64,000 bases of DNA, taken from contig CAYOVH010000002.1 in NCBI GenBank assembly GCA_964407405.1, positions 184,053 through 248,052 of the forward strand, read 5' to 3'. Shown in pieces: positions 1 to 64,000 of this stretch. The stretch comes from an uncultured Candidatus Saccharibacteria bacterium (GTDB lineage: Bacteria; Patescibacteriota; Saccharimonadia; Saccharimonadales; Saccharimonadaceae). Under the pieces are notes generated by a model, which saw nothing but the letters and a program-made list of their open reading frames with translations, did not search any database and was not told the origin of the DNA. A program made the position numbers and the translations under genes. Positions within the stretch are counted from its first letter, which is position 1; each line of letters opens with the position of its first letter.

Positions 1-236
1 GACATGGCAAGGATACCGGGAATGAGTGCTGGGAGATATGCTGCTACATTGCCAGAGATTGCCCCGCCGAATAGATAGCCGAACATCAACGGAAATAGGA
101 TCGGCTGGATTAGTACATCTGCAAATTGTTCTGGGGTGCGTCGCATCTTGAGTAGATTGCGGTACGCCATTGTAAAGGTGTCACGCAGTGCTTGTCCGAC
201 TGAAGCACGCTTTTTGAGATATTGAGTTGGTTCCAT
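1..236 (-). CDS. ABC-2 type transporter permease, N-terminal fragment (gene runs off the window start)
   Basis: Not in the ORF track. The minus-strand ATG at 236 overlaps the TAA of the upstream ATPase (TAATG). My translation MEPTQYLKKRASVGQALRDTFTMAYRNLLKMRRTPEQFADVLIQPILFPLMFGYLFGG is typical of DrrB/ABC-2 permeases. Confidence 0.7.
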   Translation of the reverse strand, partial: MEPTQYLKKRASVGQALRDTFTMAYRNLLKMRRTPEQFADVLIQPILFPLMFGYLFGGAISGNVAAYLPALIPGILAM

Positions 237-1192
237 TATGCTTCCTCCTTGGCGGGTTTACCGGTGATTGTCAAAAATACTTCATCAAGTGTTGGCTTTT
301 GTACGCTAACTTCGAGTAGATGCATGCCTGCGTTTTTGAAGGCTACGAGCAGGTCGGTGATCTTATCTGGGTCGGCCATTGGCGCAGCTAAAAGTGTCGG
401 TTCGGAGCTGGTAGCACGGGACTTCAATACTTTTTTGGTGATTTCGATTGCCTTTTTCATAGATTTTTTATCTTTGAGCCGCAACTGGAGAGTAGCAGTG
501 CCGATGCTGCTTTTTAGATCGTTTGCGGTACCTTCGGCAATTACCTTGCCGTGATCAATTACCGCGATTCTGTCAGCCAACTGGTCGGCTTCATCGAGGT
601 ACTGGGTAGTGAGTAGTACTGTAGAGCCGTTTTTTACCAATCGACGGATCGTGTCCCACATTTGATTGCGAGTGCGGGGGTCTAGGCCAGTAGTTGGTTC
701 ATCCAAGAAGATTAGTGGTGGCTGTGCGATGAGGCTAGCTGCGAGATCGAGACGGCGGCGCATGCCTCCTGAAAACTTTGATAGTGGTCGCTTGGCCGCA
801 TCAGTTAGGCCAAACTCTTCGAGCAGTTCTTGGGATTTTTGCTTAGCTTCAGAATAGCTGAGTCCAAGCAGTCGGCCAAAGATGATCAGGTTTTCGGTTG
901 CCGAAAGAGCTTCGTCGACTGTTGCGTCTTGACCCGTGACACCAATCAGTTGCCGGACGATGTGCGCCTCCTTGACGATATCATGGCCAAAAATTTTGGC
1001 ACTGCCGCCATCGGGACGCATCAATGTTGCCAGCATATTGATAGTTGTGCTTTTACCGGCACCATTTGGGCCTAGAACCCCGTAGATACTGCCGCTTGGG
1101 ACCTTGAGGTCAATTCCGTCGACTGCTTTGTTGTCGCCAAAGTGCTTTTCGAGACCCGTGACCTCGATCGCATAAGTTACTGGTTGTTTCAT
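236..1192 (-). CDS. ABC transporter ATP-binding protein (DrrA-like exporter ATPase)
   Basis: Walker A GPNGAGKST, signature FSGGMRRR, Walker B LIFLDEPTTGLD. Start and stop overlap with the neighbouring genes. Confidence 0.95.
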   Translation of the reverse strand: MKQPVTYAIEVTGLEKHFGDNKAVDGIDLKVPSGSIYGVLGPNGAGKSTTINMLATLMRPDGGSAKIFGHDIVKEAHIVRQLIGVTGQDATVDEALSATENLIIFGRLLGLSYSEAKQKSQELLEEFGLTDAAKRPLSKFSGGMRRRLDLAASLIAQPPLIFLDEPTTGLDPRTRNQMWDTIRRLVKNGSTVLLTTQYLDEADQLADRIAVIDHGKVIAEGTANDLKSSIGTATLQLRLKDKKSMKKAIEITKKVLKSRATSSEPTLLAAPMADPDKITDLLVAFKNAGMHLLEVSVQKPTLDEVFLTITGKPAKEEA

Positions 1193-1725
1193 CAGAAATC
1201 TCCTTCTACGATTTGCTCAAGACGAGTCCTAAGATTACTAATAGCATCATTCATGGCTTGCTTTTGTTTATCAGAACCCTTCCTGAGGATGATGTGCGCA
1301 AATCTTTTGATCTCACTAGCCTCCTGATGGAAGTGCCGTTGGTAACTGTGAAGTGATGTGGCTCGTTTGCCCCAGGGTTCATGAAACTCTTCTCTTTCGC
1401 TCATCTTGGCCGATTCTCGCCCCTTGTCAGTGAGCGTATAGACTTTTTTGCCGTCTCTTTCATTTGAAGCAACATCTCCTTTTTCTTCAAGCATCTGTAG
1501 TGTTGGATAGATAGATCCCGGACTCGGGCGCCAAATACCATGTGTTTTCTCCTCGAGATAGGAGATAATTTCATAGCCATGCATTGGCTTTGTAGTGAGT
1601 GCGTTGAGGATAGCAGGTTCCATCATCCCCCGCTTAGCTCGAAACCCATTTACCATATTGTTCAGGCCTCCGCGGCCTCTAGTTCGTCCAAATGGGGCAA
1701 AAGCTTCAAAATCTTGTGAAAACAT
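1192..1725 (-). CDS. PadR family transcriptional regulator
   Basis: Winged-helix segment PMHGYEIISYLEEKTHGIWRPSPGSIYPTLQMLEEKGDV. First gene of the PadR-ABC operon. Confidence 0.9.
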   Translation of the reverse strand: MFSQDFEAFAPFGRTRGRGGLNNMVNGFRAKRGMMEPAILNALTTKPMHGYEIISYLEEKTHGIWRPSPGSIYPTLQMLEEKGDVASNERDGKKVYTLTDKGRESAKMSEREEFHEPWGKRATSLHSYQRHFHQEASEIKRFAHIILRKGSDKQKQAMNDAISNLRTRLEQIVEGDF

Positions 1726-1741
1726 AGAACTCCTTTCACTT

Positions 1742-1785
1742 AGCGATATATCGTTACATACTATTATAGATAGCGATATATCGCT
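1742..1785 (-). promoter_or_regulatory. Putative PadR operator pair bracketing a -10 box
   Basis: AGCGATATATCGTT (1742-1755) and the perfect palindrome AGCGATATATCGCT (1772-1785) flank a minus-strand TATAAT (1763-1768), directly upstream of padR. Confidence 0.55.
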
Positions 1786-1830
1786 ATGTCAAGAAAAATA
1801 GACTCAAATATGCAATTGCATACGGAAAAA

Positions 1831-2412
1831 CTACTGTTTGCGTACTTTGATCGCTTCGAGGGGAGCGATGATTCTTTTGAGCTGACGGGCGAGGTCGCAG
1901 TAGCCACTCAGTTCTACGTAGCCATCGCTCAGCTGGACGTAACCTACTGCTTGTCCCTCTTTGACTTTCTCGGCGCCTTTTGGTGTCGTGACGGAGAATT
2001 GATGCAGCTCGTAAGGTTCCATGCTCGAAGGAATCTGTAATTTGAGTGCTTTTGTGTCGAGTTCAGTCATCGTATAGTTGCCGTTTTTTTCAAGCGTTTC
2101 GCGTCTATGCTGCAAGTCGGCGGCAACATCGATCGTCCCAGATTTGTATTCTGTTGAGACAAAACATGCATGCGTCTCATTGCTATCAAAGATCGCCATG
2201 GAGGTCTCATTAGTCGCACCCTGCCACCATCCAGGAGCGCCGGTAAACGAGAAGATGCGTGGCTTGTCTGATGGCTTGGTTGCTTTGTAGCCCAGTATCC
2301 CCAAGTTGTCGTGAAAGAAGAAGATGCCGCCACCAGTAATGGCAATAAGAACGATGAAGACGGTCGCTATGACTACGAATCTCTTTCCCCAGCTCCTTCG
2401 CCTGATATTCAT
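1831..2412 (-). CDS. hypothetical membrane-anchored protein
   Basis: 193-aa ORF with an N-terminal TM helix (FVVIATVFIVLIAITGGGIFFF). No recognisable domain. Confidence 0.6.
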   Translation of the reverse strand: MNIRRRSWGKRFVVIATVFIVLIAITGGGIFFFHDNLGILGYKATKPSDKPRIFSFTGAPGWWQGATNETSMAIFDSNETHACFVSTEYKSGTIDVAADLQHRRETLEKNGNYTMTELDTKALKLQIPSSMEPYELHQFSVTTPKGAEKVKEGQAVGYVQLSDGYVELSGYCDLARQLKRIIAPLEAIKVRKQ

Positions 2413-2464
2413 GTAGAAACAATATCAGGTTTTGGGGATAAAGTCCATGAGTGAGTGCAGGGCG

Positions 2465-2875
2465 CTATTTTTTTGATTTTTGTGCTCGCCAAAACCCATT
2501 TATTCCAGCTGTGAGCGCCACAAAGCCAGCAGCAACAAATATAACCGGCAATGCTATAAACATCCATAGGCTGTATTGGACGTCACCGCTAGTTGCCGCT
2601 ACCGTTACTCGATTGCCGACAGCCGGTGCCGCACAGATGCCGCGTCTGCATGGGTCCGACAGGGTGTATGTTTTTCCAGAGTCATTCTGTACGGCATATT
2701 GTCCATTGCCTCTGGATTCGATGACAGTTGCTTGCTCAAAGCGTCCGCCACCAGTGAGCATCATGATGTATCCGGCAAAAGTTATCGCGAAGACAACGGC
2801 TGCTATAAAAGTTATCAGCTTATACGATAAACGGGATAATTTGACGCTTTTTGATGACATCAATTTATTATACAA
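2465..2875 (-). CDS. hypothetical membrane protein (2 TM)
   Basis: 136-aa ORF with TM helices near both ends. Preferred over the overlapping plus-strand ORF 2451-2903, whose translation looks non-protein-like. Confidence 0.55.
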   Translation of the reverse strand: MYNKLMSSKSVKLSRLSYKLITFIAAVVFAITFAGYIMMLTGGGRFEQATVIESRGNGQYAVQNDSGKTYTLSDPCRRGICAAPAVGNRVTVAATSGDVQYSLWMFIALPVIFVAAGFVALTAGINGFWRAQKSKK

Positions 2876-3039
2876 TAAAATGCTGTCATCAATGAGTCGA
2901 TAGCTTGGAGCGGTAGTCTTAATATTCTGTCCCAGAATGATAGTTGCGAGATTATGTGGCGAATCACATCAACAGATGCAACTCGCCAATTACGACGGAA
3001 TCAAATCACCCCCTGAAACGCTTGGTCGGCGCTGCGCGC

Positions 3040-3092
3040 CGCCAACCCAAAAGCCGCCCGTGCGGGCGACCGTTTGGATTTTTTCTCTAATT
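3040..3092 (-). terminator. Hairpin(s) plus T-run downstream of tRNA-Gln
   Basis: Minus sense reads GTCGCCCGCACGGGCGGC followed by TTTTGGGTT. A second GC-rich hairpin follows. Confidence 0.45.
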
Positions 3093-3167
3093 TGGCTGGG
3101 CCGGAGGGATTCGAACCCCCGAATGCCAGGACCAAAACCTGGTGCCTTACCACTTGGCGACGGCCCA
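3093..3167 (-). tRNA. tRNA-Gln (anticodon TTG)
   Basis: Reverse complement TGGGCCGTCGCCAAGTGGTAAGGCACCAGGTTTTGGTCCTGGCATTCGGGGGTTCGAATCCCTCCGGCCCAGCCA. It has a 7-bp acceptor stem, anticodon loop TTTTGGT, GTTCGAATC T-loop and encoded CCA. Confidence 0.9.
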
Positions 3168-3255
3168 TTATCGGTGATAAACCTTTCCAAATATAACACA
3201 GTGGCCGTTGTTTGACCACTGTTGTTGTCTGCAAGACTGGCCTGGGGCGCGATAC

Positions 3256-3729
3256 TCAGCGAATAGCAATGAGCTGCATCTGGCGGTTTGTCAGGCCTGT
3301 GCTCCACTCGATGGTTTCGCGGATTGTCTTGCCAACGAGGCTCTTCCCAAGCGGACTATGGATTGATATTCGGCCATCACTTGGGTTTGCCTCAACGCTA
3401 TCAACTAGAGTATAGCGAAAGAGTCGGCCTTGCATATCGATAAGCTCTACGACCGATCCAATACTTGCTCTCAGGGCGTCGCGCTTTCGAGGGAAGAGCT
3501 TTGCTCGGTCGAGGAGTTGCTTTTTGTCTGCTAGCTCGCTCTCGATGATTTCGAGCTGAGCAAGTTTTTCAACACGCTCCAGGCGCTGCTCGTGACTATC
3601 AATTTTGTCCAGATTGCGCAGGTCTGCCAGCGCGGCTGCCTGACGATGTTCAAGCTTGGCAACGGATTTTTTAAGTTCTTTCATACCCTTTTTGCTAAGA
3701 AGAATAGTCGATGAAGTAGTTGTTTCCAT
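3256..3729 (-). CDS. greA: transcription elongation factor GreA
   Basis: N-terminal coiled coil plus a GreA/GreB C-terminal domain (GSVVELIDMQGRLFRYTLVDSVEANPSDGRISIHSPLGKSLVGK). Confidence 0.85.
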   Translation of the reverse strand: METTTSSTILLSKKGMKELKKSVAKLEHRQAAALADLRNLDKIDSHEQRLERVEKLAQLEIIESELADKKQLLDRAKLFPRKRDALRASIGSVVELIDMQGRLFRYTLVDSVEANPSDGRISIHSPLGKSLVGKTIRETIEWSTGLTNRQMQLIAIR

Positions 3730-3819
3730 ATTGGTCCCTCCTTTATTCTTGACTGTTTGTTGGCAGCATTTGCTGCTACACCATTACTCTACAGGATAAA
3801 TCTGAAAGAAATCTGAATT

Positions 3820-4827
3820 TTAAGAAGATTGTGGCAGAAAAATAATAACAGAGGTAGTTTTGTCTGGGATACTAGTGATTTCGATTGTGCCGTGATGGAG
3901 TTCGACGATCTTTTTGGCGAGACTAAGGCCAAGGCCATAGCCGGAATTCTCACTCGAAGTGCGTGACTTGTCGCCTCGATAGAATCGTTCAAAGATATGC
4001 GGCAAGTCGGCTTTTGCAATTCCCTTGCCTTCGTTGGTTGTGATGATAGTTACACCCTCGTCAGATCGGTTGAGCTTCAATTGGACCTTGGAGTCGCTGG
4101 GGCTGTAGCGCAATGCATTGTCGAGGATTATCATGAGAAGTTCGCTGATGCTCGAGCGATTGGCGGCGATGATAAGAGGCTTCTTGGGAGCATCTAGCAC
4201 AATACGTTTATGGGGCTTATTGAGGACTTTGAGTGACGTGTTGGTGAGGTCATTGAGATTCAGTTTTTCTACTTTTAGTTCGGAGTAATCATGTCGGGAG
4301 AGCTGTAGGAGCATATGAGATAAGCTACTGAGACGATTAACTTCTTCGAGATTACTCTCTAGGATTTCACGCATGTCTATCTTTGACATATCCGGATCAC
4401 GCAGTGCTACCTCAAGCTCGCTCTTCATGACAGCCAGCGGCGTCCTGAGCTCGTGACTGGCATCAGATGTAAAACGGCTGACGGCCTCGTGAGCTTCCTC
4501 GATCGGTCTGAGACTGCGCCGAGCAAGTAGATAGCTACCCACTCCTCCACTGGCTAGTATGACCAGATTTGCATAAAAGAGTATCAAGAATAACCGTGCT
4601 TCAGATTTGTGCAGTTGATCGGTGCGGATGGCATCAAAATTGCGGTATGCACCGCCCGAAAAGTCCGAAAAATTTTCCACTTGGTTTTGAAATATTCCCA
4701 AGCGAGCGCTTAACTCATTGGTTGAAATATCGTAGATCACGATACTAAATAGTAGGCTGATGATCATCAAGATCAGCAAGTACCAGCCAGTTAGCTTGAG
4801 TGTTGCTGATTCAAAGAGTTGTTTCAT
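3820..4827 (-). CDS. sensor histidine kinase
   Basis: Two TM helices, H-box SHELRTPLAV and a HATPase_c G-boxes region (GYGLGLSLAKKIVELHHG). Overlaps the upstream response regulator by 4 nt. Confidence 0.9.
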   Translation of the reverse strand: MKQLFESATLKLTGWYLLILMIISLLFSIVIYDISTNELSARLGIFQNQVENFSDFSGGAYRNFDAIRTDQLHKSEARLFLILFYANLVILASGGVGSYLLARRSLRPIEEAHEAVSRFTSDASHELRTPLAVMKSELEVALRDPDMSKIDMREILESNLEEVNRLSSLSHMLLQLSRHDYSELKVEKLNLNDLTNTSLKVLNKPHKRIVLDAPKKPLIIAANRSSISELLMIILDNALRYSPSDSKVQLKLNRSDEGVTIITTNEGKGIAKADLPHIFERFYRGDKSRTSSENSGYGLGLSLAKKIVELHHGTIEITSIPDKTTSVIIFLPQSS

Positions 4828-5501
4828 GTTTTTGCGTTTAAACGATAGCCAAAGCCGCGAACGGTCTCAATAAGATTTGATTTGAACGGTTTGTCGATCT
4901 TGGTGCGTAGATATTTAATGTACACCTCAACGGTATTGGGCAGAATGTCAGCATCATAGTCCCAGACATGAGCGATGATTGTATCTTTGGTGAGAATACG
5001 ATTCTTATTGCGGAGTAGGTATTCAAGCAAGCCAAACTCTTTTGTTGTAAGGCTGATTTCTTTCCCGCCTCGGGTGACTGTATATGCGATCGGATCAAGC
5101 GCTAGATCCTCAGCCGTCAATACGGTCGACTCCTGCTCGTGTGGACGGCGAAGCAATGCCCGTACGCGCGCCAACAGCTCTTCAATGGCAAATGGTTTGA
5201 CCAGATAGTCATCAGCGCCATTATCAAGTCCTTCAGTCTTGTCTTTAGTCTGACCGAGCGCAGTCAGCAAGAGAACGGGTGTATGGATTTTTTGTTTACG
5301 CATAGCTTTGATGATGTCTAGCCCATTGTGCTCGCCTGGGAGCATACGATCCATAATGATGACGTCATATGGTTCAGTGGTCGCCATAGCATAGCCGTCA
5401 TCGCCATCGTAGCTCACATCAACCGCATAGCTTTCTTGTTCAAGGGCGCGTTTGAGCGCACGCGCTATTTTGTGTTCATCTTCTACTACTAAAACTCTCA
5501 T
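4824..5501 (-). CDS. OmpR-family response regulator
   Basis: Receiver domain (MRVLVVEDE...DVIIMDRMLPG) plus a winged-helix output domain (RGFGYRL). Confidence 0.95.
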   Translation of the reverse strand: MRVLVVEDEHKIARALKRALEQESYAVDVSYDGDDGYAMATTEPYDVIIMDRMLPGEHNGLDIIKAMRKQKIHTPVLLLTALGQTKDKTEGLDNGADDYLVKPFAIEELLARVRALLRRPHEQESTVLTAEDLALDPIAYTVTRGGKEISLTTKEFGLLEYLLRNKNRILTKDTIIAHVWDYDADILPNTVEVYIKYLRTKIDKPFKSNLIETVRGFGYRLNAKT

Positions 5502-5543
5502 ATATACCCATTATACCGCGCTATTGCTGAGGGAAGGCTGAAG

Positions 5544-5858
5544 CTAAGTGTATCGCTCTGACCAGAGTTCCATGTCGCGGATAATAACCTGAAGCGCTCT
5601 ACCCTTTTCGGTAAGACCATATTCGCACCGCTTTTCATTGGTGGCAAATGTCTTTTCGATGATTCCTTCGCGTTCAAGCGTAGCTAGACGGGCGGACAAC
5701 GTCCGTGGATTTATCGATCCCACCATTTCTTGCAACTGGCAAAATCGGATGGTCTTTTCATTCAAAAAAAACCGCAGCAGTTGTGGCGTCCACTTATCTC
5801 CCAGGATGCGGGTGGCTGCTTTGACGCAACCAATCGGTGTATTTGTCGCCGTCATCAT
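5544..5858 (-). CDS. HxlR family transcriptional regulator
   Basis: GDKWTPQLLRFF...CQLQEMVGSINPRTLSARLATLEREGII. Confidence 0.85.
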   Translation of the reverse strand: MMTATNTPIGCVKAATRILGDKWTPQLLRFFLNEKTIRFCQLQEMVGSINPRTLSARLATLEREGIIEKTFATNEKRCEYGLTEKGRALQVIIRDMELWSERYT

Positions 5859-5923
5859 ACGATTTACTATACATTAGCAAGTGAAAAGTGTCAAAATCAT
5901 TTCAAGCAGTGTATACTGACCTT

Positions 5924-7057
5924 ATGAAGGTAAAAGTACAGGTAGACACGCAGACATTTGTCAGGTTTTGGCTTGTTGTAATCGGTTTTATGGTTGCAGG
6001 ACTCATGATCTACAGTGCCCGGACGGGACTCATAATCGTCGGCACGGCAATATTTTTGGCCCTAGCGCTTAATGGCCCGGTAAGTCGTATTGCGACATAT
6101 TTGCCAGGAAAGAGTCGAGCTGGCAGCACGGCAATCGCCTATCTGCTCGTGGTGGCGTTTATTGGGACATTTCTTTTTCTCGCGGTACCTCCGATTGTTG
6201 AGCAGACCGCAAAATTTGCACAGACAGTTCCTGGTCTCGTAGATAAAGCAACCACAAGCTGGCACAGCTTTGATAATTTTATTGACACCTATCATTTGCA
6301 GCCTCAGGTCGATCAGGCCGCCGAATCAGTCAAAGATAATGCTTCTAGGTTTGCATCAGACCTTGGCGTCAATCTGCTTTCGGGTGTTGGTTCGTTCTTT
6401 GGCTTTCTTAGCTCCCTCTTCCTCGTACTTGTTCTGGCGTTCTTTATGCTAGTCGAGGGACCAGAGTGGATGAAGCGCATCTGGGGGCTATATCGTGATG
6501 AAGAACGTATGCGTCATCACCGGCGTACGGTAACGCGGATGGGTAGCGTGGTTTCTGGATACGTCACCGGGCAATTGACGGTGTCGGCGCTTGACGGTAT
6601 CTTTGCTGGATTATTTATATTTATCATGAGTCTGTTTATCCACGAGGTACCAGCAAATCTTGCTATGGCAACAGCGGCTCTTCTGTTTATCTTCTCGATG
6701 ATCCCGATGTTTGGCGCATTGATTGGTGCCGCGCTAGTGAGCTTGCTGCTTGTTTTCAACTCGGTCCCGGCAGTGATTATCTTCGTCATTTACTTCATCG
6801 TGTATCAGCAGATTGAAAATAATTTTATCTCACCGACGATCCAATCAAAGCGTCTTGAGCTATCTCCCCTATTAGTGCTTTCAGCAGTGACGATCGGCGT
6901 CTACGTATTTGGCATTGCCGGGGCGATTATTTCAATTCCGATTGCAGGATGTGTAAAAGTACTTTTCGAAGAATATATGCAGCACGCCAAGCGCGCCCGT
7001 GAAGAAAGCGAGAAGCCACTTGCGAAATTGGCAAAAAAAGTCAGCCGTAAAGCCTAG
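5924..7057 (+). CDS. AI-2E family (PerM-like) transporter
   Basis: Polytopic membrane protein with the typical C-terminal region (QQIENNFISPTIQSKRLELSPLLVL). The track ORF starts at GTG 5888. I prefer ATG 5924 (MKVKVQV), which leaves room for the promoter divergent from hxlR. Confidence 0.8.
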   Translation: MKVKVQVDTQTFVRFWLVVIGFMVAGLMIYSARTGLIIVGTAIFLALALNGPVSRIATYLPGKSRAGSTAIAYLLVVAFIGTFLFLAVPPIVEQTAKFAQTVPGLVDKATTSWHSFDNFIDTYHLQPQVDQAAESVKDNASRFASDLGVNLLSGVGSFFGFLSSLFLVLVLAFFMLVEGPEWMKRIWGLYRDEERMRHHRRTVTRMGSVVSGYVTGQLTVSALDGIFAGLFIFIMSLFIHEVPANLAMATAALLFIFSMIPMFGALIGAALVSLLLVFNSVPAVIIFVIYFIVYQQIENNFISPTIQSKRLELSPLLVLSAVTIGVYVFGIAGAIISIPIAGCVKVLFEEYMQHAKRAREESEKPLAKLAKKVSRKA

Positions 7058-7065
7058 CTGGGCTG

Positions 7066-8484
7066 CTAGCTATACTGCCATACGACGCCTGATGGCTTAT
7101 CGAGGAGCGCGATGTGATAGTTTGCTTCGAGCTCATCACGCAATACATCAGATGTCTGCCAGTCTTTTGCCTCGCGCGCCCGGGTGCGTTGGAGGATGAG
7201 CTGTTTAGCTTCATCTGGGATATCTGGTGTCGTCTCGTGTAGATGGAGGCCAAGTAGCGTATCAATTTCTACTAAAAGATCGATAAGACTTTGTTTGTCG
7301 ATGGCTGTGATGTCATGTGACTCGAGGCGAGAGAACGTTTCGTCAATGAGTCGCAATACTTCGGGAGTATCGAGGTTGTTATTGAGCGCCTCTTTGATCG
7401 ATCCGAGCACAGCAAGCGAAGGATTATCGCGACCAGTTTCCTCGACACCGCTATTTATTTGATGGCGCAAGGCTGCGGTATTGCGCCAATTATTGAGTCG
7501 ATTTTGAGCGCTTGCCAGAATCTCCCAGGTGAAATTTCCCTCAGTTGCGAAATGTTTTGACAAAACCATCAATTTGAAAGCGTCCATTGTGAAGCCACGA
7601 TCCAAGATATCTTGTAGAGTGACGATATTTCCGAGGCTTTTGGAAATTTTTTTGCTGTCGATTTTGAGGTGATTGTTGTGTAGCCACAGATTCGCAAAGC
7701 TTTTGCCAGTTAAGCTCTCGGTTTGAGCAATTTCATTTGTGTGATGTACCGGAATGTGGTCGATGCCGCCGGCGTGAATATCAATCTGATCACCGAGCGT
7801 CTCGCGTGCGATCACCGAGCATTCAAGATGCCAGCCTGGGAAGCCGAGGCCCCAGGGAGACTCCCATTCCATGTCGCGCTTTTGGCTTTTCGGCGAAAAT
7901 TTCCAGACAGCAAAATCAGTGACGTGCCGCTTGCCATCGACTGCCACACGGATTCCACCTTGGAGTCCAGCGATGTCGAGCTTGGCCAACTTGCCGTAAT
8001 CTTTGACTTTTGACGTATCAAAGTACATGCCCTCGTCTGGAATCTTGTATAGGTAGCCTTTTTCGTCGAGATCTCTTGCGAATTCGATCTGCTTGTCGAT
8101 CAGACTGGTTGCTGCTACAAGGTAGGTCGGCGGGAGGAGATCGAGTAGCTCGTATCCCTCATGAGCAGCGATCTCAGAATATTTTTTTGCAACATCCCAT
8201 GCAGTGACCCCCTCTTTTCGAGCGCCCTTTTCCATTTTGTCTTCCCCGCTGTCGTCATCGCTAACAAGGTGTCCTACGTCAGTAATATTTTGCGTACGAA
8301 TGACATTATATCCATCAGCAATCAGTATGCGCTGTAGGATATCCCAATAGATATAGCCGACCCAATTACCGATGTGTGGCTGCGAGTATACGGTGATGCC
8401 GCAATTGTAAAACCTCACCACCTTGTCTTCGAGTGGCTTCAGCTCCTCGATTTGTCCAGTCATGGTATTCATGAGCTTCATCAA
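7066..8484 (-). CDS. cysS: cysteine--tRNA ligase
   Basis: HIGN motif (SQPHIGNWVGY), KMSKS-type motif KISKSLGN, class I Rossmann layout. Confidence 0.95.
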   Translation of the reverse strand: MMKLMNTMTGQIEELKPLEDKVVRFYNCGITVYSQPHIGNWVGYIYWDILQRILIADGYNVIRTQNITDVGHLVSDDDSGEDKMEKGARKEGVTAWDVAKKYSEIAAHEGYELLDLLPPTYLVAATSLIDKQIEFARDLDEKGYLYKIPDEGMYFDTSKVKDYGKLAKLDIAGLQGGIRVAVDGKRHVTDFAVWKFSPKSQKRDMEWESPWGLGFPGWHLECSVIARETLGDQIDIHAGGIDHIPVHHTNEIAQTESLTGKSFANLWLHNNHLKIDSKKISKSLGNIVTLQDILDRGFTMDAFKLMVLSKHFATEGNFTWEILASAQNRLNNWRNTAALRHQINSGVEETGRDNPSLAVLGSIKEALNNNLDTPEVLRLIDETFSRLESHDITAIDKQSLIDLLVEIDTLLGLHLHETTPDIPDEAKQLILQRTRAREAKDWQTSDVLRDELEANYHIALLDKPSGVVWQYS

Positions 8485-8486
8485 AG

Positions 8487-9461
8487 TTATCCTTCAAGCA
8501 CCTTACTCGTTGCCTCAACTAATTCACGGAGGACCTCGTCATACTCATCGTATACACGAAATCCAGCGGCATAGAGGTGTCCTCCACCGCCAAAATAGCC
8601 GGCCACCGCCTCCGATATCGGTGAGTTAGAGCGAAGACGAGCAGTTAGTTTACCATCCGGGTATGTTTTGATGACGACACCAAGTTCAACACCTTCGACC
8701 AGGCGCATTTCATCACCGATCAATGCACCTGGATTATACTTGTCAGAGTATTGTTCAATCTCATCAAATGGAACGTGAACTACGGCAAGCTTGCCATCAA
8801 GGAAATATTCGATACGTTCGATGAGCTTGCCTTTGTAGGTCAGAATTTCCGGTGGCTTTTTCATGAATTCACGGCGGGCCTCTTCGATGTCGGCGACACG
8901 AGCACCAAGTTCTGTCAGACTGGCGGCAATACGGTAACTTTCCGGTGTAACAGCCTGAACGGTCAGTCCGAGACTGTCGGCGAGCTGTGCTTCCATGAGG
9001 TGGCGAGCTGCGCTCTCGTTGATTTTCCAGTCGGCTTCTTTGGCAAGATGAAAGATGACCTCGCTGGTCGAGATTGCTGGTTCGGTGAGGGCGGTATGCG
9101 GAAACGACAACGTACTCTCAGTAGTATGATGATCAATGACGAGTGTCGGGTGTGATTCAAAAAAAGCGCGTACAGCGGGTGTCTCAAGTACTTTGCTTAG
9201 TAGTACGTCAGCCGAAGTGTCAACGATGATTGCTGCATCGGCCGAAGTATCAAATTCATTAGTTACGCGATCCCAGCCAGCGATATACCGCAGATACTTG
9301 GGGATTTCGACTGGGCAGTAGAGCAGGATCTCTTTGCCGAGATCGCCGAGAATCTCTTCGAGCGCCAAAGCAGAACCGAGCGAATCACCATCGGGATTCT
9401 CGGCCTGGATGACGATAATTTTTGCGGCGTCGTTGATAAGTTGTCTGGCTTCTCCTAGCAT
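8487..9461 (-). CDS. DHH/DHHA1 phosphoesterase (NrnA-like oligoribonuclease/pAp phosphatase)
   Basis: Motifs DGDSLGS, VIDHH and GGGGH. Confidence 0.85.
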   Translation of the reverse strand: MLGEARQLINDAAKIIVIQAENPDGDSLGSALALEEILGDLGKEILLYCPVEIPKYLRYIAGWDRVTNEFDTSADAAIIVDTSADVLLSKVLETPAVRAFFESHPTLVIDHHTTESTLSFPHTALTEPAISTSEVIFHLAKEADWKINESAARHLMEAQLADSLGLTVQAVTPESYRIAASLTELGARVADIEEARREFMKKPPEILTYKGKLIERIEYFLDGKLAVVHVPFDEIEQYSDKYNPGALIGDEMRLVEGVELGVVIKTYPDGKLTARLRSNSPISEAVAGYFGGGGHLYAAGFRVYDEYDEVLRELVEATSKVLEG

Positions 9462-9470
9462 AGATACTCT

Positions 9471-9953
9471 CTATTGTAACAGCTCGCTGTGATTCTTTGG
9501 GTCGTAGAAGCGTTCAGAATATTTGACGCCTTGAGGAAGATCGATGAGCGCGCGCCGTAGGAGCGGAACAATGTTGTCGGGTAGATCATCAAGATCAAAC
9601 CATTCACCTTTGTCGGCCTTGTGCGGCTCATTATTTTGTGGCGTGCCATCGTAGGATGTTACTTCAAAGAATAATGATACCCTTTCGTGAGTTTTGTCAT
9701 CGGCGAGATAGAAATAAATGAGAGGGTCGCTAATCTGCTCGCTTGTGGCAATAATATTCGCTTCTTCTTTGAGTTCACGAATAGCCGCTGCGCGCGGACC
9801 TTCATTGGCATCAACGTGTCCGGCTGGCACAGTCCACCATCCATCACGCCAGCCAGTATTGAAGCGGCGCAAGAGAAAAATCTGATCTTTGTCGTTGCGA
9901 ATAAGCATCCATACGGCCGGAATGACGGCATGGCGAGCTTCTTCGCTGCTCAT
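9471..9953 (-). CDS. NUDIX hydrolase
   Basis: Nudix box GHVDANEGPRAAAIRELKEEANI. Confidence 0.85.
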   Translation of the reverse strand: MSSEEARHAVIPAVWMLIRNDKDQIFLLRRFNTGWRDGWWTVPAGHVDANEGPRAAAIRELKEEANIIATSEQISDPLIYFYLADDKTHERVSLFFEVTSYDGTPQNNEPHKADKGEWFDLDDLPDNIVPLLRRALIDLPQGVKYSERFYDPKNHSELLQ

Positions 9954-10564
9954 AGCTTTCTTCTGCCTTCTAGCGCATGACCGAGAGTGATCTGGTCGGC
10001 ATATTCTAGATCAACACCAACCGGGATACCGCGAGCAAGCCGCGAGATATCGACACTGACGTCTGACTCCTCAATGTGCTTTTGCAAAAAAAGTGCCGTG
10101 GATTCGCCTTCGACAGAAGCATTGGTGGCAATGATAGCTTCTTTTACGTTATCTTCTTTGATACGATTAATAAATTCAGGAATATGGAGTTGCTCTGGGC
10201 CGATGCCATCAATCGGCGAGATGGCGCCGCCAAGTACGTGGTAGGTTCCTTTGTATTGACCTGTGCGCTCAATAGCGACAATATCAAGCGGTTCTTCAAC
10301 AACGGCAACAAGCGTCTTGTCTCGACTTGGGTCTGTATAAAGTGGAGAGATATCTTCATCAGCGCTGATGAGCGCGTAAGTGATGGGACAATACTTCACG
10401 CCACTATGCAGCGATTCGATCGCTTTGGCCAGCTCGTGCGACTTTCGATCATTTTGACGCAATAAATAATAGGCGTAACGCTCGGCTGTCCGAGCGCCGA
10501 CACCCGGTAGATTGCCAAGGGCGTCGATGAGATCAGTCAGTGCTTTTGGTAGAATGTTGGTCAT
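9950..10564 (-). CDS. recR: recombination protein RecR (zinc-finger region degenerate)
   Basis: HhH LPGVGARTAERYAYYLL and Toprim VAVVEEPLDIVAIERTGQYKGTYHVLGG. Only one Cys lies between HhH and Toprim. Confidence 0.9.
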   Translation of the reverse strand: MTNILPKALTDLIDALGNLPGVGARTAERYAYYLLRQNDRKSHELAKAIESLHSGVKYCPITYALISADEDISPLYTDPSRDKTLVAVVEEPLDIVAIERTGQYKGTYHVLGGAISPIDGIGPEQLHIPEFINRIKEDNVKEAIIATNASVEGESTALFLQKHIEESDVSVDISRLARGIPVGVDLEYADQITLGHALEGRRKL

Positions 10565-10594
10565 ATTGACACAGATATAGTGACAGCAGCCAGG

Positions 10595-10897
10595 CTACAT
10601 ACCCGGAATGTTGAGTCCACCCATGAGAGGCTTCATTTTTTCGGCGGCAATCTCTTGAGCTTTCGCCATGCCATCACGAATCGCTGATTCGATCCAGCCC
10701 TCGAGTTCTTCGATATCTTCAAGGTCGACGTACTCAGGGTCGATTTTGACGTTCTCGACTTTGAGCTCGCCATTGATAGTAATTTCCACTGCTGGACTAT
10801 CATCATCCCCGCCGGCAGCGACGATAACCTTTTGCTTCTTTAAATCTTTTTGCGCCTTACGAAGGTCGTTTAGCATCTTCATTTGGTCAAATGCCAT
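10595..10897 (-). CDS. YbaB/EbfC family nucleoid-associated protein
   Basis: 100 aa, in the conserved dnaX-ybaB-recR neighbourhood. C-terminal MKPLMGGLNIPGM. Confidence 0.9.
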   Translation of the reverse strand: MAFDQMKMLNDLRKAQKDLKKQKVIVAAGGDDDSPAVEITINGELKVENVKIDPEYVDLEDIEELEGWIESAIRDGMAKAQEIAAEKMKPLMGGLNIPGM

Positions 10898-10936
10898 AGT
10901 AAAAAATCCTCTCCTTAATACTCTCTCCAGTATACG

Positions 10937-12397
10937 CTAGTTAACGCCGTTTTTGTAGAGATAGAAACGAGCTGCATTATTTGCCGTGTTTGTTGTTATG
11001 ATCTGATCTGGTATCTTTTTTATAGGAGCGTCTGTGGTGATTGTCGTTCCAGTTGATTTTTGGCTCGGGCCGATTATCATTAATTTGTGAGTGCCACGGT
11101 AGTATTTGTTGAATGCTTGATAAAACTTGAGGTTATCTTGCGAAACAATCAAAGTGACTTTTTCTTGATCAACTCCATTGAGAGTCATGTTTAGCAAACG
11201 CACATCTTTTGTAAAGGTAGATGCCGCAGATGGACTGTAGTGATATCCATAGAAAAAGTGCTCAATGTTTGAGAGTGTAAGACCGACGATAAGTACACCA
11301 AGCGGCAAGAGTCCGGCGACGCGAGCGTAGGGGTTGCGTGGAAATAGCCCATACCAGCTTCGGATCAGATAGTCGATAGCGAACGCAATGAGCAGCACGA
11401 GGGGTACGAGAGCAAATGCCACGGTAGATTCATGGAAGATGATCAAGGGAATGAGGGTAACTATCCAAATAGTGAGAATGTAGCTCTTTGCTGTGTATCG
11501 AGCGCTAAACAGCCGGTAGAGGCCAAGTAGTGCAAGTAACATAGTGGTAATTCCATACGCTGGACGGAGTATTTCGCTATTTGCTGGTGTATCGAAGCCT
11601 ACATATTGGCCGAGTGTATCTTTTATATGGGGCCACGAAATAGAGCTAAGCTCAGCATCAAAACCGGAGAGTACTATGAGGAGTGATGGATTGGCAGCAA
11701 TCGCGATAAGGAGAGGGGCGGCAAGTATAACAAATAAAACCAGGCTCGTGATCTGGGCCCACAACGGCTGCTTGAGTATGAGAAAACGTGCGTGCGGATG
11801 GACCATGCAGGTGATGGCGAGGGCTAGTATGACATATATTCCGAGTGGCGAATAAAGACACAATGCTCCGACGGCAGACGCCGTGATGAGCCAAAACGGC
11901 GCAAAGCGATTGGTGCGTGCTATCATGGATGCTGAAAAAAGTAGTGCGGTACTCAGGAAAAGATAGCTGATTAGTGGTGTTCCAAGCTGGCTCATGAGTA
12001 AAAACTGTCCGGTTGCTACGATAATGAGACAAGTAATGACAGCGACATTGCGCCTGAACCAGAGTCTCAGTAGGCCGTAGAGCAAAGCAACACTGGCAAA
12101 TGATAAGATGAGCGACGGTAGTTTAATCGATAGTTCGCTAACACCAAGCGTCTTGACACTTAGATGTTGCAGGGCATGGTATGGCAAATGTTCAATGCGC
12201 GAAGTGTCCTTGCCTAGCAGATTATCAGATGATGTACTGGTACTGACAACGACGGATTGCATCTCAGATTTTGACACCCCTCCTGGTACGTGTAAGGTCG
12301 CCAACAAGAGACCGATGAGGCCTCCAACGATAACCACAAAGCCGATGATATAACGCCATCGGTAGATGTAGAAGTCGGTTACTTTGGTGCGGCTCAT
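10937..12397 (-). CDS. polytopic membrane protein (possibly a GT-C/ArnT-like glycosyltransferase)
   Basis: 486 aa with about 10 or more TM helices plus a C-terminal soluble domain. The family assignment is a guess from topology only. Confidence 0.55.
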   Translation of the reverse strand: MSRTKVTDFYIYRWRYIIGFVVIVGGLIGLLLATLHVPGGVSKSEMQSVVVSTSTSSDNLLGKDTSRIEHLPYHALQHLSVKTLGVSELSIKLPSLILSFASVALLYGLLRLWFRRNVAVITCLIIVATGQFLLMSQLGTPLISYLFLSTALLFSASMIARTNRFAPFWLITASAVGALCLYSPLGIYVILALAITCMVHPHARFLILKQPLWAQITSLVLFVILAAPLLIAIAANPSLLIVLSGFDAELSSISWPHIKDTLGQYVGFDTPANSEILRPAYGITTMLLALLGLYRLFSARYTAKSYILTIWIVTLIPLIIFHESTVAFALVPLVLLIAFAIDYLIRSWYGLFPRNPYARVAGLLPLGVLIVGLTLSNIEHFFYGYHYSPSAASTFTKDVRLLNMTLNGVDQEKVTLIVSQDNLKFYQAFNKYYRGTHKLMIIGPSQKSTGTTITTDAPIKKIPDQIITTNTANNAARFYLYKNGVN

Positions 12398-12445
12398 TTC
12401 TAATGTATTAGTATAGCATAGGTTAACGCGCGAAGCGCAGCTCTA

Positions 12446-13813
12446 TCACCCATCGTGCCGTTTGTCGAGCGACATAAATCGCAGTCGTTCCGGATGGAAG
12501 TATAGCTGCACTTTACCAGTCGGACCATTACGATGCTTGGCAATGATGAGATCAGTGATATTTTCTACTTCCGGATTATCTGGTTCGTAGTAGCCGGGGC
12601 GGTAGATAAAGGTGACAATATCAGCATCCTGCTCGATACTTCCTGACTCGCGGAGGTCGGAGAGCTGTGGAATTTGCGGACTGCGGCTCTCGACGGTACG
12701 GGATAGCTGGGAAAGTGCGATGAGTGGCACGTCTAGCTCGCGGGCAATCAGCTTGAGGCCTCGTGATATCTCTGAAACTTCTTGCACACGATTGCCATCG
12801 CTGCGACCACTGGACTGCATAAGCTGCAAGTAGTCGACAATAATGAGTCCGAGCGGATGTTCGTGTGCGATTCGCCTAGCTTTGGTGCGCATTTCGAGGA
12901 CGGTAAGTCCTGGCGTATCATCAATATAGATCGGTGCCTCAGCCATTTCCCCCATTGCTTCAGATAGTTTCGAGAAGTCTTCGTCAGAGAGATTTCCAGT
13001 GCGGATATTCCAGCTATCAACGCCTGATGCATCGGCCAGCATGCGGTCGACCAGCTGTTCCTTGCTCATCTCAAGACTAAAGAACAGTACTGGTTCTTTG
13101 GCGATAGTGGCGACATTGTACGCTAGATTGGTGACAAATGTCGTCTTTCCCATGGCGGGACGAGCGGCCAATATGAATAGGTCGCTGCGCTGCAACCCAG
13201 CAGTCATATTATCGAGATCACGGTAGCCTGTGCGAATACCGCGTAGCTTGCCTTTATTTTTGTGTAGCTCCTCCAGTCGGTCAAAGCTTTCGGTTAGGAT
13301 ACTTTCAAGCGATGTGACATCCTGTTTGAGCGATTGGTCTGACACACTAAAAAGCTCTGCTTCAGCTTTTTCGAGTAATTCTTGGGTTGTCGTGTCTTCG
13401 TCAAAACCTAGCTCAGAAATATCGCCTGATGCCTTGATAAGGCGGCGTCGGACGGCCTTTTGGGCCACAATTTCTGCATAACTCTCAGCGTGTGCCGCCG
13501 TTGGTACATAAGTCGTCAACTCGGTGAGATAGGCAGAGCCGCCGATCGTTTCGAGCTCTTTTTTGCGTTTTAGTTCGTCAGTTAGTGTCAGTAGGTCGAC
13601 CGGCTTATGCTTTTCGTAAAGTCTCAGCATTGCGCCGTAGACGATGCCGTGGCGCTTGTCATAAAAATCTTTTTCAGTAACATGCTCAGTAATATCTGCT
13701 AGGACTTCATCGTCAATCAGGACTGCGCCGAGTAGACTTTTCTCGGCATCAATACTCTGTGGTGGTATTTTTCCTGCGGCAATATTCTTCTCGGCCATTA
13801 CATCACTCCTCAA
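12446..13813 (-). CDS. dnaB: replicative DNA helicase DnaB
   Basis: N-terminal PPQSIDAEKSLLGAVL, Walker A ARPAMGKTTF, RecA-like C-terminal domain. An alternative start at 13798 (MAEKN) would remove the overlap with dnaX. Confidence 0.95.
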   Translation of the reverse strand: MRSDVMAEKNIAAGKIPPQSIDAEKSLLGAVLIDDEVLADITEHVTEKDFYDKRHGIVYGAMLRLYEKHKPVDLLTLTDELKRKKELETIGGSAYLTELTTYVPTAAHAESYAEIVAQKAVRRRLIKASGDISELGFDEDTTTQELLEKAEAELFSVSDQSLKQDVTSLESILTESFDRLEELHKNKGKLRGIRTGYRDLDNMTAGLQRSDLFILAARPAMGKTTFVTNLAYNVATIAKEPVLFFSLEMSKEQLVDRMLADASGVDSWNIRTGNLSDEDFSKLSEAMGEMAEAPIYIDDTPGLTVLEMRTKARRIAHEHPLGLIIVDYLQLMQSSGRSDGNRVQEVSEISRGLKLIARELDVPLIALSQLSRTVESRSPQIPQLSDLRESGSIEQDADIVTFIYRPGYYEPDNPEVENITDLIIAKHRNGPTGKVQLYFHPERLRFMSLDKRHDG

Positions 13814-15209
13814 GACTCACTTCTTCTCCACCTCCCATCATAGCAGCTATTGCGGCCGCGCGACTATCCGAAGGTGGTTTTGCACCAGGTATGAGCGCAA
13901 TCTCCCATTCGCTCTCGGTTATTTCTTGCAGCGCTTTTTGGAGTTGCTGTTGATAGCGAGTGTTGGATAGCTTTTTTTTGTAGAACTCGTTTTTGGTGTA
14001 GAGTGTCAGAGTATTTTCCTCGATAGCAAATGCACATTTGATAAGGACGCTATGGAGGGCGATTGATTCAGCTTTTACTTGGTCGAGAAGCGCTTGCCAG
14101 TCAAGATTCAAAGAAGCTGTCGTTTTTTTGGCCACTTTCTTGATAGGATTGGGCTGCTGGTTTTGTTTTGGCACGAGATCTTTTGGATGCTCTTCCTCTG
14201 CAAGTTTGGCAAGCTCTGGAATCGGCGGCGCACTGACCGCTGCAGCAACTGTTTTTGTAGGTTTTGAGGGCAAGTCGCAGTAGACTCCCAGATGCGCGAT
14301 GAGCGATGCGTATGGCATCGGCGAGTTTGTGACTTTGATGAGTCCATCGACCAGCTCCAGTAGCTCTGGATGTATCTTTTGGATATCACGGATCATTTGT
14401 CGTGCCACGACACTCGCTTGGACACCATTTGTCTCAAGCTGTTTGATCTCTTTGAGGGTCGGATCGAGCGATTTAGCACTTAAATGTCTTAGCAACGATG
14501 CGATTGTTTCGGTCGGTGCCAATCCTAGGCTGGTTTCAATCAGCTTTGCGGTGAGGGGCGTATCTCCATCGGAAGAATTTGCCAACTGGTCAAGTAGGCT
14601 GACGCTATCGCGGTAGCTGCCATCGGAGTGATTAGCGATAAGCTCCAGCGCAGTGTCTTCGATTTTGATCTTTTCACTTTTTACGATCCGTTTTAGATTT
14701 TTGATGATATCATCATGCGATGCCCGGCGGAACGTATGACGCTGCGTGCGGCTGATGATTGTTTCTGGCAGTTTGTCGACATCGGTTGTCGCAAGAATAA
14801 AGACAATGTGCTCCGGCGGCTCCTCAAGCGTCTTGAGTAGCGCGTTGAAAGCTGGTTTTGACAGCATGTGCACTTCGTCGATAATATATATTTTCTTTTT
14901 TGCACTGGTTGGTGCTAGATTGACCTTCTCGCGCAGGTCGCGGATATCGTCGACGCCGTTGTTACTGGCAGCATCAATCTCGATGATATCAAGATGGCTT
15001 GACTCGTCAGAATACTCCAGGCCATTGATCTCGTGCGCCAAGATACGAGCAATTGAGGTTTTGCCCGTTCCACGCGGGCCAGTAAAGAGATAGGCGTGGG
15101 CGATGCGACCAGACGTAAGAGCATTTTGAAGCAAGGTCGTGACATGCTCTTGTCCGACAATCTCAGATAACTTCCGCGAGCGATACTTGCGGTATAGCGC
15201 CTTCCCCAT
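13803..15209 (-). CDS. dnaX: DNA polymerase III subunit gamma/tau
   Basis: YRKYRSRKLSEIVGQEH, Walker A GPRGTGKTS, IIDEVHML, SRTQ sensor. Confidence 0.9.
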   Translation of the reverse strand: MGKALYRKYRSRKLSEIVGQEHVTTLLQNALTSGRIAHAYLFTGPRGTGKTSIARILAHEINGLEYSDESSHLDIIEIDAASNNGVDDIRDLREKVNLAPTSAKKKIYIIDEVHMLSKPAFNALLKTLEEPPEHIVFILATTDVDKLPETIISRTQRHTFRRASHDDIIKNLKRIVKSEKIKIEDTALELIANHSDGSYRDSVSLLDQLANSSDGDTPLTAKLIETSLGLAPTETIASLLRHLSAKSLDPTLKEIKQLETNGVQASVVARQMIRDIQKIHPELLELVDGLIKVTNSPMPYASLIAHLGVYCDLPSKPTKTVAAAVSAPPIPELAKLAEEEHPKDLVPKQNQQPNPIKKVAKKTTASLNLDWQALLDQVKAESIALHSVLIKCAFAIEENTLTLYTKNEFYKKKLSNTRYQQQLQKALQEITESEWEIALIPGAKPPSDSRAAAIAAMMGGGEEVSLEE

Positions 15210-15274
15210 TACCTACTATTGTACGCTATTTATACAAATTATCTTGTTGTAGTTCGTGCTATTATATACGAGTT

Positions 15275-15850
15275 ATGCTAACCACATCAGAGATTATCGG
15301 ATTTTTGTCGCAATTTCTCTTCATTGTTGCTTTCGTCTGGTATATTGCACGGATTGCCATGGGTAGTGTTCGGGTCAGTGTCAGTACATTCACGGTACTT
15401 GCATTAACATCTGTCTCGCAAGCCATCGCGCTGTACCTTGAACACTCATGGTACCCCGCTGCCTTTATGTCACTCACGGCAGTCGTAAATACCGTGATCG
15501 TTGTACTTGGCCTTCGCAAAAAGAACTATCAATTTAAGTCTGCCGATGCACTTGTTTTGGGTGCGGCGATCGTAGGGATAATTGTCTGGATATTTGCGCA
15601 GAATGCGGCGTGGAATGTATATATCCTTAGCGTCGCGATTTTAATTTCTTATATACCCCTCTTCGCAAAAACCTATCAATCTCCTTCGTCAGAGGCAAAG
15701 GGACCATGGATCGCGACACTGATCGCGTCTCTGGTATTTCTGCTGACTATTTCATCTGCTGATCCGATTCATTGGGTAGTGCAAGTGCGTCAGCTGATCT
15801 TTGCTGTCGGTATGGTGCTCGCTTTGACTTTGCCCAAAAGAGCTAAATAG
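15275..15850 (+). CDS. hypothetical polytopic membrane protein
   Basis: 191 aa with about 6 TM helices. No recognised family. Confidence 0.6.
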   Translation: MLTTSEIIGFLSQFLFIVAFVWYIARIAMGSVRVSVSTFTVLALTSVSQAIALYLEHSWYPAAFMSLTAVVNTVIVVLGLRKKNYQFKSADALVLGAAIVGIIVWIFAQNAAWNVYILSVAILISYIPLFAKTYQSPSSEAKGPWIATLIASLVFLLTISSADPIHWVVQVRQLIFAVGMVLALTLPKRAK

Positions 15851-16418
15851 TTCCTCCTTCACGTACATAGCACCGGCCGCAGAGTGAATTGTATTCCACG
15901 CTGTCCTCACCGTCGATAGCTACTTGGTCTCCCTCAAAGGTGTATGTGCCATTGATTTTGCGGGTATTGAATTCGGCCTGACGGCCACAAAAGCACATCG
16001 TAGGTAGTTTTTCGATGTTGTCAGCGATTTCAAAGAGACGCTTGCTTCCAGGAAACATCTGATTGCGAAAGTCTGCCCTCAGTCCGTAGCAGATAACTGA
16101 AATATCGTGTTGCTTGGCGAGCTGAAAGAGCTGGCTGATTTGCTTTTCAGTCAAGAACTGTGCTTCGTCGACCAGTATACACGCTATACCTGGTGTCTTT
16201 AAGGCTTTTGCCCCTATATCTAGTGTGCCGTCGGCTAAAATATCGACCTTTCGCGTGTGTCCACCTCGTGCAGTCACGGACGCCTCGCCCTTGGTGTCTA
16301 CCTGGGGTTTGATGACCAATACGTTGAGTCCGCGCTCCTCGTAATTGTAGGCAGTTTTGATGAGCGTGTCGCTCTTGCCACTGTTCATTGCACCGTATTT
16401 GAAGTGTAGTTTTGCCAT
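15843..16418 (-). CDS. tdk: thymidine kinase
   Basis: P-loop GAMNSGKS. Zinc-site cysteines CFCGRQAEF...LCGRCY. Confidence 0.95.
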   Translation of the reverse strand: MAKLHFKYGAMNSGKSDTLIKTAYNYEERGLNVLVIKPQVDTKGEASVTARGGHTRKVDILADGTLDIGAKALKTPGIACILVDEAQFLTEKQISQLFQLAKQHDISVICYGLRADFRNQMFPGSKRLFEIADNIEKLPTMCFCGRQAEFNTRKINGTYTFEGDQVAIDGEDSVEYNSLCGRCYVREGGTI

Positions 16419-16834
16419 TAGTCGATGAGTCCTTTCTTGACGAGTAGCGGCACAATCTCATGTTTAAATATGTGCGCTAGGTCCATTGCTGCTGCTTCGG
16501 TGCTAGTGATCCAGCGGATTTCTTCTATCTCTTGTGAGGCAGAAGGTTCAGGTGAGAAGCTTCGAATCAGGAATGCGTCGATCTGAACAATCTTGCCGGG
16601 TTTATTGAAGGCTTCTTGCTGGAAGGTACCTAATAGCCCTGGCTGGCTGTCGATATGCGTGATGCCAAGCTCCTCTTTGAGCTCGCGCTGTAATGTCTGC
16701 AGCCATGCCTCCCCTTCTTCTGGCTTACCACCAGGGGTCATGAATGTCGTCGGGTCTTTATGTGCACGCACGACCAGAGTCTTGCGATTTCGCACTAAAA
16801 TGCCCGAAACCTTGTATATATCAACCTTTGCCAT
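16418..16834 (-). CDS. NUDIX hydrolase
   Basis: Nudix box GGKPEEGEAWLQTLQRELKEELGI. AAGGAG Shine-Dalgarno (SD) sequence upstream. Confidence 0.85.
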   Translation of the reverse strand: MAKVDIYKVSGILVRNRKTLVVRAHKDPTTFMTPGGKPEEGEAWLQTLQRELKEELGITHIDSQPGLLGTFQQEAFNKPGKIVQIDAFLIRSFSPEPSASQEIEEIRWITSTEAAAMDLAHIFKHEIVPLLVKKGLID

Positions 16835-16850
16835 CGCTCCTTAGTATAGC

Positions 16851-16912
16851 AAAAGAAAAGAGCCACCGCGTGGCTCCGGCCGTGCCGGATCGTCGATGAT
16901 CCGGCACGGCGG
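16851..16912 (-). terminator. Double-hairpin intrinsic terminator
   Basis: Minus sense has GCCGTGCCGGATC-ATCGAC-GATCCGGCACGGC, then GAGCCAC-GCG-GTGGCTC, followed by TTTTCTTTT. Confidence 0.65.
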
Positions 16913-16932
16913 GCGCGGTGGTGTCGGTGCAA

Positions 16933-17064
16933 TCAACCCAGTAGCCGGTTCACGAGGTAGGCCGCGATTGCCATCACGGGTACTGCCAGAATGAGTGCGC
17001 CACCGAACCCCTTGAGACCTCCCTTAATTATGGATAGGGTATCATTAACATCGTCTCTCAACAT
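16933..17064 (-). CDS. candidate 43-aa small membrane protein
   Basis: Below the ORF-track size cut-off. My translation is MLRDDVNDTLSIIKGGLKGFGGALILAVPVMAIAAYLVNRLLG (one TM). AGAAGGGA lies about 6 nt upstream of the ATG and the terminator follows. Confidence 0.4.
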   Translation of the reverse strand: MLRDDVNDTLSIIKGGLKGFGGALILAVPVMAIAAYLVNRLLG

Positions 17065-17218
17065 GTTTCGTCCCTTCTGAGGTATATCGAGATAATCGGC
17101 CTAATCCAAAATCCGTAAAGCCGAACCAAGCACGAGGGGCAAACCGAGCTTTAGGGGGAGGAGCGCAGTTTTGGAATTTATTTCCAAAACAAGTGGAGGG
17201 GGCTTAGCCCCTCCTAGA

Positions 17219-17842
17219 TCATAGCGCTGCTTCGACTGCAGCCCAGGTAGCATCCTGGTTGTCAGTCGGGACAATGATGGTCACCTGATCACCGACATTG
17301 ATGCGGAAATAAGTAACGCTGGCCAGCAAGATACGGTACTCGCGGCCATTGGCTTCTACATAGTAAGCACCGTCGTGCTGGACAAGTGTGCCAATGACCT
17401 GCGTGCGGTCAACCGGGCCGATTTGCTTGTAGATAAAGCTACCGTCATCGGCGATGGTGAGCTTCAAGATATCTCCTTCGACGAGCTTTGACTTGCTGGC
17501 GTAATTTGCCGGTACAGGATATTCCTTGCCATCGGGCCCGGCCATTTTTTGACCGTCAAAGACGCCTTCGACGACTTTGCCGCTGACTTCTTCTCTGCTG
17601 CTGGTCGGCGTGACAACTTGTCCGTCGTCTCCGAGGATGCTCATTAGTAGTTCTTTGGCTGCTGCCAAATTCGTCTCAGCGTCTTGGATCAATGATTTCA
17701 AGCGCTTGACTTGCTTCTCTGGTAATTCAGACATAATTTCTCGCAGTTCCTTGTCTGTTTTTGCTAGTACTACTCCCAGTATATACCAATTTGAGGGTGG
17801 CTCGTCAAGTCTAATTTTTTCCACAAATGTTTCAGAGGCCAT
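17219..17842 (-). CDS. hypothetical protein (207 aa) downstream of rplL
   Basis: The track ORF (to 18154) overlaps rplL, so I trimmed it to ATG 17842 (MASETFVEKIRLDE...). No recognised domain. Confidence 0.6.
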   Translation of the reverse strand: MASETFVEKIRLDEPPSNWYILGVVLAKTDKELREIMSELPEKQVKRLKSLIQDAETNLAAAKELLMSILGDDGQVVTPTSSREEVSGKVVEGVFDGQKMAGPDGKEYPVPANYASKSKLVEGDILKLTIADDGSFIYKQIGPVDRTQVIGTLVQHDGAYYVEANGREYRILLASVTYFRINVGDQVTIIVPTDNQDATWAAVEAAL

Positions 17843-17969
17843 CAAAATATCGTTGTAAAATAAAACACCACCCAGGACTTGGGAGGTGTTTTGATAAAAC
17901 AATGTGGTCGCAGAAAGGCCGGCGGAACTTCTGATGGTGCTAGAAGATAGGCCGACCGGTGCGGGAAAG

Positions 17970-18353
17970 CTACGCGAGTTCAACAGTAGCGCCAGCTTCT
18001 TCAAGCGCTTTCTTTGCTGCTTCAGCTTCGTCTTTTGATACCTTTTCTTTGACGTTTGCTGGAGCGCCGTCAACGATAGCTTTTGCTTCACCGAGACCGA
18101 GACCAGTGATCTCTTTGACGGCCTTGATGACGGCGACTTTCTGTGCGCCTGCATCGGTCAGTTTGATGTCAAACTCAGACTTTTCATCTGCAGCTGCGCC
18201 AGCGTCGACGCCACCGGCAGCCGGGCCAGCAACTGCAACAGCAGCGGCAGCTGGTTCGATGCCGTATTCATCTTTTAGTACGTTTTTTAGCTCGTTTACT
18301 TCGAGAACTGTGAGCTTTGTCAGCTCTTCAGCTAGTTTCTTTACATCAGCCAT
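17970..18353 (-). CDS. rplL: 50S ribosomal protein L7/L12
   Basis: Ala-rich hinge plus C-terminal domain [27 protein letters not shown]. Confidence 0.97.
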
Positions 18354-18398
18354 AGGGTGACTCCTTGTCTTAGGTTACAATTTAAAAACTTGGTTGCT

Positions 18399-18920
18399 TT
18401 ACGCGGCTTGCGCTTCGACGCCGTCAAGCAGCACGTGAAGATTGCCAGAAAGCGCGTTTGTTGTGTCGTGAACTGGTGATAGCAGTTGAGCGACGACTTC
18501 GGCGACAAGCTGGGTCTTCGATGGAAGGCCGGCCAGTGCAGTGACGTCAGCACTTGATTGTGCTTCACCTAGGTCAGAGAAACCACCGGCAAGCTCAAGG
18601 TTCGGATGAGTCTTGGCAAACTCGTGAAGGACTTTGCTTGGAGCAACTTCATCTTCTGACGAAAATGCGTAGAGCAATTGACCTTCGAGCGCAGATGTAT
18701 CGGTGTCTTTAAACGTTTTGTTTTCAGACATCGAGACGCGCACGAGGCGGTTTTTGACGACGCGGATTGAAACACCGTTTTCACGGGCTTCCCGGCGCAG
18801 GTCTTGCATATCTGCAACACTCAGGCCAGCATAGCGGGCAAATGCCACTGCTTTTGCATCACCGAGCGCAGTAGAAATTTCAGCAACCAAAGCTTGTTTT
18901 TTATCACGGGTAATTGCCAT
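18399..18920 (-). CDS. rplJ: 50S ribosomal protein L10
   Basis: MAITRDKKQALVAEIS..., immediately upstream of rplL. Confidence 0.95.
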   Translation of the reverse strand: MAITRDKKQALVAEISTALGDAKAVAFARYAGLSVADMQDLRREARENGVSIRVVKNRLVRVSMSENKTFKDTDTSALEGQLLYAFSSEDEVAPSKVLHEFAKTHPNLELAGGFSDLGEAQSSADVTALAGLPSKTQLVAEVVAQLLSPVHDTTNALSGNLHVLLDGVEAQAA

Positions 18921-19104
18921 GATAACTCCTTTGCTTTGAGGTTAGTTGATACTCGTATATATTATGACCACATTGTTAAGGTAAACATCAACCAATATGG
19001 AAACAAGAATATTGCCTCGGTCGTATGATTAAGCCAGTTTTATGGCCGCGACTGTCTTTGGTAATGTCTGGGGCGAGTATAGCAGATTGATCGTATCTAT
19101 GCAA
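18921..19104 (-). promoter_or_regulatory. rplJ promoter and about 150-nt leader (possible L10 leader)
   Basis: Minus strand reads TTGCAT (19099-19104), 17 nt, TATACT (19076-19081). A long untranslated leader precedes AAAGGAG-ATG. Identity as an L10 autoregulatory leader is untested. Confidence 0.4.
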
Positions 19105-19150
19105 CTCCTAAGATTGCGAATTAGGTCTTTTTGTGCTATAATGTCTATTT

Positions 19151-19930
19151 GTGAGTTTTGATATATCGAGGCAATTGCCTACTTTTCGGTTTGATGAAAC
19201 TGATATGCAGCACGTCGCGCACTTGCGGGAGGTTACTTATCAGCGTTACGAAGATTTTTTAGATGGTATTGATGAAGATACAGCTATGCATATGTGGCTT
19301 CCTCCGTATGATGTCATATCATCGATAGTACGTGTCAATAGTCAAAAGCGTCAAAAGGCATTTCGGCGTACTGTAGAAGCTGCCCAAGGTAATCTTCCTC
19401 CCGAGACGATAATAAGTTCGATCATGAATTATGGTGCACCGATTCCTGGTGTGGCAGATTACTATCTCGATGCTGATTATCCTAGCCATGAAGTGTTTGC
19501 CTACAATCGGCTGGGCAAACTATCTATGCTAAATCGAAGGTTTGGCAAAAGGTGCATCGAGGCTATGCAACACGCCTATCCCGAATCAGTCCAAGTAGGC
19601 GCATTTGAAAACTTACGCGCCCGAGTTCACCGCATCCTCGATACATCGGGTGAAAAGCTGGCCGTTATTTCGACAAAAGAGGCTGTTGATCGTCGTACAC
19701 ACAATGATCGTACCAGCTTGCTAGTATCACGAGTAACCGGGGTTGCTAGACTTGATCACGCGGTGATGGATAGTGGAGTCAAGCGAGCGATTGAGACACT
19801 GGCGGAGCATGCATGCAGTACTGATCGTCTAATTGGCGCCAAAGCATTGCTAACGGATTTTGTGCGAGAGTATGATGACAGCGAGGCGGTCCTGCCCGTC
19901 ATTCAGACAATGTATCAGACGCAACGCTGA
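19151..19930 (+). CDS. hypothetical protein
   Basis: 259-aa ORF with a GTG start 4-5 nt after the expected transcription start site (TSS) of an extended -10 (TGCTATAAT, 19133-19141). The start is uncertain. The 3' end overlaps convergent tmk by 32 nt. Confidence 0.5.
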   Translation: MSFDISRQLPTFRFDETDMQHVAHLREVTYQRYEDFLDGIDEDTAMHMWLPPYDVISSIVRVNSQKRQKAFRRTVEAAQGNLPPETIISSIMNYGAPIPGVADYYLDADYPSHEVFAYNRLGKLSMLNRRFGKRCIEAMQHAYPESVQVGAFENLRARVHRILDTSGEKLAVISTKEAVDRRTHNDRTSLLVSRVTGVARLDHAVMDSGVKRAIETLAEHACSTDRLIGAKALLTDFVREYDDSEAVLPVIQTMYQTQR

Positions 19931-20591
19931 TTAGCTGTCGGATATCACTTTCAATATCGACAATTGAGCGCATCTTGCCTGTCGTATCAGTGCATTCAAT
20001 TGCCGTGTATTCATCCGGGTAGAGCTGACAAAGTTCTTTATAATTGGTTTTGGCTTTTTCGAGATGGTCGGCATCCGCCTCATGAATGTCTCGTTTTTTG
20101 TCCGTATATGAGCGGGCTTCTTTTTTATCAATGTTTTCTTGAGCGATGTGGCTCGGGACGAGCAGGACAATATTGAGATCAGGCTTGGGAATGCCAAGGA
20201 TGCCGTATTCGGTCTTTTTGGTGCGCTCGTAGAATACATGTCGCTCGTTCTGATCAGTTAGCTTTGCTCCCTGATGCGCAAGGTTTGATGCGACGTAGCG
20301 ATTTGAGACAACAATCGCATTTGGCTTTTTGAGATGTGCTATGATCTCGTCTTTGGCCGCGAATCGATCAAGTGCATATGGTAAAGCGCCAAGGTCTGCA
20401 GGTATATCATTTGGACCGCCATAATCACCGTTGAGGTAGCGCTCGACATAGTAGGCCGAACTCTCTCCGTAGCGCGGAAAATCAGCCTCAAGGACATCGT
20501 GTCCTTCTGACTTAAGATATTCGATAAGCAGCTTTGATTGCGTAGCCTTGCCGGATCCGTCGCCTCCTTCGATAGCGATGAATAACCCCAT
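19899..20591 (-). CDS. tmk: thymidylate (dTMP) kinase
   Basis: P-loop IAIEGGDGSGKATQ. Confidence 0.9.
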   Translation of the reverse strand: MGLFIAIEGGDGSGKATQSKLLIEYLKSEGHDVLEADFPRYGESSAYYVERYLNGDYGGPNDIPADLGALPYALDRFAAKDEIIAHLKKPNAIVVSNRYVASNLAHQGAKLTDQNERHVFYERTKKTEYGILGIPKPDLNIVLLVPSHIAQENIDKKEARSYTDKKRDIHEADADHLEKAKTNYKELCQLYPDEYTAIECTDTTGKMRSIVDIESDIRQLISVASDTLSE

Positions 20592-20593
20592 AG

Positions 20594-21316
20594 TTATTTT
20601 ATTCCCTTGGGTAATCCGTCTATTGCTGGCGCTATGACGCGTGAGTCTTTGAATGCACGCGGGAGCATCATCTCGGGGCTCCAGGTGCGGATTAGCTCAT
20701 CAAGATCATCAGTGTGTTGATACTTACCGCTCATGCCGTCGCGGCCTTTAGCGTAGCCGCCCTCGACAGGACCGGTGTGGTGAAAGATTAGCTGCCCTAC
20801 CCTCTCACCGACTGGTAGGACGACACTTTCGTGCATGTTGAGGTTGTAGATTTCGAGCGTGATGCGATTGATATAGCCCGGATCTACCCAGCCGGCGTCA
20901 AAACAAACGGCGACGCCGTTTCGTCCCCAGCTAGAGCGGCTTTTTACTTCGCAAGCACCTCCGTGGGTGCGAATGCCAACAAATTCGTGGGTATGAGCCA
21001 GGATGCGCTCGCCCGGCTGCAATACGATGATCGGATGATCTTCGGGAATGTTCTCAAAAAGAGGTTTTTGGTTCTTCTCGCACCACTCTTTGTGGGGCAT
21101 CGCTTCCAGTGGCCCTTTGAAGTACCGTGCGACTTCTCTCTCATCGAATGGGTTATAGACACCGCCCGGCTCCGTTTGGCTTTCTTGCTTGTAGAAATAA
21201 TATCCGAGTGTAAAGTCGAGGCTAGCCTCAGATATGTGAGTCGGATTGAATGGTACACAGACGATGCGTCCATCATCAATGGCGCTCCGAATCTCGGTGT
21301 TGCTATATACTCCCAT
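20594..21316 (-). CDS. dcd: dCTP deaminase family protein (longer than the canonical form)
   Basis: N-terminus SNTEIRSAIDDGRIVCVPFNPTHISEASLDFTLG resembles Dcd/dUTPase-fold enzymes. 240 aa. Confidence 0.75.
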   Translation of the reverse strand: MGVYSNTEIRSAIDDGRIVCVPFNPTHISEASLDFTLGYYFYKQESQTEPGGVYNPFDEREVARYFKGPLEAMPHKEWCEKNQKPLFENIPEDHPIIVLQPGERILAHTHEFVGIRTHGGACEVKSRSSWGRNGVAVCFDAGWVDPGYINRITLEIYNLNMHESVVLPVGERVGQLIFHHTGPVEGGYAKGRDGMSGKYQHTDDLDELIRTWSPEMMLPRAFKDSRVIAPAIDGLPKGIK

Positions 21317-21340
21317 AAACTTCTTCTAGTGTACCATAGC

Positions 21341-21718
21341 TCATGTATCAACATTGATAAAATGCGTATGTTGATGCGCGATGGAGCGGGCCACGTTTCG
21401 TGCCGCTCGTGAGTATATTGAATACCCTGCATCCTCATATTCCGTCAAAAGTCGTACATATTCAGTGCGTTCGTGCGGTTCAAGCTCACTGAGTTTTGAG
21501 ATATGACGATTTGGGACGATCATCAGGTGTTGACTCACAGGTAAATCATCCCAAACAGCATAAGGGTAATGATTCTTGATGACGACGAAATGGATATGGC
21601 GTGCGATAACTTGCGGATCATCGTTTGAGCGAATGAGGTCACAAAATTTACACTCACCTACGTATGAGCGCTTGAATTCATCATATGCGGCCTGTACTTC
21701 CGGAAGTCTCGCTGACAT
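21341..21718 (-). CDS. HIT family hydrolase
   Basis: Histidine triad HQHTHF near the C-terminus. Confidence 0.85.
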   Translation of the reverse strand: MSARLPEVQAAYDEFKRSYVGECKFCDLIRSNDDPQVIARHIHFVVIKNHYPYAVWDDLPVSQHLMIVPNRHISKLSELEPHERTEYVRLLTEYEDAGYSIYSRAARNVARSIAHQHTHFINVDT

Positions 21719-21749
21719 TAGCTAAAGTGTATCATGATACACTGGATGT

Positions 21750-22241
21750 ATGAAAGCGATCGTGGTGGCAATGGATAAGAATAACGGTATTGGTACAGCG
21801 AATGATCTATTGTGGCAACGCGATCTACCGGCTGATCTGGCTCATTTCAAGAAACTGACAGTTGGAAAATCGGTAATCATGGGACGTAAAACTTTTGAAA
21901 GTATCGGCCGCCCCCTGCCCGATCGGCAGAATATTGTGGTTAGCCGCAGAGGCCCTATTGGTATAAAAGGTGTTTTGACAGCGTATTCGCTTGAGGCCGC
22001 CTATGCCCTAGCGCAATATGATGTGATGGTGATTGGCGGCGGGCAGATATATGCGGAGGCGATCGACGATATGGATGCGCTCTATGTAACCTACGTCGAT
22101 GCTGATTTTCCGCAAGCGACTGTCTTCTTCCCGCAGATCAATTGTGAGGACTGGCAGGAAGTCGAGCGCGATCATCACGAGGCTGATGAAAAGAATAAAT
22201 ACTCGTTTGATTTTGTGAAGTATGAGCGAACTGCAGCTTAG
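21750..22241 (+). CDS. folA: dihydrofolate reductase
   Basis: IVVAMDKNNGIG...LLWQRDLPADLAHFKKLTVGKSVIMGRKTFESIGRPLPDRQNIVVS. Confidence 0.95.
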   Translation: MKAIVVAMDKNNGIGTANDLLWQRDLPADLAHFKKLTVGKSVIMGRKTFESIGRPLPDRQNIVVSRRGPIGIKGVLTAYSLEAAYALAQYDVMVIGGGQIYAEAIDDMDALYVTYVDADFPQATVFFPQINCEDWQEVERDHHEADEKNKYSFDFVKYERTAA

Positions 22242-22490
22242 TCGCTTTCAGGGGCATCATCGGCATACTGTACATTAAGGATCTCTCCTTTTGCCTCTGG
22301 GATATGGCTATAGTATAGCTTTAATCCTCCTTTGCTTACAAGGTTACGTAGGGCTTTTGGGTCGGAGCCTGAGTGACGTACGGCCCGCTCGTAAGGACCC
22401 CTAAAAACCGCCCGTGCAAGCGACAAGTATCTATACCGTGAATTGCTTGGTTCCGTTTGTGGTCGGGAATGTTCGGGTGGCATAAGTTTA

Positions 22491-23411
22491 CTATACCGCA
22501 ATCGGTGCTTTAATGGATGGGTCTGGATTGTAGTTTTTGAGCTTGATGTCGTCGAATGTAAAATCGTCGATATTTTTGATGTCAGAATTGAGCCAGAGTG
22601 TTGGCAGTTCTTTTGGCGTGCGTGAGAGTTGTTCTTTGACCTGATCGAAGTGGTTGCTGTAGATGTGCGTATCAGCCAGTGTATGGACGAATTCACCTTG
22701 TTGTAAGCCTGTAACTTGCGCGATCATGGCGAGCAGCAGCGAGTAGCTGGCAATGTTGAATGGCACGCCGAGGAAGGTGTCGGCTGATCGCTGATAGAGC
22801 TGGAGGCTGAGCTTGCCATTTACGACGTAAAACTGAAACAGGCTGTGGCACGGTGGCAAACCACCGATGCGGACGATCTCATCGGTTTCTCCCGGATTCC
22901 AGGCGGTGACGATCATGCGGCGTGAATCTGGAGAATTTTTGATCATATCGATGACATTGGCGATCTGGTCGATCTCCCCGCCCTTTCCATCTGGCCAGCG
23001 GCGCCACTGGACACCATAGACTGGACCAAGGTCGCCCCATTTGAGCGCGAAATCATGGTCGGTCGCGACTTTACTGATAAATTCTTTCATCTGTGCTTTC
23101 CACTCGTCAGAATTTACCTCTGGGATCGGAAGATTATTTTTTTCCAAGTATGCTTTGAACGGCCACTCGTCCCAGATGTGGACGTTGTTTTGGGCGAGGT
23201 ATTCGATGTTTCCGGTGCCTTTGAGAAACCACAGCAGCTCATGCACGACGGAGTTGAAGTAGAGTTTTTTGGTAGTGACAGCCGGGAAGCCTTTTGCGAG
23301 ATCGTAGCGCACTTGCCGCCCAAACACACTACGTGTGCCAGTGCCGGTACGGTCGCCTTTGTCGACGCCATTGTCCATGATATCTTGCAGTAAATCCAGG
23401 TATTGTCGCAT
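22491..23411 (-). CDS. thyA: thymidylate synthase (ThyA)
   Basis: [31 protein letters not shown], with the active-site Cys in [14 protein letters not shown] trimmed the start to ATG 23411, since the track ORF extends upstream. Confidence 0.95.
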
Positions 23412-23557
23412 ATCCCCTCCGTATTCTCTTTTTAGTATACGGAAGTCTATCCGATAATGCCACGTGAAGTGAAGTAATTGTGTACTTTTTAAACCAAAAG
23501 CGGTATAGTGCAAAGTACTTTGAGAGGGTGTGAGGATTTACCTTCTTGGAGCCAGAA

Positions 23558-23588
23558 CCCCGGAGCTGCGTATGAGGCGGCTCCGGGG
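23558..23588 (-). terminator. Hairpin downstream of rplA
   Basis: Minus sense CCCCGGAGC-N12-GCTCCGGGG followed by TTCTGG. The T-run is weak. Confidence 0.4.
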
Positions 23589-23609
23589 TAATTAACGCTT
23601 AGGGATACC

Positions 23610-24581
23610 TTAGTTTACGACGTTTTCAATCTTGATGCCAGGACCCATGGTGGTGGTGATGGCGGTTGTCTTGACGTAGCTACCTTTGATAGAGCTTGGC
23701 TTTTGTGACTGGAGGCTATCAAAGAAGCTTCGTGCATTTTCCTCTAGCTTTGCAGCGCCAAAGGATACTTTGCCGATGCTCAGGTGAACGATAGCTTGCT
23801 TGTCGACGCGGTATTCGACTTTGCCGGCTTTTGCTTCGGATACAGCTTTGGCGACGTCGGTTGCGACAGTGCCGGCCTTTGGATTTGGCATGAGACCGCG
23901 TGGTCCGAGAAGTCGGGCGTATTTGCCGAGACGCGGCATGAATTGCGGCGTTGCGACCAGGACGTCAAAGTCGAGAGTGCCTTTGTCGAGCTGCTTGAGG
24001 AAGTCCTCATCTCCGATGATATCAGCACCAGCTTTCTTGGCTGCGGCGTGGTCGGCATCAGGGGCAAAGACAGCGACGCGGATGGTTTTTCCAGTGCCAT
24101 TCGGGAGCGATACGGTGGCGCGGACATTTTGGTCTGCTTGGCGCGGGTCGACACCAAGGCGGACGTGCACTTCGACAGACGCGTCAAATTTTGTCGGACT
24201 GGTTTTGGTAGCGAGCTCAAGCGCTTCGCTGAGGTTGTATAGCTTGTCTTTTTCGATCTGCTCTGCCAGTTTGCGGAAGTTTTTGCCGCGGCGAGCCAAG
24301 CGCGGTCGTGTCGTTGGCTTGGGGCCCTTCTTGACGACATGCTCTGACTCATCTTGCGGCGTAGTGTCACCAACTTCTTTGCGTGCTTCTTTTTCGGCCT
24401 TCTCTTCAGCTTCGGCGAGTGCTTTGGCGCTACGCTTGCCAGCTTTGGCTACATGAGCTTCTTTGACTTCATGCTTTTCGCTAGCAGCAATTGCTGCTTC
24501 GATCTCAGCGATCGTATTCTTTTCTGAAACTTCTAATTTTAGTTCTGCTGCTTTTTCAAGCAGGTCTGCTTTTTTAGCCAT
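23610..24581 (-). CDS. rplA: 50S ribosomal protein L1 with about 95-aa Lys/Glu/Ala-rich N-terminal extension
   Basis: Canonical L1 core ([28 protein letters not shown]...[15 protein letters not shown]...). Start set at ATG 24581 ([10 protein letters not shown]). Confidence 0.93.
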
Positions 24582-24719
24582 AAGACTAACCCTTTCTGTG
24601 GTACAAGCGGCTGTTTGATGGCCTCCCAACATTGATTTGTATAGACTAATTGTATCAGATCATTGACATTTTGTCGAGAAACTATTGACAAAAAATGATA
24701 GGTATGATACTATAGTACA

Positions 24720-24945
24720 GTGAGCAATGCTAGTGGAATTAGCAGAGCACACTATCATAGTAATACCTATCATGGTAAGCCTGGCCGTGAGTAGCGGACA
24801 GAATCTGAGTCGGGGAATATTTCTCAGACATAAAATCCAAATCGTAATTCATAAGCCTAGTGGCCATCGCGGTGCCTAGCAGAATGTATGATCCCTGGTT
24901 AAAATCCCATGTGGTGGCGTGTCAAACCCGATGACACGCCTTTTT
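24720..24945 (+). ncRNA. candidate about 225-nt small RNA antisense to the rplK-rplA spacer (identity unknown)
   Basis: TTGACA (24685-24690), 17 nt, TACTAT (24708-24713). Intrinsic terminator GGCGTGTCA-N7-TGACACGCC plus TTTTT (24916-24945). No downstream plus-strand gene. An alternative minus-strand leader reading is given in the findings. Confidence 0.3.
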
Positions 24946-24955
24946 ACTTTGGCGA

Positions 24956-24996
24956 ACTAAAAATAAGACCCATAAATTGTGAGGGTCTTATTTTCT
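24956..24996. terminator. Bidirectional hairpin terminator after rplK
   Basis: AAGACCC-N11-GGGTCTT flanked by A-run and T-run. On the minus strand it is followed by ATTTTTAG. Confidence 0.55.
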
Positions 24997-25010
24997 GAGA
25001 TGATCAATTA

Positions 25011-25436
25011 CTAGTCGGTAACTTCGACGCCCATTGAGCGGGCAGTGCCGGCAATTGTCTTGACGGCACCGTCTAGATCGATAGCATTGAGTTGCTCCAT
25101 CTTTGCTTCGGCGATTTCTTCGAGTTGCTTGCGAGATATCTTGCCGACTTTTTCTGAGTGCGGCTTGCCGCTTCCCTTTTTGATGCCGATTTTTTCGCGG
25201 ATTGCATCGTCAACGGGTTGGCCGAGGCTTTTCCAGTCAAAAGTACGGTCTTCGTACACCTTGATGTGGACGATGACGTCTTTGCCCATGTCGCCTTTGG
25301 TAGCATCGTTGAATGGATTGATGAAATCCATCATGTTGAGGCCCCATTGACCGAGCGTTGAGCCGACCGGAGGACCTGCAGTCGCGCGACCAGCAGGAAT
25401 TCTCAGTTTGAGATTACCAATAACTTGTTTTGCCAT
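25011..25436 (-). CDS. rplK: 50S ribosomal protein L11
   Basis: IPAGRATAGPPVGSTLGQWGLNMMDF. Confidence 0.97.
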   Translation of the reverse strand: MAKQVIGNLKLRIPAGRATAGPPVGSTLGQWGLNMMDFINPFNDATKGDMGKDVIVHIKVYEDRTFDWKSLGQPVDDAIREKIGIKKGSGKPHSEKVGKISRKQLEEIAEAKMEQLNAIDLDGAVKTIAGTARSMGVEVTD

Positions 25437-25526
25437 ATAGATTATAGTTCCTTTTTACTGCTAAATTGTTGAAGCGATTTGCAGTGCGTAACAGTGATAG
25501 ATTGTAACAGAAATTGATGGTGATGT

Positions 25527-25757
25527 CTAGGTCAACGCGCCGTTGTACTCATCTACGCAATGCTGTAGCGCGATTACTTTAGCAAGCAGCTGATCTCGGA
25601 GTTCTTTCAACTCATCTAGGGAGGCCATCTGTGTGGCGATTCTTTTCTGGAGCTCGATCATCTCGGTTTGTGCTGCTGCAAGCTGATCGCGGGCTTCCCC
25701 AATATGCACAGGAGCGGCCTCATGGGAGTCAGGAGCTATTCGGAGTTGTTCGGTCAT
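25527..25757 (-). CDS. hypothetical coiled-coil protein (76 aa)
   Basis: ORF with a 4-nt start/stop overlap with the upstream gene. Heptad-like sequence. Confidence 0.5.
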   Translation of the reverse strand: MTEQLRIAPDSHEAAPVHIGEARDQLAAAQTEMIELQKRIATQMASLDELKELRDQLLAKVIALQHCVDEYNGALT

Positions 25758-26185
25758 AGCGCCAACTCATCTCCTGGTAGTAGTATCGGTCGCTCCTCTG
25801 GGGCATAACCCGTCTGGCAGTGTTGTCTGATCTGATCCAAATGTGTGTCGTATTCCTGTCTCTTGGCTATGATAGGGAGATCGACGAGTCGCACAACAAC
25901 GCCCTCGCCTAATATCTGCTGAGTTCGTGAAGTAAGGTTGACGCATTCACGCCCATTATAGAGTTGGCGCGAGCGTTGCCAGCTATCTTTATCCGATAGG
26001 ACTGGCACCGGTTTGGCGATATATGCTGCACCGGAGTCTGACTGCCATCCATAGTTGGGAGATAGAGGCTGACCGAGAAGTTGGTCGCCAATAGTACGGA
26101 GACGATCTTCGCTTAGCGTATCATCTGTCTTTCCATCATAAAAATGGCCGAATTCTATACCTTTTAACGGGACAAGAATATGCAT
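25754..26185 (-). CDS. hypothetical protein (143 aa)
   Basis: ORF between nusG and rplK. No recognised domain. Confidence 0.5.
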   Translation of the reverse strand: MHILVPLKGIEFGHFYDGKTDDTLSEDRLRTIGDQLLGQPLSPNYGWQSDSGAAYIAKPVPVLSDKDSWQRSRQLYNGRECVNLTSRTQQILGEGVVVRLVDLPIIAKRQEYDTHLDQIRQHCQTGYAPEERPILLPGDELAL

Positions 26186-26202
26186 GGATGATGCCTCTTG
26201 GG

Positions 26203-26748
26203 CTAGACTTTCTTTACCTGCAAGGCATCGAGTTCTACAGGGGTGTCGCGGCCAAACATTGATACCATGACTTTGATCTTACCTTTGGTGCTATCGATCT
26301 CTGAAATTGAGCCATCAAAGCCTTTGAACGGTCCGTCGGTAATAGAGACGACTTCGCCTTCCGTAAAGTCGATCTGGTGCTTGGGATCTTCGACACCCAT
26401 ACGCTTTTTGATCTTAGCAATCTCACCGTCGGAGACTGGTGTTGGCTCAGTGCCACTACCGACAAAGCCTGTCACGCCTGGCGTGTTGCGCACAATGTAC
26501 CATGTCTCGTCGGTTAGTTTCATTTCAACCAGTACGTAGCCTTGGAAGATTTTAGCTTCAATGACTTTGCGTTTGCCGTTTTTGATCTGAATTTGTTTTT
26601 CTTTTGGTACCATGACATCAAAGATTTTGTCTGCCATGTCAACAGCCTGGATACGCTGCCGGATACTGTCGGCTACCTTCTCTTCGTAGCCGCTATACGT
26701 ATGGATGGCGTACCATTGTCGGGATGAGTCATATCGATTTTTTGCCAC
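26203..26748 (-). CDS. nusG: transcription termination/antitermination factor NusG
   Basis: WYAIHTYSGYEEKV NGN domain and C-terminal KOW (GEVVSITDGPFKGFDGSISEID). Confidence 0.95.
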   Translation of the reverse strand: MAKNRYDSSRQWYAIHTYSGYEEKVADSIRQRIQAVDMADKIFDVMVPKEKQIQIKNGKRKVIEAKIFQGYVLVEMKLTDETWYIVRNTPGVTGFVGSGTEPTPVSDGEIAKIKKRMGVEDPKHQIDFTEGEVVSITDGPFKGFDGSISEIDSTKGKIKVMVSMFGRDTPVELDALQVKKV

Positions 26749-26759
26749 AAGTCTGCTCC

Positions 26760-27074
26760 TTATTTTAGAATCGTTTCAAATATATACTTAAAAATCGCGT
26801 CAAGAACAAGAATAAAGACGACGAAGAACGCAGAAAAGGCCAAAACGGCTCCTGTCAGCCCCCATGTTGCCGAGCGGGTCGGCCAATGTACTTGGCGAAG
26901 CTCTTGCCAGGCACCTACAAAGTAGCCAAAAAACCCACTGAGAAAGCGAGGCTTTTTTGTAGTCTCTTTGGGAGTTATCTTTGTCATTTTCGGCGCTTGC
27001 TTTTTAGCACGGTCCTTGCCATTTTTTGACGTCTTGATCCGGGTCACACTCTCTGATTTTGATGCTTTTGCCAC
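26760..27074 (-). CDS. secE: preprotein translocase subunit SecE (Lys-rich N-terminal extension)
   Basis: C-terminal ELRQVHWPTRSATWGLTGAVLAFSAFFVVFILVLD. Located directly upstream of nusG. Confidence 0.8.
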   Translation of the reverse strand: MAKASKSESVTRIKTSKNGKDRAKKQAPKMTKITPKETTKKPRFLSGFFGYFVGAWQELRQVHWPTRSATWGLTGAVLAFSAFFVVFILVLDAIFKYIFETILK

Positions 27075-27192
27075 CGTATCTCCTACTCATCCTATTTAAA
27101 GGAATTTAAAAAGTCTGCCTTTGGAGCAAACTGTCAATAGATAGTGTAGTCTACCACTGTCGTTTCGTCAAGTCGTGCTACTATAAAAGATA

Positions 27193-28305
27193 ATGATCAT
27201 TGCTTGGATTATCTGTCTGGTGTCGATAACAGTCTCGATATTGGTTGCTATTAGCCTACTGACTGCTACTGGAAAGTACAAATGGAAGGCTGCCAGCACG
27301 GATGTACCCAGTGTTTCGATATGTATTCCCGCGAGAAATGAGGCCCATGCCTTGGCAGATTGCCTGGAGCGTGTGCTGGCGAGTGACTATGAGAAGCTGG
27401 AGATTCTGGTACTTGACGATAACTCAAAGGATGAGACTTCAAACCTTATCAAGTCATTTGCCCATGCCGGAGTTCGTTTTATACCCGGGAAAGCTCTGCC
27501 GGATGGTTGGCTGGGTAAAAATCATGCATTAGAGCAATTGGCGCGCGAGGCCAGCGGCGATGTCATCGTCTTCATGGATGTCGACACAAAAATTAGTGTG
27601 AAGACAGTTAGTGCGCTTGTGTCGGCTATGGATTCTGGAGTGCAGATGGCGGCAGTTTTACCTCAGCGGGCTGACATTCCGCGACTCAGCGCATTACTTG
27701 GGCATTTGCGATATTTTTGGGAGCTTATTTTGCCCGGCGTTCCGTCGTCAAGCGCCCTCTGGGCTATTCGAAGAGAAGTCATTTTGGAAAAGATGAATGG
27801 CTTTTCACCTTTGGCCACTCATGCGCAGCCGGAGCGAGAATTGGCAATTATTCTTCAAAAGACGAACGGGTATAAATGCTTAATGGATGCTTCTGGTCTA
27901 GGTGTCTATTACGAAAAACGATGGGCGTCGCAGCGAGAGACATCAACGCGTCTTTTGTGGCCGCTATTTGTCAGTCGAATCTCGGCAGGGATTATCGCAT
28001 TTGGGTGTTTGATCGCTTGGACCGCAAGTGTGATATCGATTGGATTTTATGCCCTATGGCCCCAGACTTTATGGCTCTATATCGTTACGTGGGCATTTGG
28101 AGGCGTGGCGTACGGGCTTTACCTGCGACGAATGTGGATACGCGGCTGGCTACTTGGTGCTCTTCTATGGCCGGTGATTGTTTTGCAGGAGATGAGCTTC
28201 TTGCTTACTAGTATGTATAGATATGCAACTAAGACAGTTGTGTGGAAGGGCCGCTCTGTTACTGGTGCGACGGAGAATCAGACGTATTTGACGCTAGATG
28301 AGTAA
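27193..28305 (+). CDS. membrane-bound family 2 glycosyltransferase
   Basis: VSICIPARNEAHALADCLERVLASDYEKLEILVLDDNSKDET, DVD motif, C-terminal TM helices. Confidence 0.85.
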   Translation: MIIAWIICLVSITVSILVAISLLTATGKYKWKAASTDVPSVSICIPARNEAHALADCLERVLASDYEKLEILVLDDNSKDETSNLIKSFAHAGVRFIPGKALPDGWLGKNHALEQLAREASGDVIVFMDVDTKISVKTVSALVSAMDSGVQMAAVLPQRADIPRLSALLGHLRYFWELILPGVPSSSALWAIRREVILEKMNGFSPLATHAQPERELAIILQKTNGYKCLMDASGLGVYYEKRWASQRETSTRLLWPLFVSRISAGIIAFGCLIAWTASVISIGFYALWPQTLWLYIVTWAFGGVAYGLYLRRMWIRGWLLGALLWPVIVLQEMSFLLTSMYRYATKTVVWKGRSVTGATENQTYLTLDE

Positions 28306-29926
28306 CATCTGTGTACTTTGGCAACACGAAGCTGAATGTAGATCCATGATTAAGTCGACTTTTGACAGCAATAGTTGTACCGAGTTTCTTCGCAAGCTTT
28401 ACGGCGACATAGAGGCCTAGGCCAGTACCGTTTGTTTCGCGAGTACGATAGTCCTCGGCACGGTAAAATTTTTGGAAGATTTTGATCTGATCGGTTTTTG
28501 ATATACCAATACCAGTGTCTTCGATAGCAAAAGTGATTTCATCATTTTTGGCTTGGACATGAAAGGTGACGTGGCCCTTTTTGGTGTACTTGATAGCATT
28601 GGTGATAAAATCCTGGAGCAGCTCTTCAAGATAAAGGCGGCTAACATTGACGTTGCCTGGATGCCCAACAATCGAAAGATTGAACGATAGTCCCCTCTTT
28701 TGTGCTTGCTCGGTATACTTATCGTGAAGATCATGGGCCATTTTTGTGACATTGATGACCTCGGCGCTATCGGCAACACCGCGTTCGGCTCGTGAAAGCG
28801 TACTGAGGTCATTCACCATCTTAGATAAGAAAATTATCTGGTCATGGGCAAGTGTAAATGTCTTGATGACAGCCTCTGTGTCTAGGGTAGATTGGTCAAA
28901 GATTACTCTGGCGTTATCAATTGCCCCTTCTGCAACAGCAATTGGCGTCCTAAGTTCGTGACTGACGACGCTAATAAATTCGTCTCGCTCTTCTTCAAGA
29001 CTTTTCGCCTTTGTGACGTCACGAATAATGATGACGTAGCCATAGGAGTCTTCTTTGACTTTAGCATGTTCGGAGCTGGCGCGAATTGGTGCGTAGGTGA
29101 TTTCTAGGCGCATTTCTTCTTCTCCAATAGTTGCCACAAATCCATCTTCGATTGTGACGCTGCGTGCTTCGTGTAGGAGCGGAACGAGATGAGTGGGTGT
29201 GTCATCCAACTTGAGCTTGAGGACATCATCGATTTGCTGGCCGTCTAGCCCGGTGTTGGTATCCAGTAGATTGAGGGCGGCTGCATTATACACTTCGATG
29301 GTACCTTTTTCGTCGGTGCTGATGACAGCATCAGCGAGATTATTGACGAGCGTCAGGATGCGATCACGCTGCAGAGCCTCGCCTTTCTGGCTGGCAGCAA
29401 GTGCGATGTGGTCAATGCCCTTTATTTGACTGATGACGATTGCTGCCACAGCAACCAGCAGCGTTGCTATACCTTGCGTTAGGTTGTAGGGCAATAGGTG
29501 GGCATTTTCGGGTATTATAATGCCGTCAATCAGTAGTACGCTTAGGAAACACGCGATACTGATCAAAATACCAGTGTATGAAAAATAGACGAAGCTTGCC
29601 AGGTAAAGCAAGGCCCAGGCGCACAAGAAAGGAGCTGACACGCCAGATATCAGCAAAACATACAACGCTGCGAATACATGGTGTAGCCCGGTATAAATGG
29701 CCATTCTAAGAGGTGTTGTCGCCAGATGAGTGAATTGATAGATCGAAAAGGCCACCCACGTGCTCATGAGAGAAATAAATATGGCGATGCTGTGATAGTT
29801 TTCGCTTTGAATTACGCCTGCTGCAACAAAGACTCCGTAGACTAAGAGTAATAGCGAACCAGCGAGTGCTATGCCGCTCATTTTTTTCAAAATCTGATGA
29901 CTGTAGAGTGCCCCGCCCTTTTTCAT
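28259..29926 (-). CDS. sensor histidine kinase (multi-TM N-terminus, PAS-like, HisKA, HATPase)
   Basis: H-box VSHELRTPIAV, G-box GTGLGLYVAVKLAKKLG. No cognate response regulator is adjacent. Confidence 0.9.
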   Translation of the reverse strand: MKKGGALYSHQILKKMSGIALAGSLLLLVYGVFVAAGVIQSENYHSIAIFISLMSTWVAFSIYQFTHLATTPLRMAIYTGLHHVFAALYVLLISGVSAPFLCAWALLYLASFVYFSYTGILISIACFLSVLLIDGIIIPENAHLLPYNLTQGIATLLVAVAAIVISQIKGIDHIALAASQKGEALQRDRILTLVNNLADAVISTDEKGTIEVYNAAALNLLDTNTGLDGQQIDDVLKLKLDDTPTHLVPLLHEARSVTIEDGFVATIGEEEMRLEITYAPIRASSEHAKVKEDSYGYVIIIRDVTKAKSLEEERDEFISVVSHELRTPIAVAEGAIDNARVIFDQSTLDTEAVIKTFTLAHDQIIFLSKMVNDLSTLSRAERGVADSAEVINVTKMAHDLHDKYTEQAQKRGLSFNLSIVGHPGNVNVSRLYLEELLQDFITNAIKYTKKGHVTFHVQAKNDEITFAIEDTGIGISKTDQIKIFQKFYRAEDYRTRETNGTGLGLYVAVKLAKKLGTTIAVKSRLNHGSTFSFVLPKYTDVTHLASNTSDSPSHQ

Positions 29927-29954
29927 GCTGGGCTTAGTATATCATAAACAGGAG

Positions 29955-30644
29955 CTAGATAGCGGTAGGTGTTTCTTGTTTGAGGCGCTTGCGGTGCTGC
30001 TTGAATTCCGGATCGCAGCTTTCGACAAGTTGCCAGAATGTTTGACTGTGATTCATCTCTCGGGTATGGCATAGCTCGTGAAGTAACACATAATCGATCA
30101 GCTCAAAATCCAGCTTCATGAGTGCAATGTTGAGGCTGATCGTTCCATTTGAACTGCAACTCCCCCATCTGGTCGAGGCATGAGAAAAACGTGCCCGCAA
30201 GTAGGAGAAGCTATACATGTTGGCCAGGTATGAGAGACGTTTTGGTAGATAGCTCTTTGCTTCTTTGCGCAAGGCAGTGATAAAGACGGGTTGCAGTGTA
30301 TCAATCACCGATGAATCACTGAGCTGTAGCTGCTCAGGAAGTGAGAGATAAATAACTCGGCCGCGAATCGTGGCCTCAAGACGACCGGTATGTCGTATCT
30401 CCAGATGGTGGCTTTTACCGATCTGCATGCCTTGGGTGATTATCAAGTTGTGTCGCGGGGCAAGCATAGAGCGAATGTCTCCTCTAGAGGTAGCGACGAG
30501 GCGTTTGGCCATGAAGACCGGTGCATACATAGGCATACTAATACGAAGTGTGCCACTTGGAGCAACAGAAAGCTTGATATTTTTAGCTAGTTTTGAACGC
30601 CGAATCGTGATCTCGCCGAATTCGCTGTCGTGAAAAACAGCCAT
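29955..30644 (-). CDS. YgjP-like (DUF45/M48-type) metal-dependent hydrolase
   Basis: HExxH-type motif LLHELCHTREMNHS near the C-terminus. Confidence 0.8.
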   Translation of the reverse strand: MAVFHDSEFGEITIRRSKLAKNIKLSVAPSGTLRISMPMYAPVFMAKRLVATSRGDIRSMLAPRHNLIITQGMQIGKSHHLEIRHTGRLEATIRGRVIYLSLPEQLQLSDSSVIDTLQPVFITALRKEAKSYLPKRLSYLANMYSFSYLRARFSHASTRWGSCSSNGTISLNIALMKLDFELIDYVLLHELCHTREMNHSQTFWQLVESCDPEFKQHRKRLKQETPTAI

Positions 30645-30650
30645 TGTAAG

Positions 30651-31196
30651 TTACCGTACCGTTGTTGATCCCGGTCGCCGGGGAGTTACTCGAGAGGCAG
30701 TTGCGGCACGCGAGGCAACAATTCGCTTCAGGACAGTTTTTACCTGAGATGCATAGGTATGACGGCCGCTGATGACAAGGGCTTTTTCACTGGCGTGTGG
30801 TGCGTCAAATTGACTTGCTTCGTCTTCAAAGAATCCTTCATCGTGTCCGCTTCGCAGAGCTCGTTGCTTGGCAATGTCACGTTCGGTCTGCACCCACACC
30901 GTGACGGGTTCGTAGCCTTTTTTGCGGAGATATTTATTGAATTCCAGACGCTCTTTGTAGTTTGAGCTGCCAGCATCGATAATGAGTGATTGCTTGGTCT
31001 TGAGTAGCTCGTCGATAAAGAGGTAGACTAGCTCCAGTCCAGCGGTGTCATCGGAGCCGCGTGTAGCAATAAAATTGATATCAACAACAGGCGTATTGAA
31101 TATCTCTGAAAATTTCTTCGAAAAGTGAGTTTTGCCACTGCCTGGAATCCCGACCATGACAATAGCATGCTGCTGCAGAAGACTGAGGGATGTCAT
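30651..31196 (-). CDS. P-loop ATPase/kinase (AAA_33-like)
   Basis: Walker A GIPGSGKTHF. Small kinase-like fold. Confidence 0.7.
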   Translation of the reverse strand: MTSLSLLQQHAIVMVGIPGSGKTHFSKKFSEIFNTPVVDINFIATRGSDDTAGLELVYLFIDELLKTKQSLIIDAGSSNYKERLEFNKYLRKKGYEPVTVWVQTERDIAKQRALRSGHDEGFFEDEASQFDAPHASEKALVISGRHTYASQVKTVLKRIVASRAATASRVTPRRPGSTTVR

Positions 31197-31214
31197 GAAA
31201 ATAGTATACCAAAA

Positions 31215-31874
31215 TTATGAACTACTGTCGCTGCCAAGCTCGAGAAGTGTATTGATGAGCTCGTCATGCCCCAGATGTTCTGTGTCGATATGGTCATGCT
31301 GGGCCGTGAAGTATCCTTGGATAATCCGTTTTAGATAGAGGGCGTCTTTGCGCCAAAAATAGTTGATGACAAAATGATCGGTCGAATTCATGACGCGTGA
31401 TGAAATCGTCAGTGAGCCAAAGAGAGGCCCGATACTACAGGCGACGTTGAGAATATCATCGATACGAATACTGATCACGTCTGCCGACCAGAAAAAGGTA
31501 CGCTTTATGATAGTGATATTTGTACGATCGACAGTAACTGTGTCAGGGAAAATATTTACGGGGAGAATAACAGTGCTGGCTGTAGCTAAGACCTCGTGAG
31601 AGCGTCGCACGACTTCGTCAATATCAGGCTCGTCAGCTTTCTTGACGGCTATTTTCTTGCCAAAAAGTAATCTATCTGGACTGATGGCGGGCTTGCGTGC
31701 TTTTGGTTTGGGCCGACTTGTGTCATTTTTGATGAATTTCCATGTGACGTCCAGTGTCTTCGTAGCGGTGCGTCCGAGTTTTCTGCTCTGGCGCATCAAG
31801 AGTTCATATGGGTTTGCGCGCGCAGCGTCGTCCGTTACCGTTCGCGGGGCATTGTCTGCTCGTTCTTCCTGCAT
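31215..31874 (-). CDS. bacterial PH-domain (YdbT/DUF304-like) protein
   Basis: Start trimmed to ATG 31874, because the track ORF runs into tRNA-Trp. C-terminal FWSADVISIRIDDILNVACSIGPLFGSLTISS resembles bPH_2. Confidence 0.55.
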   Translation of the reverse strand: MQEERADNAPRTVTDDAARANPYELLMRQSRKLGRTATKTLDVTWKFIKNDTSRPKPKARKPAISPDRLLFGKKIAVKKADEPDIDEVVRRSHEVLATASTVILPVNIFPDTVTVDRTNITIIKRTFFWSADVISIRIDDILNVACSIGPLFGSLTISSRVMNSTDHFVINYFWRKDALYLKRIIQGYFTAQHDHIDTEHLGHDELINTLLELGSDSSS

Positions 31875-32009
31875 CGCACACACCTCCGTTATGCTACTTC
31901 TATTGTAGCATACTCCATCTGAGTGGTTCCTGAAATTACCTCCAAGAGCCGAGCAGGTAGTTCGCAACTGTAGGAACCATGGAGTATGAGTAAGTATTTC
32001 AAATAATCC

Positions 32010-32086
32010 TGGCAGGAGTGGAGGGACTTGAACCCCCGACACCCGGTTTTGGAGACCGGTGCTCTAGCCACCTGAGCTACACTCCT
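32010..32086 (-). tRNA. tRNA-Trp (anticodon CCA)
   Basis: Reverse complement AGGAGTGTAGCTCAGGTGGCTAGAGCACCGGTCTCCAAAACCGGGTGTCGGGGGTTCAAGTCCCTCCACTCCTGCCA. Confidence 0.9.
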
Positions 32087-32197
32087 ATCGGTACCCATTG
32101 TAGCACATTAGGTTACCACATTTACCTCGTAAAACAAGGTTGACGTACAACCATAAGCGACTCTATACTGTAGTTAGAATAAAAAGCGAGAGGTGGA

Positions 32198-33424
32198 ATG
32201 AACATACTCATGCTCGGGTGGGAGCTCCCGCCACATAACAGCGGTGGTTTAGGGGTAGCATGCTATCACATGTCAAAAGCGTTGGCCCAAAAGGGCGCTG
32301 CGATTGATTTTGTTGTGCCGTATCGGGCTGAACATCCGAATGTGTCTTTTATGCGTGTTCATGCAGCGACTGAACTCTCGCCACTACACCACTATGGATT
32401 TGGGGTGTACGATACGTATGACGAGTCGATCGAGTATCGGGACCATATGGGAGAACTGAGCTTGCGTGATATACAGGCACGCTATGTTACCTTTGTCGAA
32501 GAGTTCGTGGCCGATTCGGACTATGACGCAATCCATGTCCATGATTGGTTGACTATGGAGGCTGGCATGCGAGTGAAAGAATTGACTGGCAAGCCACTCG
32601 TCGCCCACGTGCATGCGACGGAATTTGATCGCTCTGGCGGTAGCTATGGTAATCCGCTCGTTCATGAGATCGAATACGACGGGCTTATGATGGCCGACCG
32701 GATCATCGCGGTGAGCGAGCTGACCAAGCAACTCATCATCAAGCACTATCATATTCCAGCGGACAAGATAGAGGTCATACACAACGGTCTCGATATCGAT
32801 AGCTTGGCTGGTTTTGAGTATGACTGGCGTACGTATCACTATCTTGAGGAGCTGAAGAATCACGGGCATACCGTGGTTGCAACCGTTACACGTTTTACTA
32901 TCCAGAAAGGACTTATCTATCTCATGCGTGCTGCAGCTCGCGCGTCTGAAAAGCACGACAAGTTGGTCTTTTTGTTTGCGGGAGACGGTGAGCAGCGCGA
33001 TGAGCTATTGAGATTGTCAGCTGAATTGGGGATATCTGACAAAGTGTTCTTTACTGGATTCGTTCGCGGCAAGCAATGGCGTGATGCCTATAAGGTGGCA
33101 GATGTCTTTGTGATGAGTTCGGTTAGTGAACCATTTGGTATTACGGCACTCGAGGCAGCTTACTACGAAGATGCAGTGATTTTGACAAAACAGTCAGGCG
33201 TCGGCGAAGCGCTTCATAATGTTTTGCGCTATGATTTTTGGGATGTCGACAGGTTAGCCGATCAGCTTGTTGCTGTGGCGACCTCCCCTGCCCTGCGAGA
33301 AACATTGAAGGAAAATGTCAGAGCTGAATACACGCGGCTATCGTGGCACAAAGTAGCTGATCGTTGCTTGGAACTCTATCATCAGTTGCGTCCGCACGTA
33401 CCCATTTCAGGAGCGCATACATGA
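32198..33424 (+). CDS. GT4-type glycosyltransferase (glycogen/alpha-glucan synthase-like)
   Basis: MNILMLGWELPPHNSGGLGVACYHMSKALAQKG. C-terminal EPFGITALEA motif. Confidence 0.8.
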   Translation: MNILMLGWELPPHNSGGLGVACYHMSKALAQKGAAIDFVVPYRAEHPNVSFMRVHAATELSPLHHYGFGVYDTYDESIEYRDHMGELSLRDIQARYVTFVEEFVADSDYDAIHVHDWLTMEAGMRVKELTGKPLVAHVHATEFDRSGGSYGNPLVHEIEYDGLMMADRIIAVSELTKQLIIKHYHIPADKIEVIHNGLDIDSLAGFEYDWRTYHYLEELKNHGHTVVATVTRFTIQKGLIYLMRAAARASEKHDKLVFLFAGDGEQRDELLRLSAELGISDKVFFTGFVRGKQWRDAYKVADVFVMSSVSEPFGITALEAAYYEDAVILTKQSGVGEALHNVLRYDFWDVDRLADQLVAVATSPALRETLKENVRAEYTRLSWHKVADRCLELYHQLRPHVPISGAHT

Positions 33425-34644
33425 GCACACATGGTTTAGTGTTGTACCTTCATGTTCACCAGCCATGGCGAGTCAAACCATATTCAGTATTTGATATTGC
33501 GGGTGATCATCAGTACTTCAATAGTACCGAAGGTGATATGAACAATCGGGCGATCATAGAAAAAGTTTCTGAAAAAGCCTATCGTCCAATGAATCGGGCA
33601 CTTCTCGAACTGCTCCAAGGGTACCCGGAATTCAAGTTGTCACTCAGCATTACTGGTACATTTTTGGATCAGGCAGAGGCATGGGCACCAGATGTTGTCG
33701 ATGACTTTAAGAAATTGGTTGCAACCGGACGTGTTGAGATTGTGGCTGAAACATATGAGCATAGCTTAGCCTTTTTCTTTAGCCGAGATGAGTTTGAAGC
33801 ACAGGTCAAAAAGCATAAAGAGCGGGTTGAAGAGCTTTTTGGTGTCACGCCAACTGCGTTTCGTAATACAGAGTTGGCTTACAATGATGATCTGGCACGT
33901 TGGGCGGACGACGCCGGCTACAAGGCTATCCTCGCCGAGGGTTGGGGTCCGATGCTGGGTTGGCGAAGTCCCAACTATGTCTATCGACCACCTGAAACAA
34001 AGAATATCAAGCTACTTTTAAAGAATTATCAGCTTAGTGATGATCTAGCCTTCCGCTTTGGCGATAAAAGTTGGAGCGGGTATCCGCTGACAGTCGATAG
34101 GTATAGTGAGTGGCTTCGCGATGCAACGCATGACGGCTCGATTGTAAATCTTCTCATGGACTATGAAACCTTTGGTGAACATCAGTGGGAAGATACGGGG
34201 ATATTTGATTTCTTCAAGGGGTTGATTGGCAATTGGGCCGAGCGTCCAGATCGCACATTCTATACTGTGACAGAAGCCGCTGACACGTTTGAAGCGGTTG
34301 ATGAAGTAAGCGCGCCACGTACAGTGACATGGGCCGATACCGAGCGAGATCTCACTGCGTGGCTCGGTAATGCCATGCAGCACGAAGCGATGCGGCACCT
34401 GTATGCACTCGAGCACGACGTCTTGCATTCTGGCGACAATGATCTCATTGATGATTGGCGCAAATTGCAGACATCGGATCACGCCTACTATATGTGCACG
34501 AAATGGTTTAATGATGGTGATGTGCATGCATATTTTAGCCCGTACAATTCCCCGTACGATGCCTTTATGTATTATATGAATGCGATTCGCGACCTTAGGT
34601 TCCGTCTTGTAAGTGATCTACGCATAGGAGGACCGCGTGGCTAG
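33421..34644 (+). CDS. glycoside hydrolase family 57 protein
   Basis: LVLYLHVHQPWRV N-terminus and ETFGEHQWED region. ATG 33421 overlaps the upstream stop (ATGA). Confidence 0.8.
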   Translation: MSTHGLVLYLHVHQPWRVKPYSVFDIAGDHQYFNSTEGDMNNRAIIEKVSEKAYRPMNRALLELLQGYPEFKLSLSITGTFLDQAEAWAPDVVDDFKKLVATGRVEIVAETYEHSLAFFFSRDEFEAQVKKHKERVEELFGVTPTAFRNTELAYNDDLARWADDAGYKAILAEGWGPMLGWRSPNYVYRPPETKNIKLLLKNYQLSDDLAFRFGDKSWSGYPLTVDRYSEWLRDATHDGSIVNLLMDYETFGEHQWEDTGIFDFFKGLIGNWAERPDRTFYTVTEAADTFEAVDEVSAPRTVTWADTERDLTAWLGNAMQHEAMRHLYALEHDVLHSGDNDLIDDWRKLQTSDHAYYMCTKWFNDGDVHAYFSPYNSPYDAFMYYMNAIRDLRFRLVSDLRIGGPRG

Positions 34645-36586
34645 GCCGATAGTTCTTTCAAATGGCGAACTTCATATCGGTTTGAACAATTTCGGGCTTG
34701 TACACGATTTTTATTTTCCTTATGTGGGATTAGAGAATCATTCGGCGGGTCAAAATATGCGGCACAAGGTCGGTGTATGGGTTGATGACCAGTTGTCCTG
34801 GTTGGACGACGGGTCGTGGGATATTCGTTTTCAAAGTGCCGATGAAGCCTTGATCGGGCACGTCAGAGCAAAACATAAAGATTTGCAAGTTGTCGTTGAA
34901 TTTGATGATTTTGTTGGTGCTAGTGATAATCTTTTTTTCAGGAATATTCATGTCATCAATCTAGCGCCAGGGCGACGCGACATTCGATTGTTTATGCATC
35001 AGGCATTTGTCATCGGTGATTCGCGTAGCAATACGGATACGGCGCAGTATTTGCCGAGTTCTGATGCCCTGCTCCACTATCACGGTCGGCGTGCATTTGT
35101 CATCGGTGGACGCAAACAAGATGGTCAGCCCTTTGACCAGCATGCGATTGGTCTGTTTGGTATTGAGGGCCACGAAGGAACGTGGCGCGATGCTGAGGAT
35201 GGAGAACTTTCCAATGGCAATATTGAACATGGTAGAGTTGATTCGACTGTCAGATTTCGATTTGAGATTGATGGGCAGAACTCAAGCCGGGCCCACTATT
35301 GGGTGGCGGCAGGTACGTCAACACGTGAGGCCTTGATTCTCAATAGGACTGTTCAGGAAAAAGGTCTGGATGACTTTTTGCAATCAACAATTGAATGGTG
35401 GCATAAATGGCTCGCACCAGTTCTTGAGACAGCCGAAAAGATACCTCGCGAGCATCGTGACGGATTGATCAAGGGAGCGATGATCATAAAATCGCACATT
35501 GATAATCGCGGCGCGGTAATCGCCAGTACAGATACGGCAATGTTGAACTATTCGCGCGATGCCTACGGCTATTGCTGGCCACGCGACGGTGCCTACTGCC
35601 TGTGGCCGTTTATTCGGATGGGCTATCGGGACGAACCAAAAAAGTTCTTTGAATTTTGTGCCGATGTACTGCATCCGCGCGGCTATTTGATGCACAAATA
35701 TCAGGCCGATGGTGCACTTGGGAGCAGCTGGCATCCCTACGTACACGAGTACGAAAACGGCGAAGTCACGGCCCCTCCGATTCAAGAAGATGAAACGGCT
35801 ATCGTGCTATTTATGTTTGCTCAGTTCTATCAAATCCAAGGAGATAAGGCGCTGCTCGAAGAATTCTATGAGCCGTTTATCAAAAAAATGGCGAACTTCA
35901 TGGCAACCAATCTCCAAAGTAGCACAGGATTGCCGCGTGCCAGTTATGATCTGTGGGAGGAAGTGTTCTTGACGACCACTTACACGACGTCTCTCGTCTA
36001 TGCCGCGCTGCTCGCCGCAGCCGATCTTGCTGATGTCGTTAATGACAAAAACAATGCTGTTCGCTGGCGAAGTGTTGCCGAGGATATCCGTAGTGCCGCT
36101 ACGAAGCACCTCTACAATAAAGACCTTGGCCACTTTAGAAAAGGCCTCATCTCCGTAAAGGGCACGGTGACATATGACGATACGCTTGATTGCTCAAGCT
36201 TCTTTGGTGCGTTTATGTACGGTCTTTTTGATGCTGGTAGCGAAGAGATTACTTCTACTCTCGAGGCGATTCATCGTGTATTAGGCGATGATGCGCAGCC
36301 CGGGCTGCCAAGGTACGAGAACGATAGTTACCAACGAGAAGATGGACGTCCAAGCAACTGGTGGTTTATCTGTAGTCTGTGGGTGGCGCAGTATTATCTT
36401 GAAGTTGGAAAAAGATCGGATGCCGAAGCGATTCTTGAATGGGTGCGATCCAAACGGACATCTACTGGTATGCTGACCGAACAGATAAGTCCGGTAACTG
36501 GAGAAGTGTTGTCAGTATCACCGCTAGCCTGGAGTGAGGCCGAGTATCTCGCGACGTTACTTGATCTTATCCCGGAGATTGACTAG
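34637..36586 (+). CDS. glycoside hydrolase family 15 (glucoamylase-like) protein
   Basis: GTG start with GGAGGA SD. YCWPRDGAY and an (alpha/alpha)6-type C-terminal domain. Confidence 0.8.
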   Translation: MARPIVLSNGELHIGLNNFGLVHDFYFPYVGLENHSAGQNMRHKVGVWVDDQLSWLDDGSWDIRFQSADEALIGHVRAKHKDLQVVVEFDDFVGASDNLFFRNIHVINLAPGRRDIRLFMHQAFVIGDSRSNTDTAQYLPSSDALLHYHGRRAFVIGGRKQDGQPFDQHAIGLFGIEGHEGTWRDAEDGELSNGNIEHGRVDSTVRFRFEIDGQNSSRAHYWVAAGTSTREALILNRTVQEKGLDDFLQSTIEWWHKWLAPVLETAEKIPREHRDGLIKGAMIIKSHIDNRGAVIASTDTAMLNYSRDAYGYCWPRDGAYCLWPFIRMGYRDEPKKFFEFCADVLHPRGYLMHKYQADGALGSSWHPYVHEYENGEVTAPPIQEDETAIVLFMFAQFYQIQGDKALLEEFYEPFIKKMANFMATNLQSSTGLPRASYDLWEEVFLTTTYTTSLVYAALLAAADLADVVNDKNNAVRWRSVAEDIRSAATKHLYNKDLGHFRKGLISVKGTVTYDDTLDCSSFFGAFMYGLFDAGSEEITSTLEAIHRVLGDDAQPGLPRYENDSYQREDGRPSNWWFICSLWVAQYYLEVGKRSDAEAILEWVRSKRTSTGMLTEQISPVTGEVLSVSPLAWSEAEYLATLLDLIPEID

Positions 36587-37293
36587 TGAAACACAAGCTG
36601 CGACATATCGGGAAACGTCTGTCGCCAAAGCACATTGCCAGCCATCAAAATGCACGTAAGCTTATTGAATCTTTTGGTGCCGAGCACGGATTGGTGTATT
36701 TTGGTCATGTTTCGAGCAACGATGAATACCATATCGTACGCGGCTTGACGACATCTACTAGCCACAGGGATCTACATTACTGCGTAGGTACGTACCAGAC
36801 GTATGATGTGGCTTTTGTCGAGCGAAGCGATGATTTGTTGCATTCCGACAAAACGATAAAGCAAAAACACCATTGGCACATCATGGAATTTGATCTAAAG
36901 ACGACGGCAGAATTGCCCCACGTCTTTGTCGGGCCGCACGAGCACAACGAATCATTTTATCTGGAGCTATTTACCAAATTTCCCGAGCTGAGAGCATTGC
37001 ATCTTGGTAGCCTCGGGCCGTATGATCCGCGCTTTTTGGCCAACCATCGGGTATATGGATTGGCAGCACAAAGTATCGCTATCGAGAGGCTATTTCCGCC
37101 AGACATAGCAGCCACCATTACCAAGCATTTTGGCCGCCTGGCGATTGAGGTCAATCACAATTCGCTCTACATTTACAGTGAGCACCTCAAAGTATCGCAT
37201 AGCTTGCTGGAAAGCATGCTCAAAAATGGCCTGTGGCTATGCCAACACATCGATACGGTGGCACCGCATCTTTATGAAGCAAAGCAAAATTAA
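36586..37293 (+). CDS. hypothetical protein, translationally coupled to GH15
   Basis: GTG overlaps the TAG of the upstream gene by 1 nt. No recognised domain. Confidence 0.5.
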   Translation: MKHKLRHIGKRLSPKHIASHQNARKLIESFGAEHGLVYFGHVSSNDEYHIVRGLTTSTSHRDLHYCVGTYQTYDVAFVERSDDLLHSDKTIKQKHHWHIMEFDLKTTAELPHVFVGPHEHNESFYLELFTKFPELRALHLGSLGPYDPRFLANHRVYGLAAQSIAIERLFPPDIAATITKHFGRLAIEVNHNSLYIYSEHLKVSHSLLESMLKNGLWLCQHIDTVAPHLYEAKQN

Positions 37294-37333
37294 ACCCCCT
37301 ATATACGGAGGTCTTAATAGAGGATAAATATAT

Positions 37334-37540
37334 TTAGCCTTTGCGGGCTTTTACTTCATTGCGACCGAGATTTTTCTTGGTCTCAACATAAAGTGCATGC
37401 TTGCGCGCAATCGGATCGTATTTTTTGAGGGAAAGTTTGTCAGTGGTATTTTGCGTATTTTTCTTTGTGTAATACGTACGATGTCCGGTGAGCTGACTCA
37501 CCAAACCAACCAACTTTCGCTTCGTGTTCTTCTTTGCCAT
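37334..37540 (-). CDS. rpmG: 50S ribosomal protein L33
   Basis: KLVGLVSQLTGHRTYYTKKNTQNTTDKLSLKKYDPIARKHALYVE. Confidence 0.85.
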   Translation of the reverse strand: MAKKNTKRKLVGLVSQLTGHRTYYTKKNTQNTTDKLSLKKYDPIARKHALYVETKKNLGRNEVKARKG

Positions 37541-37609
37541 AGTTCTCTCTTAAAATTATTATTGCAAACTTCTGCTAATTATAGCAAAAAAATACGTCGA
37601 TGGCTAGGG

Positions 37610-37854
37610 TCAATTCGCAATCCAGTAGCGCCGCTTGTATTCCTCATCAGTTTGCCTAGTGTCTTCAAGCTTGCCGCCGAGCTTTTCGATCACGCTAGCG
37701 GAGGCAATGTTGTCGTTATCGCAAGTGACAAGCACCCTTTTGATATCAAGCTTATGTGCCTCGTCGAGACATAGCCGTAGCTTGCCAGAAATTTGCGTTT
37801 GAAATCTTCAACACGATCTTTGTGTTTGGGAGAAGGAATAATCAGTTTTATCAT
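37610..37854 (-). pseudogene. GNAT N-acetyltransferase remnant (internal deletion/frameshift)
   Basis: My translation gives an N-terminal piece MIKLIIPSPKHKDRVEDFKRKF. In another frame it gives a C-terminal piece LDEAHKLDIKRVLVTCDNDNIASASVIEKLGGKLEDTRQTDEEYKRRYWIAN*. The middle of the domain is missing. Confidence 0.55.
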
Positions 37855-37951
37855 AAATAACGGAACAATTTTACAAGTTTATTAGAATCAGTTTAACAGA
37901 TAGTAACCGATGAACCAAGCTTCGCTAAAAACAGATAAGGCCTGATATAAT

Positions 37952-38332
37952 ATGATTATGAAAAAGCAACTCTCAACAGACAACGCACCAAAGGCAGAGC
38001 ATATACTATCGCAAGGTATCGTTGTGGACAATACGGTTTATGTTGCTGGACAGATACACCAAAAGCCTAACGGTCAAATAGTTGAGGGTTCAGTCAAAGA
38101 AAAAGTAGAGCAAATAATGCAAAATATCTCTGCTATTTTGCACGAAGCGAACATAAGTCTAGACGATATTGTAAAAGTAGTCATCTATGTTACTGATATG
38201 GCGCAAATGCCAGAACTAAACGAAGTTTACCCAACATATTTCATAAAGCCGTTTCCCGTTCGTGAGGCGGTTGGCGTACAAGCGTTACCGCTCGGGGCGA
38301 CTATTGAGATCAGCGTGGTTGCGGTTAAGTGA
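37952..38332 (+). CDS. RidA/YjgF family protein
   Basis: PKAEHILSQGIVVDNTVYVAGQI...REAVGVQALPLGATIEI. Confidence 0.9.
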   Translation: MIMKKQLSTDNAPKAEHILSQGIVVDNTVYVAGQIHQKPNGQIVEGSVKEKVEQIMQNISAILHEANISLDDIVKVVIYVTDMAQMPELNEVYPTYFIKPFPVREAVGVQALPLGATIEISVVAVK

Positions 38333-38820
38333 AAATACAGATTGTAAACGAGCAGGACGAGATTATCGGCGTAAAGGAACGCTCAGAAATTGATCATACA
38401 ACCGATATCTACCGTGTATCTGCTCTCTGGCTTACTAATTCATTAGGGCAAGCCTTGCTTGCCAAACGAGCCATGACCAAAAGACATGATCCTGGTGTAT
38501 GGGGTCCTGCCGTTGCAGGAACTATTGAAGAGGGCGAAACCTACGAGAGTAATATTTATAAAGAGGCGGAAGAAGAAATCGGTCTAACCGATGTAGAGTT
38601 TGCGAAAGGTAAGAAGATTTTGGTCAATGACGGACATCATTATTTTGCCCAATGGTTCTTCGGCGTTGCGACTCGAGAAATTGCAGATTTTTCACGACAA
38701 GTTGAGGAAGTGGACGAATTGGCGTGGGTTGATACTGAACAAATAAAGCAAGATATACAAGAAAACCCAGACAAATATATATCTGCTATGCCGATTATTG
38801 TTAGTGAGCTGAAAATATGA
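38329..38820 (+). CDS. NUDIX hydrolase
   Basis: Nudix box GTIEEGETYESNIYKEAEEEIGL. Confidence 0.85.
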   Translation: MKIQIVNEQDEIIGVKERSEIDHTTDIYRVSALWLTNSLGQALLAKRAMTKRHDPGVWGPAVAGTIEEGETYESNIYKEAEEEIGLTDVEFAKGKKILVNDGHHYFAQWFFGVATREIADFSRQVEEVDELAWVDTEQIKQDIQENPDKYISAMPIIVSELKI

Positions 38821-39377
38821 CGGCCGTTTCCATAGAATACGCCCATATCTATACCAACAACGAGATTGGCAAAGAGCATGAAGCTTCGCTAAGTCATTTG
38901 TCAGTTGTGAAACATAGACTGGAGAACCGCGCGCAAACATATAACTTAGTTATTTTGGTTGACGACTATTCCTTTCCCGACCCAACTTTTGATTATAATT
39001 TATTCGTCGAGTGGCTAAAGACGAAGGACCTAGCACCCGATTTTCTGTACCGAGAGTCGCAGCTAATTCCGGTGTGTGACGATGTACTGGCACTACTTGA
39101 GAATAAGAAGCTTAAAGACAGTATCGTCGCTTACGTAAAGTCAAAGAAAAAGTACCCTTGTTCGCTGTTCATTGCTGCTTGGTATTTGCTCCGACTTGGT
39201 GCGCTCGAGCATAGCAGTTTCGGTAAAGACATTGTTGCTGAAAGATTGCTAAATATATTGCCGCAAAGCTTCAAGCCGTTTGAAGATGACGGTCTAAAGA
39301 TCATTGCTTCAACAAAATATGCGGACCTTGTAGACAAAATTGACTATGAGTTTATAGATGGTCGGCTTATCGCATAG
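38817..39377 (+). CDS. hypothetical protein
   Basis: 186-aa ORF overlapping the upstream stop by 4 nt. No recognised domain. Confidence 0.5.
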   Translation: MTAVSIEYAHIYTNNEIGKEHEASLSHLSVVKHRLENRAQTYNLVILVDDYSFPDPTFDYNLFVEWLKTKDLAPDFLYRESQLIPVCDDVLALLENKKLKDSIVAYVKSKKKYPCSLFIAAWYLLRLGALEHSSFGKDIVAERLLNILPQSFKPFEDDGLKIIASTKYADLVDKIDYEFIDGRLIA

Positions 39378-39423
39378 CTTTCTCATAGAAAAATCACCCC
39401 TGAAAGCAGCGGTGACTTTTCCA

Positions 39424-39500
39424 TGGAGCCACGACTGGGATTCGAACCCAGGACCTCATCCTTACCATGGATGCACTCTAACCAACTGAGCTATCGCGGC
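39424..39500 (-). tRNA. tRNA-Thr (anticodon GGT)
   Basis: Reverse complement GCCGCGATAGCTCAGTTGGTTAGAGTGCATCCATGGTAAGGATGAGGTCCTGGGTTCGAATCCCAGTCGTGGCTCCA. Confidence 0.9.
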
Positions 39501-39552
39501 ATTGACTACCTCGATAGATTGTATCACAAAGCGACTTGGGCGGACAACGATC

Positions 39553-39819
39553 CTACTTGCGTGGAGATTGGCGCTTTTGTAGGCGTGAGATGATGAAAGC
39601 ATCGGTCAGCGCCCACACGACAGCATTGCCGATAAATACCAATGCGGCAGTGGCCGACAGTAGCAAAAAGCTCTGGCCGAGACGGTAATTGACGAGATTT
39701 GTGAGGCCCGCTAGGATCAATACAGCTACTGCCAGTGTGAGATAAACATGCTGTAGCTTGGCATGGCGGTCATTTGTCTTGTTCCATTGTTTGAGGGCAT
39801 CGATAAATGCGGTGTACAT
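39553..39819 (-). CDS. small membrane protein (2 TM)
   Basis: 88-aa ORF with two hydrophobic helices. Confidence 0.5.
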   Translation of the reverse strand: MYTAFIDALKQWNKTNDRHAKLQHVYLTLAVAVLILAGLTNLVNYRLGQSFLLLSATAALVFIGNAVVWALTDAFIISRLQKRQSPRK

Positions 39820-39944
39820 TTGGTAAAACTCCTTTATGTTTTCATTATATCATCTTTATTAATAATATGCAAGTTTATAAATTGCCGCTGTCCATCAATA
39901 CTAAAATGCCGCCCTAACAGACGACATTTTATAAAATACTTTCT

Positions 39945-40029
39945 TGGTGCCGGAAGTAGGACTCGAACCTACGAAGGCTTACGCCGGGAGATTTACAGTC
40001 TCCTGTGATTGCCGCTACACGATTCCGGC
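39945..40029 (-). tRNA. tRNA-Tyr (anticodon GTA, long variable arm)
   Basis: Reverse complement GCCGGAATCGTGTAGCGGCAATCACAGGAGACTGTAAATCTCCCGGCGTAAGCCTTCGTAGGTTCGAGTCCTACTTCCGGCACCA. Confidence 0.9.
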
Positions 40030-40041
40030 GTAGCTATATAA

Positions 40042-40118
40042 TGGAGCCGCTTCAGGGACTCGAACCCAGGACCTGCTGTTTACAAAACAGCTGCTCTAAC
40101 CAACTGAGCTAAAGCGGC
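40042..40118 (-). tRNA. tRNA-Thr (anticodon TGT)
   Basis: Reverse complement GCCGCTTTAGCTCAGTTGGTTAGAGCAGCTGTTTTGTAAACAGCAGGTCCTGGGTTCGAGTCCCTGAAGCGGCTCCA. Confidence 0.9.
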
Positions 40119-40262
40119 GTACAGTTTATTAGTTTACTGTATACTGCCTCTGTTGGCAAGCATAAAACAATGTGTTTTACGATAAGTCCTAATTATTCTA
40201 GTTCGAGTCGTTACAAGAGTTGTATTGACTTACACTAATGATAGCAAACTATTATGGTTATG

Positions 40263-41132
40263 TCAATAGGTAGGCACTAGATTTGGTGTAGATTTATCGT
40301 ATTGGGCCTTTAAATAATCATTCGTGAAGTGGGCATATATTAAGGTTGTATTAATATTTGAATGACCAAGAATTTTCTGAACATCTTGTATACTTGCGCC
40401 ATTCATGAGTAGATTTGTTCCACAAGTATGCCTCAGCGTATGCGGGCTAATAGCCTTTGGTATATTTGATCTGGTAGCTATCTCTTTTATTACCCTCCAT
40501 AGATATTGGCGCGAGAGCTTCTTCCCAGTCTTACCACAGACCAAATACTCTGGATCAAACGAAAGAGTTGAATGGTAGTCTTGGAGAGCATAATCTGCAT
40601 CTGAGGCAATGAAGGTAATCCTCGATTTTCTCCCTTTTCCTTTCCTAACTATTATTGAACGGTCAAATATATCCTCTGTCTTAATGTTTGCAAGTTCTGA
40701 AATTCTGACCCCACTTCTCGTAAGAGTTAGAAATACTGCAAGTTCTCTCTTATCCTTACATGCAGCAATCATAGTTTTTTGCTCCTCTATGGTAAGAAAA
40801 TTTGCCTCACTATCTTCAATAAAAGGTAGATCAATGCTTTCAGGACGTATATCTGTCATATTTTTTGCATACAGAGTGGCTATCATGCTTCTAATCGGGG
40901 ATAGCTTATTATAAAAAGTTTTAGTAGCGTAGTTGAACTGTTGCAGATGTAGTGCATACTCATCAACCAATTGTGGCGTGAGACATTCTATAGGAATATC
41001 TCCAGTATAGTCCAAGAATATGTATAAAGTTGATCTGTATGTATCAATAGTTAATTTTGCTCTATTTTTTCTCACAGCCAAATAGTTCAGAAATACCTCT
41101 ATTGCTTGAGATAGATATATCTCATTAGTCAT
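40263..41132 (-). CDS. tyrosine site-specific recombinase (XerC/D-like phage integrase)
   Basis: Catalytic signature RSGVRISE...HTLRHT...LGHSNINTTLIYAH. Start set at ATG 41132 (MTNEIYL) with GAGAGGAG SD. Confidence 0.9.
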   Translation of the reverse strand: MTNEIYLSQAIEVFLNYLAVRKNRAKLTIDTYRSTLYIFLDYTGDIPIECLTPQLVDEYALHLQQFNYATKTFYNKLSPIRSMIATLYAKNMTDIRPESIDLPFIEDSEANFLTIEEQKTMIAACKDKRELAVFLTLTRSGVRISELANIKTEDIFDRSIIVRKGKGRKSRITFIASDADYALQDYHSTLSFDPEYLVCGKTGKKLSRQYLWRVIKEIATRSNIPKAISPHTLRHTCGTNLLMNGASIQDVQKILGHSNINTTLIYAHFTNDYLKAQYDKSTPNLVPTY

Positions 41133-41629
41133 ATAAAAAACACTCCTCTCTACCCTCACTAAAAAACGTTAATAATTCAGTGTAGGAATTTGGAGTGCCC
41201 GTAGGCTTTGCCTAGGAGTCTTGCTAATCGCCGCCTACAGCACGATTACTTGGGAGTCCAAATGCAAAATATAATTCATGTGTACTCTTATTATATTCCA
41301 AATCCACATTTTGTATATGTTTATTTTTAGACACAACTATCTCCCTGAATAGTACCAGAGTCAATAGATAAACCACAGCTTGTTAGTCACGTCTTTCTTA
41401 GCCGACCTTGCATTTCTTATTACGTCTTTGTTGATAGGTGATCGTACAACACCAGAAATACTAGCGATCTTTTACCCCACAGCTAAGTATCACTATCTTC
41501 TCTTTCTACCCTCCTGCGTACATCAGGTCGGAGGGCTTTTGAATAGTTGCCCTCAGAACTATCTACGCATGAGAAGAGACCTATTGACACATAGGTAGCG
41601 CAAACTGTAGTTATTTGTGAAAAAGTGAG

Positions 41630-41669
41630 ACGAAACAGAAAATCCCTTACCCGTAATGGGACAAGGGAG
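41630..41669 (-). terminator. Intrinsic terminator after the lysis cassette
   Basis: Minus sense TCCCTTGTCCCATTACGGGTAAGGGA followed by TTTTCTGTTT. Confidence 0.55.
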
Positions 41670-41733
41670 TTATTTCTGGTCTCCCTATACAGGGAGCGTC
41701 AATTCAGATTTTGATATTTAAATTATAGCAAAT

Positions 41734-41940
41734 CTAAGCATCAGAGTCAAGAGGCTCTTTGTTATCAATCGGTGTATTGAGTGCCGCCATTGTATTTATG
41801 ACAGTCACTTCTCCGCCCCATAGTGCTACTTCAAGCTCGCCAATATAGCCCTTTGCTCTTAGGTAGATGATGACTGGCGTGCCAAGCGCTGTAAATATAT
41901 AGAGCGCTGCGCGTAGTTTTGACGGGATGTTTAGTTTCAT
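41734..41940 (-). CDS. small membrane protein, holin-like
   Basis: 68 aa with TM segment RAALYIFTALGTPVIIYL. Lies immediately downstream of the endolysin. Confidence 0.5.
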   Translation of the reverse strand: MKLNIPSKLRAALYIFTALGTPVIIYLRAKGYIGELEVALWGGEVTVINTMAALNTPIDNKEPLDSDA

Positions 41941-41949
41941 AATATCCTC

Positions 41950-42795
41950 CTATTTCACCATTACTTTTTGGCCAGGCTTCAACTTCTTGTTGAAGTCCTT
42001 CCAGTCTTTTGAACCATTTAATTTTGCTATTGCGACCCACCGATCGGGACTTCCGGCATCTTTAAATCCAGCAGCCTGAGCAATATTAGATAGCCCCCAG
42101 CCTGCCTTTACCGTGACGTAGACTTTCTTAGCAGCTGTAGCGGTTTTATTATCGCCAGGATTGATCCACCAACCAGGCACACCTTTATTGCGAGTAATGT
42201 TTCGCATACCATTTGCTTGGCTAAACGTGTAATAGGTGCCTGCTGGAACGGTGCTGTTGCTGTGCTTGCCAGCTTTTGCATCGGCGGAGTTTACATACCC
42301 CTTGATTGATTTGACTACTTTATAGTCGCCAGTAGTCGGTTTTGGGGCTGGTTTTGGAGCAGCAACTTTCTTAACGATCTGCTTGCTTCCGACATATTCA
42401 CTCCATCCGAGCAACTTTAGATCATATGACCAGCCCTTCTGAAGCTTTTTGGTGAGGTCTGAGAGGCTAGAGAATGTCAGCTTATCCGCATATGGTTTAT
42501 GGGTGTTTGGGCTTGTATACGCTGTGCCGCTGCCGTCACTGTTTAGTTTTGCCCATAGTACGTGTCCCATGCCTTTATATCCTGAATACCATAGAAGGAC
42601 CCATACGCCATTTGGGACTGCATCTGTATGCCTTCCTTTTACTCGATTCCAGCCATCTGCAGCAGTGTTGTACTGGTAGAACACATCGACAGATTGCTCT
42701 ACATATGCCATGCACCAGCCAAGCCAGTCGCTCAAGACTTTGTCTCCCTGTTTGATGTATGGATCGAAGTTTGGTGTTGTTACTTGTTTATACAT
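41950..42795 (-). CDS. endolysin (CHAP-like N-terminal domain, central SH3-like region, C-terminal LysM-like domain)
   Basis: Cys in GWCMAYVEQ and His in GMGHVLW. Pro/Lys linker AAPKPAPKPTTG. C-terminal YVTVKAGWGLSNIAQAAGF...LKPGQKVMV. Confidence 0.7.
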   Translation of the reverse strand: MYKQVTTPNFDPYIKQGDKVLSDWLGWCMAYVEQSVDVFYQYNTAADGWNRVKGRHTDAVPNGVWVLLWYSGYKGMGHVLWAKLNSDGSGTAYTSPNTHKPYADKLTFSSLSDLTKKLQKGWSYDLKLLGWSEYVGSKQIVKKVAAPKPAPKPTTGDYKVVKSIKGYVNSADAKAGKHSNSTVPAGTYYTFSQANGMRNITRNKGVPGWWINPGDNKTATAAKKVYVTVKAGWGLSNIAQAAGFKDAGSPDRWVAIAKLNGSKDWKDFNKKLKPGQKVMVK

Positions 42796-42803
42796 AATGG
42801 CTC

Positions 42804-43094
42804 CTAATTTAGACGTTCTTTTATTTCGACTAGTGTGGCGTCGATTGATTTGAGCTGAGTTTGGATCTCAGTAAATTTTACTTGGTTGGTGGTGCTCTCG
42901 CTTTTCAGCCGTCCAATGTCTTGGGTATTTGTCGTTGTATGTTCTTCGATGCTTCTGGTGCGGTTGTCCATGCCTGCTACCCAGGTTGTACCGGTAACAA
43001 GTGCTCCGGCCACCATGATGAGAAATGCAACGGAAAATGTCACGCCGGTATTTTGGCTGATAGTAATTGTCTTGTTAGTACGGTTTATTTCCAC
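42804..43094 (-). CDS. membrane/coiled-coil protein of the lysis cassette (holin or spanin-like)
   Basis: GTG start. One TM (VTFSVAFLIMVAGALVTGTTWVAG) plus a C-terminal coiled coil. Confidence 0.5.
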   Translation of the reverse strand: MEINRTNKTITISQNTGVTFSVAFLIMVAGALVTGTTWVAGMDNRTRSIEEHTTTNTQDIGRLKSESTTNQVKFTEIQTQLKSIDATLVEIKERLN

Positions 43095-43160
43095 TAGTTA
43101 GACCCTCGTTCTACTCTCATTTTCCGTGGTAACCGCCCGCGTTGCGTGTAAGTAATGTAT

Positions 43161-43189
43161 ATTATACCGCTTATTCTTTGCTTTGGCAA
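43161..43189 (-). promoter_or_regulatory. sigma70-type promoter of the lysis cassette
   Basis: Minus strand reads TTGCCA (43184-43189), 17 nt, TATAAT (43161-43166). Confidence 0.55.
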
Positions 43190-43221
43190 ATTAACTATGA
43201 GTGGTTATTCGGTGAGATGCT

Positions 43222-43641
43222 ATGGTTATCTCTATGTATTATTATGGAGAGTCTGAAATTGTCTTTTGCGACGACCATTCGTCGGATAAGCTAGATTTTA
43301 CGACGTTCGGCTTTGGTAACTACTCACTCTCCGAAGTGGACACCAAATTTACGTGGATTAACGACAAGACAATCTTCGCAAAGACGGTCAATGTGGGAGC
43401 TATGCCAAACAGTACAACAAAGAGCGTTGCGCACGGTATTACTGGTCTAGAATATGTCGTATGGCTTGAGGGTAGAGCTAGCAACAGCAGTGGAGTATTT
43501 ATTGCTTTGAACTTTGCAAATGGCGTAGGCCCTTCTTCTAGCATCGGACTCACATTGAACGGTGCAAATATTCAGATATTAGCTGGGGCGAATCAATCAT
43601 CCTTTTCTGGCTACGTGACAGTTTATTATACGAAAATCTAG
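43222..43641 (+). CDS. silent alternative tail-fibre C-terminal cassette (only the part from 43282 onward is likely coding, after inversion)
   Basis: Shares the in-frame peptide SDKLDFTTFG with the fibre gene. No credible RBS or promoter lies ahead of it. Opposite orientation to all structural genes. Confidence 0.6.
   Translation: MVISMYYYGESEIVFCDDHSSDKLDFTTFGFGNYSLSEVDTKFTWINDKTIFAKTVNVGAMPNSTTKSVAHGITGLEYVVWLEGRASNSSGVFIALNFANGVGPSSSIGLTLNGANIQILAGANQSSFSGYVTVYYTKI
43281..43312 (+). repeat. Inverted repeat, left copy (putative inversion crossover site)
   Basis: GTCGGATAAGCTAGATTTTACGACGTTCGGCT, 31/32 identical to the reverse complement of 44022-44053. Confidence 0.9.
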
Positions 43642-43650
43642 CAGTTCAAA

Positions 43651-44178
43651 CTATTCAGTCATATACCATCCCTTAAACGAGAATACGTCAGAATTTTTCC
43701 ACGTAAAAGGGACAGTAGCAGAACTATTTACGTAGCTACTTGATAATATTGCAAATCTGTTGCTTGTTTCAGTAGATAGGTATGCTACAAAACTATTAAC
43801 GCCGCTACTTGATGCTGTACCAACTGATATGACATTAACTGTTCCACCGCCAATATATTCATCTGAGCTAATTGGTAGTGGTGCTGTGAATATTAATTTT
43901 CCTGTTGCTGGACCCGTCAAAGATACCTGGATATAGAAACTTACCTTTTTACCATAGGCCATATAAAATGCCTTGATGACGGTTCCTCCAAAGTTAGTGA
44001 ATGTTGGTGTCCAAGTCTGCCAGCCGAACGTCGTAAAATCTAGCTTGTCCGACGTTATTGAGTTAGCAGCTAAATTACCGCCATATATAGACTCAATATT
44101 CTCAACTAAATCATTCATCTCCTCTGCCGTGAGGATAGCGAATGGACTAAAGCTCATTGAAGGATTTGGCAAACTCAT
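43651..44178 (-). CDS. tail fibre / receptor-binding protein (currently expressed variant)
   Basis: 175 aa. N-terminal constant part ends in SDKLDFTTFG, encoded by the right inverted repeat. Preceded by phage motif copy G. Confidence 0.65.
   Translation of the reverse strand: MSLPNPSMSFSPFAILTAEEMNDLVENIESIYGGNLAANSITSDKLDFTTFGWQTWTPTFTNFGGTVIKAFYMAYGKKVSFYIQVSLTGPATGKLIFTAPLPISSDEYIGGGTVNVISVGTASSSGVNSFVAYLSTETSNRFAILSSSYVNSSATVPFTWKNSDVFSFKGWYMTE
44022..44053 (-). repeat. Inverted repeat, right copy (putative inversion crossover site)
   Basis: The reverse complement reads GTCGGACAAGCTAGATTTTACGACGTTCGGCT. Confidence 0.9.
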
Positions 44179-44210
44179 ATCTCTACTCTTAATTGTAAAT
44201 AGTCTGAAAT
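44179..44210 (-). promoter_or_regulatory. Phage repeated motif, copy G (degenerate)
   Basis: Minus sense ATTTCAGACTATTTACAATTAAGAGTAGAGAT, followed directly by the ATG of the fibre gene. Confidence 0.5.
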
Positions 44211-44221
44211 CACTAAAAGTA

Positions 44222-44361
44222 TGATATAATAATCGTGTCTATATTTTTCAGCTGCGGAACATACTTTATATCTAGCTTAGAGGTGGGCAGCCATTACAAA
44301 AGCTAGATTTGAGTCTGCTTTGAAAGGTATAGACAGCCAGTGATGGCTGTCCATTTTTATT
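44222..44361 (+). promoter_or_regulatory. Extended -10 promoter, structured leader and intrinsic terminator ahead of the plus-strand moron genes
   Basis: TGATATAAT (44222-44230). Hairpin ATCTAGCTT-N21-AAGCTAGAT (44270-44308). GACAGCCA-GTGA-TGGCTGTC plus CATTTTTATT (44332-44361), just before AAGGAGG-ATG. Confidence 0.45.
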
Positions 44362-44376
44362 CCCAAGGAGGTACGT

Positions 44377-44718
44377 ATGGATGAAGAATATAGTAATCTA
44401 GTAGATATCGCAGCTGAGGCGCAAAAAGCTCAGCAAAATCAATCAGCTGGGTTTGCAATAGATGAGAATATCGTTGCTATTACTGCAATATTTATACTTG
44501 TTCAAGCTATTATTTGTGGAATTATTGCTACCTTTATAGCTCATGAGAATGAGCGAAGTAAGTCGCTTGCTTTTGTAACTGGCTTTTTTCTTGGTCCATT
44601 GGGTATTGCGATCTACGCTATTATTGGAGAAACTATCGAGCTGAGGATAGCTATTGAAGAAAAAGAACGACGAAAGCTTCAAAAGGAATATAAACAACCG
44701 GCAAAGGTTGATGTATGA
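44377..44718 (+). CDS. small membrane protein (moron)
   Basis: 113 aa with two TM helices (FFLGPLGIAIYAIIG). Strong AAGGAGG SD. Opposite strand to the structural genes. Confidence 0.65.
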   Translation: MDEEYSNLVDIAAEAQKAQQNQSAGFAIDENIVAITAIFILVQAIICGIIATFIAHENERSKSLAFVTGFFLGPLGIAIYAIIGETIELRIAIEEKERRKLQKEYKQPAKVDV

Positions 44719-45254
44719 GGATACCACTACGCAGAAGAAACTATAAGATCATAGCCATGGTATTGATTGCTCTTGGTCTAGCAATATCTATTAGCTTGAT
44801 GATGATTTATGCTTCTAAAAAACCGGAGCAAAGAGCAGCTATAAGTAGTGTTGAGCAGCCAGATGAGGAAGCTACTCAAAATGAACCAAGAAAAATAGAT
44901 AAGATTTCAAAAGAAAGCACTAATATTTCCAAAGGTACAACTAATAAACCAAAACAAAATGATCAGCCAAAAGAAAAGCCAAAAGTCTTATCGACACAAG
45001 AGTATGGAGAGAAATACCTTAATCTAAGTCATCCTGATCTCCAAAAATGCTTTGATACTATTGTAGAGGCATTCCCGCATAGATTTACAGAAGATGTCCG
45101 TGAGAATAATGTAAAAGCACTACGCGCCTGGTCATCGGTATGTGCTACTGAAGTATATCGTGTTTATCCAGGTGCTCCCGCTATACGATCAAAAGGATTA
45201 TGGTTGATTAATGATGACTTCTTTGACGGTGATACTGCCAAAAGCTACCATTAA
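44715..45254 (+). CDS. membrane-anchored protein with low-complexity linker (moron)
   Basis: 179 aa. N-terminal TM, Lys/Pro/Gln-rich linker and C-terminal globular part. 4-nt overlap with the upstream gene. Confidence 0.6.
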   Translation: MRIPLRRRNYKIIAMVLIALGLAISISLMMIYASKKPEQRAAISSVEQPDEEATQNEPRKIDKISKESTNISKGTTNKPKQNDQPKEKPKVLSTQEYGEKYLNLSHPDLQKCFDTIVEAFPHRFTEDVRENNVKALRAWSSVCATEVYRVYPGAPAIRSKGLWLINDDFFDGDTAKSYH

Positions 45255-45661
45255 GAAAACTTCGGCTGGTTGTATGTTTTTATCAGAAAGGTGAAGTTTT
45301 CCGTCCCTGATGCTGTTACCATTGATAGCCCATAAGGATTCGGGATGATAACTGTTGCACGTATGGTATTTCCTCCAGCATGTGAGCACGCTACAAATAT
45401 GCCATACACACCCCTAGACCCAGTTCTACTAAATCTAGTAGAAATAGCAACCGGATAGTAGTGTGACCCTTCTTTTGAGCTATTTACTCTTACATTAAGA
45501 AGTGACTCTGCCTTCCCTAAGGTGATATCGGCTGTTTGTATTAATGTACCATATCCTCCAATTGTTTGAGACCCTGGAATAGATATTGCTGTCTGACCAC
45601 TATCGTCATTACGTAGGGTATCAAAATCAGTCGTTATAATTAAGTTATCTATTCTAGTCAT
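45251..45661 (-). CDS. phage tail/baseplate-region protein, function unknown
   Basis: 136-aa ORF in the post-tape-measure block. Confidence 0.5.
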   Translation of the reverse strand: MTRIDNLIITTDFDTLRNDDSGQTAISIPGSQTIGGYGTLIQTADITLGKAESLLNVRVNSSKEGSHYYPVAISTRFSRTGSRGVYGIFVACSHAGGNTIRATVIIPNPYGLSMVTASGTENFTFLIKTYNQPKFS

Positions 45662-46370
45662 CTAGGTATATCCTATAGTGCATTGTGAATAGCCCAGCGA
45701 AATAAGTATCGAAATACATGTTTAATGTAGTAGTAGTTAGCGTGCTATATGCTTCTACACCAGAGACTCCGATGGCTTGCTCCGATCCGTATAGCCTTGT
45801 TCGTCCATCCCATGTTGAAAATATCAACACAACTGGTATATATCCTAGATTATGCGTCACACTCCTCACGTCGAATCCAGCGCTGCCGCTATCATTGACT
45901 GATATCGTCCCTTGGTCATATATCTTCAAGTAATTTTCTGTTGAGTCCATGTATAGCCCGTAAGTTACTGGTGATTCAGCGATTGAAGTATTGCTTGGTA
46001 TTGATATAGGCTGGAGAGCGGTTACTCTGTATGCAAATGTAGTTGTCGCAGCAAAATTTATGAAAGTAGCATATATATTTGTAGCATCGCTCTCTACTAC
46101 TCCAAAAGGACTATTCATAAATTGATTGAATGCAGCTACAAATTGTATTGATCCTGACCCAAAATCAAAGCTTGTTGCCCATGAATCATTTGAGTAGGAG
46201 CCCACGCAAAGTGGCGTGAATGGTAGCCCATGTGGTATAGTTACCGTCACTGCGTCGGCTATACTGCTTGCTTTTGGCACTGAAATTGTCCCAGAGCGTT
46301 TAAATACCACCTTATCGTATGGATAATCTGTTGTGAGGGTAAGCTTCTTTGACTCTGATATTGGAGGCAT
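45654..46370 (-). CDS. phage tail/baseplate-region protein, function unknown
   Basis: 238-aa ORF in the post-tape-measure block. Confidence 0.55.
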   Translation of the reverse strand: MPPISESKKLTLTTDYPYDKVVFKRSGTISVPKASSIADAVTVTIPHGLPFTPLCVGSYSNDSWATSFDFGSGSIQFVAAFNQFMNSPFGVVESDATNIYATFINFAATTTFAYRVTALQPISIPSNTSIAESPVTYGLYMDSTENYLKIYDQGTISVNDSGSAGFDVRSVTHNLGYIPVVLIFSTWDGRTRLYGSEQAIGVSGVEAYSTLTTTTLNMYFDTYFAGLFTMHYRIYLDD

Positions 46371-46371
46371 C

Positions 46372-46632
46372 TTAGCCTCCGAGTATATTTATCACATCTT
46401 GGCCTGGAGCACTTTGCCATATACCAACCCTCAAAAGATATGATCCGATCTTGATGCGCCGATTTGTTCCATCGTTGAATAAGAATCCTGTACGGTCAAT
46501 AATGACAAGATCGTTTGCCGTTGCCGAGTCATATATTCGCATCGTTCCTCGGCCTTCATCAATCTGAATCTGGCCACCGAGAGTTGATATAAGGTTATTT
46601 CCTGGTTGTGTAATCTTGGTTATTATAGCCAT
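46372..46632 (-). CDS. phage tail-region protein, function unknown
   Basis: 86-aa ORF whose ATG lies directly after motif copy F. Confidence 0.5.
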   Translation of the reverse strand: MAIITKITQPGNNLISTLGGQIQIDEGRGTMRIYDSATANDLVIIDRTGFLFNDGTNRRIKIGSYLLRVGIWQSAPGQDVINILGG

Positions 46633-46662
46633 CTCTATGTTTAATTATGGAGATGCTGAGAA
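46633..46662 (-). promoter_or_regulatory. Phage repeated motif, copy F (degenerate)
   Basis: Minus sense TTCTCAGCATCTCCATAATTAAACATAGAG followed by ATG. Confidence 0.5.
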
Positions 46663-46664
46663 TC

Positions 46665-49181
46665 CTAGATTCCTTGAATTGATATAGATCCTGTCTTTGC
46701 TTTTACTGTTTCATTTATGAGTTTCGCTATTCGAGTGGCAATGGCCCGTTCATCTGCCTTTGATGAGGTCATTACCCCGGACATAGATAAGTTAACTGTA
46801 ACATTAGTACTTCCCCCAGCTACACCGTCCTTTGGTAGTCCAGTAGCTTGGTTTACCTGTTCCTTCGGAAGAACGTACTCCCCTGCATGAACGATACCAG
46901 CAACGTCATTCTTTGCGCCAGTGCCAGTAAAACCACCACTTGCGAAAGCAGGAACAACATATCTCTTCCCTTTATACTCATTGACTGAGAATCCGCGATC
47001 AATATCTTTTTTATCTTTACTCTCAAAAACAATAGGTGTTCCTGCAACTTCTTTTGTATAAGATTTAACCTGATTTTTTCCATATTGAGACCCGTAGGCT
47101 TGTCCTGCGGCAGCACCGGCTGAACTTGCATCGGCTATTTGTTGTCTTAGACTCTTAAGCTGCTCATCACGCTGTTTCTTGAGCGCTTGTATCTCGTCAA
47201 GTAGCATTACACCACGTACTGATAGCACGTCATTACGATGTTTATTGAGAAGCGCGAGTTCTTCATTGAGTTTTTTCTGGTTTTCAGCTCTTCTTGCTTC
47301 ATATTCAGTCTTTGCAGATTGGGTTTGAGCATTAAATTCTTGTTCTCTGAGACCAGTAGATTTCTGATATTCTGCATTTTCTCGCGCAAGAGCAAATTGC
47401 AGCTCTGAGAGTTGTTTCTGATTTGCAACAGTGTTGTACTTTGATAGAAAGTCTATCTGATTTTGTAATGCACGAGTTTTCTGCTGGTGAGTTAAGAGCT
47501 CCTCATTCTGAGTTTTATTGAATGACGTCAGGCGCTCATTATAGGCATTTTTATAAGCCCTTTCCTCTTCAGTGAGAGTTTTTGTAAGAGAGGCTATATT
47601 CTCATTTTTCTCTTTAACAAGTTGCGCAAGTGAATAACGATAATTATCCCTCACATCCTGCATCTGCTGGTTGATCTTGGCTATTTGCTTTGCAGTATCT
47701 TTTGCATTAGTTGCTGCTGTACCAAGTCCACCAGCGGCCTCATTAACATTTTGACCAAATTTATCTGATAAATCCTCTGCGCTATCTAAATTGTCAATTA
47801 ATGATGATACAGCAATACCGGTACCAATTGCCGCTAATCCGCCCAATAGAGCTGTCAGTCCACCACTAGCAAAAGCACTAGCAACACCCATTGCTGTTAT
47901 TGCTGAACGAATTGTACGAAAAGCTGTAATTGCTAGTGGTACAACAGTTAGGAACCCAACAAATGCAGTTGCTCCTGCGCCAAATGCGATTGCAGCCTTC
48001 TGGCCTTCTTCATTCATACCTCCAAGAGCACCAATAAAACCACCAGTAACAATATTAGTAACACGCCCAATGGTTGTCTGCATCTCTTTCAGTGTTTGAT
48101 TTAGTTGAGCCTGCTTGCCTGCATTAGTTTCGGCCAGTACAGCAGAATCACCCTCTACAAGATTGTTAAGACGCTGCTGACCAATTAATTTAGCTTGTAC
48201 ACGCTCTTTCTCGCTTAGTTGAGAGACACTCTTACCCAATACCCCAGCACCATACTCGAGTATCTTATTCCAATTTTCGGTTTGTCCAGATAGATTACCG
48301 ATTGCGCTGTTTTCGGTATAGAATGATTCTGCTAGGTTTCCGACCGCTGTATCAAAGTCTATAGTTGACGATTTACCAAATGCTGCTTGGTCTTTATAGC
48401 CTTGCATTAGCTTTATTGCTTCTGGTAGACCGACACCAGCTGTAAGTAGCTTTTGTAGTCCATCGGCCGCAGTGGAAACTGTAATGAGTCCATCGCTTGC
48501 TAGGCTCTGGGCTGCACTAGTGGCTTCTTTCGCACTATATCCAAATCTCTCTGAGAGCCTTGATAGTCCTGCTAGTGCCGCCTCATATTCATTTGCAGCA
48601 GTGACACTATTCTTAACAACATTCATAGCCGTGTTGAGGACAGTTAGTCCAGCTACTACGCCGCCAATAGCAACAATAGAATCTGCCATTGAGCTAGTAA
48701 AGCTATTTTGGCTCTTATACGTACCATCAAGCATCGAAGAAAGCTTTGATTGCTGTTGAGATTGGTTTTGTACTGCTACATTGAGAGCATTTGTGGCACT
48801 ACTTGCTTGTGTAGATCCAGCACCATATCTTTGAATAGCGGCCGTACTTCGTGCAGTTGCACTGGCAACTTGATTATTTGCTCGTTCAACGGTGAGGAAT
48901 TGTTTTTGAATTTGTGGAGTATAGGTAGAGAGAGTTTTAGCCGTCTCTTGGGCTTCTCTCTTTATGGCATTTACTCGAGTTTGTGCATCATATGCGGTCG
49001 TTCCACTAGATGATCCAGACTTGCTAGCTGTTGTCTGAGCAGCTTTCTTAGCAGCCTTGGATTGATTGTCGTACGATTTTTGAACTAGTTTATCTGCTTC
49101 AGCAATGGATTTCTTAAGCTGTGCTAGATCAATACTAGCATCATACTTAACGGCTCCGACTGCTGTAGCACCAGATTGCAT
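46665..49181 (-). CDS. tail tape measure protein
   Basis: 838 aa. Long coiled-coil regions, a central Gly/Ala-rich TM-like block, and the expected position after the chaperone pair. Confidence 0.85.
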   Translation of the reverse strand: MQSGATAVGAVKYDASIDLAQLKKSIAEADKLVQKSYDNQSKAAKKAAQTTASKSGSSSGTTAYDAQTRVNAIKREAQETAKTLSTYTPQIQKQFLTVERANNQVASATARSTAAIQRYGAGSTQASSATNALNVAVQNQSQQQSKLSSMLDGTYKSQNSFTSSMADSIVAIGGVVAGLTVLNTAMNVVKNSVTAANEYEAALAGLSRLSERFGYSAKEATSAAQSLASDGLITVSTAADGLQKLLTAGVGLPEAIKLMQGYKDQAAFGKSSTIDFDTAVGNLAESFYTENSAIGNLSGQTENWNKILEYGAGVLGKSVSQLSEKERVQAKLIGQQRLNNLVEGDSAVLAETNAGKQAQLNQTLKEMQTTIGRVTNIVTGGFIGALGGMNEEGQKAAIAFGAGATAFVGFLTVVPLAITAFRTIRSAITAMGVASAFASGGLTALLGGLAAIGTGIAVSSLIDNLDSAEDLSDKFGQNVNEAAGGLGTAATNAKDTAKQIAKINQQMQDVRDNYRYSLAQLVKEKNENIASLTKTLTEEERAYKNAYNERLTSFNKTQNEELLTHQQKTRALQNQIDFLSKYNTVANQKQLSELQFALARENAEYQKSTGLREQEFNAQTQSAKTEYEARRAENQKKLNEELALLNKHRNDVLSVRGVMLLDEIQALKKQRDEQLKSLRQQIADASSAGAAAGQAYGSQYGKNQVKSYTKEVAGTPIVFESKDKKDIDRGFSVNEYKGKRYVVPAFASGGFTGTGAKNDVAGIVHAGEYVLPKEQVNQATGLPKDGVAGGSTNVTVNLSMSGVMTSSKADERAIATRIAKLINETVKAKTGSISIQGI

Positions 49182-49184
49182 TTT

Positions 49185-49616
49185 TTACTCTTTCACCTCT
49201 GCTCTCTCGGCAAAAGGTCTTAGGGCACTATCAAATGAATTAGATCCGGATTTGAAGCTATTAGAAACTACTCCAGCATGTATTTTCTCAATTTGCTGTG
49301 AATAGCGTACTTTATCAGCGCCTTCGAGGAGTAACATAACCTCATCTAGGGACAGTGTCACTGCTTTATAAGCAACATTACCGTTTTTATCTAGCACTAG
49401 TTTTCCTCTGTTATCGCAAATTGGCTCAACCGTAAAACCACGGCGTATATCTCTAATTGCTTTCCATCCCCAATATGTTCCAGCTTTTGCGACTAGAAAT
49501 ATCTCCGGAGATACATCTTGGCCTTTTCGTGCCTTATTGCGCTCCATTCGCTTTTTTGCACGTTCAAGGGATTTTTTTCGTTCGTCGTCGGGCATTAAAT
49601 CAAGCAAATTAGGCAT
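49185..49616 (-). CDS. phage protein upstream of tape measure (tail assembly chaperone position)
   Basis: 143 aa. Called on position only. Confidence 0.45.
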   Translation of the reverse strand: MPNLLDLMPDDERKKSLERAKKRMERNKARKGQDVSPEIFLVAKAGTYWGWKAIRDIRRGFTVEPICDNRGKLVLDKNGNVAYKAVTLSLDEVMLLLEGADKVRYSQQIEKIHAGVVSNSFKSGSNSFDSALRPFAERAEVKE

Positions 49617-49618
49617 GA

Positions 49619-50068
49619 TTACTCTGCTTCCTCATCTGGATTAACCGATTCGTCTAACTCAAGTACATTTCTCTTTCCAAAAGCAATCTCAAATATCTTT
49701 GCACGCTCTACGTCATTAAGTGTGTTCATGATAAGATCAACAACTTTGCCATTTTTATCATCAGAAAGTAGTCGTTTGTAGATTTCAAACTGCGATTGCT
49801 TTATATTAGAAATCTCCTCACCTATCTTTTCGGCACGATCGGACTGTCTCTTTATTTTTTTCATATCAGATGGTTTAGTCGCGTCAAGACCAACAAAATC
49901 AATGGATGCAAGTTCATCTAAAAGCTTATTGAAGCGACGTTGCTTAAAAGACAGGTCTAAGTCTTCTCCAGACCCAAGCTTCCGTATATTTAATACACCG
50001 ACACCTTCGATGTTTACTGTTCTTGTATCTTGAATATCATTCAAGGCAATACTAATATTAGTGTCCAT
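49619..50068 (-). CDS. phage protein (tail assembly chaperone position)
   Basis: Start set at ATG 50068 (MDTNISI) behind AGGAGG. Acidic C-terminus. Confidence 0.5.
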   Translation of the reverse strand: MDTNISIALNDIQDTRTVNIEGVGVLNIRKLGSGEDLDLSFKQRRFNKLLDELASIDFVGLDATKPSDMKKIKRQSDRAEKIGEEISNIKQSQFEIYKRLLSDDKNGKVVDLIMNTLNDVERAKIFEIAFGKRNVLELDESVNPDEEAE

Positions 50069-50113
50069 ATAATCCTCCTGGATTATCAATGCTTTCGCAC
50101 AATGTTAAGGTTT

Positions 50114-50142
50114 CCTACTATTAATTGTGACGAGGCTGAGGA
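50114..50142 (-). promoter_or_regulatory. Phage repeated motif, copy E (degenerate)
   Basis: Minus sense TCCTCAGCCTCGTCACAATTAATAGTAGG, 45 nt upstream of ATG 50068. Confidence 0.5.
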
Positions 50143-50148
50143 TTCTAA

Positions 50149-51708
50149 TTAAGGTGCCAGGACATCAGAGCCATTCAATACAGATTGATTCAACGTAAAC
50201 CAGTGGCGCGGCGTATACTTCCTGCATTTGAGTACTTGTGTAAATTTTGCATCTTGTATCTTGTTGGTTATTGATATTACTCGATAGTTACCGGAGAACT
50301 CATCATAGTCAACTTCGATAATGTCAGATAGTTGGATAGCCGGATTCCCTTTTACTTCTATGATGATGATGTCATTATGATCAGAATATTCGTCTAGGAT
50401 CGTGCGAGCTAATGAATCAGCTTGTGAGACAGATTGAATAAAATTGTTATCTATAGTTAAGATTTTCTCTTCGTACTTATCTACAGATTCGTCATCATAT
50501 GCGTTATAAACTGTTGGCTCAAGGCTAATCTTTTTACCAGGCTGACCCCACAAGAAGAGTTGATTGATATTTACGGCAAATCCGTTTGTATTACTAAAGA
50601 TAATATTGAAGGTATTTGTTTTCAGCTCAGTGGAAACAACTGATACACCGGAATTTACGGGAGTCCCATCAGGTAGTGCAGCAGTAAACCATGATACGCT
50701 TGAGTTTTCTCCAGCAGTTGGATTTTCAATCGTTAGGCATGGGTCTGATAAATTTGCTGGGAACTCATAAGTACCCCCAGCTGGTACGACATGAAGTGTG
50801 GTATCTGATGTAGTTTTTGAATATACTGCTTGATATTCCTGTACTTCTCGTACATCAGTATTGATAATCATGTGATTGATGATTTGATCATCGCCACTTG
50901 TTTCAAGGCTGATGATACTATCATAGTCAAATATATAGGTTGGTTCACTTGGCTGTTCGAGTCGTGGTCTGAACTTAATAATTCCCTGCTCATCGAGCCA
51001 GAGCATACCCATTTCTGCTTGCATAAGCGGCCGTATAATATCACCAGCAGTCTGCTGTTCTCTCTCAAAGAAAAGAAATGGTATAACATTCCTACCTCTT
51101 GCAAGATCATACTGACTTGGCGCTAATCCAAACTGCTCAAAAATATTTGCGAGTACTTCGTCAGTGCGTACATTTTGCATAGCAATGGTATTACGAATAG
51201 GCATGTCATATATCCATGTCAAGAAGTCCATAGCCGTAAATGTTGCTGTGCTTTCTGTACGAGATATTTCTGGCATACCTTCAGTAAGGCCTACAAATTG
51301 TGGTAAAACCGTGTTAGCGAAGCCCTGGAGCAGTCGGACGGGTCTTTTAGGTAGGATGTAGCTAGATATCGGCGACGATGAGTTTGGTGTGAAGTATTTA
51401 TCGTAGTTGTTAAGCTGAAAGTCGGCTATAGCGGATACTACTGAATATGGGAATTCAAGGCTGCGCTCGATGGACATATACATTAGGCGCTCACTGAAGT
51501 CTCCGTACTCAAAATAGTTCCATGGCAAGAACTTTTCATCACCAGCGATACCTAAAATATCACCACCGTTTAAGATGGATTGATCGAGTGTAAACCAGTC
51601 TATGTCGGGGTCTGAGATTTTGTCGAACGAAATCTGTACGACATATGCATTGATTGGCCGGATATCACCGTTTGCTATGGCATTGAATTGAGGACTAACA
51701 ATTTGCAT
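50149..51708 (-). CDS. large phage tail structural protein (519 aa), function unknown
   Basis: Long ORF between the putative major tail gene and the chaperones. Contains the motif WFTL[DN]QS[IV]LNG[GS]D[IV]L near both termini. Confidence 0.6.
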   Translation of the reverse strand: MQIVSPQFNAIANGDIRPINAYVVQISFDKISDPDIDWFTLDQSILNGGDILGIAGDEKFLPWNYFEYGDFSERLMYMSIERSLEFPYSVVSAIADFQLNNYDKYFTPNSSSPISSYILPKRPVRLLQGFANTVLPQFVGLTEGMPEISRTESTATFTAMDFLTWIYDMPIRNTIAMQNVRTDEVLANIFEQFGLAPSQYDLARGRNVIPFLFFEREQQTAGDIIRPLMQAEMGMLWLDEQGIIKFRPRLEQPSEPTYIFDYDSIISLETSGDDQIINHMIINTDVREVQEYQAVYSKTTSDTTLHVVPAGGTYEFPANLSDPCLTIENPTAGENSSVSWFTAALPDGTPVNSGVSVVSTELKTNTFNIIFSNTNGFAVNINQLFLWGQPGKKISLEPTVYNAYDDESVDKYEEKILTIDNNFIQSVSQADSLARTILDEYSDHNDIIIIEVKGNPAIQLSDIIEVDYDEFSGNYRVISITNKIQDAKFTQVLKCRKYTPRHWFTLNQSVLNGSDVLAP

Positions 51709-51710
51709 GG

Positions 51711-52091
51711 TTAACTCCCCAGCTGACGAGTCTCACGTAGCGTAATTGTCACGTCTGATACTGTCCCGCAGTCGTCGATAAGATTCTTAGGACCCAACAT
51801 ATAGTCCACGACGAGATTACTAACATTCTCGCCATCAATAGTGAGCCTAGGATACATCCATTCCGCTTTCTGACGCTCGTAGATATCATGCAATAGGTCA
51901 TATTCATCTTTGCTCAGAAAAGCCCAGCTGTGGCTCCATATACGCTTTGTCGCCATATAATCGCGATATATATTCCCTGACAACGGCTCGACAGTAGTCA
52001 TTATTTCGTTGTCAACTCTCGTAAGAGGTACCTCCAGTGGTGGTAGCTCATGTGTTCCTGTTGAGTCAGTAAGATAGATTGTGTAACTCAT
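51711..52091 (-). CDS. phage structural-region protein, function unknown
   Basis: Start trimmed to ATG 52091 (MSYTIYL), directly after motif copy B. Confidence 0.55.
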   Translation of the reverse strand: MSYTIYLTDSTGTHELPPLEVPLTRVDNEIMTTVEPLSGNIYRDYMATKRIWSHSWAFLSKDEYDLLHDIYERQKAEWMYPRLTIDGENVSNLVVDYMLGPKNLIDDCGTVSDVTITLRETRQLGS

Positions 52092-52119
52092 TCTATCTTT
52101 AATTATGTAGAGGCTGAGT
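52092..52119 (-). promoter_or_regulatory. Phage repeated motif, copy B
   Basis: Minus sense ACTCAGCCTCTACATAATTAAAGATAGA followed by ATG. Preceded by a terminator. Confidence 0.6.
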
Positions 52120-52130
52120 CTAGCAGTTGG

Positions 52131-52164
52131 GTATAATAAAACCACTCTGTAACAGGAGTGGTTT
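52131..52164 (-). terminator. Intrinsic terminator after the putative major tail gene
   Basis: Minus sense AACCACTC-CTGTTACA-GAGTGGTT followed by TTATTAT. Confidence 0.55.
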
Positions 52165-52202
52165 TAAAAGTGTGTCAATACCTTTTTGCTACAGTATTTA
52201 CA

Positions 52203-52700
52203 CTAGCTAGTAAGCGGTGAACCATACTGTACCTGTCCTAGAGGGTTCTTCTTCGGGTAGAAGTACAGGTTTACTGCAAGCTCATCCGTAGCGTTGCGCT
52301 CGTTTGTATCCTCAAAGGCAAGCTCTGCTACTGGATAGGTCATGTCACGGCTATCATCTTCGTCACAGGTGTAGTGGAAGTTAACTGTAGCTGTTTCGTT
52401 AGGTGTACATACTGCACCGCCCAGAACAAAGGTATCGCCATCCATGCTATCTGGTAGCAAGTACTGGACGTCGCTCCACTTATTCAGATAGATCACGGCC
52501 ACTGTGCTTGGATTGTCTAGCTGCTTCGAGGGCGAGCTAGTAGTACCAGAAATCCTATCGCTAGTCCTAATGACCGGCGAGTGGCTTGGCGTCCATGATC
52601 CGACAAAGTTGTCATTAATTGTTACTGACGTGCCACCTGAATAGATGATGGTGATCTCCATGTCACCTGACATTGGCTGTGAAACTGTTGGGAATGGCAT
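52203..52700 (-). CDS. putative major tail protein
   Basis: 165 aa. Last gene of the head-tail joining block and followed by a terminator. Called on position only. Confidence 0.45.
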   Translation of the reverse strand: MPFPTVSQPMSGDMEITIIYSGGTSVTINDNFVGSWTPSHSPVIRTSDRISGTTSSPSKQLDNPSTVAVIYLNKWSDVQYLLPDSMDGDTFVLGGAVCTPNETATVNFHYTCDEDDSRDMTYPVAELAFEDTNERNATDELAVNLYFYPKKNPLGQVQYGSPLTS

Positions 52701-52711
52701 TTCTTTTCTCC

Positions 52712-53101
52712 TTATCTGTTAAATAAAATTGTGCCTGTCATCGTATAAATGACTCTTTTTAGGCTGTCCATCCCTACGTTAGTAATGGTAGACGGCCTCA
52801 TTAACGTGATATTTGTATACGCCTTACTCGTTATCGGCGGAACTGCTGGTAGATCGCATATATCGTTGTCTATCAAAAAGTCTCGTATCTCTACTAGCTT
52901 TTTATAGCCGTTGACATCGTTTGCATCTCTTGAGAAAAGCTCAAAACTTTGCGAGTTTCTACTACCTCTCTGATTCGAATCGCCAATGTCAGCGATATAT
53001 ATGCCATCTTCGTTTAGCGTAAGCTTTTGGAAGAACAAATCTTCGTCAATAGTGCCAAAGCCCTTATTTTCTAATAGTTTCAGCAGGCTCAGAGTTATCA
53101 T
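52712..53101 (-). CDS. phage head-tail joining/tail terminator-position protein
   Basis: 129-aa ORF. Called on position. Confidence 0.45.
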   Translation of the reverse strand: MITLSLLKLLENKGFGTIDEDLFFQKLTLNEDGIYIADIGDSNQRGSRNSQSFELFSRDANDVNGYKKLVEIRDFLIDNDICDLPAVPPITSKAYTNITLMRPSTITNVGMDSLKRVIYTMTGTILFNR

Positions 53102-53430
53102 TTCGACATCTCATAGTATTTTTTAATGTTTTCTTTCGCGACACTATCACCTGATCGTTCAGAATAGTGCAGTGTCTGCGGGTTCTTTTTATTTTCAAAG
53201 TTACGACGGAGGGCATATGGTACGCCTACATCACTACCGCCAAAAGTGGCAGAATAGTTGGCCGTACTATTTTTCACCACTCTACCACTATCTACGAGGT
53301 CTCCAGACAGTACAGGAGCTATGACTTTACCTCTATTGACCATGGTTTGCGCCATATTCTTAGCGGTTCTGTCTAATCGCCCCTCTTCCTGTTGGAGCCA
53401 TTGTCTTGAGTTAGACTTAAATCCGCCCAT
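53098..53430 (-). CDS. HK97 gp10-like head-tail joining protein
   Basis: LDRTAKNMAQTMVNRGKVIAPVLSGDLVDSGRV resembles the HK97-gp10 family. Confidence 0.6.
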   Translation of the reverse strand: MGGFKSNSRQWLQQEEGRLDRTAKNMAQTMVNRGKVIAPVLSGDLVDSGRVVKNSTANYSATFGGSDVGVPYALRRNFENKKNPQTLHYSERSGDSVAKENIKKYYEMSK

Positions 53431-53795
53431 TATGACACCTCATAATCTGCGTAATCAGCAGATTGTAAAGTTAGTTCGTAATGCTCGATCACACCCTCGT
53501 CTTGGTTTCTACCAATGCCAAACCCGATAATCTCGTAGTCATTGCCATCGATTCTGACGCCTTGACCCACGAAATCTTTGGGATTGGTTGGTAAAAATGT
53601 TTCAAAAGGGTGGATATAGAGCAGTGAGTCAGACTGGTGGGTTTCTTGGTTATTTGACGTAACCATTCCACAATCTATATCAGCAACTCCAGTGGCGTTG
53701 TGAGTGCCGACAATCCGATTACCATAAACACCGCCCCTAGATATTTCTAAATAGGTGTAAGTTACCTCGGGGAACACATCAAATACAGTATCCAC
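53430..53795 (-). CDS. phage head closure/adaptor-position protein
   Basis: 121-aa ORF. Called on position. Confidence 0.45.
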   Translation of the reverse strand: MDTVFDVFPEVTYTYLEISRGGVYGNRIVGTHNATGVADIDCGMVTSNNQETHQSDSLLYIHPFETFLPTNPKDFVGQGVRIDGNDYEIIGFGIGRNQDEGVIEHYELTLQSADYADYEVS

Positions 53796-54399
53796 AATCG
53801 TACTTTCCGTGAGTTACACAGGTTTTACCATGCTTAACGTAGCCGATATTGCACATGCTGTACTTGCGTATAACACTTGCGTTATCTTCGTTAAATTGCG
53901 CGTCATCGCTAAGGTCACCAAACGTTATGTCAAAGTTTCTTACGCGTTTACGTTTTACAGCTTTAACTGCACGCTTAGCAGACACTACAGCAAATGATTG
54001 AGCCAATAGACGTTGCAAATCGACAGGTATAGTATCAAAACCCCAGTAGCCTGTTATAGCAACTGTAGAGCCTCCACATTCGTTTAATACAATCGAGTTA
54101 TAGAACGGATTACTGCGCTTATCCCAAAATGCTTGATGGTAGCCAGTCGTAACGGCTCCATCGACCTTTACCTCGGTCAAAGATGTGAATATGTCAGTAA
54201 ATACCGTGCTATAACCGTCTCGTATGTCAAAAGTTCTGGTGGTTGTCTCTGGGTCACCGCTGGTGTCATCGACATCAAGGCTAACACAAAGTAATTCCTC
54301 TAGGCTTTCTTTTGCTATTTCAAGGTACAAATCTAAGTTACTAACCTCAGTAGGCGTGAGGGGTCGCCCTAGTAATGCTTCAAGTTCTTGTTGCGTCAT
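53779..54399 (-). CDS. head-tail connector (gp6-like) protein with Cys-rich C-terminal tail
   Basis: N-terminus MTQQELEALLGRPLTPTEVSNLDLYLEIAKESLEELL is typical of gp6-like connectors. The C-terminus has C-x10-C-x7-C-x2-C. Confidence 0.6.
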   Translation of the reverse strand: MTQQELEALLGRPLTPTEVSNLDLYLEIAKESLEELLCVSLDVDDTSGDPETTTRTFDIRDGYSTVFTDIFTSLTEVKVDGAVTTGYHQAFWDKRSNPFYNSIVLNECGGSTVAITGYWGFDTIPVDLQRLLAQSFAVVSAKRAVKAVKRKRVRNFDITFGDLSDDAQFNEDNASVIRKYSMCNIGYVKHGKTCVTHGKYDCGYCI

Positions 54400-54418
54400 A
54401 GTTTGACCCCTTTCCTAA

Positions 54419-56380
54419 TTAAGATGTTGCTTCGGTTGCGATAGCTACAGCGGATACACCAGCGCCAGCAAGTGCTCCACCTTTGTAGATTTCACTTAGG
54501 TACTCATGCTTGTTTTCTTTAAGAACGAAGTTTGTGAAACTCTCAATACTTGCGTCACCAACTGTCTTGTATGAGCTGAGCACCACGAGAACAGCGTCTA
54601 CGTCAGGTGAGGTTGTATCGTTGAACCACTTAGGTTCAAACACACCCTCTAGACCAAGAGCCTCTGAAGTAGTCGCACGGCTTGGTGGAATTGGACTAGT
54701 GCCGTTGGCGATGAATTCAAGACGAATATCTGTTAGATAGCCTTTTTTAGCGATAAGGTATACATCACCCTCAACTTCGATTTCATCTGTAGCCTTAACA
54801 AGCGATACGCTCTTTGTTTCGCCTGGAGCAGGTGTATATATAACTGCGAATGTATTGCTTGGAGAAAGTGCATCGGTAAGGATAGGAGTAAAACCACCCT
54901 GTGAAGCGTCTTCACGGATCTTACGGTTTGAGCTAGGAGAACGGCCATCACCAATAACAACTGCACGTTCAATTTCACGGACAACACGAGTTGGTAGCTC
55001 GTTCATCACGAAGGTTATTAAAGCACCAGTTGAGCGCTGTTGACGGACATCTTCTTTGTTAAGAGTAAGGTACTTGTAAATGTACTGAGCGCGGATAACA
55101 CGGTTATCAAAGTCAAGGATTTGCTCCTCTTTATCGACACCTTTTTTGTGACCACCCGCACGGCTAGTATCAGCTTCAGCGTCAGTGTCATCCCAGTCAA
55201 CACGTGCAACATCAAGACCTGTGTGGTTAAGAGCGTTATAAATACCGCTAGCCTTAACAGCATCTTCAATCTTAGTTACCAGTGGTGCTGGCAATACAAA
55301 GTAGTCAGCAGAGTCTGGTGCTAGTCCGTTTTTGATTGCGATATCTTTCCAAGCAGCACGAACACGGGCAACTGATTCTTCGTTTGCATCACCTGGGTGA
55401 GCAGCTAGAACGTTTGCGAAGTCTTCTACAGCTTGCGTAGATTTAATATAGTTTTCAAAGTTTGCTTTTGGTGCTGCGTTTGTAGGTTCAGCCTGATTCT
55501 TAGGCTCAATAACCTGTGCTACTGCAACTTTTTCTTGTTCTGTCATTATAGTTTCCTTATCTTTGACTGATTTATCTTCCTCTACTACTTCGTCAGTCAC
55601 CTCTGTAGTTTCGGTTTTCTCGACTTCTGTCGGAGTTTCTGCTTTCGGCTCATCTGTGGTTTTTGGTTCCTCAGCAGCAGCCTTAACAGGTTCTTTGGTT
55701 GTATTGGAAACATTTATTTCCTCGACTTTTAACGCGTCTGTTTTCTCTTTGATACTCATAGCGGGTTGCATAACAGCATTTCGGACTGTTGATGCGAAGC
55801 TAAGTGCATTTTTGATAGAGTCAGACACGGTTGGCTTCTTGGGTTCTTGAGCTTCCGTAGCGAATCCTAGATCAACTGCTTCTTGTGCTGTCATCCATGT
55901 CTCGGCGGCTAGTAGTTCGGAGATCTCCTCTTCACTCTTGCCAGTCCTTGCGACATAAATAGATGCAATACTGTCACCAGTCTTCTCAAGCATTTCGACT
56001 ACTTTTGATAGTTCATCCTTATTACCCATAGCGAATGTCCACGGATTGTGAATCATCATCATAGAGCCGGGTAGCATAATGATGTCTTCACCGGCCATAG
56101 CAACGAACGAAGCGGCAGAGGCTGCGAGGGCTTCTACTTTAACGGTCACCTTGCCATCATGTTCGACAAGGGCGTTATAGATAGATACTCCAGCGAAAAC
56201 ATCACCACCAGGGCTGTTAATCCTAACGGTAATATCACCTGTATGCTGTTTTAGTTCCTTTTTAAAGGCTTTTGGTGTGACTTCATCACCCCACCAGGAT
56301 GAGCTAGCGATAACTCCCTCAAGCAAAAGTTCAGACTCATTTCCAGCCTCATCTTTTACCCATTTCCAGAATTTATCCAT
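54419..56380 (-). CDS. ClpP-like prohead protease fused to scaffold-like linker and HK97-type major capsid protein
   Basis: N-terminal INSPGGDVFAGVSIYNAL...AASAASFVAMAG...MMIHNPW (S14 protease). Acidic/Lys-rich middle. C-terminal region of about 330 aa of capsid-like sequence. Confidence 0.8.
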   Translation of the reverse strand: MDKFWKWVKDEAGNESELLLEGVIASSSWWGDEVTPKAFKKELKQHTGDITVRINSPGGDVFAGVSIYNALVEHDGKVTVKVEALAASAASFVAMAGEDIIMLPGSMMMIHNPWTFAMGNKDELSKVVEMLEKTGDSIASIYVARTGKSEEEISELLAAETWMTAQEAVDLGFATEAQEPKKPTVSDSIKNALSFASTVRNAVMQPAMSIKEKTDALKVEEINVSNTTKEPVKAAAEEPKTTDEPKAETPTEVEKTETTEVTDEVVEEDKSVKDKETIMTEQEKVAVAQVIEPKNQAEPTNAAPKANFENYIKSTQAVEDFANVLAAHPGDANEESVARVRAAWKDIAIKNGLAPDSADYFVLPAPLVTKIEDAVKASGIYNALNHTGLDVARVDWDDTDAEADTSRAGGHKKGVDKEEQILDFDNRVIRAQYIYKYLTLNKEDVRQQRSTGALITFVMNELPTRVVREIERAVVIGDGRSPSSNRKIREDASQGGFTPILTDALSPSNTFAVIYTPAPGETKSVSLVKATDEIEVEGDVYLIAKKGYLTDIRLEFIANGTSPIPPSRATTSEALGLEGVFEPKWFNDTTSPDVDAVLVVLSSYKTVGDASIESFTNFVLKENKHEYLSEIYKGGALAGAGVSAVAIATEATS

Positions 56381-56448
56381 GCTTTACCTTTACTTATTAA
56401 AGTTTTAGAACACTCCCTTGCGTTCTTAGTGAACTTTGCTTGTTCGGT

Positions 56449-56476
56449 TCTACCTTTAATTATGTAGAGGCTGAGA
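56449..56476 (-). promoter_or_regulatory. Phage repeated motif, copy A
   Basis: Minus sense TCTCAGCCTCTACATAATTAAAGGTAGA, directly after the upstream stop and 68 nt before ATG 56380. Confidence 0.6.
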
Positions 56477-57313
56477 TTACGCACCCACAAATGAGGCATA
56501 AACAGTCGTACCATTATCGGCTGCGGCCATGCTCGTAGAGCCAATAACTGTGATGGTGAGAACCACAACTCCTGTGAATTGACGTTTTTTAACAGATACA
56601 GTAACTGAGGTAGTAGATATATTAGTTACCCTGAAAGAATACTGTTCGTTATCGTCATTGACTCTGAATTGGCATCCGGCTTGAGTTATAGAGCTAAACC
56701 CAGCACTTGATATATCAAATGTTACAGAACCTCCACTAACTGCTCCGTTTAAATAAATGCTTTTAGGAATAGCCGGTTTGTTTTTAATAAAATCGACTGA
56801 TGAGGTATTTGATTGGTTCCAGTCGGACTGCACTTGGGCGGCGGGTATGCTCGGTTTATTAGACAAATCATTGTAATTACCGGAATATGCAACGTCAGAT
56901 AATTCAGCGAGCTGGCCATCTGTATAGTCTTTAGCATCTTCTAACGCTTGGTTAGAACTACCAGCCTCATCAGCTCCTACGTCTGAGTAATCAAGAACGA
57001 CCACGCCAGTTTTACTATTCACTGAGTCAACAGGAACAGTAGGAATGGTAGGCTTATCTATAAGATCTTCATAGTCACCTGTAAAGGCAACATCAGCCAA
57101 TGACGATTGATCTACCTTATCATTGAGTGCGGATTGAGTAGCATTTGATATAGGTTTATCGGAATCGGATGTATTATCGACATTACCAAGTCCTAATTGA
57201 GATTTATCGTAAGGAACAAGCACACCTTCCCATCCAGTATCGTCAAGTTTGCGGCGCACAGTTTGGCCAGGATTCGCCTGTGTATTACCTGGTATAGTAT
57301 TCCAATTTGCCAT
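56477..57313 (-). CDS. fibre-like repeat protein in the head module (head fibre/decoration?)
   Basis: LGLGNVDNTSDSDKPIS plus the repeats VAFTGDYEDLIDKPTIP, VAYSGNYNDLSNKPSIP and VDFIKNKPAIP. Confidence 0.55.
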   Translation of the reverse strand: MANWNTIPGNTQANPGQTVRRKLDDTGWEGVLVPYDKSQLGLGNVDNTSDSDKPISNATQSALNDKVDQSSLADVAFTGDYEDLIDKPTIPTVPVDSVNSKTGVVVLDYSDVGADEAGSSNQALEDAKDYTDGQLAELSDVAYSGNYNDLSNKPSIPAAQVQSDWNQSNTSSVDFIKNKPAIPKSIYLNGAVSGGSVTFDISSAGFSSITQAGCQFRVNDDNEQYSFRVTNISTTSVTVSVKKRQFTGVVVLTITVIGSTSMAAADNGTTVYASFVGA

Positions 57314-57315
57314 AA

Positions 57316-57543
57316 TTAGTTCTCAATAACTCCTGACGCTCTTAGAGCTGTAGTTATTTCGTTTACTTTTTGTACAATATCTGCTTCAGTTGCGAATTCG
57401 TCTAGGTCGCTTATCGCTCCCTGCCTAACCACACTTCCATTAGTGGTATTTGTAGAAATTGTTTCGAGTAGCTGGTTATTAGTCTTTTGAGACGCTCTAG
57501 GTACTTTGGCTATATCACTTATAAAATCATTGTTGCTTGGCAT
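57316..57543 (-). CDS. phage hypothetical protein
   Basis: 75-aa ORF overlapping the portal 3' end. Confidence 0.45.
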   Translation of the reverse strand: MPSNNDFISDIAKVPRASQKTNNQLLETISTNTTNGSVVRQGAISDLDEFATEADIVQKVNEITTALRASGVIEN

Positions 57544-58975
57544 TTGCCTTCTCCTTAATTACTGGCACCTCAAGTGCCTTACAGCTTGAATTTGAGCATT
57601 TAAGTTTCCCATCTGAACCTAGAAACCTATCACACTCAGAGCAGTGAAGCTCTTGTCCATGTATGCTATTTAACGGTGTAACACCATCAATTTTGCTGGG
57701 GTCTGGCGCTTTCTCTACCTCATTACCCTCATCCACTTCGGGTTTATCGTTATCAATAACCGTAGTGTCGTTGCCCTTTTTCAATAGCTTATAGCTCTGA
57801 GACAACTGAAATGCGTCTACAACACTATCAAGCGACCAGCTGTAAGGTTCTGACGTGTAGGTGATGATAATTTCTGACTCAATTTTCTTAGTTTCGGCTT
57901 TAACCTTCTCAGCGTCAGACACGGTAGGTATTTCATACTTAAAGGTGATTGAAGCTCCAAGACCACCAGTTATACGGTTTAGCTCGTGGGTAATTTGTGA
58001 GTAAATACGTAGTCCCAGAGGTTTAACGGCACGTTTGGCAAATCCATTTTCTGATACTTCGGCGTTGTTGTAGGTCGCTTGTGAGTCTACACCTTTAATA
58101 ACTGCTGATACACCGTAGTTTTCAGACAGCCGATCGTCTACGTGTTTAAGTAGGGGTTCAAAGTCAATCTCTTTATTAGTCTGAGCAAATGGCACCCACT
58201 CTATTTGCGACTGCTGAGCGTTTCCTGCTGCGTCTAGGGGTACGTGAGCATATGAGACGTTATTATTATTGCCAGCTCCTCTGTGTCGCTCTTGGAGCTT
58301 GTCAACCATGTCGTTGTATTCTGGCACTGTTTTAGCAACAATCTTAAATACACCGGCAGGGATGGCGTTATTTTCAAAGAATCCATTTTGGTAATCTGCA
58401 ATATACCCATCAAGCGTCGCCCACTTCGCAGCTGCGAGATATGGTGAGTATCCACCGTATAGATTACCCGGCTTAGCGCCGCCAGGAATAGCAATAACTT
58501 CATCTTCTGAGAACTCTTGAGCGCCAATCTTGTAGTATATTTTGCCATCTCGATACTCAACGCCCGGACACTCTAGGAATGTATAGCCAGCGATATTATT
58601 GCCCTTAAAGCCAAATTCTCCGCCCGGCTTCGCTTCTCCTCCCTCATTACGCCAAACAAGTAGATATGTATAGTCTTGAGCAAGGACAGATACGCCCAGC
58701 TTTTCCATAAAAAGAGGCAGACTATCACGCTTATTAGGATGGAATAAGGCATTTAGTGCAGCGTGAGGTACTGGCTTACCGTTACCATCAATCGCATGCG
58801 GTACAATCCCCATCAGCTCATTTGTGATAGGTCGGACGTTAGGATAGTGGCTTGCGTATTCGTCAGATTTAAAGTGATTGTAAAGTCCATAAGGATTAAC
58901 TTGAGCAAAACTAGGTGCGCCGACTAAATTAACCTGAGCCTTAACTCCACTAAGAGCAGTGCCTAATATATTCAC
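57527..58975 (-). CDS. portal protein with C-terminal Cys4 tail
   Basis: 482 aa, in the expected position after terminase. C-terminus CSEC-x11-C-x4-C. Confidence 0.75.
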   Translation of the reverse strand: MNILGTALSGVKAQVNLVGAPSFAQVNPYGLYNHFKSDEYASHYPNVRPITNELMGIVPHAIDGNGKPVPHAALNALFHPNKRDSLPLFMEKLGVSVLAQDYTYLLVWRNEGGEAKPGGEFGFKGNNIAGYTFLECPGVEYRDGKIYYKIGAQEFSEDEVIAIPGGAKPGNLYGGYSPYLAAAKWATLDGYIADYQNGFFENNAIPAGVFKIVAKTVPEYNDMVDKLQERHRGAGNNNNVSYAHVPLDAAGNAQQSQIEWVPFAQTNKEIDFEPLLKHVDDRLSENYGVSAVIKGVDSQATYNNAEVSENGFAKRAVKPLGLRIYSQITHELNRITGGLGASITFKYEIPTVSDAEKVKAETKKIESEIIITYTSEPYSWSLDSVVDAFQLSQSYKLLKKGNDTTVIDNDKPEVDEGNEVEKAPDPSKIDGVTPLNSIHGQELHCSECDRFLGSDGKLKCSNSSCKALEVPVIKEKANAKQQ

Positions 58976-59196
58976 TTGCTACTCCTTTTTGCGATGTACA
59001 AAACGCCCACAACAGCCTGTAACGTAAATGAGAGCAATAACCCCCACTCCGGTGACGTAATCCACGATACAGCCCCAGGAACAGCTACGAACAGCACAAA
59101 CATCGTATATAGTTCTGCAAGGTTAGTTTTAACACCACTCAGCAATCTTGACGTGGCTACTGCTATGTTCTTTGTGAGCTTTTTCAGTAGTTTCAT
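58972..59196 (-). CDS. small 2-TM membrane protein between terminase and portal
   Basis: 74 aa (MFVLFVAVPGAVSWI..., LLLSFTLQAVVGVLYI). ATG directly after motif copy C. Confidence 0.55.
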   Translation of the reverse strand: MKLLKKLTKNIAVATSRLLSGVKTNLAELYTMFVLFVAVPGAVSWITSPEWGLLLSFTLQAVVGVLYIAKRSSK

Positions 59197-59225
59197 ATCT
59201 ACCTTTTATTATGTAGAGGCTGAAA
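59197..59225 (-). promoter_or_regulatory. Phage repeated motif, copy C
   Basis: Minus sense TTTCAGCCTCTACATAATAAAAGGTAGAT followed by ATG. Confidence 0.6.
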
Positions 59226-60395
59226 TTAGCGAATGCCGCCGTACTCAACCTTTGGCGTAATCAGGTCGATTAGCTTATACTTCGCAGCGTCCAGCAAGTG
59301 GTCGTTGCCATCTTGTGGAACATTCAAGCTCTTGCCGGTTCTATCCGTCGCCCAGAGGTAGCCAAGGTATTCGCTTTGGAGTTTGGTGCTAGATCGAGTG
59401 TAGTAGATAGTCATCTCTTGTATCTTCGAGGTCGCCCACTGACGGTATGATTGCTTACTGTCTTGGCTTTGTTTATTAGCACCCTTTAATGCATTACCCA
59501 TACCCACAAGCTCAGCAATGTCTTTAGGGGCGGAACTATCCGCAACTCCGAGTACACCAGATAGATTATTCTCTTTCAACACAGCGTCAATATCAGAGTT
59601 AAACATGCCTGTTCGATAACAGACTTCATCGAGTAAGTAGCCCTCGCCGTATTTAAACACCTTAACAATAGTTGTTGGGTCGTTCGTAAATCCAAAGTCC
59701 AACCCATAGCCTAGTAACTCAGCACCTTCAGGTATATCATCGACAGCCTGCCAGCCTGAATATACAAGCCCCTCAAGCTCGCCAATCTGCCCCTCGCCGT
59801 AAACCCTCCACCAGTTCTTATTAGGCTTTCTAAGTTCAATCTTTTTAACGATACTCTCTTCCAAGGCTTCGTTGTCTTTGTAGGTAGTAATAATAAAATC
59901 AACATCGTCACGTTTCGCCACAAGCTCTGTGTGCGCCCAAAACTCAGCAGTTGGGTTGTAGTCGATGATTGAGAAATCCCTCGTACGTACCTCTAGCTGA
60001 TCAAATATATCATATGTGATCAAGTTCGCTTCATTGATAAATAGAACATCACGACGTGATCCACGTGCCTTACCCTCATCTAGCGCAACGAATTCAATCA
60101 CAGTGCCGTTAAAAAACGTAAAGGTATGTTCAGCTTTGTTTTCGCTGATTCGATAATACTGCCAATAACTATTAGCCGTGAGGATATTCTTAAAATCACG
60201 CAGCGCGCCACGTTTAAGGTGGGGCATATTGACACTAGCAATCGTAATAATCTTATTTGGGTTTTTGGTAGCGTATTCAAGTAAGACCAGAAGTATCGCA
60301 ATAGTCTTCCCCGCGGAAGTTCCGCCCTGAACGATTCGCAAAGGCTTTTTAAGCGCCTTGATGCGATGATAGGCAGTAGTCTTGCCGTATGCCAT
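59226..60395 (-). CDS. terminase large subunit
   Basis: Walker A QGGTSAGKT, Walker B-like VLFINEA, C-terminal nuclease-like region. Confidence 0.85.
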   Translation of the reverse strand: MAYGKTTAYHRIKALKKPLRIVQGGTSAGKTIAILLVLLEYATKNPNKIITIASVNMPHLKRGALRDFKNILTANSYWQYYRISENKAEHTFTFFNGTVIEFVALDEGKARGSRRDVLFINEANLITYDIFDQLEVRTRDFSIIDYNPTAEFWAHTELVAKRDDVDFIITTYKDNEALEESIVKKIELRKPNKNWWRVYGEGQIGELEGLVYSGWQAVDDIPEGAELLGYGLDFGFTNDPTTIVKVFKYGEGYLLDEVCYRTGMFNSDIDAVLKENNLSGVLGVADSSAPKDIAELVGMGNALKGANKQSQDSKQSYRQWATSKIQEMTIYYTRSSTKLQSEYLGYLWATDRTGKSLNVPQDGNDHLLDAAKYKLIDLITPKVEYGGIR

Positions 60396-60767
60396 CTATT
60401 TCTCCTTGCGAAGATCTTCGAGTGGCTCTGGCGGTGTGAGGTTAGTTTGTTCGATGGTTTGTTTTGGCGTGCCGTAGACTTGGTTAATCATACTATCGAT
60501 CACTTTCCAGTCGCTGTTTTTTATAGCAGTCGCTAGCCGGCGTTCGAATAATGGTTGTTCAGTGTCAGCGATAGCCTCGTCAAGCTCTGATTCTGATAGC
60601 TTCATCATCTGCTCTAACTTGAATCTTGGAGTGTCTTCTTTCTTCCATGCACCGTTGTGCCTCCGCTCTGGGTACGCCTCAAATCCGGCTGGTGTAGGTA
60701 CTCCGCCCTTGCCTACTGAGGGCTTCCGTTGCTTTGTAGGGTTTTTATCCTCTTTCATATTTATCAT
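60396..60767 (-). CDS. putative terminase small subunit
   Basis: 123 aa, basic N-terminus, immediately upstream of and abutting terL. The start may be ATG 60758, because ATG 60767 lies inside motif copy D. Confidence 0.45.
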   Translation of the reverse strand: MINMKEDKNPTKQRKPSVGKGGVPTPAGFEAYPERRHNGAWKKEDTPRFKLEQMMKLSESELDEAIADTEQPLFERRLATAIKNSDWKVIDSMINQVYGTPKQTIEQTNLTPPEPLEDLRKEK

Positions 60768-60784
60768 TATGTAGAGGCTGAAAA
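60759..60784 (-). promoter_or_regulatory. Phage repeated motif, copy D
   Basis: Minus sense TTTTCAGCCTCTACATAATGATAAAT followed by ATG. Immediately preceded by a terminator. Confidence 0.6.
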
Positions 60785-60807
60785 TAAAAACCGCCCATGA
60801 GGACGGT
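60781..60807 (-). terminator. Intrinsic terminator after the accessory/early operon
   Basis: Minus sense ACCGTCC-TCAT-GGGCGGT followed by TTTTTATTTT. Confidence 0.6.
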
Positions 60808-60827
60808 CTGCGGAGGTTTTGGTTATG

Positions 60828-61187
60828 TTACTTTTTGAGTAGTTCAGGGTTTTGATAGATGTTGCCGATGACTTCTGCAGTTGAACCTTTGATATTGCCT
60901 ACCTCAATATCCCCGTTCACGTCTCGTATATCGTTGATTTGAAGTATCGCTATATGGTCACCCGATTCATCTTCCCAAGGCTGCCTTAATATGTCACCCT
61001 CAAATATCTTCGTACCGTTTTTGTCGAGGAGGCCGGTGAATCTTAGTGTTTGTACGCCCTTGATATTGCCTACGAAGTCAAGCTCGTGGCTGTCCCACTG
61101 GTATAACTCTCCTTTAGAATCAATAAAGAAGTCGGTACGCATTTTTTTGCCGTCCCAGAATCTAAACTCTATAGGTCTGTTAGTCAT
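60828..61187 (-). CDS. YopX family phage protein
   Basis: Start set at ATG 61187 behind AAGGAG. IEFRFWDGKKM...FTGLLDKNGTKIFEGDIL...GNIYQNPELL. Confidence 0.75.
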   Translation of the reverse strand: MTNRPIEFRFWDGKKMRTDFFIDSKGELYQWDSHELDFVGNIKGVQTLRFTGLLDKNGTKIFEGDILRQPWEDESGDHIAILQINDIRDVNGDIEVGNIKGSTAEVIGNIYQNPELLKK

Positions 61188-61419
61188 TGCTTTGCTCCTT
61201 CTTCTCAATAGAATAGATGACCTGCATATTCATTACATCGCGGTTATCGATAGTGCGGGCTAGATTGTACTGCTTCAAGTCCTCGCCAACTGCGCTCATT
61301 TGTTCGCACACACGCCTAACGTACTCAGCAATAGCGTATTCATCAGCTTTTACGGCTGTCTTAATGATGTCTTTCGTGATTTCCTGCATTTCTGCTAAAT
61401 CTTTTGCTGTCTTTGTCAT
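61180..61419 (-). CDS. phage hypothetical protein
   Basis: 79-aa ORF in the operon. Confidence 0.45.
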   Translation of the reverse strand: MTKTAKDLAEMQEITKDIIKTAVKADEYAIAEYVRRVCEQMSAVGEDLKQYNLARTIDNRDVMNMQVIYSIEKKEQSND

Positions 61420-61428
61420 AAAGCGCCT

Positions 61429-62142
61429 CTAATCCTTTCCTCTATTATAATACTCAACTACCCCATCCTGCATCTTTTTCTTCTCCCTATTAGCTTGCTT
61501 GCGAATACTCGGTAATACAGCTCGTGCATGGCTGTCGGGTCGTCTTAGGTATGTCGTGGTTGGTTTATCGCCCTTTACGAATCTAGCGCCATTTAATACG
61601 CAGTGTAGTAAGAAATCATAATTAGGTAGGTCCGAGTTCTTATATGGATGTTTCACCCATAATTCTCTTTTAAAAGGTGAATGTGGAATAATAAATCCAC
61701 CTCTTTCACCTCTCTGTAATGATTGAACCATTTCCTCTGGTGTTGGTGAGTAATGAGGTTCTAAAGATTGTCCTAGGCCGATTGTATACCACTGAGAACA
61801 AATATAATCATCACCATCCTTTGTGGCTCGTTTGAATGTTCTAATGGCATCTGATTGTACTTTATCATCAATACTTACAAACCATATCCATTCATTTGAA
61901 GCCTTACCAATTGCGATATTCCTGAGATTGCCGAAGGTTGCTTTTTTCTTGTATTCATAAAAGCTCACATTAGGATACCATTCTTTAAATGCTTTGAGGT
62001 CTTGGCAATCATGGTTTTTACCCAGCATAATAATTATTTCTTTTGGTTTAGGCGTCATATTCGAGACAAAGGCTAGGAATTGACCTATGAATCGACCATA
62101 TCCATCAAAAGCAATGCTCACTAGACTAATATCCATATTCAC
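61429..62142 (-). CDS. putative glycosyltransferase (GT-A-like)
   Basis: 237 aa. VSIAFDGYGRF..., SIDDK (DxD-like). The assignment is tentative. Confidence 0.45.
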   Translation of the reverse strand: MNMDISLVSIAFDGYGRFIGQFLAFVSNMTPKPKEIIIMLGKNHDCQDLKAFKEWYPNVSFYEYKKKATFGNLRNIAIGKASNEWIWFVSIDDKVQSDAIRTFKRATKDGDDYICSQWYTIGLGQSLEPHYSPTPEEMVQSLQRGERGGFIIPHSPFKRELWVKHPYKNSDLPNYDFLLHCVLNGARFVKGDKPTTTYLRRPDSHARAVLPSIRKQANREKKKMQDGVVEYYNRGKD

Positions 62143-62743
62143 GACCTTTTGGTATTGTTTCTAATTTTATTCCTTTTTCATCTAGTAAGTAATCGTAGCC
62201 TCTTATCTGTGTTTTGGATTCGGGGTCTATTGATTTCAACCATTCAACGCGTTTTTTACGATTCTCGGGGTCAATCATTTTCAAGTGATAGAGATTAATA
62301 TCTAATGATACTTTTTTATATTCAGGGTTAATCGGCCATGTTTTGATGTTAAAATCCATTTCTTTCATCCGTTGGTCGGGGTAGACTGGATATAAACTAT
62401 ACCTATGTTTCTGACCCCATATACCGTCCACCCTATAAGAATCGGAGGTATATAACTCTCTGAAATTGACTCGATAAATAGTTTTACTTTTTAATTTGGT
62501 GATTTGTCTAAATATCTTTTCAGCATTTTTTTCAAAACGTTCATCTGGGTCTAATTCTAAAATCCAATCTGCGCCTTTACTAATCGCAATCTCTTTCATC
62601 GCTTGACGCATTTTAAGCTCATTGTAGGACTTATTAGAGTTGTCACAGGCTACAATATCATCTACCCATTTTAAGTTATCTAAAACAGCCTTTAAATGAT
62701 GTTTGTCACGCTCACAATAAACGAACATTGCAACTATTTTCAT
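62126..62743 (-). CDS. family 2-like glycosyltransferase
   Basis: 205 aa. WILELDPDE resembles the GT2 LDADE motif. Confidence 0.55.
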   Translation of the reverse strand: MKIVAMFVYCERDKHHLKAVLDNLKWVDDIVACDNSNKSYNELKMRQAMKEIAISKGADWILELDPDERFEKNAEKIFRQITKLKSKTIYRVNFRELYTSDSYRVDGIWGQKHRYSLYPVYPDQRMKEMDFNIKTWPINPEYKKVSLDINLYHLKMIDPENRKKRVEWLKSIDPESKTQIRGYDYLLDEKGIKLETIPKGREYGY

Positions 62744-63363
62744 TCGACCACCACTGTGTCAATTAAACGACGTTCTTTTGTGATGGGGTCTGGATGAGGG
62801 TAGCCTAATGCGATAGCCCCACAAAATAATGACTTATCCCATGGGCTAAATCGCTTATAGAAGTATTCTCTATCCTGCACTCTCACTTGAGGGTTTACAA
62901 ATGCCGTATGTAGTCCTAAAGATGTTGCTACTAACATTGCGGTTTGAGCCATAACACCGGCATCCAGGTATGAATTGTAGTTAACCTCATCGCCGTTATC
63001 ACCGCCTTTGTAAGCTTCTGGGTTGGCAAATAGCATTAGAACTGTCGGGGCGCGGTAAATCCAACCCGTGCCTCCCACTAAGAGGCCGTTTAAGAGGGCT
63101 TTGTCGTCTCTGTCCTGGATAATCTTTACTCGCACACCGAAGCGGTCGCATGAGCTAGGACAGTGCCTTAGACTATCTAGAATCATGTCGAGCGTTTCCT
63201 GTTCAACTTGCTTATCATCAAAACGCCGGTTGCTATGGCGCTCTTTAACCAGAGTAATGAGTTCATCACGTTTGCCGCCTGGGTGTGTCTGATGAGCCAA
63301 GTATCTAGACTGAAATTCGTCTAACTTTACTTCCTTTATTTCTGCGCCAGTGCTACTTTTCAT
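62740..63363 (-). CDS. nitroreductase family protein
   Basis: RHSNRRFDDKQVEQETLDMILDSLRHCPSS is typical of the nitroreductase fold. Confidence 0.7.
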   Translation of the reverse strand: MKSSTGAEIKEVKLDEFQSRYLAHQTHPGGKRDELITLVKERHSNRRFDDKQVEQETLDMILDSLRHCPSSCDRFGVRVKIIQDRDDKALLNGLLVGGTGWIYRAPTVLMLFANPEAYKGGDNGDEVNYNSYLDAGVMAQTAMLVATSLGLHTAFVNPQVRVQDREYFYKRFSPWDKSLFCGAIALGYPHPDPITKERRLIDTVVVE

Positions 63364-63562
63364 GAGTAAGACCCTCGACTATCTTTTTCAAATCTTCTGA
63401 ATATTCTTTATCCATTTTTAGAAAATCTTTACGGACACGTTCAATGCCCATCTTTGTCATGGGGTTGCCACTTATCATCGCTGCATAACGTATAATCCCA
63501 GCATTATAATCAAGCGCTCGCTTAAGTAGTGCTAACATGAGAACCTGCTCATTATTTTTCAT
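63353..63562 (-). CDS. phage hypothetical protein
   Basis: 69-aa ORF overlapping both neighbours. Confidence 0.4.
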   Translation of the reverse strand: MKNNEQVLMLALLKRALDYNAGIIRYAAMISGNPMTKMGIERVRKDFLKMDKEYSEDLKKIVEGLTHEK

Positions 63563-64000
63563 AAATCGACCTCTCTAGGAACATGTCCCGTATTAGATTT
63601 CCTAAGCTATTAGTTTTGAAGGTCGCCTCGTAACTCGATGCAAATGCCCCTTTTGGTATCCAGTCCTTTTGCCGGACTTTCACATCTTTGGTTTTAGCGC
63701 CGCCCAATCTGCATAAATTACCGTACATTGAGAGTTTGTTGTACCCGTCTGGTATATCGAGTTCGAGCCACTTCTTTTTATTAACCACAAATGGCACATG
63801 AACCTCGTAGCACAGTGGTTTTTCGATACCCATTTCCTTTAACTTGGAGTTTGTTTTTTGCATACGATTGATGTAATAGTTGTATCGGTGTCCATACTTT
63901 TCTAGTATTTCTTCGTAGCTACCTCTATGAAAAATGGGTATGCGGTAAACTGGTTTCATAAAGTACATATCGTCGTGCATCCAGATGAAGTTTTCTGATA
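63552..64000 (-). CDS. Stealth-like (sugar-phosphate transferase CR2/CR3-like) protein, C-terminal part; N-terminus beyond the window
   Basis: The reading frame is open to the window edge (...ENFIWMHDDMYFMKPV...). The xDDxxF and HVPFVV segments resemble Stealth CR2 and CR3. Confidence 0.45.
   Translation of the reverse strand, partial: SENFIWMHDDMYFMKPVYRIPIFHRGSYEEILEKYGHRYNYYINRMQKTNSKLKEMGIEKPLCYEVHVPFVVNKKKWLELDIPDGYNKLSMYGNLCRLGGAKTKDVKVRQKDWIPKGAFASSYEATFKTNSLGNLIRDMFLERSIYEK

Follow-up and report, generated by a model that had tools for sequence, protein, structure and literature searches.

A candidate two-state inversion switch for the head of a short phage receptor-binding protein

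A prophage within the window (the whole stretch of 64,000 nucleotides from an uncultured Candidatus Saccharibacteria bacterium analysed here) carries what is probably a genuine two-state inversion switch that exchanges the head of a short receptor-binding protein (RBP). Through a reciprocal crossover in two inverted repeats, most simply within the 25 bp that form their longest perfectly identical stretch, positions 43313-44021 would be inverted, the anchor of the RBP would read into a second head, head B, to give a protein of 161 aa, and the first, head A, would turn silent. Progeny or lysogen subpopulations would then carry different heads and, probably, differ in adsorption specificity. An invertible tail-fibre switch had been proposed in a preliminary description of this DNA; its structural logic is borne out by the anchor family, by natural proteins with heads of the B type and by four sister lineages, whereas neither the flipping nor its driver gained support.

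Geometry of the repeats and of the segment between them

A repeat search places the two arms at 43280-43312 and 44022-44054 (33 nt each, 97% complementary, with 709 nt between them), which confirms the inverted repeats reported earlier and adds one base to the 32-mer then described. The copy in the expressed gene (44022-44054, minus strand) encodes (T)SDKLDFTTFG, the linker joining anchor to head, while the copy in the silent cassette (43280-43312, plus strand) lies in the frame of head B. As both ORF translations bear out, SDKLDFTTFG is encoded by both arms, each in the frame of its own ORF and in the same codon phase; the lone mismatch is synonymous (GAT/GAC, Asp), and the nucleotide identity of 32/33 far exceeds what the common peptide requires. 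With up to 3 mismatches allowed, the 33-nt pattern occurs at two sites only and is matched in 0/100 shuffles, and between 40 and 64 kb no other inverted repeat reaches 22 nt. Identity breaks off sharply at both arm ends, and the flanks are unrelated.

The predicted invertible segment (43313-44021, 709 bp, strandless), delimited by the repeat geometry, contains the two head-coding parts and nothing else. These end two convergent ORFs arranged tail to tail, whose stops lie 9 nt apart and between which no terminator was found; the coordinates, sizes and stop spacing first given for them all agree with the ORF list. Judged from the sequence, inversion of the segment would fuse the 52-aa N-terminus in frame to the second C-terminus. 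A direct repeat of 73% (D1, 43227-43259 and 44178-44210) was judged a chance match.

One anchor and two heads

The predicted-expressed gene (43651-44178, minus strand) encodes 175 aa, of which 52 are constant and 123 belong to the head; two genes on the opposite strand stand between it and the tail operon. Its constant part lies 5′ of the repeat (44055-44178, minus strand), begins with the anchor module MSLPNPSMSFSPFAILTAEEMNDLVENIE... and is defined by the ORF list and by homologs, which also back the start at the ATG at 44178, as they open with M[AS]LPNPSMSFSPFAILTAEEM. This N-terminus is kept in more than 100 homologs bearing unrelated C-termini, and the N-module is found in 291 cluster representatives with many different heads; by sequence comparison it is a family-wide anchor module of 40-50 aa, followed in part of the family by a conserved linker motif, [ST]xK[IL]D[FW]xT[LF]. 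The family thus appears to combine one 50-residue anchor with hundreds of interchangeable heads, and the mapped boundaries of anchor, linker and head offer swap points for RBP engineering. Neither domain of the system was found among GenBank phages.

Head A (43651-44021, minus strand; 123 aa and stop) is predicted to be the expressed one and is delimited by homologs and by its AlphaFold2 (AF2) fold; the full-length homologs P0002-P0006 are 38-41% identical to the protein that carries it. In the AF2 monomer of the 175-aa protein, a helix (residues 18-32) precedes a beta-sandwich head. The best PDB matches of head A are reovirus sigmaC, the Listeria PSA gp15 RBP, the TP901-1 RBP and adenovirus knobs, with Foldseek values against the TP901-1, p2 and PSA RBPs of E 1e-3 to 7e-2 and TM 0.35-0.45. 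The heads of TP901-1-like siphophage RBPs are trimers on the baseplate. As modelled by AF2 in monomeric form, the protein appears to share with the TP901-1/p2 and Listeria PSA RBPs (4ios, 2f0c, 2fsd, 6r5w) a length of about 160-175 aa and the succession of N-terminal helix or anchor, linker and C-terminal beta-sandwich; it differs from them in showing no sequence similarity, and the fold matches are modest.

Head B (43313-43641, plus strand; 109 aa and stop), the silent spare, is delimited by natural homologs and by AF2, which models most of the head at pLDDT >90. It retains the conserved core residues of its own family, and in BFVD it has 13 matches to tailed-phage proteins at E<=1e-3, with weak matches in the PDB. 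According to these models, both heads fold as beta-sandwiches of the RBP or fibre-tip type, and the joint to the anchor lies in a low-confidence stretch of linker between the domains. The receptor-binding C-termini of the preliminary description, for which structure prediction had been suggested, are thus supported at model level, modestly for head A and, for head B, weakly in the PDB and clearly among viral models. About 10 natural proteins span 98-100% of the hypothetical 161-aa fusion of anchor and head B at 40-49% identity; since proteins with this same anchor and linker and a head of the B type exist in nature (P0115, P0044, P0096, P0076, P0101, P0103 and others), the fusion represents a viable protein type. 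The GC3 of the two heads is 0.31 vs 0.45, a difference that also fits a recently captured, not-yet-functional fragment.

The plus-strand ORF (43222-43641, 139 aa, with 109 aa beyond the repeat) could also be read as an independent gene made from the ATG at 43222, the 33-mer being a converted paralogous segment, although we consider this highly improbable. Such a gene would be in keeping with the weak GGTGAG 5 nt upstream of the ATG and with the existence elsewhere of short stand-alone proteins of head-B type that have leaders of 15-25 aa (P0117, P0121). The ORF had been said to lack a plausible RBS or promoter: this was overstated for the RBS, that of the predicted-expressed gene being no better than GGTGAG, but stands for the promoter, as no sigma-70-like site was found ahead of the ORF. 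Besides this missing promoter, independent expression is opposed by the convergent arrangement, 9 nt from the predicted-expressed gene with no intervening terminator, and by the leader itself (43222-43279, plus strand; non-homologous by ORF list and comparison), which resembles neither the N-module nor the leaders of stand-alone head-B proteins, whereas from the linker on the ORF matches anchor-bearing RBPs (SSDKLDFTTFGFGNYS vs TSDKIDFTTLAFGNYS). Furthermore, in none of the four sister cassettes described below does a start codon occur after the upstream stop and before the repeat (4/5 lineages); the sole start candidate in one of them, L009, is a GTG that the repeat's final codon supplies.

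Sister lineages and the search for a flipped state

An inverted spare head, 5′-truncated yet otherwise intact, occurs in four further phage lineages, with a perfect repeat of 49 nt in L009 (49/49) and of 129 nt in the Ga0164243 prophage (129/129), 13 exact positions and 19/21 overall in L017, and 15 exact in L015. The spare head is open through to its stop in 5/5 lineages. Across the five, both the position and the sequence of the repeat vary, and its length ranges from 15 to 129 nt; it sits at the [LI]D[FW]TT linker in 3/5 lineages and elsewhere in the N-module in 2/5, and the likeness among the three linker-sited repeats is due to coding. Within the family, heads are commonly exchanged through homologous crossovers that fall in this part of the N-module. 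Two sets of relatives that might have represented two orientations, the pair P0002/P0007 and the group L018/L029/L030, proved to be same-orientation allelic head replacements, and no spare cassette was found in the P0016 and P0073 loci. Cassette and integrase presence are uncorrelated, with every combination seen among relatives; the phage of P0073, for instance, has an integrase and no cassette. In L009, the phage encodes Erf and YqaJ, and no recombinase lies within 10 kb on either side of the cassette. Following DNA anchors and the terminase into the remaining third of the L009 contig added a few hundred bases, and the 80 terminase loci reached in this way are without the N-module.

The flipped state was sought in assemblies, proteins and metagenomic DNA. 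The window phage is in one orientation in 3/3 assemblies, namely the window and the two Logan runs that contain the prophage (SRR16797977 and SRR16798011), and so is L009, the best-sampled sister, in 4/4. No post-inversion fusion protein of either phage was found among 5.8 billion proteins, by exact look-up or by homology. The flipped junctions were predicted as GTAATTTAGCTGCTAACTCAATAACGTCGGAYAAGCTAGATTTTACGACGTTCGGCTTTGGTAACTACTCACTCTCC and TTGTCTTTTGCGACGACCATTCGTCGGAYAAGCTAGATTTTACGACGTTCGGCTGGCAGACTTGGACACC for the window phage and as AAGTTAATAATCTTGTAGAAAATATTGAATCTCTAGCTACTGGTACTGGTATTGGTGATAGTTCAGTGACTCCTGCAAAATTATCAGAACT for L009; a DNA search of JGI metagenomes with the flipped junction and one of IMG/VR with the repeat both returned 0 matches, from which we take the phage to be absent from both collections. 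Hence, if switching occurs, one state dominates these samples. Of the phase variation put forward earlier, the layout is upheld and the inversion stays a prediction, the assemblies showing a single orientation and neither a flipped junction nor a fusion having come to light.

A second reading, which we regard as rather unlikely, is that the inverted head B was stranded by a past exchange of heads between phages and is a static remnant that flips at no useful rate, serving at most as evolutionary raw material; on this view an inverted copy persists since it is out of reach of deletion by recombination. The single orientation in every assembly agrees with it, as do the undetected flipped junction and fusion, the frequency of ordinary allelic head replacement in the family, the different codon composition of the two heads, the absence of a dedicated invertase and the short or imperfect repeats of L015 and L017, which look as if they were decaying. 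A mere remnant is, however, hard to reconcile with five independent lineages that keep a linker-truncated, tail-to-tail and fully open cassette, with the conserved core residues retained in head B, or with repeats of 129/129, 49/49 and 32/33 beside unrelated flanks, which suggest continuing homogenisation by recombination. We prefer the two-state switch.

Candidate catalysts and known systems

If the switch operates, its catalyst is not a dedicated invertase beside the cassettes, because none exists there. The earlier statement that the window holds no serine invertase is sustained by Pfam scans, in which PF00239 was absent from the prophage ORFs examined and from 5.5 kb beyond the window, and by six-frame tblastn with a Hin query, which gave only noise (E>4) in the window, the L050 extension and the sister loci. 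Compared with the gix/hix/cix consensus, the repeat showed no convincing match. We tentatively propose, as a possibility, homology-dependent recombination at the repeats, by host RecA or by a phage annealing system such as the Erf-YqaJ of the sister phage. In its favour are the variation of the repeats in position, length and sequence, the lack of a recombinase within 10 kb of the L009 cassette in a phage that has Erf and YqaJ, the uncorrelated presence of integrase and cassette, and the crossovers in the N-module. For recombination of the RecA type, repeats as short as the 15-21 nt of L015 and L017 are marginal, and so are even those of 25-33 nt. That another recombinase acts in trans seems unlikely.

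The sole recombinase seen in the approximately 29 kb of visible prophage is an armless, Xer-like tyrosine enzyme (40263-41159, minus strand; PF00589 and PF02899), probably the prophage integrase, which the NCBIfam XerA/XerD/XerC models match below their cut-off; it lies 2.1 kb from the repeat, at the prophage/tRNA junction, beside a tRNA-Thr/Tyr/Thr cluster (39424-40118). Could this enzyme be, or double as, a site-specific invertase acting on the repeats? We find this doubtful. In its favour are its being the only recombinase seen in the visible prophage, 2.1 kb from the repeat, an armless Xer-like architecture as in the Rin invertases (PMC6109161), the Xer-like recombinase about 1.4 kb from the truncated copy in the Ga0164243 relative, the 15-21-nt repeats of L015 and L017, which would need a site-specific enzyme, and a dyad within the repeat. 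The latter is a 10+6+10 imperfect palindrome, CGTCGGATAA-GCTAGA-TTTTACGACG, which begins at the outer edge of the repeat and scores 8/10 in this form or 9/12 as 12+2+12, a marginal score reached by 53/2000 shuffles; a third half-site-like 10-mer, TTTTGCGACG, stands 6 nt outside the repeat on the silent side (43264-43273, within the leader of the silent ORF), with a post-hoc chance estimate of about 0.002-0.005.

On the other side, the enzyme sits next to the tRNAs at the end of the prophage, the place that an integrase requires, and the Rin systems described so far keep a separate invertase beside their cassettes (PMC6109161, PMC8778435). No other copies of the repeat or of the half-sites were found in 69.5 kb; nothing att-like therefore resembles the repeat. 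The palindrome is absent from the L009 and Ga0164243 repeats and, by eye, from the L017 arms, and we accordingly rejected dyad symmetry, marginal in the window, as a common recombinase-site signature. The window and Ga0164243 integrases are only 27% identical, L009 has a cassette with no recombinase within 10 kb on either side, and the phage of P0073 has the integrase alone. The tyrosine recombinase put forward earlier as the driver, at the time placed at 40263-41132, is thus not sustained: it is linked to the repeats by proximity only, in an integrase position, with no att-like site and no covariation with the cassette. Catalysis by the prophage's own integrase strikes us as improbable, and so does a moonlighting role as RBP-head invertase on a dif-style 10+6+10 site in the coding linker, assisted by an accessory half-site. 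Were it to moonlight, one armless tyrosine recombinase would govern both lysogeny and host-range switching.

The candidate switch is a further example of a known design, that of phage Mu and the Rin shufflons, and introduces no new principle. Mu G/Gin, P1 C/Cin and e14 P/Pin represent the Gin/Cin/Pin/Min group of simple serine-invertase tail-fibre switches, in which inversion swaps the receptor-binding end and with it the host range. Their crossover sites, about 26 bp long, consist of two 12-bp imperfect inverted half-sites around a 2-bp core; a serine invertase gene lies adjacent, an assembly chaperone gene (U/U′) is inverted along with the cassettes, and the enhancer is Fis-dependent. As in these systems, a constant fibre N-terminus in the window continues through an inverted repeat into one or other of two opposed C-terminal cassettes; unlike them, the prophage has no serine recombinase among the ORFs examined and no chaperone in its 709 bp, and the protein measures only 175 aa. 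The R64 shufflon with Rci and the phase-variable type I hsdS loci each comprise several segments, with a dedicated tyrosine recombinase next to them. In both, as predicted for the present device, a gene-altering inversion at in-frame repeats trades one C-terminal specificity domain for another; the targets differ, being the PilV adhesin and HsdS.

The Mu G, P1 C and e14 P switches are also summarised in PMC6109161. Rin shufflons of Bifidobacterium and Eggerthella prophages have several cassettes, an 11-bp asymmetric rix site, inversions seen in sequence data and a dedicated XerD-like invertase that flanks the cassettes and is distinct from the integrase (PMC6109161, PMC8778435). With them the window shares a temperate phage, a constant N-terminus (Rc), a promoterless C-terminal cassette (Rv), a TP901-1-like RBP theme as judged by modest fold matches, and a recombinase of the tyrosine rather than the serine type. 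It departs from them in its one spare cassette, its 33-bp repeat, its single enzyme, in integrase position and 2.1 kb off, and its single orientation in assemblies, as well as in lacking a short crossover site common to related phages, the repeats of the five lineages being different. The nearest architectural match is the simple inversion of about 500 bp at an 8-bp repeat in the tRNA-Met-integrated bifidophages 689b-1 and Bb423phi2, whose gene function is unknown and for which both orientations are seen between related prophages (PMC6109161). The likeness concerns architecture only: a small segment, the 3′ end of a structural gene with a small partner, a short repeat and no flanking recombinase. 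In the window, by comparison, homology and fold indicate what the heads and the anchor are, and one orientation is seen. Invertible regions without a nearby recombinase do exist, and inversions are on record that continue once the recombinase close by has been deleted (PMC9881135).

If the switch is real, an uncultured temperate phage family would hedge between two receptors by means of a 0.7-kb device with no dedicated invertase, and programmed host-range switching would extend past enterobacterial Gin/Cin and actinobacterial Rin. It would also offer a natural test of whether short in-frame repeats, together with general or phage recombination, suffice for programmed inversion.

The genes that flank the cassette are membrane-protein and holin-like ORFs, and a putative lysis module (41734-43094, minus strand; 96 + 281 + 68 aa), assigned by position and synteny, lies between the switch and the recombinase. 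Pfam gave no confirmation of firm holin or endolysin labels, and the assignment is kept as putative and synteny-based; relatives carry CHAP and M23 peptidase genes in synteny with the module. A strong sigma-70-like promoter match (43161-43189, minus strand; TTGCCA-17-TATAAT, 11/12), by consensus only, faces the putative lysis module downstream of it. At the opposite end of the recombinase gene, one Logan contig ends inside the tRNA-Thr at 40093.

Geometry of the repeat and its two reading frames

Bacterial chromosome (47.9% GC) makes up roughly the first 40 kb of the window, and the rest belongs to a prophage (41.9% GC), which begins at a gene for an Xer-like tyrosine recombinase (40263-41159, minus strand) adjoining a tRNA-Thr/Tyr/Thr cluster (39424-40118) and extends past the window end. 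Prophage genes include a terminase (59226-60395), a portal (57527-58975), a ClpP-protease/capsid fusion (54419-56380), a tape-measure-like protein (46665-49181) and tail-protein-like genes. In minus-strand order, the tail genes are followed by two opposite-strand membrane-protein genes (44377-45254), the expressed 175-aa receptor-binding protein (RBP) gene (43651-44178), a convergent 139-aa ORF (43222-43641), a putative lysis module and the recombinase.

The two convergent frames carry an inverted repeat, the prophage's sole one of 22 nt or longer, whose 33-nt arms (43280-43312 and 44022-44054) lie 709 nt apart and differ at one position, a synonymous GAT/GAC. The whole window holds no further copy with up to three mismatches, and none of 100 shuffles gave a match. 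Identity stops sharply at either side, and each arm encodes SDKLDFTTFG in the frame of its own ORF. With the region written A-IR-X-IR'-B, inversion of X would lead the minus-strand gene from its anchor (the conserved N-terminal module) through the repeat into the continuation of the plus-strand ORF; repeat analysis and ORF list bear out the geometry of the preliminary description, with 52+123 and 30+109 residues and 9 nt between the stops. We consider it rather probable that the locus is a two-state head-swap inversion switch in an uncultured phage family.

The 139-aa ORF had been said to lack a plausible RBS or promoter. The first half is overstated, as GGTGAG lies 5 nt before its ATG (43222) and the expressed gene's own RBS, GAGTAGAG, is no stronger; the second half holds, there being no plus-strand promoter-like site upstream. 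A strong promoter match (11/12, 43189 to 43161, minus strand) is directed at downstream genes. It is highly improbable that this ORF is an independent gene for a stand-alone protein, and no match was found for its 20-residue leader, not even among the leaders of short stand-alone proteins of the head-B type (head B being the ORF's 109-aa C-terminus).

One anchor and its heads

Neither Pfam nor PHROG profiles match the 175-aa protein, and it has no relatives among GenBank phages. Its metagenomic homologs (more than 100) share M[AS]LPNPSMSFSPFAILTAEEMNDLVENIE and then split into unrelated C-termini, some with C1q, BclA-C, PGP3-D or S74-chaperone Pfam domains. The 52-aa constant part, used as query in an exhaustive search, gave 291 cluster representatives at 50% identity; among the 150 listed, nearly all are 130-260 aa long with the module at residues 1-50. 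One anchor bears hundreds of heads.

Structure prediction of both C-termini, a check proposed at the outset, is consistent with two receptor-binding heads. The AF2 model of the 175-aa protein (pLDDT 73) has an N-terminal helix, an ill-defined linker including the repeat-encoded peptide, and a beta-sandwich head (head A). Its top PDB matches, namely avian reovirus sigmaC, Listeria phage PSA gp15 RBP, the TP901-1 and p2 RBP heads and adenovirus knobs, score modestly (E 4e-4 to 7e-2) with a consistent theme. Head B was queried as the hypothetical post-inversion fusion of anchor and head B, modelled at pLDDT >90 across most of head B. Against the PDB this fusion scores weakly, with E>=0.01 for every match (P1 baseplate, R2 pyocin fibre and tailspike parts), and BFVD returned 13 tailed-phage protein models at E<=1e-3, a few annotated as tail fibre or collagen-like fibre. 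No near-identical fusion protein was found, the only ~100% match being the 139-aa ORF itself (P0114). Ten natural proteins align with the fusion at 40-49% identity over 98-100% of its length; in each, a head-B-like domain follows the same anchor and linker, as in P0044 ('...VTSDKIDFTTLAFGNYSTSEVNTGFKWIDG...'). Because the silent cassette aligns with anchor-bearing proteins from the linker on, and given the fold matches, head B is a copy of an anchor-type RBP truncated at the linker. Third-position GC is clearly higher in the silent head (0.445, 43313-43641) than in the expressed one (0.306, 43651-44021), which hints at an origin in different phage backgrounds.

The layout in relatives and the search for the flipped state

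Scripts were used to look for inverted repeats and open convergent frames in family loci from IMG/VR, JGI metagenomes and Logan. Four further lineages have an inverted spare head; most other evaluable family loci have none. In the sister phage L009 (a 34-kb viral contig), gene 5983-6549 converges with frame 6552-6983 across a perfect, in-frame 49-nt repeat encoding NIESLATGTGIGDSSV, with a stop in the silent frame two codons upstream of the repeat. Shorter repeats occur in L017 (13 exact matches, 19/21 overall, at KLDF(M/T)T) and L015 (15 exact nt, at IDWTT), where the stop lies 2-3 codons upstream. For the prophage of sample Ga0164243, the full N-module terminates a 29-kb phage contig, a start-less copy near an Xer-like recombinase terminates a 167-kb host contig, and at each end of a 2,710-bp contig, which holds two different heads separated by putative lysis genes, the repeat recurs perfectly (129 nt in all); the repeat is longer than the 117-nt overlaps, which broke the assembly and leaves segment orientation unreadable. 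There (L022, L034, L036) the inverted repeat spans most of the N-module, and the ~2.5-kb inter-arm segment holds both heads and three putative lysis-position genes, which a flip would also reverse relative to the late operon.

The repeat lies in the linker in three lineages including the window and further into the N-module in two, and the spare head is open to its stop in all five. Repeats are perfect or near-perfect in three lineages (129/129 in Ga0164243, 49/49 in L009, 32/33 in the window) though the flanks are unrelated; for the window, our own order-of-magnitude calculation puts the chance of ten shared codons matching at nearly all synonymous sites at ~1e-4. Such repeats beside unrelated flanks, together with five truncated cassettes all still open, favour ongoing recombination. 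Might head B instead be a static remnant, inverted and not actively flipped? We regard this as a distinctly less likely reading. The orientation is the same in the window and in both Logan assemblies, the segment is identical in four L009 assemblies from different samples, and neither a flipped junction in JGI metagenomes nor a fusion protein of the window phage or L009 was found. Since consensus assemblies mask minority states, a single orientation rules out a balanced mixture only. Of the invertible tail-fibre switch first described, the in-frame geometry and a genuine alternative head stand, and flipping was not seen in any assembly or junction search.

Some near-identical phages (L018/L029/L030 and L037-L045, proteins P0002 vs P0007) have flanks 97-99.7% identical on both sides of unrelated heads, with the upstream breakpoint in the N-module or linker. 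L018/L029/L030 and P0002/P0007 were rejected as two orientations of a switch, as they differ by same-orientation allelic head replacement, a process common in this family.

Candidate catalysts and neighbouring genes

As first described, within the window the prophage has no serine invertase and a single recombinase, the Xer-like armless enzyme at 40263-41159; a Logan contig reaching 5.5 kb further into the prophage brings in a methylase and small ORFs, and no recombinase. Among NCBIfam models the Xer-like enzyme comes closest to XerA, XerD and XerC, in each case below the cut-off, with FimB/E-type invertases weaker, and it occupies the place expected of the prophage integrase. A Logan contig of the same prophage (L001) ends at 40093, inside tRNA-Thr(tgt) (40042-40118) beside this gene, which suggests an attachment site there, though the tRNA has the prophage on its 5' side.

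That this integrase drives the inversion, as proposed earlier, is unlikely. It lies 2.1 kb from the repeat, its architecture is like that of Rin, the tyrosine-recombinase RBP shufflon (PMC6109161), a 10+6+10 imperfect palindrome starts exactly at the repeat's outer edge (reached by 53/2000 shuffles), and a third half-site lies 6 nt outside the repeat on the silent side (post-hoc chance ~0.002-0.005). However, no att-like site with these half-sites occurs in 69.5 kb, the palindrome was not found in sister repeats, and repeats across lineages have three different positions and unrelated sequences. Moreover, the 10 kb to each side of the L009 cassette contain no recombinase, while this phage has an Erf-YqaJ recombination module; the phage of P0073 has the integrase and no cassette; and in known Rin systems the invertase is a separate enzyme encoded next to the cassettes (PMC6109161, PMC8778435).

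We lean slightly towards homology-dependent recombination between the repeats over other catalysts; it suits the variable repeats and the family's head exchange through the N-module, but the repeats of L015 and L017, at 15-21 nt, sit uneasily with it. Some invertible regions have no recombinase close by, and some inversions continue after the nearby enzyme has been deleted (PMC9881135). Functionally, the locus would work like Mu G and P1 C or a one-cassette Rin shufflon, yet it belongs to neither family, as it lacks the adjacent serine invertase that defines the former and the dedicated flanking invertase and shared crossover site of the latter. The nearest architectural precedent is the ~500-bp inversion without a recombinase in tRNA-Met bifidophages (PMC6109161). 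The switching principle is textbook, but the view across the family and the lack of an invertase turn this locus into a compact, testable case.

Several neighbouring features deserve record. Three CGTCG-N-A-W-AA half-sites alternate at 43264-43305 with 6-nt spacers (TTTTGCGACG-ACCATT-CGTCGGATAA-GCTAGA-TTTTACGACG), the first outside the repeat on the silent side only; a protein-binding array or coincidence is possible. In L009, an Erf single-strand annealing protein and a YqaJ exonuclease (L046 15945-17293) lie ~5 kb downstream of the switch. The two plus-strand membrane-protein genes (113 and 179 aa, within 44200-45254) break up the run of late genes on the minus strand immediately upstream of the RBP gene, and their leader, with an extended -10-like TGATATAAT (44222-44230) and a terminator-like hairpin (44332-44351) before the first start codon, may mark an attenuator-type leader or a moron cassette. 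Two GT2 glycosyltransferase-like genes with one nitroreductase-like and one Stealth_CR2-like gene, between terminase and early genes (61429-63363; 5311-5967 of the Logan contig L050), could serve host-surface modification, e.g., superinfection exclusion. The protease-capsid fusion is a single 653-aa ORF joining a ClpP-type prohead protease domain to a major-capsid-like domain. Between it and the portal gene, a 278-aa ORF (56477-57313) matches many tail-fibre/minor-tail PHROGs via one short stretch (residues ~35-70), an unusual genome position for a fibre-like motif.

What the first reader, a model, noticed from the sequence alone, without database searches (positions are those of the whole stretch)
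44179..60784. Seven co-oriented copies of a phage-specific 16-28 nt motif (core TCAGCCTCTACATAAT) directly upstream of structural gene blocks
Minus-sense copies are as follows.
- A, 56449-56476: TCTCAGCCTCTACATAATTAAAGGTAGA
- B, 52092-52119: ACTCAGCCTCTACATAATTAAAGATAGA-ATG
- C, 59197-59225: TTTCAGCCTCTACATAATAAAAGGTAGAT-ATG
- D, 60759-60784: TTTTCAGCCTCTACATAATGATAAAT-ATG
- E, 50114-50142 (degenerate): TCCTCAGCCTCGTCACAATTAATAGTAGG
- F, 46633-46662 (degenerate): TTCTCAGCATCTCCATAATTAAACATAGAG-ATG
- G, 44179-44210 (degenerate): ATTTCAGACTATTTACAATTAAGAGTAGAGAT-ATG
The 16-mer is identical in A-D. All copies are intergenic, on the coding strand and just after an upstream stop or an intrinsic terminator (B, D). 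In five cases they end 7-13 nt before the start codon. The motif contains a -10-like CATAAT/ACAAT but has no conserved -35. The lysis cassette instead has a textbook TTGCCA-17-TATAAT promoter. Interpretation (inference): these are phage middle/late promoters read by a phage-encoded factor, giving very short-leader or leaderless mRNAs. The 3' half (TTAAAGGTAGA) superficially resembles the T3/T7-type promoter end (CTAAAGGGAGA), but no single-subunit RNA polymerase (RNAP) gene is visible in this window. An RNA-processing site is an alternative.
Basis: partly seen in the sequence, partly recalled or inferred. Interest (0 to 1): 0.75.

Follow-up and report, generated by a model that had tools for sequence, protein, structure and literature searches.

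The report
Repeated late-gene promoters of a Saccharibacteria prophage
Eight same-strand copies of a 27-base motif in front of the virion and lysis gene blocks of a Saccharibacteria prophage are most likely the phage's late promoters, several placed so close to the start codon that the mRNAs would have almost no leader; this is a familiar kind of phage regulation in a host group where no promoters have been described.

Summary
The 16-mer occurs 4 times exactly. A 27-nt matrix finds 8 copies, one more than reported (H, 43231-43257). All are on the minus strand between 43231 and 60782, scoring 30-42; the next best site in 64 kb scores 11. There are none in the 40 kb of host DNA or in about 9 kb of upstream phage genes.

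Related phages carry diverged copies in the same gene slots. Across 26 copies from 8 phages, the invariant bases are positions 2, 4 and 6 of a -10 hexamer (yAnAaT) and a T-A(-G) seven to eight bases downstream. That is the signature of a bacterial RNA polymerase -10 element plus start site.

A conserved TCAGCCT box sits at about -23 to -17, and no -35 is present. More distant relatives keep "-10 + TAGA" in the same slots but replace the box with TATAAT or TGn-extended -10 elements.

The predicted start gives leaders of 0, 3, 4, 4 and 6 nt for five genes. These five lack the canonical AAGGAG/GGAGG-type Shine-Dalgarno site that most internal genes have.

The hairpin (RNA-processing) and T7-type polymerase readings were tested and failed. 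The factor reading the TCAGCCT box is unidentified; a 124-aa orphan protein co-occurs with it.

Verdict: a new member of a known kind. No 5' ends have been mapped.

The parts
60756..60782 (-). Copy D: TTCAGCCTCTACATAATGATAAATATG, in front of the putative small terminase gene (60396-60758). The predicted +1 A is the A of the ATG, so the leader is 0 nt.
   Evidence: same slot occupied in L234, L235, L239, L256, L258, L259
59198..59224 (-). Copy C: starts 1 nt after the large terminase stop codon, in front of the 74-aa membrane protein gene and the portal gene. Predicted leader 4 nt.
   Evidence: same slot in L234, L235, L239, L254, L256, L258, L259
56449..56475 (-). Copy A: in front of the fused protease-major capsid gene (54419-56380). 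Predicted leader 71 nt.
52092..52118 (-). Copy B: follows a terminator and abuts the ATG of the 126-aa tail gene (51711-52091). Predicted leader 3 nt.
50114..50140 (-). Copy E (diverged, CACAAT hexamer): in front of the tail chaperone and tape-measure block. Predicted leader 48 nt, with an AGGAGG Shine-Dalgarno site.
   Evidence: in L235 and L239 this slot follows a gene on the opposite strand
46634..46660 (-). Copy F (diverged): starts 4 nt after the tape-measure stop codon and abuts the ATG of the 86-aa gene (46372-46632). Predicted leader 4 nt.
44182..44208 (-). Copy G (diverged, TACAAT hexamer): in front of the tail-fibre gene 43651-44178. The genes upstream of it (44377-45254) are on the opposite strand. 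Predicted leader 6 nt.
43231..43257 (-).
60788..60809 (-). Intrinsic terminator ending 5 nt before copy D.
   Evidence: -13.7 kcal/mol, z = -3.1; the same hairpin precedes the motif in L234
52137..52166 (-). Intrinsic terminator after the tail-tube gene, 18 nt before copy B.
   Evidence: -14.1 kcal/mol, z = -3.6, followed by UUUUAUUAU
43161..43189 (-). Canonical TTGCCA-17-TATAAT promoter of the lysis cassette, in tandem with copy H.
56381..56451 (-). Conserved 5'UTR of the protease-capsid gene. Its conservation across six phages begins at the predicted +1.

Best explanation
The eight copies are the late promoters of a prophage integrated next to a tRNA-Thr gene in a Saccharibacteria chromosome.

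Each copy has three parts:
- a -10 element, yAnAaT, mostly CATAAT or TACAAT;
- an invariant T-A-G seven to eight bases downstream, which fits the pyrimidine(-1)/purine(+1)/G(+2) preference of bacterial RNA polymerase at the start site (general knowledge, not tested here);
- in place of a -35 hexamer, a lineage-specific box TCAGCCT at about -23 to -17.

The host RNA polymerase is inferred to start at the A of TAG. That splits the 17.5-kb virion and lysis region into about eight units. Five units (small terminase, the 74-aa gene plus portal, the 126-aa tail gene, the 86-aa gene, the tail fibre) would have leaders of 0-6 nt and no canonical Shine-Dalgarno site. They would therefore be translated as leaderless or near-leaderless mRNAs. 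The other three (capsid, chaperone and tape measure, lysis) have ordinary leaders.

The TCAGCCT box is inferred to be the site of a phage-specified late activator, or of a repressor. It would make these weak, -35-less promoters late-specific, in the way the Lpa box centred at -22 works in phage P1.

Shown here: the anatomy, the conservation pattern and the genomic context. Inferred: the start site, the timing, and the existence and identity of the factor.
For: 1. All eight copies are on the coding strand of the late region. There are none in 40 kb of host DNA and none in about 9 kb of co-oriented upstream phage genes.

2. In 26 copies from 8 phages, the invariant columns are positions 2, 4 and 6 of the hexamer and the T and A of TAG; the G is present in 25 of 26. 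Positions 2 and 6 correspond to A-11 and T-7, the two bases a sigma-70-type factor needs most (general knowledge).

3. In front of the capsid gene the 5'UTR is conserved from the base after TAG in six phages. The sequence upstream is unalignable, yet it always carries a -10-like hexamer 5-6 nt before TAGA: CATAAT, TATAAT, TGgTAATAT, TACAAT, TATAGT.

4. The pattern yAhAAT-N5-6-TAGr occurs 23 times on the gene strand and once on the other strand in relatives. In the window it occurs 0 times on the plus strand and 10 times on the minus strand.

5. B and D sit directly after terminators. G in the window, and the E slot in L235 and L239, follow genes on the opposite strand, where a promoter is needed.

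6. In relatives the 126-aa gene follows the tape-measure gene, with a GGGG- or GGAG-type ribosome-binding site and no motif. In the window the same gene heads a relocated block and has a terminator plus the motif abutting its ATG.

7. Most internal late genes have AAGGAG, GGAGG or GAGGTG 5-9 nt before the start. The five abutting genes have at best AAAGG, AAAG or nothing.

8. In D, and in one L254 copy, the aligned TAG is replaced by TAT-G, so the predicted +1 A is the A of the ATG.

9. None of the 26 box-bearing copies has a consensus TATAAT or a TG extension. Relatives without the box use TATAAT or TGn-extended -10 elements in the same slots.

10. Precedents exist. P1 has 11 late promoters, each with a -10 plus an Lpa site centred at -22 (PMC3152322, PMC10695390). 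The Thermus phage Lalka27a has 16 late promoters with a special -10, one extra conserved upstream base and mostly leaderless transcripts (bioRxiv 10.64898/2026.04.20.719267).
Against: No 5' end has been mapped, so the start site and promoter activity are predictions.

The copies within one phage are related by descent or duplication. Conservation among them is therefore not independent evidence; the cross-phage comparison carries the weight.

No activator, sigma factor or polymerase was identified. The only gene that co-occurs with the box is a 124-aa protein. It has no recognisable DNA-binding fold and sits at the head of a glycosyl/methyl-transferase block, so it may have nothing to do with transcription.

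Two phages with that gene, L234 and L256, have variant boxes (CGCCTCC, TCACCCT/TCCTCCT) rather than TCAG.

How well Saccharibacteria ribosomes translate leaders of 0-6 nt is unknown.

The rest of the prophage, beyond about 5.5 kb past the window end, could not be retrieved.
Confidence: 0.75

Rival explanations
1. A translation-start element acting in the mRNA, like the start-associated sequences of cluster K mycobacteriophages. The late region would be read as long transcripts, and the motif would recruit ribosomes or a factor to the adjacent ATG.
For: Five of the eight copies end 0-2 nt before an ATG. The 3' half of some copies contains AAAGG, which could pair weakly with a 16S rRNA tail. Start-associated sequences are likewise asymmetric, one-orientation, phage-specific repeats next to start codons (PMC3203893).
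Against: Copies A, E and H lie 71, 48 and 139 nt from the next start codon. In relatives the same slots have leaders of about 17-30 nt. The AAAGG part is not conserved: columns 20-23 carry low information. The invariant bases are those of a -10 hexamer, not of a ribosome-binding site. Copies follow terminators and opposite-strand genes, where no upstream transcript would carry them.
Confidence: 0.06
2. An RNA hairpin (CUCUAC-N10-GUAGAG) serving as an RNase processing site or regulatory structure in polycistronic late transcripts.
For: In the four best copies, CTCTAC and GTAGA(G) are complementary and flank the AT-rich centre. A few relatives show CCTAC...GTAGG.
Against: Over 18 copies only 57% of cells pair. 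That equals the shuffled mean of 58.6%, and there is no covariation above controls; 2 of 6 pairs are broken in 14 of 18 sequences. The 5' arm would lie upstream of the predicted start. Copies also follow terminators or opposite-strand genes.
Confidence: 0.04
3. Promoters for a phage-encoded RNA polymerase (T7/T3-like single-subunit or another type) or for a phage sigma factor.
For: About 27 nt of continuous conservation running into the transcribed region. About 10 kb or more of this prophage is unseen.
Against: Relatives of 34-38 kb that carry the motif (L254, L256, L258, L259) have no early-region ORF above about 355 aa in the 10 kb upstream of the 124-aa gene, and none of them has a polymerase or sigma Pfam hit. 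No such hit was found in the window phage or in L235 and L239. The invariant positions are those of a sigma-70-type -10 hexamer, and relatives use plain TATAAT or TGn-extended -10 elements in the same slots.
Confidence: 0.04
4. The promoters are real, but the TCAGCCT box is a repressor site. It would be an operator or a 'stoperator' in the sense of mycobacteriophage L5, keeping the late genes silent in the lysogen rather than activating them.
For: Asymmetric, one-orientation, intergenic repeats spread through a prophage are what L5 stoperators look like (general knowledge; mentioned in PMC3203893). The box overlaps the core promoter at -23 to -17, a position from which a bound protein could block the polymerase.
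Against: The box is always at a fixed distance from a weak -10 that has neither a -35 nor a TG extension. Relatives without the box have stronger -10 elements, which is the pattern expected for activation. No copy is seen at early-region promoters in the about 9 kb available. Repression and activation cannot be separated by sequence alone.
Confidence: 0.1

Closest known systems
Phage P1 late promoters (Lpa-dependent)
   Same: Both have many copies: 11 in P1, at least 8 here. Both lie in front of virion and lysis operons. Both have a -10 hexamer, no -35, and a conserved box centred near -22 in its place. Both are read by host RNA polymerase (PMC3152322, PMC10695390).
   Different: The P1 box is a 9-bp inverted repeat, whereas TCAGCCT is asymmetric and unrelated in sequence. 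No Lpa-like gene was found. The conserved TAG start and the placement against the ATG are not P1 features. The host is a Saccharibacterium, not an enterobacterium.
Late promoters of Thermus phages (Lalka27a, YS40, P23-45)
   Same: Both show a high density of late promoters without a -35, a class-specific -10 region plus an extra conserved upstream position, and transcripts that start at or next to the start codon. In both cases a phage factor is inferred to retarget the host polymerase (bioRxiv 10.64898/2026.04.20.719267; PMC7403470).
   Different: The sequences differ (TAGGGT plus C at -25, or a TG-extended -10). In Thermus the 5' ends were mapped; here they are only predicted. Here only one copy is exactly leaderless, four have 3-6 nt leaders and three have long leaders.
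Start-associated sequences of cluster K mycobacteriophages
   Same: Both are phage-specific, asymmetric, one-orientation repeats a few bases from start codons, and both are absent from the host genome (PMC3203893).
   Different: Start-associated sequences are 13 bp, contain the AGGAG ribosome-binding core, lie in the non-structural arm and are thought to act in translation. The present motif has no ribosome-binding core, has -10 invariants, lies in the structural arm, and three copies are far from any start codon.
Phage T4 late promoters (TATAAATA, gp55)
   Same: Both are -10-only promoters repeated in front of late genes.
   Different: T4 needs its own sigma-like gp55 and gp33 and the sliding clamp (PMC3152322). 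No such genes are seen here, and an upstream box is present.
T7/T3-type single-subunit polymerase promoters
   Same: Both show continuous conservation of about 23-27 bp extending past the start, and a ...TAAAGG.AGA-like 3' end.
   Different: There is no polymerase gene. The spacing differs by about 6 bp. The invariant bases are those of a sigma-70-type hexamer.

Membership tests
Bacterial sigma-70-type promoter (-10 element plus start site) | Hexamer with A at position 2 and T at position 6 conserved | tested here: met
   A (position 2), A (position 4) and T (position 6) are invariant in 26 of 26 copies from 8 phages.
Bacterial sigma-70-type promoter (-10 element plus start site) | Purine start 7-8 nt after the hexamer, preceded by a pyrimidine | tested here: met
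   T-A is invariant and G follows in 25 of 26 copies, 7-8 nt after the hexamer. The conserved capsid-gene 5'UTR begins there. This is sequence evidence only.
Bacterial sigma-70-type promoter (-10 element plus start site) | -35 hexamer 16-18 bp upstream, or a TG extension | tested here: not met
   There is no shared sequence in the -35 zone. None of the eight copies was called by the consensus promoter scan. There is no TG at -15/-14. The copies therefore belong to a factor-dependent or -10-only subclass.
Bacterial sigma-70-type promoter (-10 element plus start site) | Primary transcript 5' ends at the site | not testable with these tools
   No RNA data are available.
P1-type late promoter (Lpa box) | Conserved box centred near -22 replacing the -35 | tested here: met
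   TCAGCCT at -23 to -17 is present at 21-25 of 26 copies per position.
P1-type late promoter (Lpa box) | The box is a 9-bp inverted repeat | tested here: not met
   TCAGCCT(C) is not palindromic.
P1-type late promoter (Lpa box) | Phage encodes an Lpa homologue | tested here: inconclusive
   No annotated regulator appears among the Pfam and PHROG hits of the visible genes. Part of the prophage is unseen.
Leaderless mRNA | Transcript starts at the start codon, or within a few bases of it, with no ribosome-binding site | tested here: inconclusive
   Predicted leaders are 0, 3, 4, 4 and 6 nt and no canonical Shine-Dalgarno site is present. The start sites are predicted, not measured.
Start-associated sequences (cluster K mycobacteriophages) | Sits at the ribosome-binding position, 3-7 bp from the start codon, and contains an AGGAG core | tested here: not met
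   There is no AGGAG core, and three of the eight copies are 48-139 nt from a start codon.
T7-like single-subunit polymerase promoter | Phage encodes the polymerase | tested here: not met
   No ORF above about 355 aa and no polymerase domain occur in the early regions of motif-bearing relatives or in the visible part of this phage.
RNA hairpin or processing site | Base pairing maintained across copies, with compensatory changes | tested here: not met
   57% of cells are paired against 58.6% in shuffles, and the covariation score is below the shuffled mean.

The most novel reading that the evidence does not exclude
The TCAGCCT box is the recognition site of a previously unknown late-gene activator of Saccharibacteria phages. 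The candidate is the 124-aa orphan-fold protein that is present in all eight box-bearing phages and missing from the same gene slot in a box-less relative. If so, these near-leaderless transcripts would show that Saccharibacteria ribosomes routinely initiate without a leader. Together this would give the first defined promoter, activator and translation-start rules for this hard-to-engineer bacterial group.
Probability: 0.15. Interest if true: 0.6.

Novelty: new member of a known kind. Interest (0 to 1): 0.4.

Why it matters
Transcription signals of Saccharibacteria and other ultra-small (CPR) bacteria and their phages are essentially undescribed. My searches found no paper on promoters of Saccharibacteria phages or on leaderless mRNAs in this group.

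This motif family gives a concrete, testable set of about 26 promoter sequences. It comes with a predicted start site, a candidate regulatory box and natural variants with and without the box.

It also predicts leaderless translation in this group. It could supply compact expression parts for the genetic systems now being built for these bacteria.

For phage biology in general it is one more instance of a well-known strategy, not a new principle.

Tried and rejected
1. Exact 16-mer scans. The genome collection gave 119 or more loci and IMG/VR gave 33, each with a single hit and all unrelated organisms, which is the chance level for a 16-mer.

2. Megablast of the 22-kb late region against GenBank phages found no match.

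3. Relatives found through the large terminase (80 loci, 69% identity or less) carried no motif. The terminase module turned out to be mosaic. The portal protein was the useful marker.

4. The hairpin hypothesis (CTCTAC/GTAGAG) was rejected by pair counting.

5. A search for a sigma factor, polymerase or known late activator with Pfam and PHROGs covered the window, L153, L235 and L239. It returned only a YopX-family protein, methylases, glycosyltransferases, a nitroreductase and one weak helix-turn-helix hit.

6. The 124-aa candidate gave a confident model (pLDDT 88) but no fold match in the PDB or in BFVD at E <= 0.001, and no sequence match to solved structures. Its function stays open.

7. 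Attempts to reach the 263-kb NCBI contig that holds the whole prophage failed.

8. A loose pattern, TANNNT-N5-6-TAGr, shows no strand bias. Only the tighter yAhAAT form is informative.


Full report
**What the window is.**

Bases 1 to about 40,100 are a bacterial chromosome of 47-50% G+C. They carry dnaX, cysS, rplA, a PhoR-like kinase and five tRNA genes. The closest named CysS homologue, at 65% identity, is from a Candidatus Saccharibacteria bacterium.

A prophage of 39-45% G+C begins at a tyrosine integrase (40263-41159, minus strand) next to tRNA-Thr. It runs off the window end. On the minus strand it encodes:
- holin and endolysin;
- a tail fibre;
- tail genes, including a tape-measure protein (46665-49181);
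- head-tail connectors;
- a fused protease-major capsid protein (54419-56380);
- the portal (57527-58975), the large terminase (59226-60395) and a putative small terminase.

Upstream of these lie YopX-like, glycosyltransferase and nitroreductase genes.

A 13-kb Logan contig, L153, is 100% identical to window 56500-64000. It extends the phage by 5.5 kb of small early genes.

**The observation.**

The 16-mer is present four times exactly. A 27-nt matrix separates eight sites (scores 30-42) from everything else in the window (maximum 10.9). All eight are on the minus strand between 43231 and 60782. There are none in the host DNA, in 60828-64000, or in the extra 5.5 kb of L153.

It lies upstream of the lysis cassette, 42 nt before the TTGCCA-17-TATAAT promoter at 43161-43189.

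The positional statements hold:
- C, A, E and F start 1-8 nt after a stop codon.
- B and D follow terminators.
- The hexamer ends 7-13 nt before the ATG in five copies.

**Relatives.**

Portal-based searches and exact-protein look-ups gave related phage contigs. Diverged copies of the motif sit in the same gene slots. The slots are:
- after the terminator in front of the small terminase gene;
- right after the large terminase stop codon;
- in front of the capsid gene;
- in front of the chaperone and tape-measure block.

They occur in L234, L235, L239, L254, L256, L258 and L259.

Aligning 26 copies from 8 phages without gaps gives the consensus tTCAGCCTctctAtAATtAaaagTAGa. The only invariant columns are the second, fourth and sixth bases of the hexamer and the T and A of TAG; G follows in 25 of 26. 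TCAGCCT is present at 21-25 of 26 per position. Conservation of hexamer positions 2 and 6 is what defines a -10 element read by a sigma-70-type factor. T-A-G seven to eight bases on fits the pyrimidine(-1), purine(+1), G(+2) preference of bacterial RNA polymerase. Both statements rest on general knowledge.

**Independent support from more distant phages.**

In front of the capsid gene, a 5'UTR (ACCGAACAAGCAAAGTTCAC...) is conserved in six phages, beginning at the base after TAG. Upstream of that point the sequences cannot be aligned. Each nevertheless has a -10-like hexamer 5-6 nt before TAGA: CATAAT, TATAAT, TGgTAATAT, TACAAT, TATAGT. L245 has TATACT-ATATA-TAGA there.

Other slots in L238 and L241 show TGgTAAACT...TAGA and a terminator followed by TGgTACAAT.

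The pattern yAhAAT-N5-6-TAGr occurs 23 times on the gene strand and once on the other strand in relatives. In the window the counts are 0 (plus) and 10 (minus), against 1.45 expected for the minus strand of the prophage segment.

**Context that calls for a promoter.**

B and D directly follow intrinsic terminators. G follows two ORFs on the opposite strand (44377-45254). In L235 and L239 the E-slot copy follows a gene on the opposite strand.

There is also a natural experiment. In L235, L238, L239 and L252 the 126-aa tail gene follows the tape-measure gene. It has a GGGG- or GGAG-type ribosome-binding site and no motif. In the window the block of this gene plus the 519-aa gene lies before the chaperone and tape-measure block. 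It carries a terminator plus copy B directly against the ATG, with no ribosome-binding site.

**Leaders.**

Taking the A of TAG as +1, the leaders are:

| Copy | Leader (nt) |
|---|---|
| D | 0 |
| B | 3 |
| C | 4 |
| F | 4 |
| G | 6 |
| E | 48 |
| A | 71 |
| H | 139 |

In D, and in one L254 copy, TAG is replaced by TAT-G, so the +1 A is the A of the start codon. Most internal late genes have AAGGAG, GGAGG or GAGGTG at 5-9 nt. The five abutting genes have at best AAAGG, AAAG or nothing. This fits leaderless or near-leaderless translation, but it rests on a predicted start site.

**What reads the box.**

No -35 is shared, and the consensus promoter scan calls none of the copies. None of the 26 box-bearing copies has TATAAT or a TG extension. 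Box-less relatives use those stronger forms. This is the pattern expected if the box compensates for a weak core promoter through a bound factor.

The closest precedent is P1. Its 11 late promoters have a -10 plus an Lpa site centred at -22 (PMC3152322; PMC10695390). Thermus phage Lalka27a has 16 late promoters with a special -10, a conserved C at -25 and mostly leaderless transcripts, and its authors also infer a phage factor (bioRxiv 10.64898/2026.04.20.719267).

I found no sigma factor, polymerase or known activator. A presence/absence comparison singled out one gene. It encodes a 124-aa protein (L153:4525-4899, just outside the window). The protein is 73-82% identical in L234, L235 and L239. 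It is absent from the same slot in L236, and from the 10 kb upstream of the portal gene in L245.

Its family has 85 members and no Pfam domain. All eight phages with the box or a variant of it have the gene. The model is confident (pLDDT 88) but matches no known fold. The gene always heads a block of Stealth-like, glycosyl- and methyl-transferase genes. The link to transcription is therefore only a correlation among related genomes. A repressor reading of the box cannot be excluded.

**Rejected readings.**

- Hairpin: the complementarity of CTCTAC and GTAGAG in the best copies does not hold across 18 copies. 57% of cells pair, the same as in shuffles, and there is no covariation.
- T7-type polymerase: early regions of motif-bearing relatives of 34-38 kb have no ORF above about 355 aa and no polymerase domain.
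- Start-associated-sequence-like translation element: there is no ribosome-binding core, and three copies lie far from any start codon.

**Verdict.**

The copies are a lineage-specific class of phage late promoters built from a -10, a -22-region box and a fixed start site. Several are placed so that the mRNAs are nearly leaderless. This is a known kind of system in a host group where it had not been described. The start sites, the timing and the factor remain to be shown experimentally.

Noticed in passing
window 43222-44178 (inverted repeat arms 43280-43312 and 44022-44054): A 33-nt inverted repeat (97% match) lies inside the tail-fibre gene (43651-44178, minus strand) and inside a convergent ORF (43222-43641, plus strand). 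Both ORFs encode SDKLDFTTFG at the repeat and then diverge. This looks like an invertible cassette that swaps the tail-fibre C-terminus, as in the phage Mu G segment. No invertase gene is visible nearby.
   Followed up: partly
window 50149-52118 compared with L235 20019-21426, L238 14852-16113, L252 2332-4271: The block of the 126-aa and 519-aa tail genes lies before the chaperone and tape-measure block in the window, but after the tape-measure gene in four relatives. The rearrangement end-points coincide with motif copies B, E and F. The repeated promoters may therefore also serve as recombination points.
   Followed up: partly
window 59226-60758 compared with L234 3516-5227, L235 8059-9770, L256 13818-15535: The terminase module between motif slots D and C has been exchanged. 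The window has a 389-aa Terminase_3-type large subunit. Relatives whose portals are 81-89% identical (L234, L235) have an unrelated 401-aa one, as does L256.
   Followed up: partly
window 56381-56451 (minus strand): The 71-nt 5'UTR of the protease-capsid gene is conserved in six phages. It has a predicted 5'-terminal stem (GAAC/GUUC) and a second hairpin, with almost no covariation. It has no Rfam match at gathering score in the window.
   Followed up: partly
L153 4525-4899 (about 620-995 bases beyond the window end): A 124-aa protein family with 85 members, no Pfam domain, a confident predicted structure and no fold match. It always heads a conserved block of Stealth-like, glycosyltransferase and methyltransferase genes just upstream of the small terminase gene.
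   Followed up: partly
window 54419-56380 (minus strand): The head maturation protease and the major capsid protein are encoded as one 653-aa ORF.
   Followed up: no
window 44377-45254 (plus strand): Two ORFs (113 and 179 aa), with only weak sub-threshold Pfam hits to membrane-protein families, are inserted on the opposite strand inside the tail module. A hairpin plus T-run lies just upstream of them at 44332-44351. They may be a prophage-expressed accessory cassette.
   Followed up: no
window 60828-63980 and L153 5311-8691: A run of Stealth-like, nitroreductase, two glycosyltransferase and YopX-like genes lies between the early genes and the terminase genes. This suggests the phage modifies DNA or a surface sugar.
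   Followed up: no
L153 2634-3483 (outside the window): About 850 bases in the early region have no convincing ORF on either strand.
   Followed up: no
window 23610-24632 (minus strand): The host ribosomal protein L1 ORF has about 115 extra N-terminal residues before the region that matches the L1 family. This could be a real extension or a start codon called too far upstream.
   Followed up: no
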